This document shows, one piece after another, positions 1-64,000 of a stretch of DNA of 64,000 nt. The notes beneath the pieces were generated by a model, which did not search any database, was not told the origin of the DNA, and worked only from the letters and a program-made list of their open reading frames with translations. Source of the stretch: Mizuhopecten yessoensis (taxonomy: Eukaryota); NCBI RefSeq assembly GCF_002113885.1, contig NW_018408700.1:712691-776690 (forward strand). Direction: 5' to 3'. The position numbers were made by a program, and so were the translations under genes. Position 1 is the stretch's first letter. Each line of letters begins with the position of its first letter.

Positions 1-54
1 GCGAGAAACACATGTCTCATCATTATGCTGTTTGTTTTTAGACGTTTCGTTATG

Positions 55-1235
55 GTGATGAAAGGATAATAGGTATAGATAGGATAGGAGGGTTTATTAT
101 AGTAAGGGTAGAAAGTATCCTATTATTGATGGAAGGATAATAGGTATAGATAGGATAGAAGGGTTTATTATAGTAAGGATAGAAAGTATCCTATTATTGA
201 TGGAAGGATAATAGGTATGGATAGGTTAGGAGGGTTTATTATAGTAAGGGTAGAAAGGTTCGTTATAGTGTTGTAAGGATAGTCGTCACGATGTGGATGG
301 GAGAGTTTGTTATAGTAAAGGGTAAAAAAAGGTTCGTTTATGGTGATCGAAGTGTAATCGTTATGGTGAGGGTGTAAGGGTTGATTATAGTAAGGGTAGA
401 AAGGTATGTTAAGGTGATGGAAGGGCAATCGTCATGGTGAGGATGGGAGAGTTTATTGTAGTAAGGGTAGGAAGGTTCGTTTATGGTGATCGAAGGGTAA
501 TCGTCATGTTGAGGATGGAAGGGTTGGTTATAGTAAGGGTAGAAAGGTATGTTAAGGTGATGGAAGGGCAATCGTAATGGTGAGGATGGGAGAGTTTATT
601 GTAGTAAGGGTAGGAAGGTTCGTTTATGGTGATAGAAGGGTAATCGTCATGGTGAGGATGGGAGAGTTTATTGTCGCAAGGGAAAAAGATTTGTTCAGGT
701 GATGGAACAGTTATCGTTATGGTGAGGGTGGGAGGGTTTATTATAGTAAGGGTAGAAAGTATGTTAAGGTGATGGAAGAAATTATCATTATAGTGAGGGT
801 GGAAGGGTTTATTATCGTAAAGGTAGGAAGATTCGTTAAGATGAAAGAAGGTACGGTGGGTGTGTGAGGGTTTTAATTATAGCATGGGTAGGGAGTGTGT
901 TTTGGTGATGGAAGGGTTATAGTTATGTAGAGGATAGAAGAGTTTATTGTAGTAAGGGTAAAAAGGTTCGTTTTGATGATGGAAGTGTACTTTAATGTAT
1001 CTATGGTGAGGGTGGGAGGGTTTATTATAGTAAGGGTAGGCAGGTTTGTTAATGTGACGGAAAGGTAATTGTCATGGTGAGGGTGGGAGAGTTTATTGTA
1101 TGAAGTAAGGGTAAAAAGGTATGTTAAGGTGATGGATGAGTAATCGTTATGCCTAGGGTAGGTTGGTTCGTTATTGTAAGGGTAATGATGGAGGTGTGAG
1201 GGTTTCTGGTGGTAAGGAGGGTTATGGTGAGGATC
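55..1235. repeat. Degenerate ~71-72-bp purine/G-rich intronic minisatellite
   Basis: ggtgatggaaggg...gtttattgtagtaagggtagaaagg recurs at 413, 485, 556 and 628 (alternating 143-bp dimer). Confidence 0.85.
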
Positions 1236-1269
1236 AAGAAAACTGTTGCTTTGCATTACATCATTTCAG

Positions 1270-1406
1270 ATGCCCGTTGCAGCTTTTTTAGTTTTCTTCC
1301 CAATCTAATACGTCGCTATGGTGTACATCCTGGCAACAAACTCTATCAATACTTCGGTGATTTGCTAGAGAAGAAGACTGGCAATCCTGACGTTACCTTC
1401 GAACAG
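1270..1406 (+). CDS. Gene A exon (DARCSFFS...DVTFEQ)
   Basis: ttcag|...|gtttag; 137 nt, same length as gene B exon 45616-45752. Confidence 0.88.
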
Positions 1407-4400
1407 GTTTAGTAGTTACCATGCCTTGGTATATGTATACTAACAATGATCTTCTTTGATTTTTACATTTTGCTCATTAGAAACGGTTAAAGTTATTAGA
1501 AATGTCATTGCATCTCTCATCGAACTTTTTTTAGTATTATATTGTTTCGAATTTTTTGAATGTGAATCTTTTTACGACTGTTCTTGTTATTGAAATCTAA
1601 AAATATTCATTATATATGATACAATGTACTCATTCGGTTTCGTGTGTTCTGTTGTTTTTTTATTTGACATTGTCTTGTACTTATATATATACACAAGACA
1701 TGTTGGTAAAAGTACTGTTTTTCAGGTTTACAAGATGTTCAACAAGGAACTTTGTTTGGTCATGATAAATGTAAATAACATGCGGGAAGAGTACTGCCAC
1801 CCAAAGACCACCCCAAAAATGAGTGTTCGTCTGGCTCTGCGCATGTCTGTTTCTTACCCAGGTAAGGTTAAACCGTTTGACCAATCTTACCATAAAATGT
1901 CACTGTTGTAACCATACATCTAAGGGCATAAATCACATAACAATTACTTAATGATCGTAGCAAAAGGTTTAAGACAACCTATAAATAAGTATAGAAATAA
2001 ATAGATTAATAATATATAAAGGGCCGGTTTCCAAAACGGCCCCTTCTCTGATTCAAATTTCCTGTTGGTGGTGCATTGCCCATGCTGTTGTGGTCACAAA
2101 TCTATAAAGTATAAAGATTTAGGTCACTTGGTTTGTTTTTTATGGCTCCTAAAAGTTGTACCTTTCAGAAGCTGTCTAAGTGTTGATAAAATGTGCATGT
2201 TATGTAAAATATTAATGAAAATCTAATCAAATGATGGTCACCGTAAAGAATACATTCATGGCATGATTGTGACAAAAAATCATGTTTCCATCGCGCCATT
2301 TGGCTGTTTTATGGAAGAAACAATCTCAAAAATGCCATTTTCGATGATAACATTTTAGACACAAAAACTGTGTTTTTTAGAGAATACACCCTTTTATGGG
2401 CGTTGGATGCAAACCAATTTTTATCCTATTAAACAGTACGTAATATGCTATTGATGAGAGGAAAAATCATCAAAATGTAAGTGGTGGAACATTTTCAAAT
2501 GTTGGGTTGAATTAGCCTATGGTTGAATTGCCGATTTTCGACTTTCTTTAGATAATTAACAAAAAAACGAGAGTATTTGCTCGGTATGTTGAGAATATGT
2601 ACACAGATATGAAAAAAAGTGAGAGAAACACTTTTTCATAAAAAAAATCCAAGATGGCTACTTCACAAGTCCCCGTGGTTGAAGACATTGGCTGACAAAT
2701 AGACAGAACAACAAACAAAACGTGTTCCTTATGATTTTGGTTGGTTTTCGCATTTACGGGAGTGTTCATAGCTACGGGCGATTGTATAATACCTATATTT
2801 ATAAGTTTGGTTAGTCACATGGTAACGGGGATCTTTCATATCGAGCCCCAAACATACTTTCGACATATGCACTCCGTTGCCGCATGGAAAACTATTTCAA
2901 GTTTTGTCGGAATTTCTTTACCTGTGGTTGTAATGGTCGAGGGTTTTCCAGCGTCCTGTAATACCCAAGGTAGTACAAGATACTGGAGATGTGCGCACAC
3001 ATTCCCATCGTTCTCTCTCCAACTGGGCACTGGCAGTAGTAGTCCTTTATTGGGGCCTCAACATCGGGTGAAACGGTGAACCGTATCCAAACGTTATATT
3101 TCGTTTGGCTTTTGTGTCGAGAATGTATTTGACATCGGAGAAGGTCTGGGGAGTGCTGGTAAAGCCACACCTCATAGTCTCCGTCATCACTTAAATGTTC
3201 GGCGATGTAACCAGGAGCCAGAGATATCTGATACGTTCCACACGTAATGGTTCTCAAGTAATCAAGATCGAGACGGGGAAACAGTACGGAAGATGCATCC
3301 ATCTTGACAAACTCGGACCTTGCCCGTCTAGATAGATCCGGATCTGTCTTGACTCTCTGAGCTAAACCATTCGGTGTTGTCAAACGGTCCTTCATACGTT
3401 CAGCCATTAGCCTATCTTTGGCATCTCTCTCTGGAGATCTCTGGTAGATCGGTCCTCTAATACCATTCAGACAGGCTGTGACGGTTCGAAGCAAAGCCTC
3501 GATGACATTGATAAAGCTGTTAGACACCAATTGCGTTCGGAAGAACGTCCAGTGTTTCAGACGACCATGATAGGATTCCACAATCCACCTCGATTTGGTG
3601 ATAGTTCTGTCAAGATTTGCTTGGACGTCAGAATGTTGACTTTGACCGGGTTTCAGGTATGACGGCATGCTAGCATTGAGGCCAGAGGCTTCGAGAACTG
3701 GTAGGACATCTCTAAAACCTCGGTCAACGACAACGTTGTCGTCTGGTTGTAGCCAAGTAACTAGCTTGTCCATGACTTTTTTTGTAATTGTAGCATCATT
3801 TTCGCTGCCAGTGAATGGTCCTACTGTGTCCAGAATGTAGCCATCTGGTAAGGCGATGCTCATGAATTTGAGATAGTTTCTCTTCTTCTGGCCACAGTAG
3901 GACATTCTCTGGAGCTTGTGGTCGGAGCTTTTCTGGATATAAATATAGGTGCCATCTAATATGGCAGTGGCTTTATCTCCAAAAAATGCTTCTGAAAAGA
4001 CAGTATTGTGCCCGAGCAACTGTTCTCTTGTCAAGTGATCCGGACCTAGAAATTGTGGGACTATCGATGTGTCTAATGCCTGTACTATGGAGTGGAAAGT
4101 TTTGGACACACTTGACTTGGAAATTCCAAAAAGAGAAGAACACTGACTCCAGGAAATGTCGGTTTTCAGTTTTACCCAGAACAGTAATAGAGCATCGTGT
4201 GTAGTCTTGGTATATATACCAGATGAAAGATATGGGGAACAGTGCGAGTGGATTTCGAGGAACTGATCTTTGGACCAACCTGTCCAGGCCATGCATGCCG
4301 AGTCATCAAGAGAAGAAAAGCTTATTGTAAACGCAGACTGGTTCTGTGAAAGGACGTGCGACACCTCTAGGAGGTCATTAATGATTTCGGACGATTTTGA

Positions 4401-7400
4401 TGGTAACTGAGATTCCAAGGAACCTCTACCATCAAGGACAACCTCTGTAGACGGATCTAAGTCGTTACCAATAAGGTGAATGGAGCAGACGCGGGATGAG
4501 GTGGGACACCACAGTTTGTGTGAATAGATCAGGTGATGTCTTGCACGTTTTGGTAAGACTGATGATTTTGTTCCATTTCTTGCAAAGGTAACAAGACAGA
4601 GACAGCATTTTTTGTGTGAAGATGATCCATTCAAAAGATCATGAAGGGTCAGCAACGGCAGGATATGGGACGGGGAGTCGTCTTCTTCCTCTATTTCCTG
4701 GTTCTGCTCGGGTTCAGGTTCAGGCTGATTTTTGTTCCGAAGATACTTCATGTAGCACTTCTGGCAAATAAGTGCTTGTTCCTTTGCTGACATCAATCCT
4801 TGTTGCACCAGCGTATCTAGGAGCCATTTATATTGTGGACTATTTACATTGCGTGCACTTCTGTTCTTATTGCCACTACGTTTCTTGAAGTATACTTGAC
4901 ACCCTTCTCCAACACATTTACCCTCCATCTTGAAACAATAACGATTGGTTTATGAAGCGTCGATAAAGTAACAAAATAGCAAGCCACCGATGATTGCTGT
5001 AAACAGCTAATACTTAGTAGTTTGGTACAATTATGCGAAAATGTGTGATAAATAACGAACAACTAATTACACAAAATAACAAGACAATATAATAAATCAC
5101 ATTCAATACCTCCAAGAAGCGCAGAATTGATTGATTACTTAGAACAAAATAAAGTATTTCATATGGATAATCTATCTATTCGATGTGGCGTGGTCGGCAG
5201 GCACAAAGAAAGTGAGACAAGTCAGGGTCCCAACCCTGACAGAGCCACAACGCTTTGGAGATGGGACAATAAAACAAGGAAAGTGAGACAAGAATAGCTA
5301 GCGTCGAGTCAATGATTCCGTAAACGTATAGACAAAGACAAGAAGATACGGATAAATGTACAAGGCCACACGATCAGAAAATTCAGAAGAGGACAACTTG
5401 AGATAGAACAGTATTCATGTATCAGGGTGTCCTCAGTGTAAATCTTTATATCGATACTGTTTATTTAGTCGTTACACATCATAAAACTGTCATGAAAATA
5501 TCCGCTCTGATATTCAATATAAAAGTTTGTATATAATAAGCTATATAATAGGGTTTCAGACAAGGTTGTTACTCATTTCCCCTTTTCTTTCAATTTACAA
5601 CCACATTCAGGCGGCGATATGAGAACGTTCCACCACATGGAATTAGCTGATTTTTGGTACACATATGAAACAAGTAAAGCTCTATCCGATTTTCTGATGG
5701 AAATTTGCATCCAAAACTATATAACGGGAGAAAATTGCAATTTTATGGCATTTTTCTTCATAATTGTGTCTCTGCAAGTGCATTTTCATCCGAAAATATT
5801 TTTTTTTATGTTTTATGAATAAACACGATGTTTTGGAAATATTTATCAAAAGAAATTTATACTATGTTGCGAATTACAATTTCGAGATAACCTTCTTTTA
5901 TTTACGAACTTATGTCTTTGATGCTGAAATTGACAACTTTATAAAAATACATTTTCACTGAAATTATGAAATCTGGGTGTCGGAAAGGTGTAAAATTATT
6001 CTTCGGAAAAGAAAAAAACAGTAGTTGAGCTAGATAAGAAATTATACGGGGGCAGGCTCCTATGGAGAATTAACATTCCTGGAAACAGGCCCTTTCATGA
6101 GCGTAGCTTAAAAATAAATGTCGCGAGAGTGTCAAAATAAATATATATAATGAATTATATAGTTGACAAGTGTGTCGGTATATTAAACTTTTAACATTTT
6201 TACGACGGAAATAAAACTTGTATATTGAAAAAAAAACCCGATATTATTTTAGTTTGGAAAACAAATTGAAAATTAGCCAGAAAGATGTGACAGCAATACA
6301 TCAGCTGTGAAGTCCTAATCCAGTAGTTGTTAATACATGAAACTGACAGCTGGTGTTATTCTTATTGCGAAATCATTGAAACAACTGCTGCGGTTGTGTT
6401 AGATATATCTGTAAAAAATACACGTCCTAAACTGTACTCTTTATTGAACCAAATAAAAAAGTCGCATGCAACATCCGTTATGCAGAGAGAACCGTTACTG
6501 TTCTGGTTGGTCAACTAATATCTGTCGCAATGGGATGCCTATCGAAACGTATTAAAAAAATCTTACTTGTAACGACATATCTACAGTCAACATTAATTTA
6601 ATTACTATCAATAAATCGTCTAAAGTGAGATTGACATTTCCCAACCTATGACCACACTTATATATCTACATGTATTCAGTATTTATTGCGGGCAGTTTGA
6701 TTTAAATTATGTACCGTTGTTGTTTTAATGCTTACATACGGTCTGAATTCTAATAAATTGACGATGAATCACATATCAATTATTTCCAGGTGCCTTCCAA
6801 CCGATCAAGAAAACTTTACCCAATGGCGGAACAGATTTCTTTGTAGATGGTGCACTGATCTGTAACTACCCAGTCCACTGTTTTGATGGTAAGTTCCTTG
6901 TAAACGGAACCTTGATTTGAAGTTCCTTTGTAAACGGAACCTAGATTTGAAGATCCTTTGTAAACGGATCCTAGATTTGAAGATCCTTTGTAAACGGAAC
7001 CTAGATTTGAAGATCCTTTGTAAACGGAACCTAGATTTGAGAATCATTTGTGACGTACCCTTATTTTGATGATATTTTATTGATTGTACTTTAATTTGAT
7101 TATCCTTCGTTAACGATGCCAATCTATTTTTATGATTATGCGTAGACGGTACCTTGATTTGTTACTTTGTTGACAGTACATTGTTTAAATGATACTTTGT
7201 AGACGGTTTCTTGATTTGATGATACTTTGTAGACGGTTTCTTGATTTGATGATACTTTGTAGACGGTTTCTTGATTTGATGATACTTTGTAGACGGAATC
7301 GTGCTTTTATGTAACTTTGCTGACGGTAACGCTTTGCTTTTGCAAATATATTTCTTCTACGTATACCTGAGAATATAGATATGACAAACGATTGAATTTC

Positions 7401-10400
7401 TGGTTGAATATAATATCGTTGAGTTCGATTGCAAGATTTTGCAACTGAATGTTGGCAGACCCATGTAGACACACTTTGCCCGCCATTCAGTCCACTTGAT
7501 TTGTTTTCATATAATGCTGAATTTAATAAGGAGCTTATCAGGACAGGTAACAAAGACCACCATGTCCAGGCCTTTACTTCAGTATTCTCATGTTTTCTTA
7601 GTAGTTCGTTGATACCAAGCAGTGGTTTGATGACAAGATCTGAATTTTAGTTGGTACTTTGCACTGTGTCGTTTTTGTGAGAAGTGCTGATTTTTTATTT
7701 GGCGCTTTGCACTATGTCGATGGTAGGGTTTACTATTTTGATGTCAAGGCTTTTTGTAGTGAGTACCATTTTTGTAGGTCTGCCTGTACTGTGTCGAAGG
7801 TAATGTCTTCATTATATGTACCTGTGTATATACCGCCTAATACTTAATTTGATAGTGAATTTCTGTTTTGATGACAATGTCCTTATATAACCTGGTAGTT
7901 GCAACTCCACACTTATCTGGTGTTTTTCGCTCGTTAATTCCCGGATAACATATTGTGTTCGAGGTGATGCTTTCCTTACGGGATTTTACAAAAATACTGT
8001 TAATATTAACATCATTTGAAAATATATGTCCCTACTAAGTGTCAAATCTATTTTATCGAAAAATCATACGTATTATTTTGAATAATATTCCTTTTTTCTG
8101 TATGATTTGTTGTTCGAAGGATGGTGGCTTTCAATGAAACCGGAAGATACCTTCTTGAAAAGGATTCAAGGGATACAGGATTTACCTAAACTACTTAGCA
8201 AAGGAAATAGATTTGGACAAAGGAACCATAAAACGCTAGGCTTTATTCTGGTAAGACTTAGCGAAATATTATACTGATCACCTTCATTTGGTTTCAGGTA
8301 TCATACTACTCATATATCGCTGACTGCTTGGCAAATATAGCATATATTTTGTACATGTATATTATATTTGGTGATCTGAGGTTTTATAAGAGTTTAACAT
8401 TTTTTTTCTGATATGGTACGACTTTTTTAAAATGATGATTTTTAATCCCTATTAATCAACCGCGGAGAAGACCGCAAGCATAAACGTTATAAACGTTGGG
8501 AAAGGGCTTTACATAAGTTGGACAACTTGTGCCTAATCTGTTTTATTGTAATAGATGCAATTAAAAATATTTTTAAATCAAATAAAACTTTATCAGATCT
8601 TGAAAAAAGGAATGCGCTTCCCCCCTCCNNNNNNNNNNNNNNNNNNNCCCCCCCCCCCCGACATTAAAAGTGTATCGAGAACACCTTTGTGTTAGTTTAA
8701 TATTCAGAAAGACTTCGTTGATTTTTGCAGTGACGTTACATTAATCACACCAAAGAGTTTGCAGACAAGCTAATATTGTGACATTTTTCCTATTTTTGTT
8801 GGGTCAACGTTTTGAGTTTGGGGAACTCGCCGGCTGTGATGGTGATGCGTTTATTCGTACGATGATCATGTGTTTCCCTCCGCTCCGCTTTATTTACCGG
8901 AAACAACAAAATCGCAACTAATAAAATTGACAAAAGAAGCTGGTCTCCGGTCAGGAGATCCGGAATTAAAAACAAAGCCGGATACCGTACCAATATTCCG
9001 GAATTACATTAGTAATAAACTAGAGCTACCTGACCAGTAGACCAGTCTGTACACAACATTTTATAGGGAAACGAGGTTTACACGTTTTATCTCAAGTATC
9101 ATCCTCGATATCCAGGGGTTACGCTTACTTTCGCTCTCTGTACCCCTGGAATATGTCATAGCAAAATTGAAGGCACGCAGCTATCTATTTGATTCGTGTC
9201 AGGTAAAAAAGACTGACAAATCACTAGACTGATACTTGTCCTTTGAAAATAACAGAGGAGTGCACCCGACTTCACAGCCAATTAGTTTTACCGTTAAACG
9301 ACCGCGAGAAATAACAAATTAGCCTTCTCGTCTCATCCACAAGACGTCGCTCAATGAACCTTCACTTTTGCTATGACATATTCCAGGGGTGGAGAGAGCG
9401 AAGGTGAGCTTAACCCATGGATATCGAGGATGCTCAAGTATAAGGTTAAGCATACTTCTGTTTCAATCTATATATGCTTTGTATTAGGTGATATCATATT
9501 AAAAGAGAAATAAATGGCAATACCGGGGTTCGAACCTGGGATACTTTAAAAACTCTAGACGGATACTCTACCAATATACTGTAGGTACCTGGTCGCCAAC
9601 GATTGACAAAGCCACGTTCCGCTGCAAAAGCATAAAAAGACCTTATAACTTATAACCCATGTTGAAAGTGTCCTAAAGCAATTATTCTACATAGTATCGG
9701 TACATCACTAGGTAAACAGAAAATCTGTCAATCGCTATAGTTCTAGCTAATAATCGTCACGATCATTTCGTTTCGTGTTTGGGGGCTACGTGGAAACATT
9801 TTAATGTCGTTTGACTATCTGAAGATAACCGCAGAGAATTCAAGACTACGATGTCATATTGTGCATGTCCTAAATATACCCAAGTCATATATAATCATAA
9901 CAGTGCATATCACTTTCCCCATTTACGATTTTTATTATGACGTCATACTGAAAAAAATACACATATTTAGGACGTCATTAATGTATGACAGTCACCGTAA
10001 TACACAGATCTGTGATAAATAATGCATCATTTTCTAATCAAGAAAACGTAAACAAATTTGTTATTTGAAGAACGTTTTAGAATTACGTTGCGCACTGTAG
10101 AATTGGAAAAATTTAATGGCTGAACTTGAGGACACATGATACGACATCGACACTTCTCCCGAAGGATCGGACTAAAGCGTTATCACGGATTGTCATACTT
10201 TAGAAGAAACTGTGCACGAATGTGTTTTCCCTCTTGGGAATGATATTCTCAAAGTAGAATGTCAGTAGGTGTTAAGTAACGCCACGTAAACACTGGTCCC
10301 GACATAGACTCGATTTAAAGGTCACACCCACACATCCGAAGACAAAAAGAAATGTCTGTGTCATTGAAAGTGACAGCGATTTAAAGCAAAAGAAAATATC

Positions 10401-13400
10401 CATAACCGTCTATCGTACTTTTGTTATGTTCACATCTTTATTCAAAATCCAACAGTTGATAAAACTCTCAATGGCTGACGCGGATCAACACTATCCTGTT
10501 AGAAGCACTTTGCTCAGGAAAGCCCTTGTTATAATATTGATTTGTTATCACGCAAACACAAAATATATTTAAGCTAGGCAACACAGTTTTAAACGCAAAG
10601 GACCAGGGGCGCTAATGGTCCTTTCCGCCCTCATCGGGGATTTATGATAAGTTGTTATATTTGTCATCTGGAATAAATGAAGTATGCATATATGAAATTT
10701 CAAATTCATTTGACAACTGGTTTAGCGGATATGGCTTTACAAAGAGAGACATAAACGCGCATTTTCATCATAAATGCGTGAATATCGTCTGCTGTTTGCT
10801 ATTTGGTTGAAAATTGGCCATTTTGAAGGAAATTAACTAAACACTCTTCAATTTTCGAAAGCCTCCGCATGTAACAAACAAATAAATATTTGACATGATT
10901 AAACATTGTTAAACTACTGTTCATTCGAAGAAATCACTTTTTGTCTGTCACATGCGGAGGCTTTCATTTCTACATGCTAACTGTTCAAAAACACCATATT
11001 TTGGCTATTTCTACAACCAACGTAGTTTCGTTGTTATGGTAGGGCATCTACGTATGTGCATTGGAAAACAATTTACACAAAGGAAAATGGATCCAATTAA
11101 CCTATATGATGTTTATACCAGAAATTGGCAAATATATTCAAGTTGAAATTTTGTTATGAGGCCAAAAATAGCCCATAACGCCATAAGTCCTTTACACATA
11201 TGGCATCTAATAACAACAACAATTGTTTGAAATGATCTTCGATAAATGTGAAAGTTCGTGGTATTTCTCCTTGCAAATTCCTGAATACCTTTATTAGCGA
11301 CAGATCTCGTAGACGGTTTGAATTGAGGTGCCTTGTGGGCTTAAATCCACTTAAAGTGATATGCTAGCTGTACAAAATAGTAATATATGCATTCTTATCA
11401 GTTTATCATGCAGTGCTTTTAGGCTTCGTCGAAAAAACAATCCCCTATCGTGAGCACACAGAAAGAGTCGAAAGTAATAGTTTGTGCTATGAACGTTTTT
11501 GTATTCCGAGATGTGGAAGAACAATTACGAATTACTGTGTTTGGTACCAAAATGATAATAATGATAAAGATAGTTTAAGGTTAACACATAATTAACATTG
11601 ATACGTATCAATCTAAGAAATCGGTTAAATGTGCCATATCTTTGTGCTAAATAGGGTGTTTATAAAATTTTATGGTGACTGATGTTATCATACAACTATT
11701 TTACATTAGTTAATTCGGTAATAACCAGGTATTTTGTGTGATGGGCGTCGTCGACTTCCTGTTCATAGTGGGTTCGCTGTAGAACTAATGGTCTTTCTAT
11801 CTACCAGTGGTTATGCCGTTGTAGAAATAATGTTTGAGGAGAAGCTTCTTCCACGCATCTGAACTTTAATGTTTTTTAAATGGAAGGAAATACGAAGTTT
11901 TCTCACCAATGTCAAACTGTAATAAGTAGTAATGTATGTTGTAGACGTCTGATGAAGGACCAGACTTATTCAAGTACTACCTTGAGGATAGGACGAAAGA
12001 GGAGTTTGGAATCACGGACACGCCAATACCAGACTCCAAGCTCGCTAAGTAAACAAAATAAACTTCTTATATATACGTGTACTTACAGAAAAAATGTATA
12101 AAAAATCCTGAATCTCGACACCTGGTTGCGTCGAAAGATTCATCTGTATATATAGGAGCTGGACTAGATATACATGCCAGCGCTTTATATTTTTGTTTGT
12201 TAAAATTGTCTTTAAGTCAATAATACGTTAACATCAAAATTGAAATAGTTTTGGATGAATGAAATTGTTAAAATCGTACTGTCTCTAGTCGAGGCTGATG
12301 ACTAAATAAATGATGTACACTTTATTACAATACGTTATATATTGTAAGTCAGGACATGTACAGATTGTCTGATTCATGTGTTGTAGAGAAGACTTGAGGA
12401 AGACGATCCGGAGAGAAAAAATACAAGAAATTATTATCAAGGCCGTGGACGAGTTTATAAAGGTACAGTTTTCGAAAGTCGTCCCGACAATCTTAGTTCA
12501 GCACATTGTCTCGACATACCGTCGTGTATTACATCGGGTAATCGGTATTCATTGATCTTGACAGGTAGTATCGTATATAGACCAGCTCGAAAACATTAGT
12601 TGTCTTCCGTTGCAACGGAACTCTTTTGTGTGTGTGTCTACTTCCGGGTAGTATATGCGAAACGCGATAAATATGAATCAAGACATATATCACTGGAACG
12701 TGAAGCAGTTGAAGCAGTGAAGTCTTTTCTTGGTGATCATGACTTGCTTGATGCTCCTATCGGAAGCAGTTTCAGTTAAAGTTGGATCATTGTTTCATAG
12801 AATATCAATATATGTATTCCAACAATGGGAACTAGCATTGCACCACCCGTTACCGATCTGCTGCTGAGGATGAATTCGAGACAGGCTTATTTTCATTAGC
12901 ATACTTGCTCCATCCTTTAATTTCGTTTCCAGATATGCTGCTAATGATTTGTACTTGAATGAAAAATCTAGAACCACTGGCATCTTATTCATCCTTCTAC
13001 ACTAATCATTAGAAATACTCTGTTTCTCCTGATTCACTAACAGTTGCTTGAAGTATTTGAATACCAGCAACCTCAACACCAAGGCTGTGGTAGCTACCTA
13101 CAATATTGCAATAACAATCACCTTACTACCAAAATATGTGGTAGTTACCTATAGTAACAATATTGAACTCAATACCAACCTCTATGGCAAATACCTATAC
13201 ATGTAATATAGTAATAATAATATTCACCTCAACACCAAATTCTGGGGCAGTTACCTATACTATTGCAACAGTATCCACCTTACTACAAAATTCAATAAAA
13301 TTTACCTACTTGACGACAATAATCGTCTTATTCGGACTCGCCTCACTACCAAACAGTTCGGCACTTGTATCAATTTAAAACCATAGTAATTTTAACCTTA

Positions 13401-16400
13401 ACTCGATGACAGTAACCTACATTGTGCAACATGAAAATAATTGTCACCTCACGACAAAGGTCTTCGACATTATTACATAACTACCAAACTCTACGACATT
13501 AACCTTCATTATGATACTAATAGTCACCTCGCTATTTAACTCAATGGAAAAGCAACGTCTTAAAATTCAAGATTATTGTTAAAGTTTCTCTCATTTTGTT
13601 GCCCTTTTTATTGTCCACTCATTCCTTCTGTCGTATTTTGTTTTGTTATAATTTACCGCAAAATACCAGCAAATATCAGGGAAAGCCGTTCGTGACTTTT
13701 TATTGTTAAAATGTATTTCGTTAGTTGTGAACATTTGTTAGATGAACCGTAAAGATGTATTATCTTTCTGGATATTGATCGCTTTGTTACTTTTCTTTAT
13801 ATTACCATGTGACCTGTCGTTCCGGATGCAAAGGTTTTGAAGAAACATGACCTCAATGGGGACGGTAAGATTGACATGAACGAAATGAAAAACGTATTTG
13901 CTGACGTAAGTAACTCTTTTGAATGCATTTAAAAGACTTTTTCATGTCGGAACTGGCGTGTTTGTGTTTATTGTTAGACCCTATATCATACCGGTATATA
14001 TGTGTTTTATATTCTATAATCCATCTATCATATGCAGATAGACGTGTTTGTATATATTGCAAATAACCGTATGTTATTGGAATTCGCGTATTTGTGTATT
14101 ATGCAATTTATCTAATCTGTTATATATGGGGATGGACATTTTTGTATATATCATTATTAAGCCTATGTTATTGGAATCCGCGTATTTGTGTATTTTGTAA
14201 TTAATATATCATATGTGGACAGACGTTTATGTGTATATTGTAATTAACGTTGTGCTACGTCGACGACAAGCGTCACTTTCATTAGATGTTACGTTGAATG
14301 CGAATCACGGAGGCAGACACTTGACTATTTTCCTTATGGTAGAATACATATAATCGATATATAAAGAAATATTTACAGTTCACGCCAATATTCACTCAAT
14401 AACCATTGTTTCCGCAACTTGATTTATCGTCTTATAATCTGACAATTAAACGTAACCAGTTTCTATGTCGTAGACAATAACACATGTTGGCGAAGCTATG
14501 CCAATTTTTCACGAACGAGACACAATTGTGTGACGAAATTAATGTTGGAGGAGTTAACCGGGGACTTGTACAAATTTAGACTGTTACTTTTATTGAATCG
14601 CACAGATGTTTATAACTTTTGAAATTAATTTCTTATCCGCTGATCAGACTTGTGAATAAAATAGTTTTTAACCATTTACAGCAAAATGCATTTAATATAA
14701 AGAGCAGAATTCTAATTTGGTCAAGTTATGAGGTAATACCTCAGTTGGGCATGCGTAAATTTATCATAAGGGCAATTCGCCATCTATTCAATTTACACCT
14801 GCTCAACTTAATTAATCAACTCATAACCAGGCAAAAATAGAAACATTTTCTTTAAATATATCACCTCGGTTTCAGAAATATATTACCCAGACCGAATTGG
14901 ACCTGTGTTTACTAACCATTAACGTTCTAACTTTATTTTCCAACACAATAGGTGCACATATGTTGATTAGTTTTAGGCTGAGTATGTGATAAATTGCGTT
15001 TTCCCTTCCGGAAGTGTTTGTGTACACTGTAATATATCGTGTTGTAATACATCGTGTTATGTCGAGACATACATTGTACACGTTTGTGTATATTGTAAAT
15101 AATTCGTGTAATGTCGGGGTCAGACATATTTGTGTATACTTATTATATTGTGTTATTTCGATACATACAACTTTGTGCATATTGTAAATATATCGTGTAA
15201 TGTCGGGACAGACATATTTTTGTATACTTAATATATCGTGTTGTGTCGAGAGATACAAGCTTGTGTATATTATAATATATCGTGTAATGTCAGACAGATG
15301 TATTTTTATATACTTAATATATCGTGTTGTGTCCGGACTGGCAATTTTGTGTACACTGTAATATATCGTGTTATGTTGGGACAGACAAGTTTGATCGTAT
15401 GCTGTCATGATACACGTGTAATGTATCACATTTGAATAGACTTGTACGGGTATAAATAAATCAAAGGAGCATGGTGCAAATAGATTTTATTAAAAAATGA
15501 TCTAGGACATGATGTTTATTGTATTTGTAATACAAAATAATTGTCATTCTTATTCACAATGTCGTTTTTTTATAATCCGAAACTCTTCTTTAAACTTGTT
15601 ATACGGTTCCCCGATGTCACTGTCAGTTTGATGTTTATTCATAGCTTGAAATGTTAAATGAGTAGCTCTGGTACCTTAGTATAATATTTGAAAATAAAAT
15701 ATGAAAACTTAAGGACGATGTGTCATCAATGAAGTGTTAACTTTGTTTGACCTCTTCACGTCGATATTTCAGTTCGTTCTTTAGTGCTAATATGTGGGTG
15801 GCAACGTTTTATCTGTAAAGCGCTTGTGATGTCATTCACAATTGTTTTCCCTCGTAAAATACCAGTATCAGCAACGGTCGCGCTAACTGTTGTTTTAAGA
15901 CATGTTCAATCCAGAGATTGTACGACTGTCCCGCGTATTTCTTTTTATTTTGTTTACAGACCCTCACTCAATGCTCTTCTGTGATTTGGTTGCATCCGTG
16001 CTTGATCTATCCTCTTAACTCTGGTACCTTAGCACACTTGTGCTTTCCTGAATTTTGGTTTAAGTTCACATCGGTTCCTCCTCTGTTTCCGAACTGACAT
16101 TTTGTTCAGATTTTTTTCTTACATTTTGATGATGTGACCTATCTTATTCATATATTTTGGTGCTGTGTTATAGTTTGTCTTTGTTTGTGTGGAAGAAGTA
16201 AAAAGTCGAAATCTAATCTTAGTTGTTTTTATTAAATGTGAAAAATTGAACTCATTCATCAACAGCAAAATGAATGAGCTTTTAATATTGACAATAACGA
16301 TCATCGACTAGTCGGCCATATTGTGGAAGTGTTATCCATCAAAATCCTTTTTGTTCTGTAGTCAGAGTTTTCTAACAAGAGCAAGCGGATTATTTTTGGT

Positions 16401-19400
16401 CATGGGAGACAATGCGATGCAGTGGAGGCGTTCGATCTTCTTGACGCTAATAGCGATGGGCAGGTAAAAATAAAAAGGGAAACAGATAACCTTTTTATGG
16501 AACAATCTTCCGTTCGCTGTAAAATCTATAAATACTTTTAAAAGCAATTTAAGAACTTGAATTTGGTAAACATGAGTTACTTAGGCAATAAGGTTTCCGA
16601 ACAAAAACTTAATAGCTGTGTATTCGCCTTACTCATACAAAGACTTTTCTGAGTAAGAACTTAATGTCGGTATCTACGACTAACCAAGACAAAATCAATG
16701 CTGGATTAGAGCTTGATTTTAATCAAACAAATCCGATTATAGGTTCAAACTTGATTTTGGTATACATGACGTTTTCAGTTTTACCATATATTTATCTTTT
16801 ATCCACGTTTTATCAATCAGGTGACGTTCGATGAGCTAGTGACGTTTGTGGAGCAGCGAGAGGGTATAGATCTTCAGCAGCTGTATACGGGCTATAAACG
16901 GCACGAGATAGACGGGGTGACCTCATTCTTCTCCACCTGTCTCAACGCTGTCTTCCTTAATGCAAGCCGAATATTCATGGAGGTATTGTCATTGTTCGTG
17001 AAAGCGTTGTTTATCTGTGCATTATCGTTAATTTCCATGTTTATACTTTTCATTGTCGTTATTCTCACTGTTTATACTTTTCATTATCGTTAATCTCACT
17101 GTTTATACTTTTTATTATCGTTATTCTCACTGTTTATACTTTTCATTATCGTTAATAACACTATTTATGATTTTCATTATCGTTAATATCACTGTTTATA
17201 CTTTTCATTATCGTCAATATCACTGTTTATACTTTTCATTATCGTTAATATCACTACTTATACTTTTCATTATCGTTAATCTCACTGTTTATACTCTTCA
17301 TTTTTGTTAATTTCACTGTTTATACTTTTAATTATTGTTAATATAACTACTTATACTTTTCATTATCGTTAATATCACTGTTTATACTTTTCATTATCGT
17401 TAAAATCACTGTTTATACTTTTCATTATCGTTAATATCACTACTTATACTTTTCATTATCGTTAATCTCACTGTTTATACTCTACATTATCGTTAATTTC
17501 ACTGTTTATACTTTTCATTATTGTTAATATAACTACTTATACTTTTCATTATCGTTAATATCACTACTTATACTTTTCATAATCGTTAATCTCACTGTTT
17601 ATACTTTTCATTATCGTTAATCTCACCTGACACATTTACAGATCGAATACCATATTTATCTGTTGTATATATGCCTACTGATAGTCCTACCCTTTCACTT
17701 TTGTTACATTTTATTTCAACACCAACAATACAAGTCGTCAAACATATTTAGGGGTCACAACTAAAAAAGCTTTTACAAAGGTTACAATATGACATGGTTA
17801 GATTAAAGGAACGTGTTCTAGACAGCGGAGGCGATATTTCATCACGTAGTGGAATATTATGTATTGTGTTTACATGACCACAATGTCTATTTATCTAATA
17901 ATACAACATGCCTTAAGACACATTTTGTAAAAGTGATATGACGGTGGTATTTGTAGATACTCATTTATTATAATAAAACTGAAATTTTACAGTTGCTGCG
18001 TTTTGTAGAAATGAAGTCAAAAGTCATATACAATGTAATGACTTCAGAATGAAGTAGATTCAGTAGCGAGTAACACACCGAGGAAGTTACCGGTACAGTA
18101 ACATGTTGATGATAGAACTCCACTGGTTGTTATCTCAACATTGTTGTCTTGTTATTTCGAAATGACTTGTGAACTTTAGAGAGTGATTTTTCTACATTCT
18201 ACTGCCTCCCCAGGATACTCTCACGGTTAACATTACGCCCATCCTCGATATCCAGGGGTTACGCTCACATTCGCTCTCTACACCCCTTGAATATATCATA
18301 GCAAAATTGAAGGCTCAGTGTTCGCCACCTTGTTGATGAGACAAGAAGATTAGTTCGATACTTTGATATACATCAAACGAATCTCGCGGTCACGTACATT
18401 GCGCAACGGTAAAAATTGACAGGCTTTGAAGTCGGGCGTCTCTCCTTTGTAATCTTCAAAGGACAGGTATCAGCCTAACGATTGGTCAGGTGTGTTTTTT
18501 TACCTGAGACCAATCAAACAGATATCTATCTTCGTGCCTTCAATCTTGCTATGACATATTCCAGGGGTGTAGAGAGCGAAACTGAGCGTAACCTCTGGTT
18601 ATCGAAGATATTTTACACCCAGGAATAATTCTGATTCGCTGACTGTGATCACAGAAACAAATCAAAGTTTGTCTGAAAAAAAGAAAATTTAAAATTAGAA
18701 CCGATTCATCAGACGACATCATTATATCACGGTATGAACAAATTGATGTGCAGGTTTTGTTTTCATTAATTCCGAAACGAATTAGTTGTTTAATACTTAT
18801 CAGGTAAAAAGTTTAAATTATTGTCCTGTTGGGACCTTCCAGAGGAAATGTTGGCCTTGACCTGCCTCTGGCTTCTACACATCTGGAAATAGTTTTGACT
18901 GTTGACTGCTTCACTGTTTTCTCGTACTTTCAAAAAACGCTTAACAGTTACTCCATTCCGTATAGGTTTATTGTCAAAAGCATTATCCCTCGATGTTGGT
19001 ACCAACATAGCAAACTGTTTTTGTTTATGTTTTCGTCGTTACAAAATCCCCTTGCTGCACAATTCTGCCAGCGTATTCGGATTAAAGGAAATGTACAACG
19101 GTGCATCATCAGGTGGCAATTATATCTATTCAGCAGTCGCTCCTTCCCTGTATTGTTTAATTTAACCAGCATAGCTTCATTTCTTTCTAAAAAAAACTCT
19201 TCATTGTATATTATACCAATTGTTTTCTCTTTGAAAAGTTGTATTTTGGACTATGTATCTCAAGCTGTAGAAGTTCCCGTTTGGTATCCGACGTCTTTCA
19301 TAAAGCTTTGAGCGTTTAGTGTTCAGTGACGTTATGTTAGTTGTTAAAAAGACGTTAATTAAATAACCTAATCGGTATCAAAAGAATCGGAACCAATTCC

Positions 19401-21224
19401 GTCTTTTCGTATTGCAGAGTTATCTTCTCTTGTGAGCAGGAATTGATTGTTTCGTCATTTGTTTCTGAGGGTTAAGTCATCAATGTTTGAGAAAACGACG
19501 TAATTTTCTCACACAAACCAATGACGTAACAATCAATACCTGCTCACAAGAGAAGATTCCTCTGCAAAACGCAAAGACGGAATAACCCCTGTTTCTGAAT
19601 GTTGTGGATTATTTTCTTTTATGAACCGAACTTCCTAAGTTTGTTGCTAGTCTGCTGAAAGGCGGTGTGAATATTGATCCAAGAAATCAATAAAGTGGTG
19701 CGATCGTGCCATGAAAGCAGAAATTAGATCCTAAACTGGCTGTGAACATAGTTTGATTAATTCATGGCTATAAATAAACTTCGCTGTCATGAAGAATAGT
19801 CGGTTTTGGAACGATGCTATAACAATCTTAAGTCGAAATCAAGGTCTAGCCCTGCTAACGTTCTACACTCAAAACACTGACTTTGATTTTATTTTGAAGA
19901 TTTCATCTCTATATTTTCTTATTGAAGTCCAGTTATGTATGATTCTTCTTCTCAGAAATGATTTGTCAAAGCTACAGCCATGTCAGTTTTTAATGGAAAG
20001 TAACAGTTTTTAATGGGTAGTAACAGTTTTTAACTGATAGTAACAGTTTTGTAACAGTTTTAATGGATAGTAACAGTTTTTAATGGATAGTAACAGTTTT
20101 TAATGGGTAGTAACAGTTTTTGGCAGTGGTACGGGAATCCTTCAATGCCGTTTTAAATTGATAATCGGTCAACCATCGATATTTATATACATGCAGCAAA
20201 AGCCTACTAGGTGTCGTGTGGGCAGCTGTTGCATCGACTATACCAAAATATGACGTTATTCAATATTTTATCGAAACTACGTCCGTATTCATACGTTCCA
20301 TACACATTTTATTACGTATCTACTTACATGAAGGAAGTGTAGTATGCCTTTAAACCTGACATATTTTAATCGCACAGCAGCTTTAAACTACAAAACGTTT
20401 CTTAACAGTACGATTCTCCCGGTAAACAATAAAGCTGTTCAGTAGACATTTACTCTTACATACCAACATGCAATGAGATACAACTATCGAATGGAACAAT
20501 TTATCATTATTTTCTTCAAACATGCAAGAATGTAACACTAATATACATAATGCTACATTATATAGTATTGCATTTGAACAGGGCTATGATATAGACCGGA
20601 CTGTTGGCATCAATACAGGGTACGTTGGATCGAATAACTATGACCTGGAAGAAAAGGATATCGATTTCTTGCTTTTGGTAAGATTGACTTTCGGTTGGTT
20701 TAATAGTGATATTACTTACGGTTAGGATGACATGTGGATGGTGTATATAGTGTTGTTGCTTTATAAACATGATTTGGAATACGTTTTGAGCTCTGAGATT
20801 TTAGGAATAGACGAGCCGTTATCCTTATACGATGCATCAATGTTGTAGATAAAATGAACACTACAGTTCCATGCAAAACAAAATTAAGGTGAATCTAACA
20901 TCGATATATTCAAAAATACTTGATGCTCAGATATCAGCTTTCATCTTGAGTATACACAACAAAATAATGATGACAGAGAAAGATGAGTTATTTGCATTTT
21001 CTTTGTACCATATCTCATTTTAGGTATTTTTTAGTGTTTCATTTTCTTCACAAGTATTTGCTACTTGTAAAATAGCTGGTTTTCCATTTCAGCAAGGACG
21101 CAAAAGTACATTAGCCTACTTGAAGTACTACGTTGAGAAGAGTGAGCATAGAATCAACAGTGAAAGCGTCTTCGAAACCGTTCCACTAACTCCTCTTACA
21201 CCGAAACCAACTCCTTTCACCTGA
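1270..21224 (+). CDS. Gene A (5'-partial, 11 exons): patatin-like phospholipase (ExoU/VipD-like) with two EF-hands
   Basis: GT-AG exons 1270-1406, 1726-1861, 6790-6888, 8120-8250, 11945-12048, 12387-12462, 13834-13905, 16362-16463, 16821-16982, 20582-20677 and 21093-21224 splice into one open frame (1247 nt + 1 nt from the missing upstream exon) ending in TGA. Motifs: GNPDVTFEQ, HPKTTP..RMSVSYP, FVDGALICNYP (catalytic Asp), KTLGF, EF loops DLNGDGKIDMNE and DANSDGQVTFDE, RTVGINTG. The exon structure is collinear with gene B. The GxSxG exon lies upstream of the window. Confidence 0.9.
1726..1861 (+). CDS. Gene A exon (VYKMFNKEL...RMSVSYP)
   Basis: ttcag|...|gtaagg; 136 nt, paralogous to 50793-50928. 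Confidence 0.9.
2021..6092 (-). mobile_element. Autonomous PHIS-type (ISL2EU/Spy-like) DNA transposon in a gene A intron
   Basis: 13-bp TIRs GGGCCGGTTTCCA (2021-2033) and TGGAAACAGGCCC (6080-6092), 1 mismatch. Flanked by AAA on the left and TTT on the right, with no TSD. Encloses the intact transposase ORF. Confidence 0.85.
2892..4928 (-). CDS. DDE transposase (DDE_Tnp_4/Harbinger-ISL2EU-like) with HTH and C-terminal SWIM zinc finger, 678 aa
   Basis: Intronless ORF. HTH (LLLFWVKLK...LFGISKSSVSKTF). DDE motifs ILDGTYIYIQK, NDATI, VVDRGF, SRWIVESYHGRLK. SWIM CQC-x9-CAH. Cys-rich N-terminus. Confidence 0.9.
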   Translation of the reverse strand: MEGKCVGEGCQVYFKKRSGNKNRSARNVNSPQYKWLLDTLVQQGLMSAKEQALICQKCYMKYLRNKNQPEPEPEQNQEIEEEDDSPSHILPLLTLHDLLNGSSSHKKCCLCLVTFARNGTKSSVLPKRARHHLIYSHKLWCPTSSRVCSIHLIGNDLDPSTEVVLDGRGSLESQLPSKSSEIINDLLEVSHVLSQNQSAFTISFSSLDDSACMAWTGWSKDQFLEIHSHCSPYLSSGIYTKTTHDALLLFWVKLKTDISWSQCSSLFGISKSSVSKTFHSIVQALDTSIVPQFLGPDHLTREQLLGHNTVFSEAFFGDKATAILDGTYIYIQKSSDHKLQRMSYCGQKKRNYLKFMSIALPDGYILDTVGPFTGSENDATITKKVMDKLVTWLQPDDNVVVDRGFRDVLPVLEASGLNASMPSYLKPGQSQHSDVQANLDRTITKSRWIVESYHGRLKHWTFFRTQLVSNSFINVIEALLRTVTACLNGIRGPIYQRSPERDAKDRLMAERMKDRLTTPNGLAQRVKTDPDLSRRARSEFVKMDASSVLFPRLDLDYLRTITCGTYQISLAPGYIAEHLSDDGDYEVWLYQHSPDLLRCQIHSRHKSQTKYNVWIRFTVSPDVEAPIKDYYCQCPVGERTMGMCAHISSILYYLGYYRTLENPRPLQPQVKKFRQNLK
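6790..6888 (+). CDS. Gene A exon with catalytic DGA motif
   Basis: tccag|...|gtaagt; AFQPIKKTLPNGGTDFFVDGALICNYPVHCFD. Confidence 0.9.
6893..7300. repeat. 30-bp tandem repeats (two clusters)
   Basis: taaacggaacctagatttgaagatcctttg x5 (6901-7040); gatactttgtagacggtttcttgatttgat x3-4 (7191-7295). Confidence 0.9.
8120..8250 (+). CDS. Gene A exon (WWLSMKPED...KTLGFIL)
   Basis: aag|...|gtaaga; 131 nt, same length as 53142-53272. Confidence 0.88.
8629..8647. other. Assembly gap (19 N) within a poly-C tract
   Basis: Run of n flanked by C runs. Confidence 0.95.
9100..9432. mobile_element. MITE with ~74-bp TIRs and 9-bp TSD (MULE-like)
   Basis: TIR CATCCTCGATATCCAGGGGTTA... / ...CCATGGATATCGAGGATG; perfect TSD CTCAAGTAT at 9091-9099 and 9433-9441. 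Confidence 0.9.
10600..11190. mobile_element. Non-autonomous TIR element with AAA|TTT flanks (Spy-like MITE)
   Basis: AAA-GGACCAGGGGCGCTAATGG ... CCATAACGCCATAAGTCC-TTT, imperfect TIRs, no TSD. Confidence 0.55.
11945..12048 (+). CDS. Gene A exon (TSDEGPDLF...PDSKLA)
   Basis: tgtag|...|gtaaac; phase 0/2 as in gene B. Confidence 0.8.
12387..12462 (+). CDS. Gene A exon (EDLRKTIRR...VDEFIK)
   Basis: tgtag|...|gtacag; phase 2/0. Confidence 0.8.
13070..13530. repeat. Degenerate ~55-bp tandem repeat
   Basis: Recurring acctcaacaccaa...gtagttacctata...caatagtcacc motifs. Confidence 0.6.
13834..13905 (+). CDS. Gene A exon, EF-hand 1
   Basis: VLKKHDLNGDGKIDMNEMKNVFAD; 72 nt as in gene B. Confidence 0.88.
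15015..15430. repeat. Degenerate ~40-45-bp tandem repeat
   Basis: Recurring atatatcgtgttgtgtcg(a/g)gacagacatatt..tgtgta; related repeats at 13960-14250. Confidence 0.65.
16362..16463 (+). CDS. Gene A exon, start of EF-hand 2
   Basis: tgtag|SEFS...AFDLLDANSDGQ|gtaaaa. Confidence 0.85.
16821..16982 (+). CDS. Gene A exon (VTFDEL...SRIFME)
   Basis: atcag|...|gtattg; paralogous to 57374-57532. Confidence 0.88.
17020..17626. repeat. 31-bp intronic minisatellite, ~19 copies
   Basis: ttttcattatcgttaatatcactgtttatac repeated. Confidence 0.92.
18240..18610. mobile_element. Second, older copy of the 9100-9432 MITE family, opposite orientation
   Basis: Same TIR CATCCTCGATATCCAGGGGTTACGC. The interior is the reverse complement of the 9100 copy. 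Degenerate TSD cattacgcc/ttttacacc. Confidence 0.85.
19396..19583. mobile_element. Palindromic (foldback) MITE
   Basis: attccgtctt..tgcagagttatcttctcttgtgagcagg..ttgattgtt..cgtcatt / aatgacgtaacaatcaatacctgctcacaagagaagattcctctgcaa..aagacggaat inverted arms of ~70 bp. Confidence 0.8.
19984..20121. repeat. 20-bp tandem repeat
   Basis: taacagtttttaatgg(a/g)tag, ~7 copies. Confidence 0.9.
20582..20677 (+). CDS. Gene A exon (GYDIDRTVGINTG...DFLLL)
   Basis: aacag|...|gtaaga; 96 nt as in gene B. Confidence 0.88.
21093..21224 (+). CDS. Gene A last coding exon (QGRKST...PTPFT*)
   Basis: ttcag|CAAGGA...TGA. Confidence 0.85.
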   Translation, partial: QGRKSTLAYLKYYVEKSEHRINSESVFETVPLTPLTPKPTPFT

Positions 21225-22264
21225 ACTAGTTTCTCGCCCCAAAATCAGGTTCTTACGTCTAGAGCAATCATGTGGGTAAAATAGTGGCGTGTTAAAAAAT
21301 AGTGTTCTTTTTTACTCCTAAAGAACCGTCTCTCATGTCAAAAAACGAGTCTCTTATGTGCTTAACCTATTTCTCACGAATAAACTTATCCAGGTGTAGA
21401 ATAATGGGGTTGAAATGTATCACCCATTCACAGTATTGCAATGTATTTAGGATTATTCTCTTGCATTATTATTTAAGATAAATTTCTCATACTTTCCATC
21501 CGAGTCAGTCTCTTAATTAATCAAGTCATTATTTCACGTGTATTTACCCTTACTCTGGAGCATATTTCTATTACCACTGACCTTGTGCTTCTGACATACT
21601 CCGCGTTAAGTATCTAAGCAATTATCAATTTCCTCTCACTAACGCAAAAAGCTGTACCACACCACTCCACTTCACGATAAGTAGCCAGGTGCTTGCTAAT
21701 TACCTCACATGAATGTAAACGTTGACGTAAGCGTGTTTACTGCATACATAATGTAAAGTGAAATACATATCTACCTCAAATTCGTTACAAAAATATAGAT
21801 TTGTTAATCGTTATATAGAGAACAAAGGAATGTATACAATGTAATTATGACATTTCATTGACTGACTGTTTGTTCCGTTCAAGAGAATGCGCAAAAGTGG
21901 TCTCCTCAGATATATTATCTAAGTAAAGCATTAATAAGTTGCAAACAGCTTTGAGAGGATTAGAAATTTGAAGTCTTCTAGAGAGATAACAGAGGTGGTC
22001 TCTTGAGCAAATTCGACTGTATGTATATACAGAAATGCCTTGGTTATGTTGCAATTGCGTGTTTCATGAGCTCGTACGACATACAGCATTCCATGACATT
22101 ATGTTGTTCATTAAGTTTATTATCTAGTACGGAAGTTACAGTGCTTTGATTTTAAGGCTATTCTAATCATAACCCAATTCAAAATATTTTGAATTTAAAT
22201 TGGAAGGTTTATTTGTTCACTGTTCATTACTAATTGATAAGTAATGTTTACTGATACTGTTGTT

Positions 22265-22570
22265 TCAGGACACCATTGGTTTCTAGTGAAAGCTTTATCA
22301 GGGCACAAATGTGTAGTAATGATTACATAATGTTTACAGTACATTAATGACTTGTGATAATTAATCTTTAATAATGATAACATTATCAGGACACCATTGT
22401 TTTCTAGTGAAAGCTTTATCAGGGCACAAATGTGTAGTAATGATTACATAATCTTTACAGTACATAAATGACTCGTGATAACAGTATCTTTAATAATGAT
22501 TACATTATCAGGATACCATTGTTTAGTAGACATGCATTTATTTAATGGCACACATGTTCAGTATTGATTA
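22265..22570. repeat. ~121-bp tandem duplication
   Basis: tcaggacaccattg..tctagtgaaagctttatcagggcacaaatgtgtagtaatgattacataat at 22265 and 22386, degenerate third copy at ~22507. Confidence 0.8.
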
Positions 22571-23742
22571 CATTAGGTTTAGAACAATCGTCGTGATTTT
22601 ATAACTTTGTACTGTGATCACATTATCTTTAGTAGCGTTTACATAATCAGGGCACATTATTAAATACGGGTTATTTAATCTTTAATACAGTTGTAGAGAT
22701 ATTTATTGATAGTACATAGTTATTTTTTTTTTTATCTCGAATTGTTATCACATTATCGATACACCATTTGTGGAAGTTATATATCCGAAGTACAATTACA
22801 GTAATTATATTATCAGGATTGCAATGTATAGTTGTGATTACATTATCAAAACAAAAATGTTTACGACGGTGTTTAAATGTTCAACAAAGGCCATATCTTT
22901 TAAATATATACAGATTTTTTGCGGCTTTATCTCAGAAAATATCATTTGCATTTAAGCAAAATGTTACCTATGCTAAATCTGGGCCCGGAATCATCACCAT
23001 TTTCGTGCTCCAGAATGGATTTATGACAAAATCAAATGAAGAATTTTAGACGTTAAATGCAGTATTTGATTAAAATTCGTTCCAAACTGACGAACATGTG
23101 AAATATGAATAAGTTATCACTGGAAATGGAGGTGGGCTATATCAAATAATGGGAGAGAAAGAGGACGATTTCACAAATAACATTAAACAACATGACATTG
23201 TACATTTGATCGTATAACGTATTACTTACCATAGCACTGGCTTCAGGTCAATTGAATTTTGGATCTAAACCTGGTATTGTTTCAAGAAAAATTAATATGC
23301 ATTTGTGTTTGCATAATGAGATTAAATCGTTTAATTTGTTTATTGATAAATAACATGTGTTGTTGTTTTTTTGATCGGAGTACCAACAATACGTTTTCTT
23401 TATGGATATTGATGTTTTCTTTGGGTGATCACATCATTGTCTTGTATTGACACTAAGTTCAATTGTATTCTATGTAATAGTATGCAATTGGTACAGGCTA
23501 TTGTGCTGAGGAAGTTGTCATTCAGATACATATTTTGACGAACTACCCTGCTTAACGACTAATAACCTATCACACAAATATACCACTTACTTAATATCGA
23601 TACTCGACAGGACAACTTATTGGCAAACGTAACATTTAAGTTGTGCATGCAAATTATTTTCAGCTTAAACTATCAAAAACATTTTTGTATTCATTAGCAT
23701 TTAAGTCCTCCCTTAATATCAGTTTTACTAAAAATAAATACA

Positions 23743-24130
23743 TATATAGCGCCCTATCTAGCTTACATAAGCCACTCTAAAGCGCTTTACAGTACATAGA
23801 TATACAATTGTATACAATCAATACAATTAGCATATACATTAATCAATACAATATTGAGGAATTCGCAGGAGCTGCCTTATCAGGCTAGTCCTATGCCACC
23901 TGGCTAATATCTCCCTATGTTTGTATTGTGTTCTGTTTGTAGTGGGACCGTGTTTCTAACGGTATCATTTATAGTGCCACCTCACTTGAATGCTACAACA
24001 CAGATACCGCAACATCCACCCCAGATCATTTTATACTCCACCTGGGTTGTTGGAGTAGTGTGGGCAGGAGAAAACACATTTTCTGAATTTTCCATACGTA
24101 CGACGACTTCGGGTATCGAACCACTCGACC
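23743..24130 (-). mobile_element. Degenerate tRNA-derived SINE (Meta-domain-like core, L2-like tail)
   Basis: Minus-strand B-box-like ggttcgatacc at ~24112-24122, and a tail tgtaaagcgctttagag...gggcgctatata. The family is recalled from memory, not searched. Confidence 0.45.
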
Positions 24131-24753
24131 AATCCGCCCACTGTATCTTATGTGTATCTGTTGATGATTAATTTTACCGAGTTTTAATTGTCATATTTCC
24201 TCTTGTGTACATTTGATTTATTGCTGTTTCAAAAGTAATTCGATCGTGAATATTCACATGTGTGAGATAACACTGACTGGCGCAACATGCAAAGGTTTCT
24301 GAATTATAAAAGGACTGCAATATTGAAATTCGAGTTGCGTATTGTGACGTGTAAATGGAGACGTTATGAGTGTAGCAACGACATTAAATATTATTACTAC
24401 CTTAACATGACACGGCGTTAATGTAAGCTTGGCGGGAATTTCCTACATATAAATAACAGGATGTAAACAACGATATGGACAAGGTTGGTCAGGATATGTA
24501 GCATAACGAAATCTTGATAACTGATTTAAGAAACCATCAGTAAGTAATAACATGTTTATTATTTCTTAAGCATTGCTGCTAATGTATGTCAATAACATTA
24601 AAAAAAAATTGCCGTTAGCAAAAGAATACAAATAGTCTAACATTCATTGTTGAATTTATTTTATTGTGGTGTGACGGAGCCAATGGTTCGGCTTTGAAAT
24701 CATAATTATGAAACAATACACCGAATTCTGTTTACAGTTTATTTATACATCTA

Positions 24754-25420
24754 ACGTCACAGTAACCAAATCGGGACACATGAAGGTAAAAGTCACAAGA
24801 AATGTGCATGCTGCGCAAAGAAGTATTTTAAAATTGAAAATATGGATTTAAAGATGCTTATATACCAATAAAACAGTGTATGGACTTTATTTACTGCCAC
24901 TTATGGTTACAATCGAGGGCATAAACATCACAATTGATGGAGCCCATGTACCATAAGAAGAAGAAGAAAAAGAAGAAGAATCACAGTTTTAGTTTGTAAA
25001 TAATGACGAAAATGTCACGTTCTAAATTGATGCGCCATGATTTTCAAATTTGTATGTGACTTTTCACAATCCTAATATATCACAACTAATGGTAGTTTGG
25101 AAAAGAAATTCATTCGGAACGACCCTTGCATCTTAAATATTCCAAAGATATGCCATGTTCTGCTAAATACTTTTTTCATCTCATAATATAAGCCAAAACT
25201 GGTAGGGATGTCCCGATTTGGGTACAGCTACACCTGTTTCGCGATTACGTAACCATGACTATCTTTCCAGTTCTATTTATAGAACCACGCGCCAGAAACA
25301 TCAACTTGTTATCAAAATGAAAAGATAATGATAAGTGAACAACAATTCCTGGGATCGGTTCTATGGATGAAATACATCATTATTTCACTAAAATGTGTCC
25401 CGATTTGGGTACTGTGACGT
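24754..25420. mobile_element. TA-flanked MITE (Tc1/mariner-pogo-like)
   Basis: TIR ACGTCACAGTAACCAAATCGGGACACA / TGTGTCCCGATTTGGGTACTGTGACGT, TA on both sides; extra partial TIR at ~25208. Confidence 0.8.
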
Positions 25421-26504
25421 TATACATATATACAGGTATATGTCCATATGCACACTGCAACCCTTTCACTGCTCACATGCTGTCATCCCAACGTTTGTAC
25501 CACAACTCCCAATAGTTACATCCTCTCTCGTGCACCTAACAAACTAAACCGAACTCTATCACACACACACACAACCTGTCCTACAAAAGTATATCCACTG
25601 TAGATAACCCTTTGTTTTCATGACACTGGCCATTCTCAATCAGCATTTCTCCCTAATGGTCCGAGCTTTAATTGACAACTTAATAAGATCTCCAGAACCA
25701 AGTAATGTGTCTTAAAATTTAAATTGCACGCCTAATCTTAAACAAATAAACAACTACAGACTCTCCGCAGACACTCACTGATATGTACAGCTGCGGCTGA
25801 CACAACTCATTAATTAGAACCACTGACCACTTTGACCCCTACGTATGCTGGCCCACTCAACTCTCCTCCTACTCCTAAAGATAACACTTTTTCACATTGT
25901 CAATGGCAGCTTTAGGGGGATAGTCTAAACATATTTTGCAACTCCTTACCTATGCATCCTAGATACACTCTAGATCTTGATAATGTCATATATACATACA
26001 ACACGAAAACTTCCAACAGTATATTGTGTATTATTCTAGCACTGGAGGAGATAAAACAGATCAAAATGGAGTACCGGTACATTCAACAAACGGGTTGTAG
26101 ACTAAAACTTGATCATGCAATAGCGTTTGTTTAGGAAAGAAGGTTAATTAAGGTTATGTGATAACGGCCTGACGTTATATGGGACACTTTTGTTCACAGA
26201 GCTATGTTTAGCCACATTACCGTACACACAAACAATTGGAAACTTTAATAACGTTGTATACAGATAGTATCATACATTGTATTTACCACTAATGGTCATG
26301 CAGGCTTGCTGTTCAGTATTGCCATTCTGACAAATGTTCTATTTCAACGTTCCTCATTACCATCAATTTAAATTTTACTTGAAATTTAAAGAAACATCTT
26401 CATGGTTCATTTCACCAAAGAAATACAAGCAGAGTAGGAATTTGAAAGAAAGCTATTAAAACCATAACTAACGATTGACCGAATACGTTTACCCTTCATA
26501 AATA

Positions 26505-27482
26505 CAGTTGTGTAACCGAACAACGCAACAAAACAGCGTGTTCCCATCGTACATACATCGTGCACACACCATCCGCACATCGTCCACACATGGTGCGCAC
26601 AACTGTACATGTGTGATTTAACAATCGTTCGCCCTGTTGTGCACTTCTCACCGTACAAATGTACGATTTGGTACAATTGGTGGATCAATATAACGGGGAA
26701 AAAATCCGGACCTCTTGTTTGGAATAAGGAACACTGTATATAAAAAACGTCGAATTCATAAGGATTACGTTAAATTTTACAATGCGTGTTACATAGCATT
26801 ACAGTGACCGTTAGGCTGTCAATAATGGGTTTGGCTCCCGCATAACTGAACAGGTAAATAACATTTTGATGATTGACCGAAGTTTTACCTGGCCTGTGCC
26901 TGACAAAGAGTTGATAAGTGATACCCGTTATAAAAACTGGACGTTAGGTTTTGTTATTTGTATCCGTTTCGGTCTATAGCTCCTTTTTATCTGGATTTTC
27001 ACACCTTGGCGAGTTACGTAAGTGCCCCGGGTGGGGAAAAATACGAGACAGGTACAGTTACAATATCTCTATGTTTACAAAATGTACATGGGACTGTGCA
27101 TGTCTATATGTGTTATTTTACATGTACCGATTTGTGTCGTTTAAAAAACACCGAAAACACTATTTTTGAATAAAAAATACAGATAGAAAGATTAACATAT
27201 CTATATATATGTAATTAGAATATACACTTGAAAATCAAGATTACATGTTTCAACACAAAACCATATATATTGTTAAGCCTTTTCTCATTTTACACCAACC
27301 ATCTTGGTTAATCTTTGTCATCGCACAACGTTCACCCACCGTCCGAACAAATATGCGTCCAGAATTTCATCGTTTGCACATCGTGCACACATCGTTCGCA
27401 TATCGTGCACACATCGTGCATACACTATGCGCACATCGCGCGCACAACGCACATCGTGTAACGTTGTGCGATCCCACAACTG
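26505..27482. mobile_element. TA-flanked non-autonomous DNA transposon with 11-bp subterminal repeats
   Basis: TA-CAGTTGTG..G.ACAACG..ACA and TGT..CGTTGTGCGATCCCACAACTG-TA imperfect TIRs; cacatcgtgca repeats near both ends. Confidence 0.6.
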
Positions 27483-27589
27483 TACCATTTCTAAACTTAT
27501 CTCCGGTTTCTACCTTTATATCACAAAAAGTCTATTTTCCTATCGTGCATATACACGGTAGACGACTATACATGAAAAAGTTGCACCTT

Positions 27590-27722
27590 TAAAAGTTCAC
27601 GCAACTGCGCAGTAAGTGTGTGCTCCATGACCCATAAAATCAACGATTGACCGCCTTAAAAGTTCACGCAACTGCACAGTAAGTGTGTGCTCCATGACCC
27701 ATAAAATCAACGATTGACCGCC
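27590..27722. repeat. 67-bp direct tandem duplication
   Basis: taaaagttcacgcaactgc(g/a)cagtaagtgtgtgctccatgacccataaaatcaacgattgaccgcc x2. Confidence 0.92.
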
Positions 27723-28501
27723 ACAGGGGTAAAAATCCTCAGCCAAAATGATCACCGATTTCAAATACAGGTCTATTCTCATTGCGCATTTATACAAGCG
27801 CCATTACGTGTGTACAGGTGTATGTTTCAAATATCAACGCGTTCGCTTACTAAATGTGTGCTCCGTTGTAAAACGTTTATTTACATTATTGTTCCTTGTT
27901 TGTTAATGTTTCATCACTTTTTTCACTTTATGTATCTATTCACACGGGTCGCATGCTGATGTTCAGCGATGCTTTCATAATTCCATCACAATCGTTATGA
28001 TCAAAAATAAGCTGTCATTGTATCTCTTGACCTACTTTCCCTCTCTTAATACATGTGCGCGACAAGCGTGGCTGATAGGTTGGGTTACTGAAATAGCTTG
28101 ATAAAATAAAGCAATATTACAACTCATCACTAAAACCAGCTTAAAAATCAATAAGCATCGCAGAATATAATACCATGCACAGATTGCACCTGTACCCTGT
28201 GATAACAATGGCAGGATTCTTTGCATGAGTACATCCGGTAACCTTTGAATAGTTTTACATGTGTATATCATGAAAATCCCCCGAGAGATGTATATGAATA
28301 GATTCTGAAAATCTTCTCATAGATTTGCATGAGTAGATTTTGGAAAAGTTCTGATATATTTGAATGAGTAGATTCTGAAAATAATCCTGTTTGATTTGCA
28401 CCAGTATATTCTGAGAATCATACGTCGCTTTGCATGAGTAGAATATGAAACTCTTCTCAATCAATACCCATTACAAGTTAGACTCGCAGCTAATACCGAA
28501 A

Positions 28502-28710
28502 GCCAGCAATGGTGCAGTTGATAGCGCACTTGCCTTTCACCAAGGCGGCCGGGGTTCGATTCCCCGATCGGACATGAAAAGGTTGGGGACACCTGCCGGG
28601 CCACATGGGTTTTCTTCGGGTACTCCGGTTGCCTCCCACACTAAGCCCCCCCCCNTAATATAAGTTGAAATAACTTGTTTCATAACTGTTGTAAAATAAA
28701 TAAAGTTTTT
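28502..28710 (+). mobile_element. tRNA-derived SINE with V-SINE-like core
   Basis: A box tggtgcagttgatag (28510-28524), B box ggttcgattcc (28553-28563), core gggttttcttcgggtactccggttgcctcccac, AT-rich tail. Confidence 0.75.
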
Positions 28711-31257
28711 GTATATTAATATTAAATACTACATCACTGTTGTGGGTTGTTGTTATCTAATTTGAAAAGTAAACGTTCTGGAGATGTTGTATGGTCCAAA
28801 CATAAATTTATTAGAATAACTTTCTCTAGGTCGGTGGGTGATGTCTGGAGTATCCAAAAACACATCCGTACCGTCCGATGCCTAGGTCCTACCTGATATT
28901 CCAAGCATAATCATGTCATAAAGTACATTTACACAATACAAATAGGGTTGTTAGTTTGAGTGACATCTGTCAGTCACAGCAATTGTCCTTTGAGACGAGG
29001 CCGTACCCGACCAGGTAAGCCAATTTAGCTGTCCTTTGTCTGAGACTGAATGCAGTGTCCGACCTGGTAAGACCAGTTAATCCTGTTACGTAATATATAA
29101 TTAGATTAAAAGGTATTTGGTATACAATGACCTAATTCATGAGTTAATCTGACAACAATTATTGAAACAAATTTACATAAAATGATTCCAGCATATGATT
29201 AGTATGTCACTCGGTAGAATAAATTAAATGAAAGTGTGTAGGTTAAAACAGAGACATATATACGTCTCTGGTTAAAATACGCTAAATAACGAATATAATG
29301 AGATATTAAATTAAAGTTCAAATTTAGCACTTTTATCATAAAATTCGTTATGATACAAACATTCTTGTATCGATATTTAATAATGCATAGTTTAATAACA
29401 GAAGTTAAGCTATTCGTATCTATATATTGCCCATGAGAGCTAGGTTAAGCTTTATTAATTCCAATATATTAGAACAGTCATTGATGATCAGATAATGGAC
29501 AGCTTAATGGTATTAAACTTCCATACAAGTTCATAGGAGGTACAGAGTGTATGTATAGCAGCGTGGATATTCAAGCACGTCGCCCCTAAACCCTACAGGA
29601 ACAGGAAATAGTTGATTCGAGTTGAGATAGAAATTAGTCTAAATACTTGAGTGAATGAGACCAAAACGTTGATGGAATGTTTTACTGTTCATCGCCTGCA
29701 AATGCCATCACATATTATTTTACTGTGTTCTGCTAATGCCGAGTTTCCCGAAGGAGTATTTATATACCCATTATACATCAAACGTTATATTGAGTCTGTT
29801 ACTAAGTAGTGTGTATGGCCTACGGTCTTCTGAATCGTTGGTTGGCTGGCCATGTTCCCCAATACCCCCACAACCAACAGAACTCTTCTCGTCCTTGTAA
29901 TGAGTGTACGAGCGTGAATCAATTTTATCAGGAGAATCGGATAGTCGAAACCGACTCGCTTGGTTACATTTGTTGGTAGCTGTTAGCTATAGGCATCAGG
30001 AGAGGTTAGTGGTTAAACAGACTGGTGGGCTGGAATAAAGGATGACAGTCGACTCCTTTCATTGTTAATACGCGCGGCAATGACAGGAATTCAAGGCATG
30101 CGTGACCATAGACTCAGACAACGATTGCCGTAATACTTCATAACATTTGAAGGAAGTGTTTATTATACCCTGTGGTTACCTGGTTAAATTCGTCACAGGT
30201 GTGTATTGGAAAGTGTGTTTTTGGCAGGCGTGTATTTAACACGCGTGCATTTGACAGGTGTGCAGTAGACAAGTGTGTATTTGACAGCTTTTCATAAACT
30301 CTTAACTTTTTGCAATAACATATATATAATATAACCGGCGATAGGATTACCCAAGTCAGCTGTTCAAGGACCCACCCAAAGCTGACGGTCGTCAGGTAGG
30401 TTGTGTTTTATAATCTTTATCTTTACTCTTATTTATCAGCTGTGTACATGTACTTTTGTGTCTCGCTCAACCCGTACCAGCGTGTGTCTGTGTGGATGTT
30501 CGCCGCATTCCTTTACACTACTGTAGAGAAAAATAACCTATTTGAAAAGAGTGCGGTCAGTGGACTATCTTACACCCATACATAGCTATAGGATATATGT
30601 ACAGGGTTTTCAATGAAGTGTTAATGCATGAGGTGTAATCAAATTGCATACACAACATACATATAAGCCACACGTTACAATGTACATGTGTATACTGCTT
30701 AAAGTGCTTATTTCCCCTTCCTTCGTCCTACTTTCTGTATAGCCATGTGGCTCATTAATAAACGTGTATTACTCATGTAGATAATGTTGAGATTAATCCC
30801 CCTTACTTTTACTATGTGGTTATATATATATAAAGTATATGCTTTCCTCGCGTAGTGACTAGTGTACATGTACTAGTACAGAATCACAACTGATAATTTA
30901 AATATAGCGATGAGTTAAGTAAGGTAACAAGGTAAATCAATAGTGTCGGTCTGGCCCCCACAGTCGATTAATTAAACAGACAGACCCAGTCCCCATACTT
31001 AAACAACTGTATTGGATTATCCACGTACATACCGGCATAGCCACCTATTTCTACACCCACATACGTCCACACAAACATTGGTTGGGCGTTTGTCATTTAA
31101 CCAGAAGAATACATTCGTTTATGACAAATATATCCACTCCTACATTCATCCATGTATGACTGTATAGTCTGAAAAGTAAACACAAACCTATGTTTGAATG
31201 ATGAGTTATAAGTGCCCAGTATTTTCTCTACATTACCTTGATATGTGTTTAAGTAAT

Positions 31258-32230
31258 TTTTGTAAAATCAAAATAGTCCTTGTCATGGCCCCCATTGATT
31301 ATAATTGTTTCCTGTCTTTTGACCGACATCACATACATGTTTTAATTATGAATCAATTACTTCATTTATAAACTAAATGTCACACAGAGACATTTTCTTT
31401 AACTTCCCGATAAGACGGACGGTCAGTGATTCATTGATGAGCAAGAACCGCCTTTACGAGGTTTCATTAATAATTCATAGCTGGGCTATCCTATCAGTAC
31501 AAAATCTTGAGCAAAATTCAGCCATCTGAAAGTATTCAGATATTTCTATTTTAAGTGTATATGGATATGCTTTGTTACCTGTCAGATATATTGCCACTTT
31601 CAGATCGTCGTCATTCCCTGATTTGAATGTATTATATTTACATATGTGACCTATTTCCATTCCTTGAGTAGACACAAGGTATGTTATGGCGGGTGTTCCT
31701 TGTGTTAAGGAAACGCTCACTCCTTTGATGCTCCTGGTTTCAGTTACGTTTCTAGAGTGCGATTAAGATTAATTTACCTGGGTTTTCTTTTCCTTGACGA
31801 CATTGAGTTTTGATTTTAATGTTGAGGATGTGTTACATTATTTAGGAAACAGTTGTCCCAATGGATCATCGGGTTTTCACCAACGATTCTTGTGGGCGTT
31901 TATGACAATTTTTTTTTTCACTCTTTCACTTAACATCGACGAGTTTCGATTTTCTCAATGGGTGCTGCCGCTGTATTTTATATATTTTCATTTTGTCCTG
32001 GCCTTGAGATCTTTTCTTGAGTTGTTAGGAAATAGTATAACCTTATGCGTGCGTGGAAGAGGGTATAACCATACATGTTGGGAGCAAGTATCAATAAATA
32101 AGATTATGTGTGTTTGGAGGTAGAATAAGATTATGTTTGTTAGGAAGGAGTAAAATATTATGTGTGTAGAGAGGGAGTATAAGATTGTGTGTGTTGGGAG
32201 GGACTATACTAGCATGTGTGTTGGGAGGGA
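31258..32230. repeat. Segmental duplication, copy 1 (unique ~830 bp + array start)
   Basis: Near-identical to 34722-35694 at an offset of 3464 bp. Confidence 0.92.
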
Positions 32231-34722
32231 GTTTGATAATATATGTGTTGGGAAGGAGTATAAGATTATGTGTGTTGGAAGGGAGTATAAGATTATGTGT
32301 GTTGGGAAGGAGTAAAAGAATATGTGTGTAGGGAGGGAGTATAAGATTATATGTGTTGGGAAGGAGTATAAGATTATGTGTGTTGAAAGGGAGTATAAGA
32401 ATATGTGTGTTGAAAGGGAGTATTAGATTATGTGTGTTGGGAGGGAGTATAAGGTTATGTGTGTTGGGAGGGAGTATTAGATTATGTGTGTTGGGAGGGA
32501 GTATAAGATTACGTGTGTTGGGAGGGAGTATACTGTTATGTGTGTTGGTAGGGAGTATACGATTATGTGTATTGGGAGGGAGTATACGATTATGTGTGTT
32601 GGGAGAGAGTATAAGATTACGTGTGTTGGGAGGGAGGATACTGTTATGTGTGTTGGTAGGGAGTATACGATTATGTGTGTTGGGAGGGAGTATACGATTA
32701 TGTGTGTTGGGAGAGATAATAAGATTACAAGTGTTGGGAGGGAGTATACGATTATGTGTGTTGGGAGGGAGTATACGATTATGTGTTTTGGGAGAGAGAA
32801 TAAGATTACGCATGTTGGGAGGGAGTATACGATTATGTGTTTTGGGAGAGAGAATAAGATTACGTATGTTGGGAGGGAGTATACGATTATGTGTGTTGGG
32901 AGAGAGTATAAGATTACGTGTGTTGGGAGGGAGTATACTGTTATGTGTGTTGGTAGGGAGTAAAAGGGATTGTGTTTTGGGAGAGAGTAGAAGATTACGT
33001 GTGTTGGGAGGGAGTATACGATTATGTGTGTTGGGAGGGAGTATACGATTACATGTGTTGGGAGGGAGTATACGATTATGTGTGTTGGGAAGGTGTAAAA
33101 GATTACGTGTGTTGGCAGTGAGTATAAGATGATGTGTTGGGAATGAGTATAAGATTACGTGTGTTGGGAGGGAATATGAGATATTGTGTGTTGGGAGAGA
33201 GTATAAGATTACGTGTGTTGGGAGTGAGTATAAGATGATGTGTTGGGAAGGAGTATGATATTATGTGTGTAGGGAGGGAGTATAAGATTACGTGTGTTGG
33301 GAGGGAGTATACGATTATGTGTGTTGGGAGAGAGTATAAAGTTATGTGTGTAGGGAGGGAGTATAAGATTATGTGTTGGGAGGGAGTATGAGATTGTGTG
33401 TTTTTGGAGGAAGTCTAAGATTATATGTGTAGGGAGGAAGTATAATGTTATGTGTGTAGGGAGAGAGTATAAGATTACGTGTGTTGGGAGTGAGTATAAG
33501 ATAATGTGTTGGGAAGGAGTTTGAGATTATGTGTGTAGGGAGGGAGTATAAGATTATGTGTTGGGAGGGAGTATGAGATTGGGTGTTTTTGGAGGGAGTT
33601 TAAGATTAAATGTGTTGGGAGGGAGTATAATATTATGTGTGTTGGGAGGGAGTACAATATTATGTGTGTTGGGAAGAGTATAATATTATGCGTGTTCGGA
33701 GGGAGTATTATATTATTTGTGTTGGGAGGGAGTATAAGATTACGTGTGTCGGGAGGGAGTATTAGATTATGTGTGTTGGGAGGGAGTATACGATTACGTG
33801 TGTTGGGAGGGAGTATACCGTTATGTGTGTTGGGAGGGAGTATACTGTTATGTGTGTTGGTAGGGAGTATACGATTATGTGTATTGGGAGGGAGTATACG
33901 ATTATGTGTGTTGGGAGAGAGTATAAGATTACGTGTGTTGGGAGAGAGTATAAGATTATGTGTGTTGGGAGGGAGTATACGGTTATGTGTGTTGGGAGGG
34001 AGTATAAGATTACGTGTGTAGGGAGGGAGTATTAGATTATGTGTGTTGGGAGGGAGTATGAGATTACGTGTGTTGGGAGGGAGTATAAGATTACGTGTGT
34101 TGGGAGGGATTATAATGTTATGTGTGTTGGTAGGGAGTATAGGATTTGTGTTGGGAGGGATTATAATATTATGTGTGTTGGGAGGGAGTGTACTGTTATG
34201 TGTGTAAGGAGAGAGTATAAGATTACGTGTGTTGGGAGAGAGTATAAGATTATGTGTGTTGGGAGGGAGTATAATGTTATGTGTGTTGGTAGGGAGTATA
34301 GGATTATGTGTGTTGGGAGGGAGTATAATATTATGCGTGTTAGGAGGGAGTGTGTTGGAGAGAGTATAATATTACGTGTGTTGGGGAGAGTATACGATTA
34401 TGTGTGTTGGGAGAGAGAATAAGATTACGTGTGTTGGGAGGTAGTATACGATTATGTGTGTTGGGAGAGAGTATAAGATTACGTGTGTTGGGAGTGAGTA
34501 TAAAATAATGTGGTAGGAAGGAGTATGAGATTATGTGTGTAGTGAGGGAGTATAAGATAATGTGTTGGAAAGGAGTATGATATTATGTGTGTAGGGAGGG
34601 AGTATCAGATTATGTGTGTAGGGAGGGAGTATAATATTATGTATGTTAGAAGGGAGTATAAGATTATATGTGTTGGGAGGGAGTATAATATTATGTGTGT
34701 TGGGAGGGAGTACAATATTATG
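32030..34722. repeat. 27-bp G-rich minisatellite, block 1
   Basis: gtgttgggagggagtataagattatgt consensus. Confidence 0.95.
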
Positions 34723-35694
34723 TTTGTAAAATTAAAATAGTCCTTGTCATGGCCCCCATTGATTATAATTGTTTCCTGTCTTTTGACCGACATCACATAC
34801 ATGTTTTAATTATGAATCAATTACTTCATTTATAAACTAAATGTCACACAGAGACATTTTCTTTAACTTCCCGATAAGACGGACGGTCAGTGATTCATTG
34901 ATGAGCAAGAACCGACTTTACGAGGTTTCATTAATAATTCATAGCTGGGCTATCCTATCAGTACAAAATCTTGAGCAAAATGCAGCCATCTGAAAGTATT
35001 CAGATATTTCTATTTTAAGTGTATATGGATATGCTTTGTTACCTGTCAGATATATTGCCACTTTCAGATCGTCGTCATTCCCTGATTTGAATATATTATA
35101 TTTACATATGTGACCTATTTCCATTACTTGAGTAGACACAAGGTATGTTATGGCGGGTGTTCCTTGTGTTAAGGAAACGCTCACTCCTTTGATGCTCCTG
35201 GTTTCAGGTACGTTTCTAGAGTGCGATTAAGATTAATTTACCTGGGTTTTCTTTTCCTTGACGACATTGAGTTTTGATTTCAATGTTGAGGATGTGTTAC
35301 ATTATTTAGGAAACAGTTGTCCCAATGGATCATCGGGTTTTCACCAACGATTCTTGTGGGCGTTTATGACAAAATTTCTTTTCACTCTTTCTCTTAACAT
35401 CGACGAGTTTCGATTTTCTCAATGGGTGCTGCCGCTGTGTTTTATATATTTTCATTTTGTCCTGACCTTGAGATCTTTTCTTGAGTTGTTAGGAAATAGT
35501 ATAACCTTATGCGTGCGTGGAAGTGGGTATAACCATACATGTTGGGAGCAAGTATCAATAAATAAGATTATGTGTGTTTGGAGGTAGAATAAGATTATGT
35601 TTGTTAGGAAGGAGTATAATATTATGTGTGTAGAGAAGGAGTATAAGATTGTGTGTGTTGGGAGGGACTATACTAGCATGTGTGTTGGGAGGGA
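34722..35694. repeat. Segmental duplication, copy 2
   Basis: Near-identical to 31258-32230. Confidence 0.92.
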
Positions 35695-38600
35695 GTATGA
35701 TAATATATGTGTTGGGAAGGGAGTATAAGATTATGTGTGTTGGGAGGGAGTATAAGATTATGTATGTTAGAAGGGAGTATAATAATATATGTGTTGGGAA
35801 GGAGTATAAGATTATGTGTGTTGGAAGGGAGTATAAGATTATGTGTGTAGGGAGGGAGTATAATATTATGTATGTTAGAAGGGAGTATAAGATTATATTT
35901 GTTGGGAAGGAGTAGAAGATTATGTGTGTTGGAAGGGAGTATAAGATTATGTGTGTAGGGAGGGAGTATAATATTATGTATGTTAGAAGGGAGTATAAGA
36001 TTATATGTGTTGGGAAGGAGTATAAGATTATGTGTGTTGGAAGGGAGTATAAGAATATGTGTGTTGGAAGGGAGTAAAAGAGTATGTGTGATGGGAGGGA
36101 GTATAAGATTATGTATGTTAGAAGGGAGTATAAGATTATATGTGTTGGGAAGGAGTATAAGATTATAGTATAAAATAATGTGGTAGGAAGGAGTATGAGA
36201 TTATGTGTGTAGTGAGGGAGTATAAGATAATGTGTTGGGAAGGAGTATGAGGGAGTATAAGATTATGTATGTTAGAAGGGAGTATAAGATTATATGTGTT
36301 GGGTGGGAGTATAATATTATGTGTGTTGGGGCGGAGTGTACTGTTATGTGTGTAAGGAGAGAGTATAAGATTACGTGTGTTGGGAGGGGGTATACGATTA
36401 CGTGTGTTGGGGGGGAGTATACGATTACGTGTGTGTTGGGAGGGAGTATAATATTATGTGTGTTGGGAGGGAGTATACGATTACGTGTGTTGGGAGGGAG
36501 TATATTTTTATGTGTGTTGGGAGGGAGTATACGATTACGTGTGTTGGGAGGGATCATATTTTTATGTGTGTTGGGAGGGAGTATAAGATTATGTGTGTTG
36601 GGAGGGAGTAAACGATTACGTGTGTTAGGAGGGAGTATACTGTTATGTGTGTTGGGAGGGAGGATACGATTACGTGTGTGTTTGGAGGGAGTATACGATT
36701 ACGTGTGTTGGGCGGGAGTATACGATTACGTGTGTGTTTGGAGGGAGTATACGATTACGTGTGTTGGGAGGGAGTATAATATTACGTGTGTTGGGAGGGA
36801 GTACAATATTATGTGTGTTGGGAAGAGTATAATATTATGTGTGTTGGGAGGGAGTATTAGATTATGTGTGTTGGGAGGAAGTATACGATTATGTGTGTTG
36901 GGAGGGAGTATACGATTACGTGTGTTGGGAGGGAGTATAAGATTATGTGTGTTGGGAGGGAGTAAACGATTACGTGTGTTAGGAGGGAGTATACTGTTAT
37001 GTGTGTTGGGAGGGAGTATACGATTAGGTGTGTTGGGAGGGAGTATACGATTGCGTGTGTTGGGAGGGAGTATACGATGGAGTATAAGATTGTGTGTGTT
37101 GGGAGGGACTATACTAGCATGTGTGTTGGGAGGGAGTATGATAATATATGTGTTGGGAAGGGAGTATAAGATTATGTGTGTTGGGAGGGAGGATACGATT
37201 ATGTGTGTTTGGAGGGAGGATACGATTATGTGTATTTGGAGGGAGTATACGATTATGTGTATTGGGAGGGAGTAGACGATTATGTGTATTTGGAGGGAGT
37301 ATTCGATTATGTGTATTTGGAGGGAGAATACGATTATGTGTGTTGGGAGGGAGTATACGATTACGTGTGTTGGGAGGGAGTATTAGATTATGTGTATTGG
37401 GAGGGAGTATACGATTATGTGTATTTGGAGGGAGTATACGATTATGTGTATTGGGAGGGAGTATACGATTATGTGTGTTGGGAAAGAGTATAAGATTACG
37501 TGTGTTGGGAGGGAGTATACGATTACGTGTGGTGGGAGGGAGTATAAGATTACGTGATATTATGTATGTTAGAAGGGAGTATAAGATTATATTTGTTGGG
37601 AAGGAGTAGAAGATTATGTGTGTTGGAAGGGAGTATAAGATTATGTGTGTTGGGAAAGTGTATAAGATTACGTGTGTTGGGAGGGAGGATACGATTATGT
37701 GTATTGGGAGGGGGGATACGATTATGTGTGTTGGGAGGGAGTATACGATAATGTGTGTTGGGAGGGAGTATAAGATTATGTGTATTGGGAGGGAGTATAC
37801 GATTATGTGTATTGGGAGGGAGTATACGATTATGTGTGTTGGGAAAGTGTATAAGATTACGTGTGTTGGGAGGGAGTATACGATTACGTGTGTTGGGAGG
37901 GAGTATAAGATTACGTGTGTTGGGAGGGAGTATACGATTACGTGTGTTGGGAGGGAGTATTAGATTATGTGTGTTGGGAGGAAGTATACGATTATGTGTG
38001 TTGGGAGGGAGTATACGATTACGTGTGTTGGGAGGGAGTATACGATTATTTGTGTTGGGAGAGAGAATAAGATTACGTGTGTTGGGAGGGAGTATACGAT
38101 AATGTGTGTTGGGAGGTAGTATACGATTACCTGTGTTGGGAGGGAGTATACGAGTATGTGTGTTGGGAGAGAGAATAAGATTACGTGTGTTGGGAGGGAG
38201 TATACTGTTATGTGTGTTGGGAGGGAGTATACTGTTATGTGTGTTGGGAGGGAGTATACGATTACGTGTGTTGGGAGGGAGTATACGATTATGTGTTTTG
38301 GGAGAGAGAATAAGATTACGTATGTTGGGAGGGAGTATACGATTATGTGTGTTGGGAGAGAGTATACGATTACGTGTGTTGGGAGGGAATATGAGATGTT
38401 GTGTTTTGGGAGAGAGTAGAAGATTACGTGTGTTGGGAGTGAGTATACGATTACGTGTGTTGGGAGGGAGTATACGATTACGTGTGTTGGCAGTGAGTAT
38501 AAGATGATGTGTTGGGAAGGAGTATGATATTATGTGTGTTGGGAGGGAGTATACGATTACGTGTGTCGGGAGGGAGTATACGATTACATGTGTTGGGAGG

Positions 38601-41600
38601 GAGTATACGATTATGTGTGTTGGGCAGGTGTATAAGATTACGTGTGTTGGCAGTGAGTATAAGCTGATGTGTTGGGAATGAGTATAAGATTACGTGTGTT
38701 GGGAGGGAATATGAGATATTGTGTGTAGGTAGGGAGTATAAGATTACGTGTGTTGGGAGGGAGTATACGATTATGTGTGTTGGGAAAGAGTATAAAGTTA
38801 TGTGTGGAGGGAGGGAGTATAAGATTATGTGTTGGGAGGGAGTATGAGATTGTGTGTATACGATTACGTGTGTTGGGAGGGAGTATACTGTTATGTGTGT
38901 TGGGAGGCAGTATAAGATTACGTGTGTTGGGAGAGAGTATACTGTTATGTGTGTTGGTAGGGAGTAAAAGGGAATGTGTGTTGGGAGGGAGTATTAGATT
39001 ATGTGCGTTGGGAGGGAGTATAAGATTACGTGTGTTGGGTGGGAGTATAATGTTATGTGTGTTGGTACGGAGTATAGGATTATGTGTGTTGGGAGGGAGT
39101 ATAATATTATGCGTGTTAGGAGGGAGTGTGTTGGAGAGAGTATAATATTACGTGTGTTGGGGAGAGTATACGATTATGTGTGTTGGGAGAGAGAATATGA
39201 TTACGTGTGTTGGGAGGGAGTATACTGTTATGTGTGTTGGGAGGGAGTGTACGATTACGTGTGTTGGGAGGGAGTATACCGTTCCGTGTGTTGGGAGGGA
39301 GTATAAGATTATGTGTGTTGGGAGGGAGTAAACGATTACGTGTGTTAGGAGGGAGGGAGTATAAGATTACGTGTGTTGGGAGGGAGTATACTGTTATGTG
39401 TGTTGGGAGGCAGTATAAGATTACGTGTGTTGGGAGAGAGTATACTGTTATGTGTGTTGGTAGGGAGTAAAAGGGAATGTGTGTTGGGAGGGAGTATTAG
39501 ATTATGTGCGTTGGGAGGGAGTATAAGATTACGTGTGTTGGGTGGGAGTATAATGTTATGTGTGTTGGTACGGAGTATAGGATTATGTGTGTTGGGAGGG
39601 AGTATAATATTATGCGTGTTAGGAGGGAGTGTGTTGGAGAGAGTATAATATTACGTGTGTTGGGGAGAGTATACGATTATGTGTGTTGGGAGAGAGAATA
39701 TGATTACGTGTGTTGGGAGGGAGTATACTGTTATGTGTGTTGGGAGGGAGTGTACGATTACGTGTGTTGGGAGGGAGTATACCGTTCCGTGTGTTGGGAG
39801 GGAGTATAAGATTATGTGTGTTGGGAGGGAGTATACGATTACGTGTGTTGGGAGGGAGTATAAGATTACGTGTGTTGGGAGGGAGTATAAGATAATGTGG
39901 TAGGAAGGAGTATGAGATTATGTGTGTAGTGAGGGAGTATAGGATAATGTGTTGGGAAGGAGTATGATATCATGTGTGTAGGGAGGGAGTATCAGATTGT
40001 GTGTGTAGGGAGGGAGTTTAGATTATGTGTTGGGAGGGAGTATGAGATTGTGTGTTTTTGGAGGGAGTCTAAGATTAAATGTGTAGGGAGGAAGTATAAT
40101 GTTATGTGTGTAGGGAAGGAGTATAAGATTACGTGTGTTGGGAGTGAGTATAAGATAATGTGGTAGGAAGGAGTATGAGATTATGTGTGTAGTGAGGGAG
40201 TATAGGATAATGTGTTGGGAAGGAGTATGATATCATGTGTGTAGGGAGGGAGTATCAGATTGTGTGTGTAGGTAGGGAGTTTAGATTATGTGTTTGGAGG
40301 GAGATGAGATTGTGTGTTTTTAAAGGGAGTCTAAGATTAAATGTGTAGGGAGGAAGTATAATGTTATGTGTGTAGGGAAGGAGTATAAGATTACGTGTGT
40401 TGGGAGTGAGTATAAGATAATGTGGTAGGAAGGAGTATGAGATTATGTGTGTAGTGAGGGAGTATAAGATAATGTGTTGGGAAGGAGTATGATATCATGT
40501 TTGTAGGGAGGGAGTATCATATTGTGTGTGTAGGGAGGGAGTTTAGATTATGTGTTTGGAGGGAGATGAGCTTGTGTGTTTTTAAAGGGAGTCTAAGATT
40601 AAATGTGTAGGGAGGAAGTATAATGTTATGTGTGTAGGGAAGGAGTATAAGATTACGTGTGTTGGGAGTGAGTATAAGATAATGTGTTGGGAAGGAGTTT
40701 GAGATTATGTGTGTAGGGAGGGAGTATAAGATTATTTGTGTTGGGAGGGAGTATGAGATTGTGTGTTTTTGGAGGGAGTCTAAGATTAAATGTGTAGGGA
40801 GGAAGTATAATGTTATGTGTGTAGGGAAGGAGTATAAGATTACGTGTGTTGGGAGTGAGTATAAGATAATGTGGTAGGAAGGAGTATGAGATTATGTGTG
40901 TAGTGAGGGAGCATAGGATAATGTGTTGGGAAGGAGTATGATATCATGTGTGTAGGGAGGGAGTATCAGATTATGTGTGTAGGGAGGGAGTTTAGATTAT
41001 GTGTTTGGAGGGAGATGAGCTTGTGTGTTTTTAAAGGGAGTCTAAGATTAAATGTGTAGGGAGGAAGTATAATGTTATGTGTGTAGGGAAGGAGTATAAG
41101 ATTACGTGTGTTGGGAGTGAGTATAAGATAATGTGGTAGGAAGGAGTATGAGATTATGTGTGTAGTGAGGGAGTATAAGATAATGTGTTGGGAAGGAGTA
41201 TGATATCATGTGTGTAGGGAGGGAGTATCAGATTGTGTGTGTAGGGAGGGAGTTTAGATTATGTGTTTGGAGGGAGATGAGATTGTGTGTTTTTAAAGGG
41301 AGTCTAAGATTAAATGTGTAGGGAGGAAGTATAATGTTATGTCTGTTGGGAGGGAGTATACGATTATATGTGTTGGGAGAGAGTATAAGATAATATGTAG
41401 GGAGGGAGTTTAATGTTATCTGTGTAAGGAGGGAGTATAAGATTACGTGCGTTGGTAGGGAGTTTAAGGGAATGTGTGTTGGGAGGGAGTATACGATTAT
41501 GTTTGTTGGGAGAGAGTATAAGATCACGTGTGTTTTTGGAGGGAGTCTAAGATTAAATGTGTAGGGAGGAAGTATAATGTTATGTGTCTAGGGAGGGATT

Positions 41601-42410
41601 ATAAGATGATGTGTTGGGAAGGAGTATGAGATTATGTGTGTAGGGAGGGAGTATAAAGATATGTATGTAGGGAGGGTGTATACGAGTATGTGTTGGGAAG
41701 GAGTATGATATGAGATTATAGATGTAGGGAGGAAGTATACTGTTATGTTTGTTTGGAGGGAGTATACGATTATATGTGTTGGGAGAGAGTATAAGATAAT
41801 ATGTAGGGAGGGAGTTTAATGTTATCTATGTAAGGAGGGAGTATAATGTTATGTGTGTTGGAAGGGAGTATACGTTTATTTGTGTTGGGAGGGACTATAC
41901 TAGTATGTGTGTTGGGAGGGAGTATACGATTATGTGTGTTGGGAGAGAGTATAAGATCACGTGTGTTTTTGGAGGGAGTATAATAATATATGTGTTTGGA
42001 GGGAGTATAAGATTATGTGTTGGAAGGGAGTATGAGATTGTGTGTGTTGGGAGGGAGTATGAGATTATGTGTGTAGGGAGGGAGTACAAGAGTATGTGTG
42101 TTGGGAAGGAGAATAATACAAAATGTGTTGGGAGATAGTATACTATTACGTATGCGGGAAGAGAGTATAAGAGTATGTATGTTGGGAGGGAGTATAAAAT
42201 TATGATTATGGAGGGAGAATACGATTGTGTGTTTTGGGAGGAAGTACAAGATTATGAATGGTAGGAGGGAATATAAGATAATATTTTATGACATGGAGTA
42301 TAAGAATATGTATGTGTGAAGGGAGTATAAAATATATTTATGGAGGGAGTATAAGATTTTGTGTTTCGGGAGGAGGTATATGATTATACGTTTGGAGGAA
42401 GTATGTGGTT
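35500..42410. repeat. 27-bp G-rich minisatellite, block 2, with higher-order repeats
   Basis: Same unit; 503-bp internal duplication (~38860-39800) and ~262-bp HOR (39891, 40154, 40416, 40865, 41127). Confidence 0.95.
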
Positions 42411-42989
42411 TAATAAAAACAAGACAGTATTATGTTTAGCCTGGTCTTAAGGTTGATGCTAAGTCCAACCCTAGAATCCTGAAGTTATACAGTAGAGACG
42501 GTATTTTGTATTTTGTGCATTGAAGGTAGTATATGTTAAGTAATAAATGAATGTCATTCGTATGTAACAATGTGTAAATATAAAATGTTTGTTATCTTCA
42601 ATTGTTTGTTTTAAGCTGTTTACAATGTACACTTGATTGCATTTAGGTAGACAAATTAGACTTTGACGCCAACACAAACAATTTCGTTCAACCAAAAGTA
42701 GCAATCGATAAAATAGCATAGAAGCGGAGATCGGGGGTTCACACTCTGTGTGTCAGTGTTCTGATAAATAGAGTCAGAGTCCTACCGACTGTGGAACCAG
42801 CAACGGAAATATACCTCGTAAGAACACAGGAGGTAGTCGACCCTGTTCTAGCCGATGAATATTTATAAAATGAAAGTCATTTATGTGCAAATATTTCATT
42901 CCGCGTGTGTGTGAGATCAATAGGGTTGTTTCATTTCCTATCGGTTAATATTTTTCAGTTGATAATTTCCTAGTGCTCAGAGTTCAAGC

Positions 42990-43143
42990 ATGGGTACCAA
43001 CGGTAGCAAAGAGGCCAAAAAACCAAAGGAAAAGAACCCTGTGGATAAAAAAACGACACCCTTGGACAAACAGAAAAAAGAAAATGCCAAATTACTGGCA
43101 CAGCGGATGGAATCAGTGACGTCAACGGATGAACCAGATTCAG
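42990..43143 (+). CDS. Gene B first coding exon (MGTNGSKEAKKPK...)
   Basis: ATG in agcATGG context, donor CAG|gtaacc, phase 1 fits the next exon. A candidate acceptor tttttcag at 42951-42958 suggests an upstream UTR exon. Confidence 0.75.
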
Positions 43144-46100
43144 GTAACCTTTCTTCGATAGATCGTGGTCCGGTCCACGTACAAAACGCTGTAGTTTGAC
43201 ATAACTCTGTGTTCATTTCTCTGCTGCAATAGGTAAGGGTATCGATCTCCTGCATTTGATACATGCACAATTCCCATGAGACTGTTACACTGTACATGTA
43301 GCTGTCGTGCGGTCGAGAATGAATAATTATCCTATTACCTTACATACTCGTATGAACATGAGTTTTTTTGTGATTGATAACAATGGAAACGAGCTGGGTT
43401 AGGAGAAATCCTCGTTGACAATATGGTACTAATGTGTGTAGGTGGAAGGCGGGGAAATCATCCTTTTATGACCAATTGGTACAGTAATAGTGCGGAAGGC
43501 CCGAAGGCGGAGAAATCAACCACTTTCACAAATAACATAATATGGAAGAATGCGATCAGTTAATTATTTCATCATCCCCCACTGAATGTCGTATACCTAG
43601 TAATTACCTTGGTTATATAGCAAATAGCATGTTCAATTTAACCTAACAACACATCGATAAACGTGTTGCAAGCGTTTGCATAGCAGTGCTCAGTAGACAG
43701 TATCACTCTTGTACCTAGGTCGCTAGTTGAACCGGATTAGCTGTTCCTATTTTGAAAATTGCCGAAATAAAACACGGAGGATTACATAAACGAGCATGTG
43801 TTGATTTTTAATTAACATTTTTTAAATAAATTATTTTCGTTTTGAGCTTATTATTACTATTCTAATTTGTATCTCTCTTTCAAATGTTTCCTCTGTGTCT
43901 TCCGTTTAGGGGACACACGACGACTATGGCCGTTTTCGTTTAAACGACCACACCGGTCGGACCACAGTTGTTCGTTTATCAAATAATGTCGGACCTAGTA
44001 ATCTGATGCTGCTTTACCTGCATAAACATTTGCAGGTCCGCCAGGATTTATACCCGAAATTGTTACATTTATAAACGGTCAAACCGATTGTTCCGCATAA
44101 ACGAACAGGCCCTAGACCTGCTAATTCGAGGCTAGTCTCGCGTGTCCTCTCCTTACAGGACGTTACAGAGACAAAAAGTCCTGTTCTGATTCCTTGTTGA
44201 AGCACTTCGGATATCCATTGTTCCTTATATTTCCTTCCAAATCCTTTTCGTTTGCCTGGTTGCTATCTAGGCCCGACATTATACGGCCCTGACTGTTGCG
44301 AGTATGTGAGGAGCACAACCTCTATGATGCCTCAGCTTAATACCAGGCTGTCGGGATAATACAGGATAACATAACAATACGTTATATACATTTGTAATTG
44401 ATAACCTCTAATTAACATATCTATTTCTGATGTTGCAGTGGCTATAGAAGAGAACGCTCCTGTTGACGAGTATGATGGTTTAGGGGACAACATTTTTCCG
44501 TTTGAGAACCTTGTGTTTGAAGGCGGTGGGGCTGAAGGGGCCGGGTTTTGTGGTGCCTTAAAGGTTCTTATAGTTTTATTAAAAAATAATAAAAATATAA
44601 AAAAAATATACGTTTCAAAAATGTCCATACGATTGCATTTTAACCACTGTGATATAGTAACGAATTTATTGAAAGCTGGATATTCGAAAAATTTAATTGC
44701 TGCAATAATAATGTTACAAGGTATAGAAACATGTGTATGTTCTAAAATAAATATACAAACATTGATACTATATTACGCATTATAAGACACATATGTTCCT
44801 TTACAGTTGGAATATTGTAATATTTATAATACGAAAACTTAGATAGATATCTTTATTGTTGTCTATAAAACACAGACATGTAATTGACGAGAGACAGTGT
44901 GTCTACATATGTAATCACAAGTTCGTTTATTCTACCCACTTATTGCCAAAGGAATGCTGCATACCAACACATTTTATTAGTATTTGTAATTATCATATAA
45001 TGTACAATTTATACGTTCCATTCTGGCAATACTGAACATCAATTCTTATCATTGCATACCTGTCTTAACAAAGTAGTGAGATATTACATTATGTTTCCTA
45101 TAATAAAGGTTATCGAGGACCTTGGATTCATGCAGAACATTAAACGTTTCGCTGGGACCAGTGCTGGAGCAATTACGGCAGCTTTAGTGGCAGTCGGCTA
45201 CACTTCCAAGGAAGTAGACGAATTCCTCAGTCAAGATCTAAATACTATTTTATTAGGTAGGTAGAATCGGGTGAAATGTCGAAGGCATGCGTTGATTATT
45301 AGCCAGTGTCGATTAAAAACAGGGGGATCCATAGTTCAATAGTTATCACAGACGAAGGGGAAAATTGAAACCCAGAAAACATGCACAACACGCATCATAT
45401 AAACCAGTCCAAATTGTTTGAATGTTCTACGAAATATTGTCATGAAGTTCGGTTTATTTTTAATTATAAATTAAATTCGACAGACAAAGAAACTAAAACA
45501 AAAGTGTCCTTGATTCACATTTGATTAATTAAATCTGTAATCAATCATTTACGGCGAATCGACGTTGAAAGTTTTAAGACGATACCAGTTATACATGTAT
45601 GCCTTTTACCTTCAGATCATAAATGGGGCATTCTCAGCTTGTTACCGAGTCTGCGGAAGGATTTTGGTTGGAACCCTGGCAACCGTTTCTCTAACTGGCT
45701 CGGTGGGGTTTTGGCAAAAATTATGGGGGACCCGGATGTCACCTTCGCACAGGTAAGATACATACGAATATTGACCCAATAGGCAGAGAACAGATTCATT
45801 TCACATTAATACATTAGTGCAAATTATGTAAGCGTCCAAAGTATTGATGTTCAATCTGTTTTGTTCTTATGATTTCGATTCATCAATTTCCGCACGAATT
45901 GGCCCCGTCGACCGGTCGTCTCCGCTATTCGTATGCAGTTTTAATGACAATTCCACAGATAATGTGTACAGAAGCCGGACATATGTGTTTACAATATACA
46001 CATGAATATAACCTTACAAATTGAAACAGATCAATGCAGTAGTATATATCATTAAATAGAACAAACATATATACACTGTAAAGTTTATTTCTTAGTGTGC

Positions 46101-49100
46101 TACTAAAATGCATATCTTGTTTTTTTGTGGGAGTTCAAAATGTCTGCCCGATCGAGTATTTCTATTTTGGTTTGAATGTAAAAGTCCTAAGTTTGGGCTT
46201 AAATGTGGACGCTATGGTATTGATTTCAATTTGAAAGCTATAAAAGGATTATTGCGATATGTTTAAGAATTTGAAAATGTATACATCATGTATATGTATA
46301 AACTCGCTTTCCATTACAAGCTTTATCTGAGTTTGAACTCGAGTAAAATAAATACCGTGCCGTGTCGGTTACTTACAAATGGCACCTGGTCTGTCATGAA
46401 CCAGTTTGTCGAATGAGAGAAATATCTCAGACTGTTAACACACACCGGACAGGACACAGATAATATCGCATAAAACCTTAACAACTTCCGTCATACCAGA
46501 GATAACACAAATCACAAGTACCTGAAACATAACAACACAAGAGTGGAGAATAAATCACGTCAGTCTTCAATCTATAACTGATATTTGCAGCCCACTCGCC
46601 GAACATTTTACATATGAGATACTTAGTTTTCAGTTTTAGTTTTGTTACCTGCTGAAGATAAAATCAATAGTAAGGCTGGTATTGCATCACGAGGGAGATG
46701 TTTTCTGACGTATTTTCGTGGGATTATGTGTTGTCTCAAAGGTATATTCTGAAACGTGTGTGACAAAAATAAGATTTTTTATGGAAGTTGAATTGTTGCC
46801 ATTTAAATTAACAGTTCTCTGGGGGAGATCCCAGCGTCATTGAGCTTGCTTCGTTACGTCATATATTAGCTTTTCTCTCCGCCGCCGAGTTGCAATGCGA
46901 TAACTCTGAGACAACAGTAGTCGTCATGTCTTGTTAACGAGTGAATGTCGTGGGAAGGTAGACCATTCATCCGCTGTAAATGGGGAATTTGATGAAAGGA
47001 TATGCGCTACTATAGCATCAGTGTATATACTTAAGCTGAATTCAATTACGTCTGATGTTTTCATTCTCCTTATGCTAAAGACTCATGGCTAAAACAGAGC
47101 AAGAAACAAGATCAATACTCAATGTAAATGGCCGCCTTCATAAAACATCCTTCGAGGTCAACTTTGTGCGAGGGTCTATTTGCTCAAGGCTAGCTTTAAT
47201 TAACTCGATGTTTATATAACTATTACGTCTGCCACCAGTTTAAACTTAGGTGAGGAAAAAAAACCTTAACGCTTCTGGAATTTGAAATGCTCACCAATAG
47301 ACAATCGATGTGTGTGGATTTAATGATACCGTAATGGTTTTGAACGATTCAGAAAATGTTCCTATTCACAAGCTTATCAATCCGAGGTCAGGTCTGTTTC
47401 ATTAGAAAAAAACGTTTATTAAGTTATCTTGTATTCCAGCGATGTTCTGAAACTGTATACTTACAATATATTGTTTTTATAAATATAAGAGTATACTCGG
47501 ATCATAAAAAGTACACAAATAATTGTTTGTACATGGATTTTTTTTAAACGTAAGCTTTGTCTTGAGTCAGATAACACACTTTTGTCTCTATATCAAACGT
47601 CTTTAATTCACCAGGTCTAAGTTGTCTAGCTGATTAGTGTTTTTTTCTCAAGGCACACGTAGAATTTAGTTCACGTCTTACACAATCTTTTTTACGTATT
47701 TTACTTTTCTTAGCCTCAAACTTAGGCAGGCATCTTTAAACTTATTTAAAATTTGAAATACATCGTTTTTAACAGTTATGAGGGCATGCACATTGTTAGG
47801 TCAGAGGTCATATAACGATACATGTAGTACTGTTAAATTTACTACAAACTTGCTTTTATTGAATCATAACAACATTTTGAGTTGGTACTGTTATCTAGAC
47901 GGACTGCAACACCAATATAAATATTCATAAATGTTTAATTTATCAGATGGCTATAGTATTTGAGATTCAATGTATCGCTCACTATTTAAATTGATATTAA
48001 ACTAGACTGTGTAATGATTTGTTTCTCTCACGCAGAGTCCAAAATCACCTAAATTACATGCAGTGCATATGTACCAGGTTTGAACATACAATTATACATG
48101 TGCTTTTAGTGCTAGAAATGTACATAACTGCGATAAGGTCTGATATGTATTCATTGTGTATCATCATGCAGTAAGTGGCCATTTTATCTTTTGAATTGAA
48201 TGAAAAGATGTTACAAGGCTTAACATGCCTTCAACATCACCTGTGTTCGAATCAGCGTTAAGGTTGGCGCGACGAAAACATTCAGGTATACCCTTGCTAT
48301 CTGGTTTTTATTTTAATTATTTATCAATCTTTTTTAAAATGTCGCAAATAGTGGGGTCATTAAGGTTGATATTTTGTTCCTCACAATAAATCACAAATTT
48401 TCTTTATATATTATATTGTTCCCTTTCATGAATCATTCATAAATGAAACTGGTAACTTGATATATCCATCATTGAGGTGATTGAAAAGCCCATATCCTTC
48501 GGAATTAAATGTTTTCTGTGAACGGTTCTCAGTCCTGTTGGAGACATAAATGTAAACCAAACACTACATTGTAATGTATTCTGAAAACTAAAAACATCCG
48601 TGCATTAGTGATCGTACCGAGATCATCCGTGCTACCTCCTGAAAGGCAGGTCTTGTGTAATTAGGGTATATTGGTAAATGGTCATATATTCAATTCTAAA
48701 TATATATTAATGGGCACTATTATAAATCATGTAATTGAATGGTAATTTGGGCAACATGGACAAGCTACCCTTTATCTACAGGTGTTGGTGCCTCTGCACC
48801 ATATTTTGCAAGCAACTTTTTCTGTTTACTTTGAGAATGCATTATGTAATTATACTAAAATGTTTTTCTACTAATGCGAGTTTATATAAATAAATTATAC
48901 TTTATGATGTATTAATGCAATGTTTTGTTGTGTTATGTACATAGCTGGTAGTATACCCCTCATACGGATAATACCTTCATGTCAAAGCTGCAATTACATC
49001 GTGGACACAGGCATCAGAAAAATGTTTTTTCTTTTAGGAATATCACATATATATATTTATACTAGAAAAATGGCGTTTTTAAATCGTAATAAAAGCTAGA

Positions 49101-52100
49101 AGTTTGAATTCACTGTCAACATGTATAACACATTTCTCAAATATATACGGGACTTCGGTATTTCATGAGTATGTTAAGTTTGATAGTTTGTGCAACAAAG
49201 ACCTAGCTGCTATGTGTAAACGATGAGTATGACTGTGAATTAAACATAACTTGGCCACACTGTGAAGTAATTATACTGTGTTGAGCCGTATGGACATGAA
49301 AATCAATTACAGAGTTACGTTTAGACCTAACCCGATATAACATTAGACGTGTCAAGGATTTATACCAACTGTCGGTAAAATCTTAATCCCGAAAACGTTT
49401 AATAATACTCCCACTACACACTAGGGTAGGATCAAACATATACCATGTAACTGATTATCCCTGTGTGACTATTAACTGTAAGACTAACTGACGTCAAATC
49501 TCATCACTACAGAGATTTTGTGTCCGCTGTGTGATCTGTCTTCATGTAATACGTACGATTGGATGTTTTTTCACTTAGCTTGACAAAGTTAGACTACTGT
49601 CTGTTTTTTAATAAAAAGGGATTTATTACACCCGAGAGATACAGAACGTGATATAATTCTCGAGTGATGAAAAGTAAGGCACTAACTGTTTTACTGCATA
49701 CTTCCCAACTTGAACACACGAATGAGTGAGTGACCCTTTGCGTTTCATTCTGCAATCACTTTTCGGTGTACGGTATATTTTTCATATTATCCATAGTTGT
49801 TTAAAATTGTCTTTAACTACGAAATCTTAGTGCTGATGTAAGGAAACAGTGTTACAACCGCCACAAAAAATACAGATGTATAATGGATATTTGATATAAA
49901 GTCTCTACTTCAGAAAGGGTAATGGGGAAATTGTCAAAAGTACCAGGCCCCGTGAATTCATTGAAACAAGAGTATTCTGCTCCAGTCTGGAAGAAGGAAA
50001 TACGATATCACTGAGATAATTAGATTTCTGTTTTTGTTATTTTGACTTTAAGGACATTTTAACTTTTTTTTTACTTCACAGTATCATTGACTTCATGATT
50101 CTTGTCTTGTCTTTCTTCACATAGCCGTATATTTGTAAGTCCAATTCACATCACGCCCCTTTCTTGGTAGATTAATTGTGAATAGGGATATGCTATGTAT
50201 TGGACTGAGATAACATCTGATTTATTACACATGCTTTTCTATTATAAAAGGACATGAACTATGCAGTAAAGGTATCAGTGTATGTTCATTACCCCATCAT
50301 ATGGCTTGTCGCCAGAGACTCTGGTTTCCTCCTACCCTAAGACCCCCTGAGCGTTTCAATCGGAGCCAACAGACCCCTCCCTCCCCTCCCGCTACCTAGC
50401 GAGGAATTGTTAAGTCTGTCTACTGCATAGGGGACATTGGGTAAAAATCAGCTAATGCCCCAATTTCAACACTTTCGATTTTTACATTTTTGCCTTACTT
50501 TCCTATTCTGTCTTCTTGGCTGTGTCTCCTTGGAAACCCGCCTGTATATGACATTTGCTGTTGCGAGGACGTTTAACTCCAGAAAAGCAAACAAATCATT
50601 TACAAGTTCACTCGCTGTAAAATATGCATGATTTACTTCAGTCAAACAATTTGAATTTGATCAAAACATTTACCAGGTGTACCAGTTAACACACAATGAG
50701 GTCGATATTACATTGACCACATTGTAAAATGCACACGATGTGTTTCAGTTAAACAACTAACTAACAATATTCATATACACGATGTATTTCAGTTATACAA
50801 GAAAAGAGGAGTAGAACTTTGTGTAGTAGTCACCAATGTCAGCCGCATGACGGAGGAATATTGTCATCCGAAAACAACACCTCACATGCCGATCCGGACA
50901 GCAGTACGAATGTCTATGTCCATTCCAGGTATATGTCCCATGTTCCACGAATTGATCACAAAAGGCGAGCAGCCTGTAGCTGATCAATCATATGGATTGT
51001 GTTCTCATTCATTTAGATCATACGGACCAGTGTTTTATAGGATTGTAACTGTATGTGTGATTTGTATAGATCAAAAGGACCACTGTTCATAAGCTAATGG
51101 ATGGTCGTTCTCTTTCAAGTTGTACCTTTATAAGCGTTCGAGCATTTCATTTGTGCTATTTATCATAACGATGATGTATTGGGAAATTTGTTAAACAATT
51201 TACACAAAAAGACAAAGCAAAATCGTTTCGTGATTAAGACTCTGTAAATAAATAACCTCCAGATGAGTAGAACTATCAATTACTTATTGTTCTCGAGGTA
51301 CATATTTTAGTGTTAGGCATACAATGATATATCAATGTAATTATACGAATTATGTGCATGTAACACTATAGAAGATTAATATAGGTACATGTATATACAT
51401 TACATGTATGGTTTACAATAAACGACAAGAGAATATCGAAGTGTCAACATAGCCATAATTTGAACTCAAAATAGATAAAACTTACGCAAAATATGAACAA
51501 TTTTTTTTTTAACATAGAGACCATTAACAAAATACAAGTAGAATAAGACCAGGTATACCAGAAGGGTAAGCGTGTTCTGTTTCATTGACGAAACCCGCAA
51601 TGTAAATCTATATCAACTCCAAACAATGTAGATTGATATAAGTATAGAACATAGTTATATATGTTATACCATATAATACTAATAAAGTTATATAAATTAC
51701 ATGAATGCTATACAATAGTTGATTAATATAGTTATTCCCTTTCAGTTTTATTTCAAGCGGTGAAATACGATAAGGCCGGCGACGAGGATGTGTTTGTGGA
51801 CGGTGGGATCATGTGTAACTTCCCTATACACTGTTATGATGGTAAATGTCTAATAAACTGTTTTGATTATTAATTTACTCTATATATTGTTGTAATGGAA
51901 ATTAATCCATACATCAATATGATGGTAACAACCAAATACAGTGTCATTATGCTATCTTCATATTTACTTTGTTTAATAATCATCCAATACTGAAATATGA
52001 CACAGTATTGACGGAAGCTTACTTATAAAGTATTTCAATAATCCCTCTCCTATGCATTGTTTTGGCAACTACTTTTTCATGTATTACAGGGCTACGAATC

Positions 52101-55100
52101 ATGCACAAAACAATACTATAGGGAATACTTTTCTATTTTGTCATGTTATCAGATGAGAACTCGAGTGGAGTACTAGTAACTTTATTAAAGATGGCTGCGC
52201 CTTGTGTTTCATTTACACGTAAGGCATACTGTATAACATGAAATGTTCGTTGTGTATAAACATTCGTGGTTTTCGTGGTTGCTATTGAACCACGAAAATA
52301 TATACAAACAGTTTGGATGATATACGTGTCTGCTGTTTGTTATTAAAGGATATCACGAAACATTGCATCATAAAACGATCTAAATGGCTTCTAACCACGA
52401 AGGAAAGTACCCACGAACATTTCGTGTTATGAAGTATCGATCTATTCAATTTACACAATTTATGGAGTTATGACCTCATATTCTGAGCGAAATAAGACAG
52501 CTTTTTCTTATACTCACTGTATTTTTATACATTAATCTATAATCGAACGCAAATTTCAAAACATGTTACACGTACCGTGTAATAAGTTAAGAAAAACTAG
52601 CATTCTGAAATTTGAATGAGCCTGGACTTACACCGCCCCCATTTACTGTTTACGACGTTACATATGTGCTCCTCGTTACAAAGAAGCATAGCTCTGTCTA
52701 TGTAACACGGAAACTTGTCAAGATGTACAGTTAGGTAATGAGATGATAAAAAAATAGTTTGCGAAAACAATGGTTATTGGGTAAATGTAAGTATTTACTT
52801 AATAGTCTATGTGTATACGTATTACAATACGGTGGTAGGCATATAAAATGTTGCGTATACATAGAGAAATATACATATTTCTCTGATACCGGAACGACTT
52901 GTCATGTGTATGCCTGTAAAATATTACTGATGTTGTTGTAATAACAAATATACCGGGATCCATCAAAATATGTAAACTTTCATAAAGCAGGCTTTTGCTT
53001 AAATGTACACGATTAAATTTAATACAAGTATTATGAAGATCTTTTTAAAATGTAAGCATCTTTGATCGCTAATTGGTTTCAAAATAGAGAGCCACATCTA
53101 CAGTAACAAACAAAAGATGATAAGTTTAATCTGTGTTGTAGGCTGGTGGCTATCTATGGAACCAGGAGACACGTTCCTTGAAAGACTCAAACCACTAGAC
53201 AAACTACCAGGTCTTCTAGCCAGGGACGGCAGATTCGAAGGCAGGAATTCCAAAACGCTAGGATTTCTAGTGGTATGTAGCACCATCATATCAGTGTGAA
53301 GTAAAATCCTCACAAGAAAATTTGATATAGTTGGCAACAAAAATGCCTTTTTTAAAGAAGAAAAAAGAAACTGAATGTTTCATAGCGTAACATATTAACG
53401 GAAGCAAATAGATGAGGAATGATTGATTTGACTGTTTGTTTGCCAGTTTGTTAAAATTACTTTGACTTTTTTCATATGTGTTTGTTTTAGTACGAAGACC
53501 TAGAAGAAGATTTATTCCGATTCAGTATGGAGAAGAGATATGGGAAACAGATGGGGAAAATACCTAAAACCTCGCTCTCAAAGTATGTTGTAGCCATTAC
53601 GCCGTGCAGTCTTCATAACTTGCACACTGCATCAATTAATTAATCAGCGTTGTTGGTACTGTTCAGTCCTGGCGTAAACATCATCGGGTTTGTTGAATGG
53701 CAAGCCAGTATGGGATACATCACAGAAATAGACAATGAAGTTATATATTTACTTGCTCTGGCCACTGATCAATGGTCATTTACTGGTCTTGTAGATTTAA
53801 CAGGTCCTGACCAAACATAATTAATATATGTTTATATCTTAGCTGCTATCTTATTGTTCTTACATTGTTTCTAATAACAAAATGTGGAAATATTTAAAAG
53901 TTGGCGTTAGCGCGTTATGATGAGTTTGTCTGCAATCCTGTTAGAATTATAGGACAATTATTTTCCAAAGAAAGCAGTTTAAAACCTATATTTCCGTTTT
54001 TAAATGAAGTTTTTCTTATATTTCCAACCTGTTATCGCATTTCAAAGTAAAATTTCGCGCTCCCTGTCAATGGGACCTGTTCTTGTTGTGATGTCACGAG
54101 TGCACGCGACCGTTCCCGGCAAAAAAAAAGTTCGTGAAAATAAATACACAATCATGAATTTAATTTCAACAATTTAATCAATATATTCCACAGTGAGAAT
54201 ATTCACCGTTTATACAACATAACTACATAAATTGTTGCGAGTTACGTTGATCAATAAGGTTTTTTAATCCGGTAGCATGGATGGGTTACGACGAGGAATG
54301 CGTATTGTTATTGATGTGGTGATTTAGCCTGATGACGAACGGTGAATTTAGCGATTGAAATTGAAAGTGCAGCCGGAAAAAGTTGCGTTTATGAATAATC
54401 CGGTAGTTACATGTACCGTGTTTGTGGAATGAAGAGTTATTTGCTTTGATGTGTTTTTTGTCACTTTATGGAAGACGACAATTAATTTTCGTGACGTCAA
54501 TGATACAATTAATTTAGTGACGTCGGTCAAAACGACGTCGTTTAGTCACGACGTTACGAACATGATACTTCATATCACTACACCAATGGGAACTATCCGA
54601 GAATTATGATCTGATACCTTTCTATTTTTTTTGGTAAGGTTATGAAATGGCAATCGGAGCAAATGGAAATATTACAAACTATTCAGTTCATTCGATAGGT
54701 AAATGTGTATATATACTGCATCACGATATAATGAACCCTTACAATAAACATAGGTGGGACAGATGATTAAAATTACAGCGGACACTACTATATCTGGACA
54801 TGATGCCCGTTTACTTTTGCTTCTAGGAAAACCGTGGCAATTGGTAAATAGGACGTATCCGGAAAAGCATATTTCAGATAAATGTAAAAGTCTGCTTCTC
54901 TAATATCTACACAAATACAATATACATAGCATTGCTTAAGTACATCTTAAAACAGTGATTCATTTCTAACTGTTTAATTAGTTAAAATCTGCAACATGAT
55001 TTCTTTTATTATTAATTTCTAAATGTATAAAACAACATTGATTATATATGCATCGAAAACAATGTTTAACAGGTTATACGATTGAGGTAGTGTCCGAATT

Positions 55101-58100
55101 AGTTTAGCAATACATGTATATTCAAATGTGCTTAGAAAATATTTGACTATTGCATATTGATTATCTTGAGTTAGATACTTTATTTGCGGTGTGACGTCAA
55201 GTAACCCGACCTCATTTCATGCCGTGAGTTTTTTTAGGAAAGTAAAGCATGGGTCGATAGATCTATAGATGAAACCGACTTTTGGTATTAGATACATTGC
55301 AGTAATAAATACTTGTCTTATTTCAGACGGAAACTGAAGAAGAAGGCGTTACAAAGCGTTGCCAAGAAAGAACACCAAAAGATTATGGAAGCATTCACCG
55401 ATTTTTTCGAAGTATGTCTGAAATAGAGGTTCTCCAATGAATAACGGTTGGTTACCATGTTATCTAACACGAACGCGAGTTAGTTTATTTTCAAATTGTA
55501 TAAAGACACGAGGTTTACCGAGTGTCTTTTGCAATTTGAAAACTCACTAAAAAGAGTTATATAGATATGATAACCAACCATCACGAGTTTTGGGACCATT
55601 TTCTCCCACAACGTTCAAATGGTATATCTTGTAGTCTATCTAGAACACTATGATTCTCTGGCTGATGCATTATTCCTTTTTCCGATCAAGGAAACAATTG
55701 GCATGACCTATATGACTTCACAATAGAAGATGACGTCGCAAACAATTGTTACCTAATGGGTAACCAAAAATGTTTACCATCTACCCATTGCTTTATCAAA
55801 TGAGTCGGAATTGAGAAAACCTATGGTGGTTGTGAGAGAAATGAACCATTCTCATATGTTGGTTCTGGAAGATTAACATAGGAAAAGAACTTCTTATTAT
55901 AAGTGAATTAATTGATATTATCCTATCCCGTAATATTTTTTCCTGCATATCCAAAGATGGGTTCTGAATATAATGTTTGTCTCAAAGCCGCTCACATAAC
56001 GAAGTTAACACTATATTTTTTTAAATTTTTAAATCATATCTTCACTCCTTGCGATCGTTTTGCCGATCAGGCACCATGTAAAACTTTGAGGCTGGAAAGG
56101 ATGATTCTTTTCAATATTTCATTTTAGATACTGCGTCATCATGATCTCAACAGAAACGGTTGTATCAGCAAATCAGAACTCGAGGCAGCGTTCACAGACG
56201 TACGTATTTCTCCGTACGCAATCTGCATGAGGAGTGTATAACATCTTATTAAGCATTGAACTGTTTTCAGTTGGCATTCGCAGGCAATAGGAATGCCAAC
56301 TGGACAACAGCAAATTCAATGAAGCGCACTAACTGAAAACATTCCAATACTATATTTGTTATCCGTCGAATTCATAGAAATTTCAATTATTTTTATCATT
56401 ATTCAGCATATAGTTAAAAAAATAAAGTTATCGTATATACTTGTTAAATAAATAGAATAGCCATCTGTCAATTGAGGGTCAGTGGTATGCAACGTTACAA
56501 TTACGACGTCATAATAATAATGACGTCAACAAACGGCTAATGACATTCATAGCCGAGATGGTAAATGTGTTTGACGTTCTTAACACTACTGATATCAACG
56601 CCGATAGGCTCTGCGTCTAAGAAAAAATCACACAAATAACATAATATCTTTTTGCCTTGGCATTAAGGTTTAAGTCCGGTAATATTGTTATAGTCCGACA
56701 AATTGACATGTTCTCCGATTACCTAGTTTATTGCAGACGAAGCAGTATTTATAGAAATAGCATAGCTAGGTCTGCCGTTCAATGTGAAATAGTCGTAATG
56801 TCCTTTGGCACTTAAATAAACAGACAGACACACTGAATAAAAAGCAATTATTCCAGGTAAAAATCAACGCGACAGGTCATTTTCGTCTGACTATACTAAA
56901 AATGTGTAGTGATTAAGAATAAAAAACATGACCATAACGTATACAAGTAAGAACTTCTATGCTGCCAATCTGATCATCTACCCTTACATATCCACAGATA
57001 TCGGACGGAATCAAGGAAACCTTGTTCGGCCCGGATATAACCGCGGATAAGGCGTTCGAACTGTTGGACAGCAGTAAAGACGGAGAGGTGAGAAACGTCA
57101 TATACGGTCCCGCGAACAATTAACCTTCCTGACAGTTCATTTTTGATATTTAATTGTTTGTGGGATTCGTGATTTACGTTTTGACAAATATTAATACTCC
57201 TTTTAAAATCGCAGGGGTTATTGTCCATTGCCAATCGGCATTGCTCTGTGATTATTCGCTGAATTATTTTATACAAAGTAATGAGCTTTCATTGGCATGT
57301 TGTTGAATCGTCCTCAACTGCGTTTCATAAAACTATCTTAAATTTCAAATAACATTAAGATTTGTCTTTGCAGATTCAGTTCCAGGAGCTAATGGATTTC
57401 GCACAGAGTAATGGCGTCTACCTTTTAGAGCGTTACCTTGGTTATAGTAGACAGGAAATCACCGACTTCCAATCATTCACGCATGCGCTGCAGAACGCAT
57501 TGCTAGTCAACGGCAGCAGAAGATACGTCGAGGTATGGAGCACATTACGACAAGTTATAAGATACCTGTACATTCATCACCTATATGACAAAATCATAAT
57601 ATCTTCATCGAAACTGTGTACATTTCTTGTAACTCTGCATTGCATTACATTACGGGTACGATTGATAGAATACCTTAATCACTAACTTTACGACTATTTT
57701 AACATCCTTACTGGTAATGTGAGGTCCCATGGAAGATAAATTACAGCTCACATCTTTTCCTTTTTTTCTCGTGAGCGTTAAAGTACCAGGCTATCTGAGT
57801 TTGACGGATTTTTTGAAATTTTTAGCGTAATGTTTTTTTGTTTTACTTTTTTATTTATAGGAAAAGGATATCGACCGGTCAGTTGGAATCAACACGGGTC
57901 ACGTAGGGGTGATGGACTTTGGTATGGAGGTAGCGGACAAAGACTTCACAGTGGAGGTATGATGGACGCGTCGTTTTATGGCTTACTTGTTGTACTAAGT
58001 AACGGTACACGTCTTCAATAAGTGTTGATAGTCTTAACACAAAAAGACAAATAGAATCTCTAAATGGTTCAAACTTCATATCAGTATCAAAGTAACCTTT

Positions 58101-58759
58101 TGAATAGAACCGGCTTAGATATTCTTTCATGTATACTATGTATCACGGAAGTCATATCAAAAGGACTACATTAAGTATGTGTATATATCTGTAAAGGAGG
58201 AACATTGCGAGTTTGGTTTGCCAACAATATATCACTGTATTACCAAACTCCGATAACAATACCAGAAACGAAGGAAACAAAAAATGTCTGCGTGTCGATA
58301 TGTGATTCTGTTGTTTCATCATGTAGATTTAGAAAGTGGTCAACACAAATAAAAGTTACAATCCTCATTTTCTTATTTATCATTTTTCAGCAAGGACAAA
58401 GGAGTATGGTGGTGTTCCTCAAACATTTTGTCAAAACGCATGATCTTCCAAAACGCGATAAAACCGAGACGAAGCAGAAGGAAAATACGACGGGAAAAGG
58501 TGAGGATAAACACGAAGCAGGAAATGAAGACTCTGAATCTAATGCTCACAAGCCAACAACAGGAGCTAGCAATGATGACAAAACGCCCGAGGTTAACAAC
58601 CCAAGTGTGAAAACAGAAACACCAGAGGTACGTTCAACAGAAGAATCGACAGAAGTTGTAACTAAAGAAACTGAACCCGAATCAATCCAGATAGTGATAC
58701 AGAATGACAAGGAAAATGTTTCCGAGGAGGCGTCCACCAAGGGAGAATCAGAGACATAG
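42990..58759 (+). CDS. Gene B (complete, 14 coding exons, 629 aa): N-myristoylation-motif patatin-like phospholipase (ExoU/VipD-like) with two EF-hands
   Basis: Exons 42990-43143, 44439-44563, 45109-45256, 45616-45752, 50793-50928, 51746-51841, 53142-53272, 53491-53582, 55327-55411, 56128-56199, 56998-57087, 57374-57532, 57861-57956 and 58391-58759 total 1890 nt, in frame, all GT-AG. Motifs: NLVFEGGGAEG (Gly-rich loop), AGTSAG (nucleophile Ser), RMSMSIP, FVDGGIMCNFP (catalytic Asp), EF loops DLNRNGCISKSE and DSSKDGEIQFQE. Confidence 0.92.
44439..44563 (+). CDS. Gene B exon, Gly-rich loop (FENLVFEGGGAEG)
   Basis: tgcag|...|gttctt. Confidence 0.88.
45109..45256 (+). CDS. Gene B exon, GTSAG nucleophile elbow
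   Basis: aag|VIEDLGFMQNIKRFAGTSAGAITAALVAVGY...|gtaggt. Confidence 0.9.
45616..45752 (+). CDS. Gene B exon (HKWGILSLL...DVTFAQ)
   Basis: ttcag|...|gtaaga. Confidence 0.9.
50793..50928 (+). CDS. Gene B exon (LYKKRGVEL...RMSMSIP)
   Basis: ttcag|...|gtatat. Confidence 0.9.
51746..51841 (+). CDS. Gene B exon with catalytic DGG motif
   Basis: ttcag|LFQAVKYDKAGDEDVFVDGGIMCNFPIHCYD|gtaaat. Confidence 0.9.
52227..52436. mobile_element. Tc1/mariner-type MITE
   Basis: tactgtataacatgaaatgttcgt / acgaacatttcgtgttatgaagta inverted ends; internal ttcgtgg/ccacgaa motifs. Confidence 0.65.
53142..53272 (+). CDS. Gene B exon (WWLSMEPGD...KTLGFLV)
   Basis: tgtag|...|gtatgt. Confidence 0.9.
53491..53582 (+). 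CDS. Gene B exon (YEDLEEDLF...PKTSLS)
   Basis: tttag|...|gtatgt. Confidence 0.85.
55327..55411 (+). CDS. Gene B exon (RKLKKK...FTDFFE)
   Basis: ttcag|...|gtatgt. Confidence 0.85.
55446..55579. repeat. Imperfect ~135-bp inverted repeat (MITE-associated hairpin)
   Basis: ggttggttaccat...ttttcaaattgtataaagacac / gtgtcttttgcaatttgaaaa...atgataaccaacc. Confidence 0.7.
56128..56199 (+). CDS. Gene B exon, EF-hand 1
   Basis: ILRHHDLNRNGCISKSELEAAFTD; tttag|...|gtacgt. Confidence 0.88.
56998..57087 (+). CDS. Gene B exon, start of EF-hand 2
   Basis: cacag|ISDG...AFELLDSSKDGE|gtgaga. Confidence 0.85.
57374..57532 (+). CDS. Gene B exon (IQFQEL...RRYVE)
   Basis: tgcag|...|gtatgg. Confidence 0.88.
57861..57956 (+). 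CDS. Gene B exon (EKDIDRSVGINTG...FTVE)
   Basis: tatag|...|gtatga. Confidence 0.88.
58391..58759 (+). CDS. Gene B last coding exon (QGQRSM...GESET*)
   Basis: ttcag|CAAGGA...TAG; acidic low-complexity tail. Confidence 0.88.
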   Translation, partial: QGQRSMVVFLKHFVKTHDLPKRDKTETKQKENTTGKGEDKHEAGNEDSESNAHKPTTGASNDDKTPEVNNPSVKTETPEVRSTEESTEVVTKETEPESIQIVIQNDKENVSEEASTKGESET

Positions 58760-59600
58760 CCAGTTATCTTGACGCCAGAAACACAGTCATACCACTGGTC
58801 CAGTGTTCGGGTTTCTCGCTCCATTACATGTATGACCAATTTCCTTCAAACTGCAATATGTTAATTTTATATTTGCACACTTTTAAAGCTCCATGTTTGC
58901 AAATGTTTTGTAAAACTTACTTCAATATGACTACAAATAGCAATAGGCACTTAAATGACCTTACAACGGACACGTTAACCCATGGGATTACATTAGATGC
59001 TATCTAAGTCCTTGGTTAACCGGAACATGTATCGACAAAAAACCCACTCAGGCGGTTAGTGAATTATGATACCTCTGTCATAGCGTACTTTTAGTACTCT
59101 ATGACTTTTTTTATAAGACACATTTAAAAGAGATTTCCTAGAACAAGAATGAACATCATTAGAAACTTAATATTGCAAACAATAATTATTCTTTAAAAGT
59201 AACTATTTAATAAATATTTATCAAACTTAACAGTGTACTCTTCTTTTAGAGAGGAACATAGTATCCAGTATACCCAGCTAATGAGCTAGTTCTTATAGTC
59301 CTGTATCAATTATTTTATATAATTTTACTTGTACATAGTTTTCATTTCAGAAACATTCAAAATGTGGATAAGATTATCATTCATACAATACACCATAAAA
59401 TATATCATACAAAAACATGAATATGACACACCGATTTGAAATATTTGTTTCGTATTTTCTTTTACTTGTTATGAATGTTTACACTTGCCGATTTCATCGC
59501 ACAGCGTTATAACTGGATCCTTAACATAACAAATGTGCTTGCAATAATAATCATGAGAGAGCGTGAATGTTGTGTGCGTTTAGAACCTAAATAATACTAC

Positions 59601-59606
59601 AATAAA
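59601..59606 (+). promoter_or_regulatory. Candidate poly(A) signal of gene B
   Basis: AATAAA ~840 nt after the stop; an alternative AATAAA lies at 59209. Confidence 0.3.
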
Positions 59607-60979
59607 AGAATTGTTCAATGTTCATTCAATTTTTTAAATGTTTATTTTTTATGACAATGTAAGTATTTCTTCATACTTCGTTTTGTTAAATATCACCTAG
59701 AGAGCGGAGGGTGTGATAGCTGTTGGCTGACGTGGATTTTAAGGTGCTTGCTTACATGTACTTCTGCTTACTTGTGATACGTTGTTGATAGCTGTACTAT
59801 TTTAAATTGCTTATAAAATCAAAAAAATACCATATCAGTGTTCCTTGTTACGTGTATAAAACATTGTACTGGTTATCTTAGTACAACACAAAACATGTGA
59901 CTTCGATATCATAGTTTTAGTTTCCTATCTTTACCGCCTTCTTTCATTCTTTTCTAACTACTTTCTGTTTCAGGCGGTGTCTCATATGACCCTAACTGTT
60001 ACGATTAAACTCCGAACACAAACTACGATATCAGAAGTTCCGGAAATAGCAAACCATTACAAGGTTTATTTCATATACGTAACTTACTCACGTTGTATTT
60101 GAAGAATATACAATCGGTATTTGATATACACTACTGAGACCATTTTAGGTAAACGCTTTCATTGTAGTATCGGTAAAAGTATTCCCATGTCCGTTATATT
60201 CCAACATCTTCCCGATAAAGTAGTCCATACACGTCCCGTCACAACAAGACAGTGTCATTTCATGGGGGAATACAAGCACAGTTTACTTCTCTACACACCT
60301 GTTTGACAATTTGCCAAGCACCAACTTTAAGCATTCCTTGACAACAATAATAACATAAATAAATAGATAATTTGAAGACTTTGTGTTTCTGTCCTTTTAG
60401 CTTTGGATTTTTCTCAGTAATTGTTATATTTTAAAGGCATCATATAAAAATGTGTCTCTTCCCAAGTTGTTTCCATTTTAATATTCGAAAATACACTTTT
60501 TTCTTTTAAATGCGATTCGTTAATACTTAAAATATTCAAAACATAAAATATTAGATCGAATATCAACTTTTTCATTATCCATAAAACTTATTTACAGAGA
60601 TATGTTGTTCCTAATATCAGCTTACAGTATTATCGTATCATGTATATTAGTATTACAATCGCATTACAGTAGTTAGAAACTCTAGAGAAAATTGTATTCC
60701 GATAACTACATGTTATTATTTATTCTCTCCTATAGAATAACATATGTTAACACTTACAACACGTGCATCATTTCTTGATAAATCAAAATAAACATTCTCT
60801 TTTACGTTTCGTTATAACACGAAAGACAGTAATGTAAAGAGCGTTTTAACATTCCCGTTACTTGGTTTGTATTGCTGCGTGAAGTAGCAGTCCTTACGTT
60901 TCCCATCAGTAATTAGGCCCACCCTACGGAATCGCCAAGGGAACATCATGAATACCCGCAGCATTAGTGATAATAGCAG

Positions 60980-62040
60980 TGATCACATCACAAACCATTT
61001 ATAATAACAAGATAAATCACATCAGAGTCATATCGGACATGTGGTGTAATCACATCAGGAACCTCTCAGATCTGTGGCCACAAGTGTAATCACATCAGCA
61101 ACATCTCCGACCTGTAGTAATGAATAACATCCGGAATATCTCATATTTGTACTATAAGAACAGAAATCACTTCAAAAACATCTCGGAGATGTAGAATAAC
61201 AACTGTGATAATATCAGGAACATCTCGGGCTTGTTACATGTAGTATAACAACCGTGATAATTTTAGGAACATCTCGGGCTTGTTAGTATAACAACCGTGA
61301 TAATATCAGAAACATCTCGGGCTTGTTAGTATAACAACCGTGATAATATCAGGAACATCTCGGGCTTGTCAGTATAACAACCGTGATCATATCAGGAACA
61401 TCTCGGGTTTGTAGTATAACAACCGTTATAATATCAGGAACATTTCGGGATTGTAGTATAACAACCGTGATAATATCAGGAACATCTCGGGATTGTAGTA
61501 TAAAAACCGTGATAATATCAGGAACATCTCGAGCTTGTTAGTATAACAACCGTGATCATATCAGGAACATCTCGGGTTTGTAGTATAACAACCGTTATAA
61601 TATCAGGAACATCTCGGGATTGTAGTATAAAAACCGTGAGAATATCATGAACATCTCGAGCTTGTTAGTATAACAACCGTGATAATATCAGGAACATCTC
61701 GAGCTTGTTAGTATAACAACCGTGATAATATCAGGAACATCTCGAGCTTGTTAGTGTAAAAACAGTGATAATATCAGGAACATCTCGAGCTTGTTAGTAT
61801 AACAACCGTTATAATATCAGGAACATCTCGAGCTTGTTAGTATAACAACCGTGATAATATCAGGAACATCTCAAGCTTGTAGTATAACAACCGTGATAAT
61901 ATCAGGAACATCTCAAGCTTGTTAGTATAACAACCGTGATGTTATCAGGAACATCTCGAGCTTGTTAGTTTAACAACCGTGATAATATCAGGATTATCTC
62001 GGAGATGTAACATATCAACAGTAACCACGTCAGAACTATC
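60980..62040. repeat. 42-43-bp tandem repeat, ~19 good copies
   Basis: gtataacaaccgtgataatatcaggaacatctcgagcttgtta. Confidence 0.92.
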
Positions 62041-62449
62041 TCAGAGATATAGACTGCCAACATTGTCGCATAATTCACAAGTTTACACGTGTTTCCAGGC
62101 CACTGGTACCTACATAAAACTTAGTATTCTTGGTTTACAAAACGAACACTAAAATGGCACACGGTGATGATTTGGCTGCTGTATGCCAGAACTAACTAGA
62201 CAAAAGTGTTGTGTAATGGAGATTCACCACTCCGATTGCTGTACCAGTGTGTGATATATCTCAGGCTTCTATATACTTGCTACGATAAATATATTCCTTA
62301 ACATCGACAAATATTTTTGTAAAGTGTCGTAGGCGATCGAAATTACAAAGCACAGAAAAACATACAACGTTTTAAACAAAATTAATCTAGCATACAAAGC
62401 ACAGAAAACCATACTACGGTGAAAACAAAGTTAATCTAACAAGTAAATG

Positions 62450-64000
62450 GGGTTGAGAGCATGAGTCGGGCGTTTGTTACATAATACCGACATGTTTTCC
62501 GTGTTAATAGCGGTACAGAGCGATGGTGTAACCTTTACCGGAAATCGCCCTGTGGCACTTGCTTTATGTCTGATGATAATGGATGGTGTTTCATGTCAAT
62601 ACGGAAAACCTCTCGTTAGCACGGAGAGTACGGTTGGATTCATTTTTGTGAATCCTTACACTTGGTATTGCAGCTAATGCAATTTATCTCATGAACCCTG
62701 GTCCCGGAAATAAGTCTGTTTTCCCATGCGGCCTTTGTGAGATCCCTGTCACCTGGTAACAGATCGGAGTCTGTTGTACCAATTGTAGTATGTAGTATCA
62801 TAAGACTTGTGGTGATATTAGCTCATCAAACTTGTCATACCCGGAGAGCTCGAGCGTTGTCAGGCACTGCTATAAGTGTAACTCTGTTAATATCGATAGC
62901 ATAGCATTCAACAGTTTTGAAATATCAAACATTTACCAACCATTGTCAAAATTGGATAATTCAGTCGACTCGATCACAACTACCCTGAGTTTCAGCCTAC
63001 CACACACCAGTAGTCCGAAAGTGAGACCTAGACCCTCATCTTCCCGTAGTATTGGCTCAAGAAGGCAGTCGTCTACAGCAGACAACACCTCCACTAATAA
63101 CCCATACCTCACTAGAAATGGGAACCCACGCGAACTCACAATAAACTGCTGTAGTATAAGGACAAACCAGTCAGAATTCAAAGCAGCGTTAAAATACATT
63201 AAACCGGATATCATCTGCGAGTCTTGGCTTAAAGGTATCAAACCAGGAAATATGCCAGCACCCAATTCAATCCTAAACAGTGATGTAACCTTCAGATCAT
63301 CGGGCCTGGGTGGGGAGTATTCACTGGATTCGGAAAGGACTAATCACAGATGAGCAACCCCAGCTAGTTACCGATTGTGAAGTTGTCTGGTCAAAAATTA
63401 AACTCAGAAATAAGAAGGACCTTTATACCTTCTATATGCCCCACAGGAATATGAGTGATATAAAGTCCCTCACAGAATCCATGAAGAAACTATCTGAGGG
63501 CGCATTTAACCGACATGTGATATTAGCAGGGGACTTTAATTGTCCAGATATAAACTGGGATAACCTAACAGTAGGAAGTGGTGCCCCACAGCGAGAGGCT
63601 CAACAAGCCCTAGTGGACTTCTCAGTGGAAAATGGACTTACACAAGTACACCATGAATGCACCAGGCAAGACACCATCCTGCACCTGGTTTTTACAAACA
63701 ATACATCCCTGGCCAAATCCTCGATAAGTGTTCCAGGTATCAGTGACCACGCAATGGTGGTAAGCGACTTCGACATTCTACCACACATAATCGTACGAAA
63801 GCCCCGGAAATGCTACCGCTATGCAAAAGCGAACTGGGAAGGGCTAAAGTCTGACTGTGCCAATATATCTCGCAGACTATCCCCCGAAGAAGAGTCTGAT
63901 GGTGATATCGACAAGATGTGGGACATCTTCAAAGAGGACATACGCGCCTCCATGGACAGACACATACCATCCACAGTCATGAAGGGCCGTTTATCGCTCC
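62450..64000 (+). mobile_element. Decayed CR1-like non-LTR retrotransposon (2A-like NPGP, PHD finger, AP endonuclease), runs off the window
   Basis: NPGP at 62694-62705, followed by FPCGLC..W..GVCC..C...YHKTC...CYKC (PHD, with stops). APE motifs INCCSI, PDIICESWL, GGGVF, LAGDFNCPDINW, TRQDTILHLVFTN, GISDHAMV, YAKANW. Stops and frameshifts are present. Confidence 0.85.

Follow-up and report, generated by a model that had tools for sequence, protein, structure and literature searches.

Textbooks present the patatin-type enzymes as 'calcium-independent' phospholipases, and two neighbouring genes of the scallop Mizuhopecten yessoensis, both carrying a pair of EF-hands, raise the question of what a calcium sensor would do inside such an enzyme. 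The genes lie in the window analysed here, a stretch of 64,000 nucleotides, and are called gene A (LOC110462095) and gene B (LOC110462082).

Gene Organization and Transcripts

Both genes have 14 exons, and the phases of all 13 introns match between them, in agreement with the earlier note, which had described two intron-rich paralogues; the proteins are 43% identical. Gene A enters the window at its fourth exon, with exons 1-3 located 0.6-3.4 kb upstream, and its part in the window encodes amino acids 131-544 of XP_021371602, a protein of 544 amino acids. The exons of gene B follow the GT-AG rule throughout and form a single open frame of 629 amino acids, the length expected earlier, with a product identical to RefSeq XP_021371578.

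1270..21224, + strand: gene A (LOC110462095), exons 4-14, the 11 exons within the window
1270-1406, 1726-1861, 6790-6888, 8120-8250, 11945-12048, 12387-12462, + strand: gene A exons 4-9
13834-13905, 16362-16463, 16821-16982, 20582-20677, 21093-21224, + strand: gene A exons 10-14
42990..58759, + strand: gene B (LOC110462082), 14 coding exons (exon model, RefSeq and junctions in contigs)
42990-43143, 44439-44563, 45109-45256, 45616-45752, 50793-50928, 51746-51841, 53142-53272, + strand: gene B exons 1-7
53491-53582, 55327-55411, 56128-56199, 56998-57087, 57374-57532, 57861-57956, 58391-58759, + strand: gene B exons 8-14

Contigs from four of four runs carry the spliced junction of every one of the 13 introns of gene B. 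The RNA status of these runs was guessed automatically, none being recorded as RNA; the contigs are read as transcripts because they carry spliced GT-AG joins. According to these junctions, the EF-hand exons sit in one transcript with the patatin exons, as the earlier note required. The same runs, which were picked for gene B, gave neither exon cover nor a junction for gene A. RefSeq also predicts an isoform X2 of gene B, in which exon 6 is dropped in frame and residues 234-265 are missing, a skip absent among the junctions displayed from the run contigs. Regarding the tandem duplication proposed earlier, the paralogues are indeed neighbours; the duplication is old, since orthologues of both genes occur in Pecten. 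Rfam gave no match.

Patatin Fold and Catalytic Motifs

The two proteins score 99.7 and 97.3 bits against the patatin profile PF01734 (cut-off 27.7), and the Ser-Asp dyad is intact in both, as GTSAG and DGG in gene B and as GTSFG and DGA in gene A. Judging from these motifs, both genes likely encode lipases.

44522..44539, + strand: gene B glycine-rich oxyanion loop GGGAEG, with Glu84 at 44534-44536
45154..45168, + strand: gene B GTSAG, predicted nucleophile Ser111 (Ser conserved in 115/115 rows)
51746..51841, + strand: gene B exon 6, predicted catalytic Asp252 (DGG, 51799-51807; motif and alignment)
about 53141..53272, + strand: gene B exon 7, with the GWWLSM segment specific to the family and with strand 5 (KTLGFLV; sequence and model)

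Asp252 is conserved in 113 of the 115 rows, the other two being gaps. Block III of both genes, RMS[MV]S[IY]P, is of the bacterial type as defined in PMC5127104 (ASxxxP-like, not AAP), with R227 kept in 113, S229 in 113 and P233 in 115 of the 115 rows. Of the patatin motifs attributed earlier to both genes, the dyad and block III are present in each, but the gene A loops GGGSKG and GTSFG lie outside the window, and two motifs read differently from what had been given: block III of gene A is MSVSYP, and the glycine loop of gene B is GGGAEG.

Block I of patatins usually carries an Arg or Lys (PMC5127104). Gene A keeps the Lys (GGGSKG), as do 107 of the 115 relatives at the position of Glu84, whereas gene B has neither residue; Glu is found there in 4/115 rows, all of them scallop orthologues of gene B. 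This Lys-to-Glu change is a newly noticed feature, missed by the earlier note together with the N-terminal Met-Gly motif. On these grounds gene A seems the likelier phospholipase, keeping the glycine-loop Lys, and gene B, with its Glu, likely prefers another lipid.

The EF-Hand Pair and the Regulatory Segment

Both proteins exceed the cut-off of the Pfam EF-hand profile, and each has two 12-residue loops with ligands at positions 1, 3, 5, 9 and 12, forming a helix-loop-helix pair.

13849..13884, + strand: gene A EF-hand loop 1, DLNGDGKIDMNE (sequence)
16443..16835, + strand: gene A EF-hand loop 2, DANSDGQVTFDE (DANSDGQ/VTFDE), with a phase-0 intron inside (exon model)
56143..56178, + strand: gene B EF-hand loop 1, DLNRNGCISKSE, residue 374 (sequence)
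57067..57388, + strand: gene B EF-hand loop 2, DSSKDGEIQFQE (DSSKDGE/IQFQE), residue 416, with a phase-0 intron inside (exon model and contig junctions)
57861..57956, + strand: gene B exon 13, strand 6 (SVGIN) and then loop 487-498, which is conserved and maps to the VipD lid (model and structure alignment)

The loops lie between KTLGF and RxVGINT, within the span that aligns to patatin, so their earlier placement inside the fold is upheld by both the alignment and the AlphaFold model. In this model, which has a pLDDT of 79.9 and resolves the EF pair well, the pair is predicted to fall between strand 5 (304-310) and strand 6 (482-486), ahead of both the lid loop (487-498) and the last helix (499-524); short strands at 380-382 and 422-424 pair its loops. 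Residues 364-438 of the model match EF-hand proteins in a structure comparison, and the loop region matching the lid is highly conserved among the 115 rows (T487 in 110, D494 in 111, E498 in 109 and D501 in 114). In VipD, activator binding shifts the stretch that separates strands 5 and 6, its regulatory segment, together with the loop that follows strand 6, and so opens the active site (PMC12871566). The parallel with VipD is positional, because its Rab5-binding helices fall outside the regulatory segment (PMC12871566).

The Glu at position 12 is kept in 105/115 (loop 1) and 111/115 (loop 2) animal rows and in 117/117 rows from the bacterial query for each loop. When the loops are counted with a consensus pattern, 108 of 117 rows from the bacterial query and 82 of 111 animal rows free of gaps fit it in at least one loop, and only 17 of the 117 fit it in both, so that either loop can decay in bacteria. 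Most animal members have a degenerate loop 1, with Asn at position 1 in 87/115, and some paralogues have wholly lost the EF signal while retaining the catalytic motifs, indicating that some lineages can do without the insert. Among three other scallops, 67-69 of 71 residues of the EF pair are identical, compared with 33-49 of about 97 in the tail. As its sequence suggests, the pair would bind calcium.

The N-Terminus and the C-Terminal Tail

Both proteins begin with Met-Gly-x-x-x-Ser, as MGTNGS in gene B, followed by 11 lysines within the first 35 residues, and as MGGNHS in gene A.

42990..43094, + strand: gene B N-terminus MGTNGS, predicted N-myristoylation motif (a putative modification, from the motif)
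58391..58759, + strand: gene B last exon, encoding the end of the C-terminal patatin helix and then a tail that is acidic, poorly conserved and modelled with low confidence

A Met-Gly start is found in 74 of the 111 animal rows beginning with Met, versus 6 of 117 bacterial-query rows, and the full pattern fits 64 of the 111; a Met-Gly start is lacking in those cnidarian members that were looked at by name. This start is likely a myristoyl anchor. A calcium-myristoyl switch of the recoverin type was considered for these proteins and judged unlikely, because it requires four EF-hands. At the other end, residues 543-629 of gene B have a pLDDT below 50 and no helix, and the gene A protein stops about 30 residues beyond the last helix; a folded C-terminal cofactor- or membrane-binding domain of the ExoU/VipD/VpdC type was found in neither protein.

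Comparison with Known Lipases

The nearest solved relatives are ExoU and VipD, confirming the likeness noticed earlier: they are the best PDB sequence hits (E 1.2e-9 and 3.4e-8, respectively), and VipD is the best structural hit in VIA-align (Z 24.5, rmsd 2.7, 251 aligned residues, 28% identity, model 68-525 on VipD chain 30-412). Among families with solved members, the one nearest to the scallop pair is therefore probably Pat_ExoU_VipD_like (cd07207; typified by Legionella VipD and Pseudomonas ExoU), to which PMC5127104 also assigns proteins of sea urchin, sea anemone, Trichoplax and lancelet. Compared to VipD and ExoU, which are secreted effectors, the scallop genes are endogenous and intron-rich, and their proteins add the EF-hand pair in the regulatory segment, the GWWLSM segment and the Met-Gly start but lack a C-terminal membrane- or Rab-binding domain. 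The NCBIfam VpdC model gives 78 and 67 bits, under its cut-off of 1000. The CBASS lipases CapV and CapE share the patatin fold (Z 23.3 and 22.1) and a ligand-gated design; however, they are gated by cyclic dinucleotides and have no EF insert, and the scallop proteins reach 26 and 19 bits against the CBASS_lipase cut-off of 200 (NCBIfam).

iPLA2-beta (PNPLA9) resembles the pair in its patatin fold (Z 20.4), Ser-Asp dyad and calcium-linked control, but it has ankyrin repeats and is inhibited by a separate protein, calmodulin, with calcium. The scallop proteins are closer to a bacterial patatin than to PNPLA (38% identity to Cystobacter versus 12% to iPLA2-beta), and the genome has separate exons that we take, from their motifs, to be ATGL-, iPLA2-beta- and NTE-like, which agrees with the earlier view that these are not ordinary PNPLA orthologues. 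Cytosolic PLA2-alpha (group IVA) has a related fold (Z 15.8) and, as a calcium-controlled intracellular phospholipase, the role proposed for the scallop pair; calcium drives its membrane docking through a C2 domain. Neither a C2 domain nor PF01735 was hit in the gene A and gene B proteins at E 0.01. The patatin-EF family does not fill an empty role, because separate cPLA2/phospholipase-B-type (PF01735) loci are present in the scallop genome, and a replacement of cPLA2 was rejected for this reason.

Invertebrate ExoU/VipD-like patatins are mentioned in print, but nothing was found in the literature on an EF insert in patatins. A sea urchin PLA2 paper (PMC6523306) deals with ordinary iPLA2.

Distribution and Bacterial Relatives

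Members with this architecture occur in cnidarians, molluscs, annelids, echinoderms and amphioxus, as well as in myxobacteria, actinobacteria and at least one protist. The design is therefore not an invertebrate invention, contrary to what was first proposed. The homologue of Cystobacter fuscus (L021, 4929-6422) is 38% identical over 469 amino acids (E 3e-96) and colinear across the whole fold, with a profile match of 100% over 459 columns and a predicted structure of TM 0.86 over 447 residues. Contamination was ruled out, because the sequence L021 represents a complete chromosome of Cystobacter fuscus, on which chemotaxis genes adjoin the homologue, and because other cultured myxobacteria have the gene as well. 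The bacterial proteins (Myxococcota, Actinomycetota) share the whole-fold order of the scallop proteins but have no Met-Gly start and no introns, and in many of them loop 1 is the better EF loop. Their database names are automatic only, and no study on them was found. Among the hits carrying names, none is a vertebrate or arthropod protein.

In tree tests, neither the grouping of animals plus bacteria (p-AU 0.12) nor that of all eukaryote-like rows together (p-AU 0.11) was rejected, and consequently no transfer donor is claimed. Ten pattern matches in viral contigs included no relatives, and 33 plasmid records match the core only, none covering 80%.

Bacterial presence is patchy. A permuted NlpC/P60 (C92) gene is next downstream in 5 of 11 myxobacteria-like loci, and lipoxygenase is found in 7 of 11 myxobacteria-like genomes versus 13 of 150 sampled from the phylum, an excess for which genome size and kinship are confounders; of 24 actinobacterial carriers, only 2 gave a lipoxygenase hit, and a weak one. 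These contexts may be hints of lipid signalling. A lipoxygenase fusion, prompted by JGI names, was found in none of the 25 long or so-named proteins scanned. Among 244 predicted bacterial neighbours, many on short contigs, no nucleotide cyclase was found in the 63 scanned with Pfam or the 64 scanned with PADLOC, and PADLOC hits in 6 of those 64 were all generic domains, with no recurring defence partner. The lack of a defence context among the bacterial neighbours scanned appears to be new here, as do the bacterial and protist occurrence, the Met-Gly start and the Glu of gene B.

Proposed Mode of Action

The reading favoured, tentatively and somewhat short of probable, is that both genes encode membrane-tethered lipases, with a predicted N-myristoyl anchor, in which calcium on the EF pair opens the lid and switches lipolysis on. 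It builds directly on the gene structure, the splicing of gene B, the motifs and the conservation of the calcium ligands. Calcium binding, myristoylation, lipase activity and calcium activating rather than inhibiting are its presumed elements, and calcium gating, already proposed in the earlier note, is what we infer. The anchor would tether the enzyme to the membrane, calcium bound in the regulatory segment would open the adjacent lid, and fatty acids would then be released from membrane lipid, making the enzyme a functional analogue of cytosolic PLA2 in which calcium acts on the lid and not on membrane docking. If true, a calcium sensor in the lid-controlling segment would give calcium a new way of eliciting lipid messengers, one spanning most non-vertebrate marine animal groups sampled here, farmed shellfish included. 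Because intron-free bacterial homologues share the design, expressing a single protein would be enough to test the mechanism, and the outcome would also be relevant to the bacterial use of cytosolic calcium. A broader proposal, possible but doubtful, is an unnamed ancient lipase family whose EF pair gates the patatin lid directly, a third calcium control of phospholipases A in addition to those of secreted PLA2 and of the C2 domain; it would be common to the animal groups above and protists and, by gene transfer, to myxobacteria and actinobacteria, there feeding lipoxygenase-type lipid signals and counting among the few bacterial enzymes that cytosolic calcium switches.

The decay of the loops fits another reading, in which the EF pair serves as a scaffold or binds proteins, and the enzymes remodel membranes as housekeeping lipases independent of calcium: most animals have a degenerate loop 1, few bacterial-query rows fit in both loops, and EF-less paralogues keep the catalytic motifs. 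This seems unlikely, as at least one loop fits in most rows of either set, Glu12 is nearly invariant and both scallop genes have two fitting loops. The EF anatomy and its conservation are, however, compatible with either sign of control, and in PNPLA9, the patatin enzyme whose calcium link is known, calcium-calmodulin inhibits; calcium could then turn the enzyme off, as a built-in version of the brake on iPLA2-beta, leaving the lipase active at rest or as calcium drops. Such a brake is quite unlikely, since VipD, ExoU and the CBASS lipases stay off until an activator binds (PMC5127104, PMC12871566), and a tethered lipase on at rest would probably be costly.

An immune or cell-death effector lysing membranes on a calcium signal, akin to CapV, ExoU and fungal patatin effectors, is decidedly improbable. 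CapV and CapE are among the structural neighbours, filter feeders have many diverged paralogues and the bacterial presence is patchy, but the scores are far under the family cut-offs (CBASS lipase 26/200 bits, VpdC 78/1000), and the gene B core is 94-96% identical in four scallops, unlike a fast-evolving conflict gene. The role in immunity or cell lysis suggested by the earlier note is unsupported, because no defence context was found among the bacterial neighbours scanned. It is highly improbable that gene B, weakly active or without catalysis, serves to regulate its paralogues, as could be read from its Glu84, confined to four scallop orthologues at a position normally Arg/Lys (PMC5127104), and from isoform X2, predicted without the catalytic Asp exon. 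That exon-6 skip is not seen among the displayed junctions, and Ser, Asp and the remaining site are conserved in all four orthologues. Moreover, ATGL-type lipases are active without a basic residue in the glycine loop, and the scallop's own ATGL-type loop reads GCGFLG.

Gene Structures and Transcripts

The two neighbouring patatin genes, LOC110462095 (gene A) and LOC110462082 (gene B), lie on either side of a satellite array, and gene A carries a transposon in an intron.

Features of the region (window-relative coordinates)
1270-21224, gene A, part inside the window: 11 exons, corresponding to residues 131-544 of XP_021371602 (LOC110462095)
2021-6092, DNA transposon in a gene A intron: short terminal inverted repeats, flanks AAA and TTT
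2892-4949, minus strand, DDE transposase ORF: intact, 685 aa, DDE_Tnp_4 and HTH_Tnp_4
31256-34727 and 34720-38217, direct duplication, 3.5 kb
32098-42387, satellite between genes A and B: 10.3 kb, about 380 copies of a 27-bp unit
42990-58759, gene B coding exons: 14 exons, one open frame of 629 aa, GT-AG splicing

The gene B product is identical to Mizuhopecten yessoensis XP_021371578, and exons 1-3 of gene A sit just upstream of the window. The intron-rich paralogues with shared intron phases described in the earlier note were borne out, as the phase agrees at 13/13 introns, with a protein identity of 43% (175/406 aligned). In the contigs of four runs from four studies, whose RNA status is only a database guess, all 13 gene B introns are joined in 4/4 runs, so the EF and catalytic exons belong to one transcript, as had been proposed; a single contig spans exon 1 to the last exon in two of them. 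Gene A had no contig cover in the four runs tried, which is uninformative about its expression. RefSeq isoform X2 of gene B omits exactly exon 51746-51841, holding the catalytic Asp, with the frame kept; this skip was absent among the gene B junctions shown in the contigs of the four runs. Two gene B contigs have about 125-135 extra bases preceding 42955, indicating a non-coding first exon upstream. The transposon, reminiscent of Spy-type elements of the PIF/Harbinger group, is also covered by contigs of the four runs, possibly from other copies.

Domain Anatomy and Predicted Structure

Pfam places the patatin domain of gene B at residues 76-262 and the EF pair at 364-432. The AlphaFold2 model, built from 115 sequences, has a mean pLDDT of 79.9 with a low-confidence tail beyond residue 543, and orders a strand (304-310), a long helix (337-373), the EF pair, a second strand (482-486) and a helix (499-524). 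Its top structure in VIA-align is VipD (Z 24.5, rmsd 2.7, 251 aligned, model 68-525 on chain 30-412), by a small lead, with a lipase complex, CapV and PlpD tied within about 1.5, while residues 364-438 match EF-hand proteins. A 2026 review uses 'regulatory segment' for the part between patatin strands 5 and 6 and describes the VipD lid as the loop after strand 6, opening on activation; the terms EF-hand and myristoyl are absent from it (PMC12871566). In the model, the EF pair occupies this regulatory segment, in agreement with the insertion inside the patatin fold claimed earlier, and is followed by loop 487-498. This loop ranks among the best conserved parts of the protein in an alignment of 115 animal rows, comprising 111 of 120 listed matches (nine isoform-like rows removed) and four cluster members.

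Taxonomic Range and Origin

The protein search returned 1856 proteins at E 1e-5 (7991 scored), and the named members among the best 120 are from molluscs, an annelid, cnidarians and amphioxus. Further members came from look-ups: echinoderms, a hemichordate, a nemertean, an MMETSP protist and the euglenozoan Papus, whose protein begins Met-Gly and whose EF match falls under the cut-off. Of 185,579 prokaryote genomes scanned, 35 carry the gene, at 36 loci in all; these genomes are Myxococcota-like and Actinomycetota. Both EF loops are present at 32/36 loci, the other four being cut short. Consequently, the family is not limited to invertebrates, contrary to what had been supposed, since bacteria and at least one protist carry the same design. 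The gene is rare in bacteria, being present in 0/150 other Myxococcota sampled.

Gene B shares 38% identity with its Cystobacter fuscus counterpart over 469 aa. Among the 120 best matches to the Cystobacter protein, 117 were kept, a fusion, a fragment and an earlier row being set aside; their named members are bacterial, Glu12 of both EF loops is invariant, and six have a Met-Gly start. In the ESM Atlas, mollusc, echinoderm and actinobacterial clusters were found at 0.98; one bacterial model there reaches TM 0.86 across 447 residues.

In a 48-row maximum-likelihood tree, a 100/100 branch parts the insert-bearing family from 10 EF-less patatins, with animals together at 98/93 and bacteria plus protist-like rows at 97/93; a quick tree of 295 well-filled columns left this shape unchanged. 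The EF insert thus has a single origin. Neither animals with bacteria (p-AU 0.12) nor all eukaryote-like rows together (p-AU 0.11) was rejected as an alternative grouping, so the trees point to no particular donor between lineages. Genes A and B do not pair as sisters, and their respective Pecten orthologues share one 44.8-Mb contig, indicating that the tandem pair is old.

Bacterial Gene Neighbourhoods

The bacterial neighbours are varied and mostly metabolic (Pfam, 63 of 244 scanned). PADLOC matched 6/64 neighbours: two kinases, a methyltransferase, a hydrolase, an ArsR regulator and an amylase. In 5/11 myxobacteria-like loci (L010, L011, L012, L013 and L030), a permuted NlpC/P60 (Peptidase_C92) gene lies 3' of the homologue, and in four of these it overlaps the stop codon of the homologue. 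A lipoxygenase occurs in 7/11 myxobacteria-like carrier genomes vs 13/150 of the phylum sample (Fisher p 4e-5, confounded by size and kinship), and actinobacterial carriers have a weak match in only 2/24. Instead of defence, or of the possible immune role raised previously, this context hints at lipid signalling.

Among single loci, L037 has a weak lipoxygenase-like gene (3121-4629) divergent from the homologue, and L027 has GDSL lipase and PI-PLC genes nearby (2615-4090 and 7185-10262). Several bacterial homologues bear the JGI name 'arachidonate 5-lipoxygenase', yet are without such a domain.

Conservation and Proposed Mode of Action

Calcium control in some form is probable when all such readings are taken together, and the likeliest single one, still tentative, is an acyl-anchored lipase turned on by Ca2+ via the EF pair and lid. 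The acyl anchor would keep the enzyme at the membrane, calcium bound to the EF pair would shift the regulatory segment, and the lid would then open, releasing fatty acid. A Met-Gly start occurs in 74/111 aligned rows beginning with Met, 30 of the 74 also having a Cys within positions 3-8, although these rows are not independent. A structural EF pair is unlikely. In the 115 rows, EF2 keeps Asp1 in 111, Gly6 in 109 and Glu12 in 111, and EF1 has Glu12 in 105 but Asn at position 1 in 87; both loops of both scallop genes fit the EF pattern.

Inhibition by calcium has a precedent in PNPLA9, which calmodulin is reported to inhibit (PMC5823874), and appears quite unlikely here. Immune lysis is decidedly improbable. 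Very improbable is that gene B is a non-catalytic partner. The glycine-loop Lys is replaced by Glu solely in gene B and three scallop orthologues (4/115), and despite this their cores are 94-96% and their EF pairs 94-97% identical, with Ser111 invariant and Asp252 kept in 113/115 rows of the alignment. A calcium switch in patatin-EF proteins is plausible and directly testable.

Previous Knowledge and Further Copies

The ExoU/VipD-like family is described as including sea urchin, sea anemone, Trichoplax and lancelet proteins, with EF-hands unmentioned (PMC5127104, section 7). A sea urchin PLA2 paper concerns an ordinary iPLA2 (PMC6523306), and the supplementary tree of PMC3688537 may include animal members. 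No study of the patatin-EF family was found in the literature covered, subscription journals being mostly outside it, and no paper is linked to six of its gene ids. The domain pair is already visible in automatic annotation; the family is real and represents an apparently uncharacterised version of an enzyme type already known.

At least five copies of the family are present in the scallop genome, alongside PF01735 loci. A second tandem pair lies on contig C4067 (37-88 kb), and one or two additional copies on contigs C2051 (895-902 kb), C4541 and C68347. Separate patatin exons are ATGL-, iPLA2-beta- and NTE-like as labelled by their motifs. Among the homologous proteins, P0259, P0274, P0277 and P0285 are EF-less patatins of 360-384 aa with a Met-Gly start, forming one outgroup clade. 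In P0196, P0255 and P0276 the patatin module is joined to a Patched/sterol-sensing domain, with EF matches in 2/3; P0107 carries a PDZ domain, and P0004 is a tandem double.
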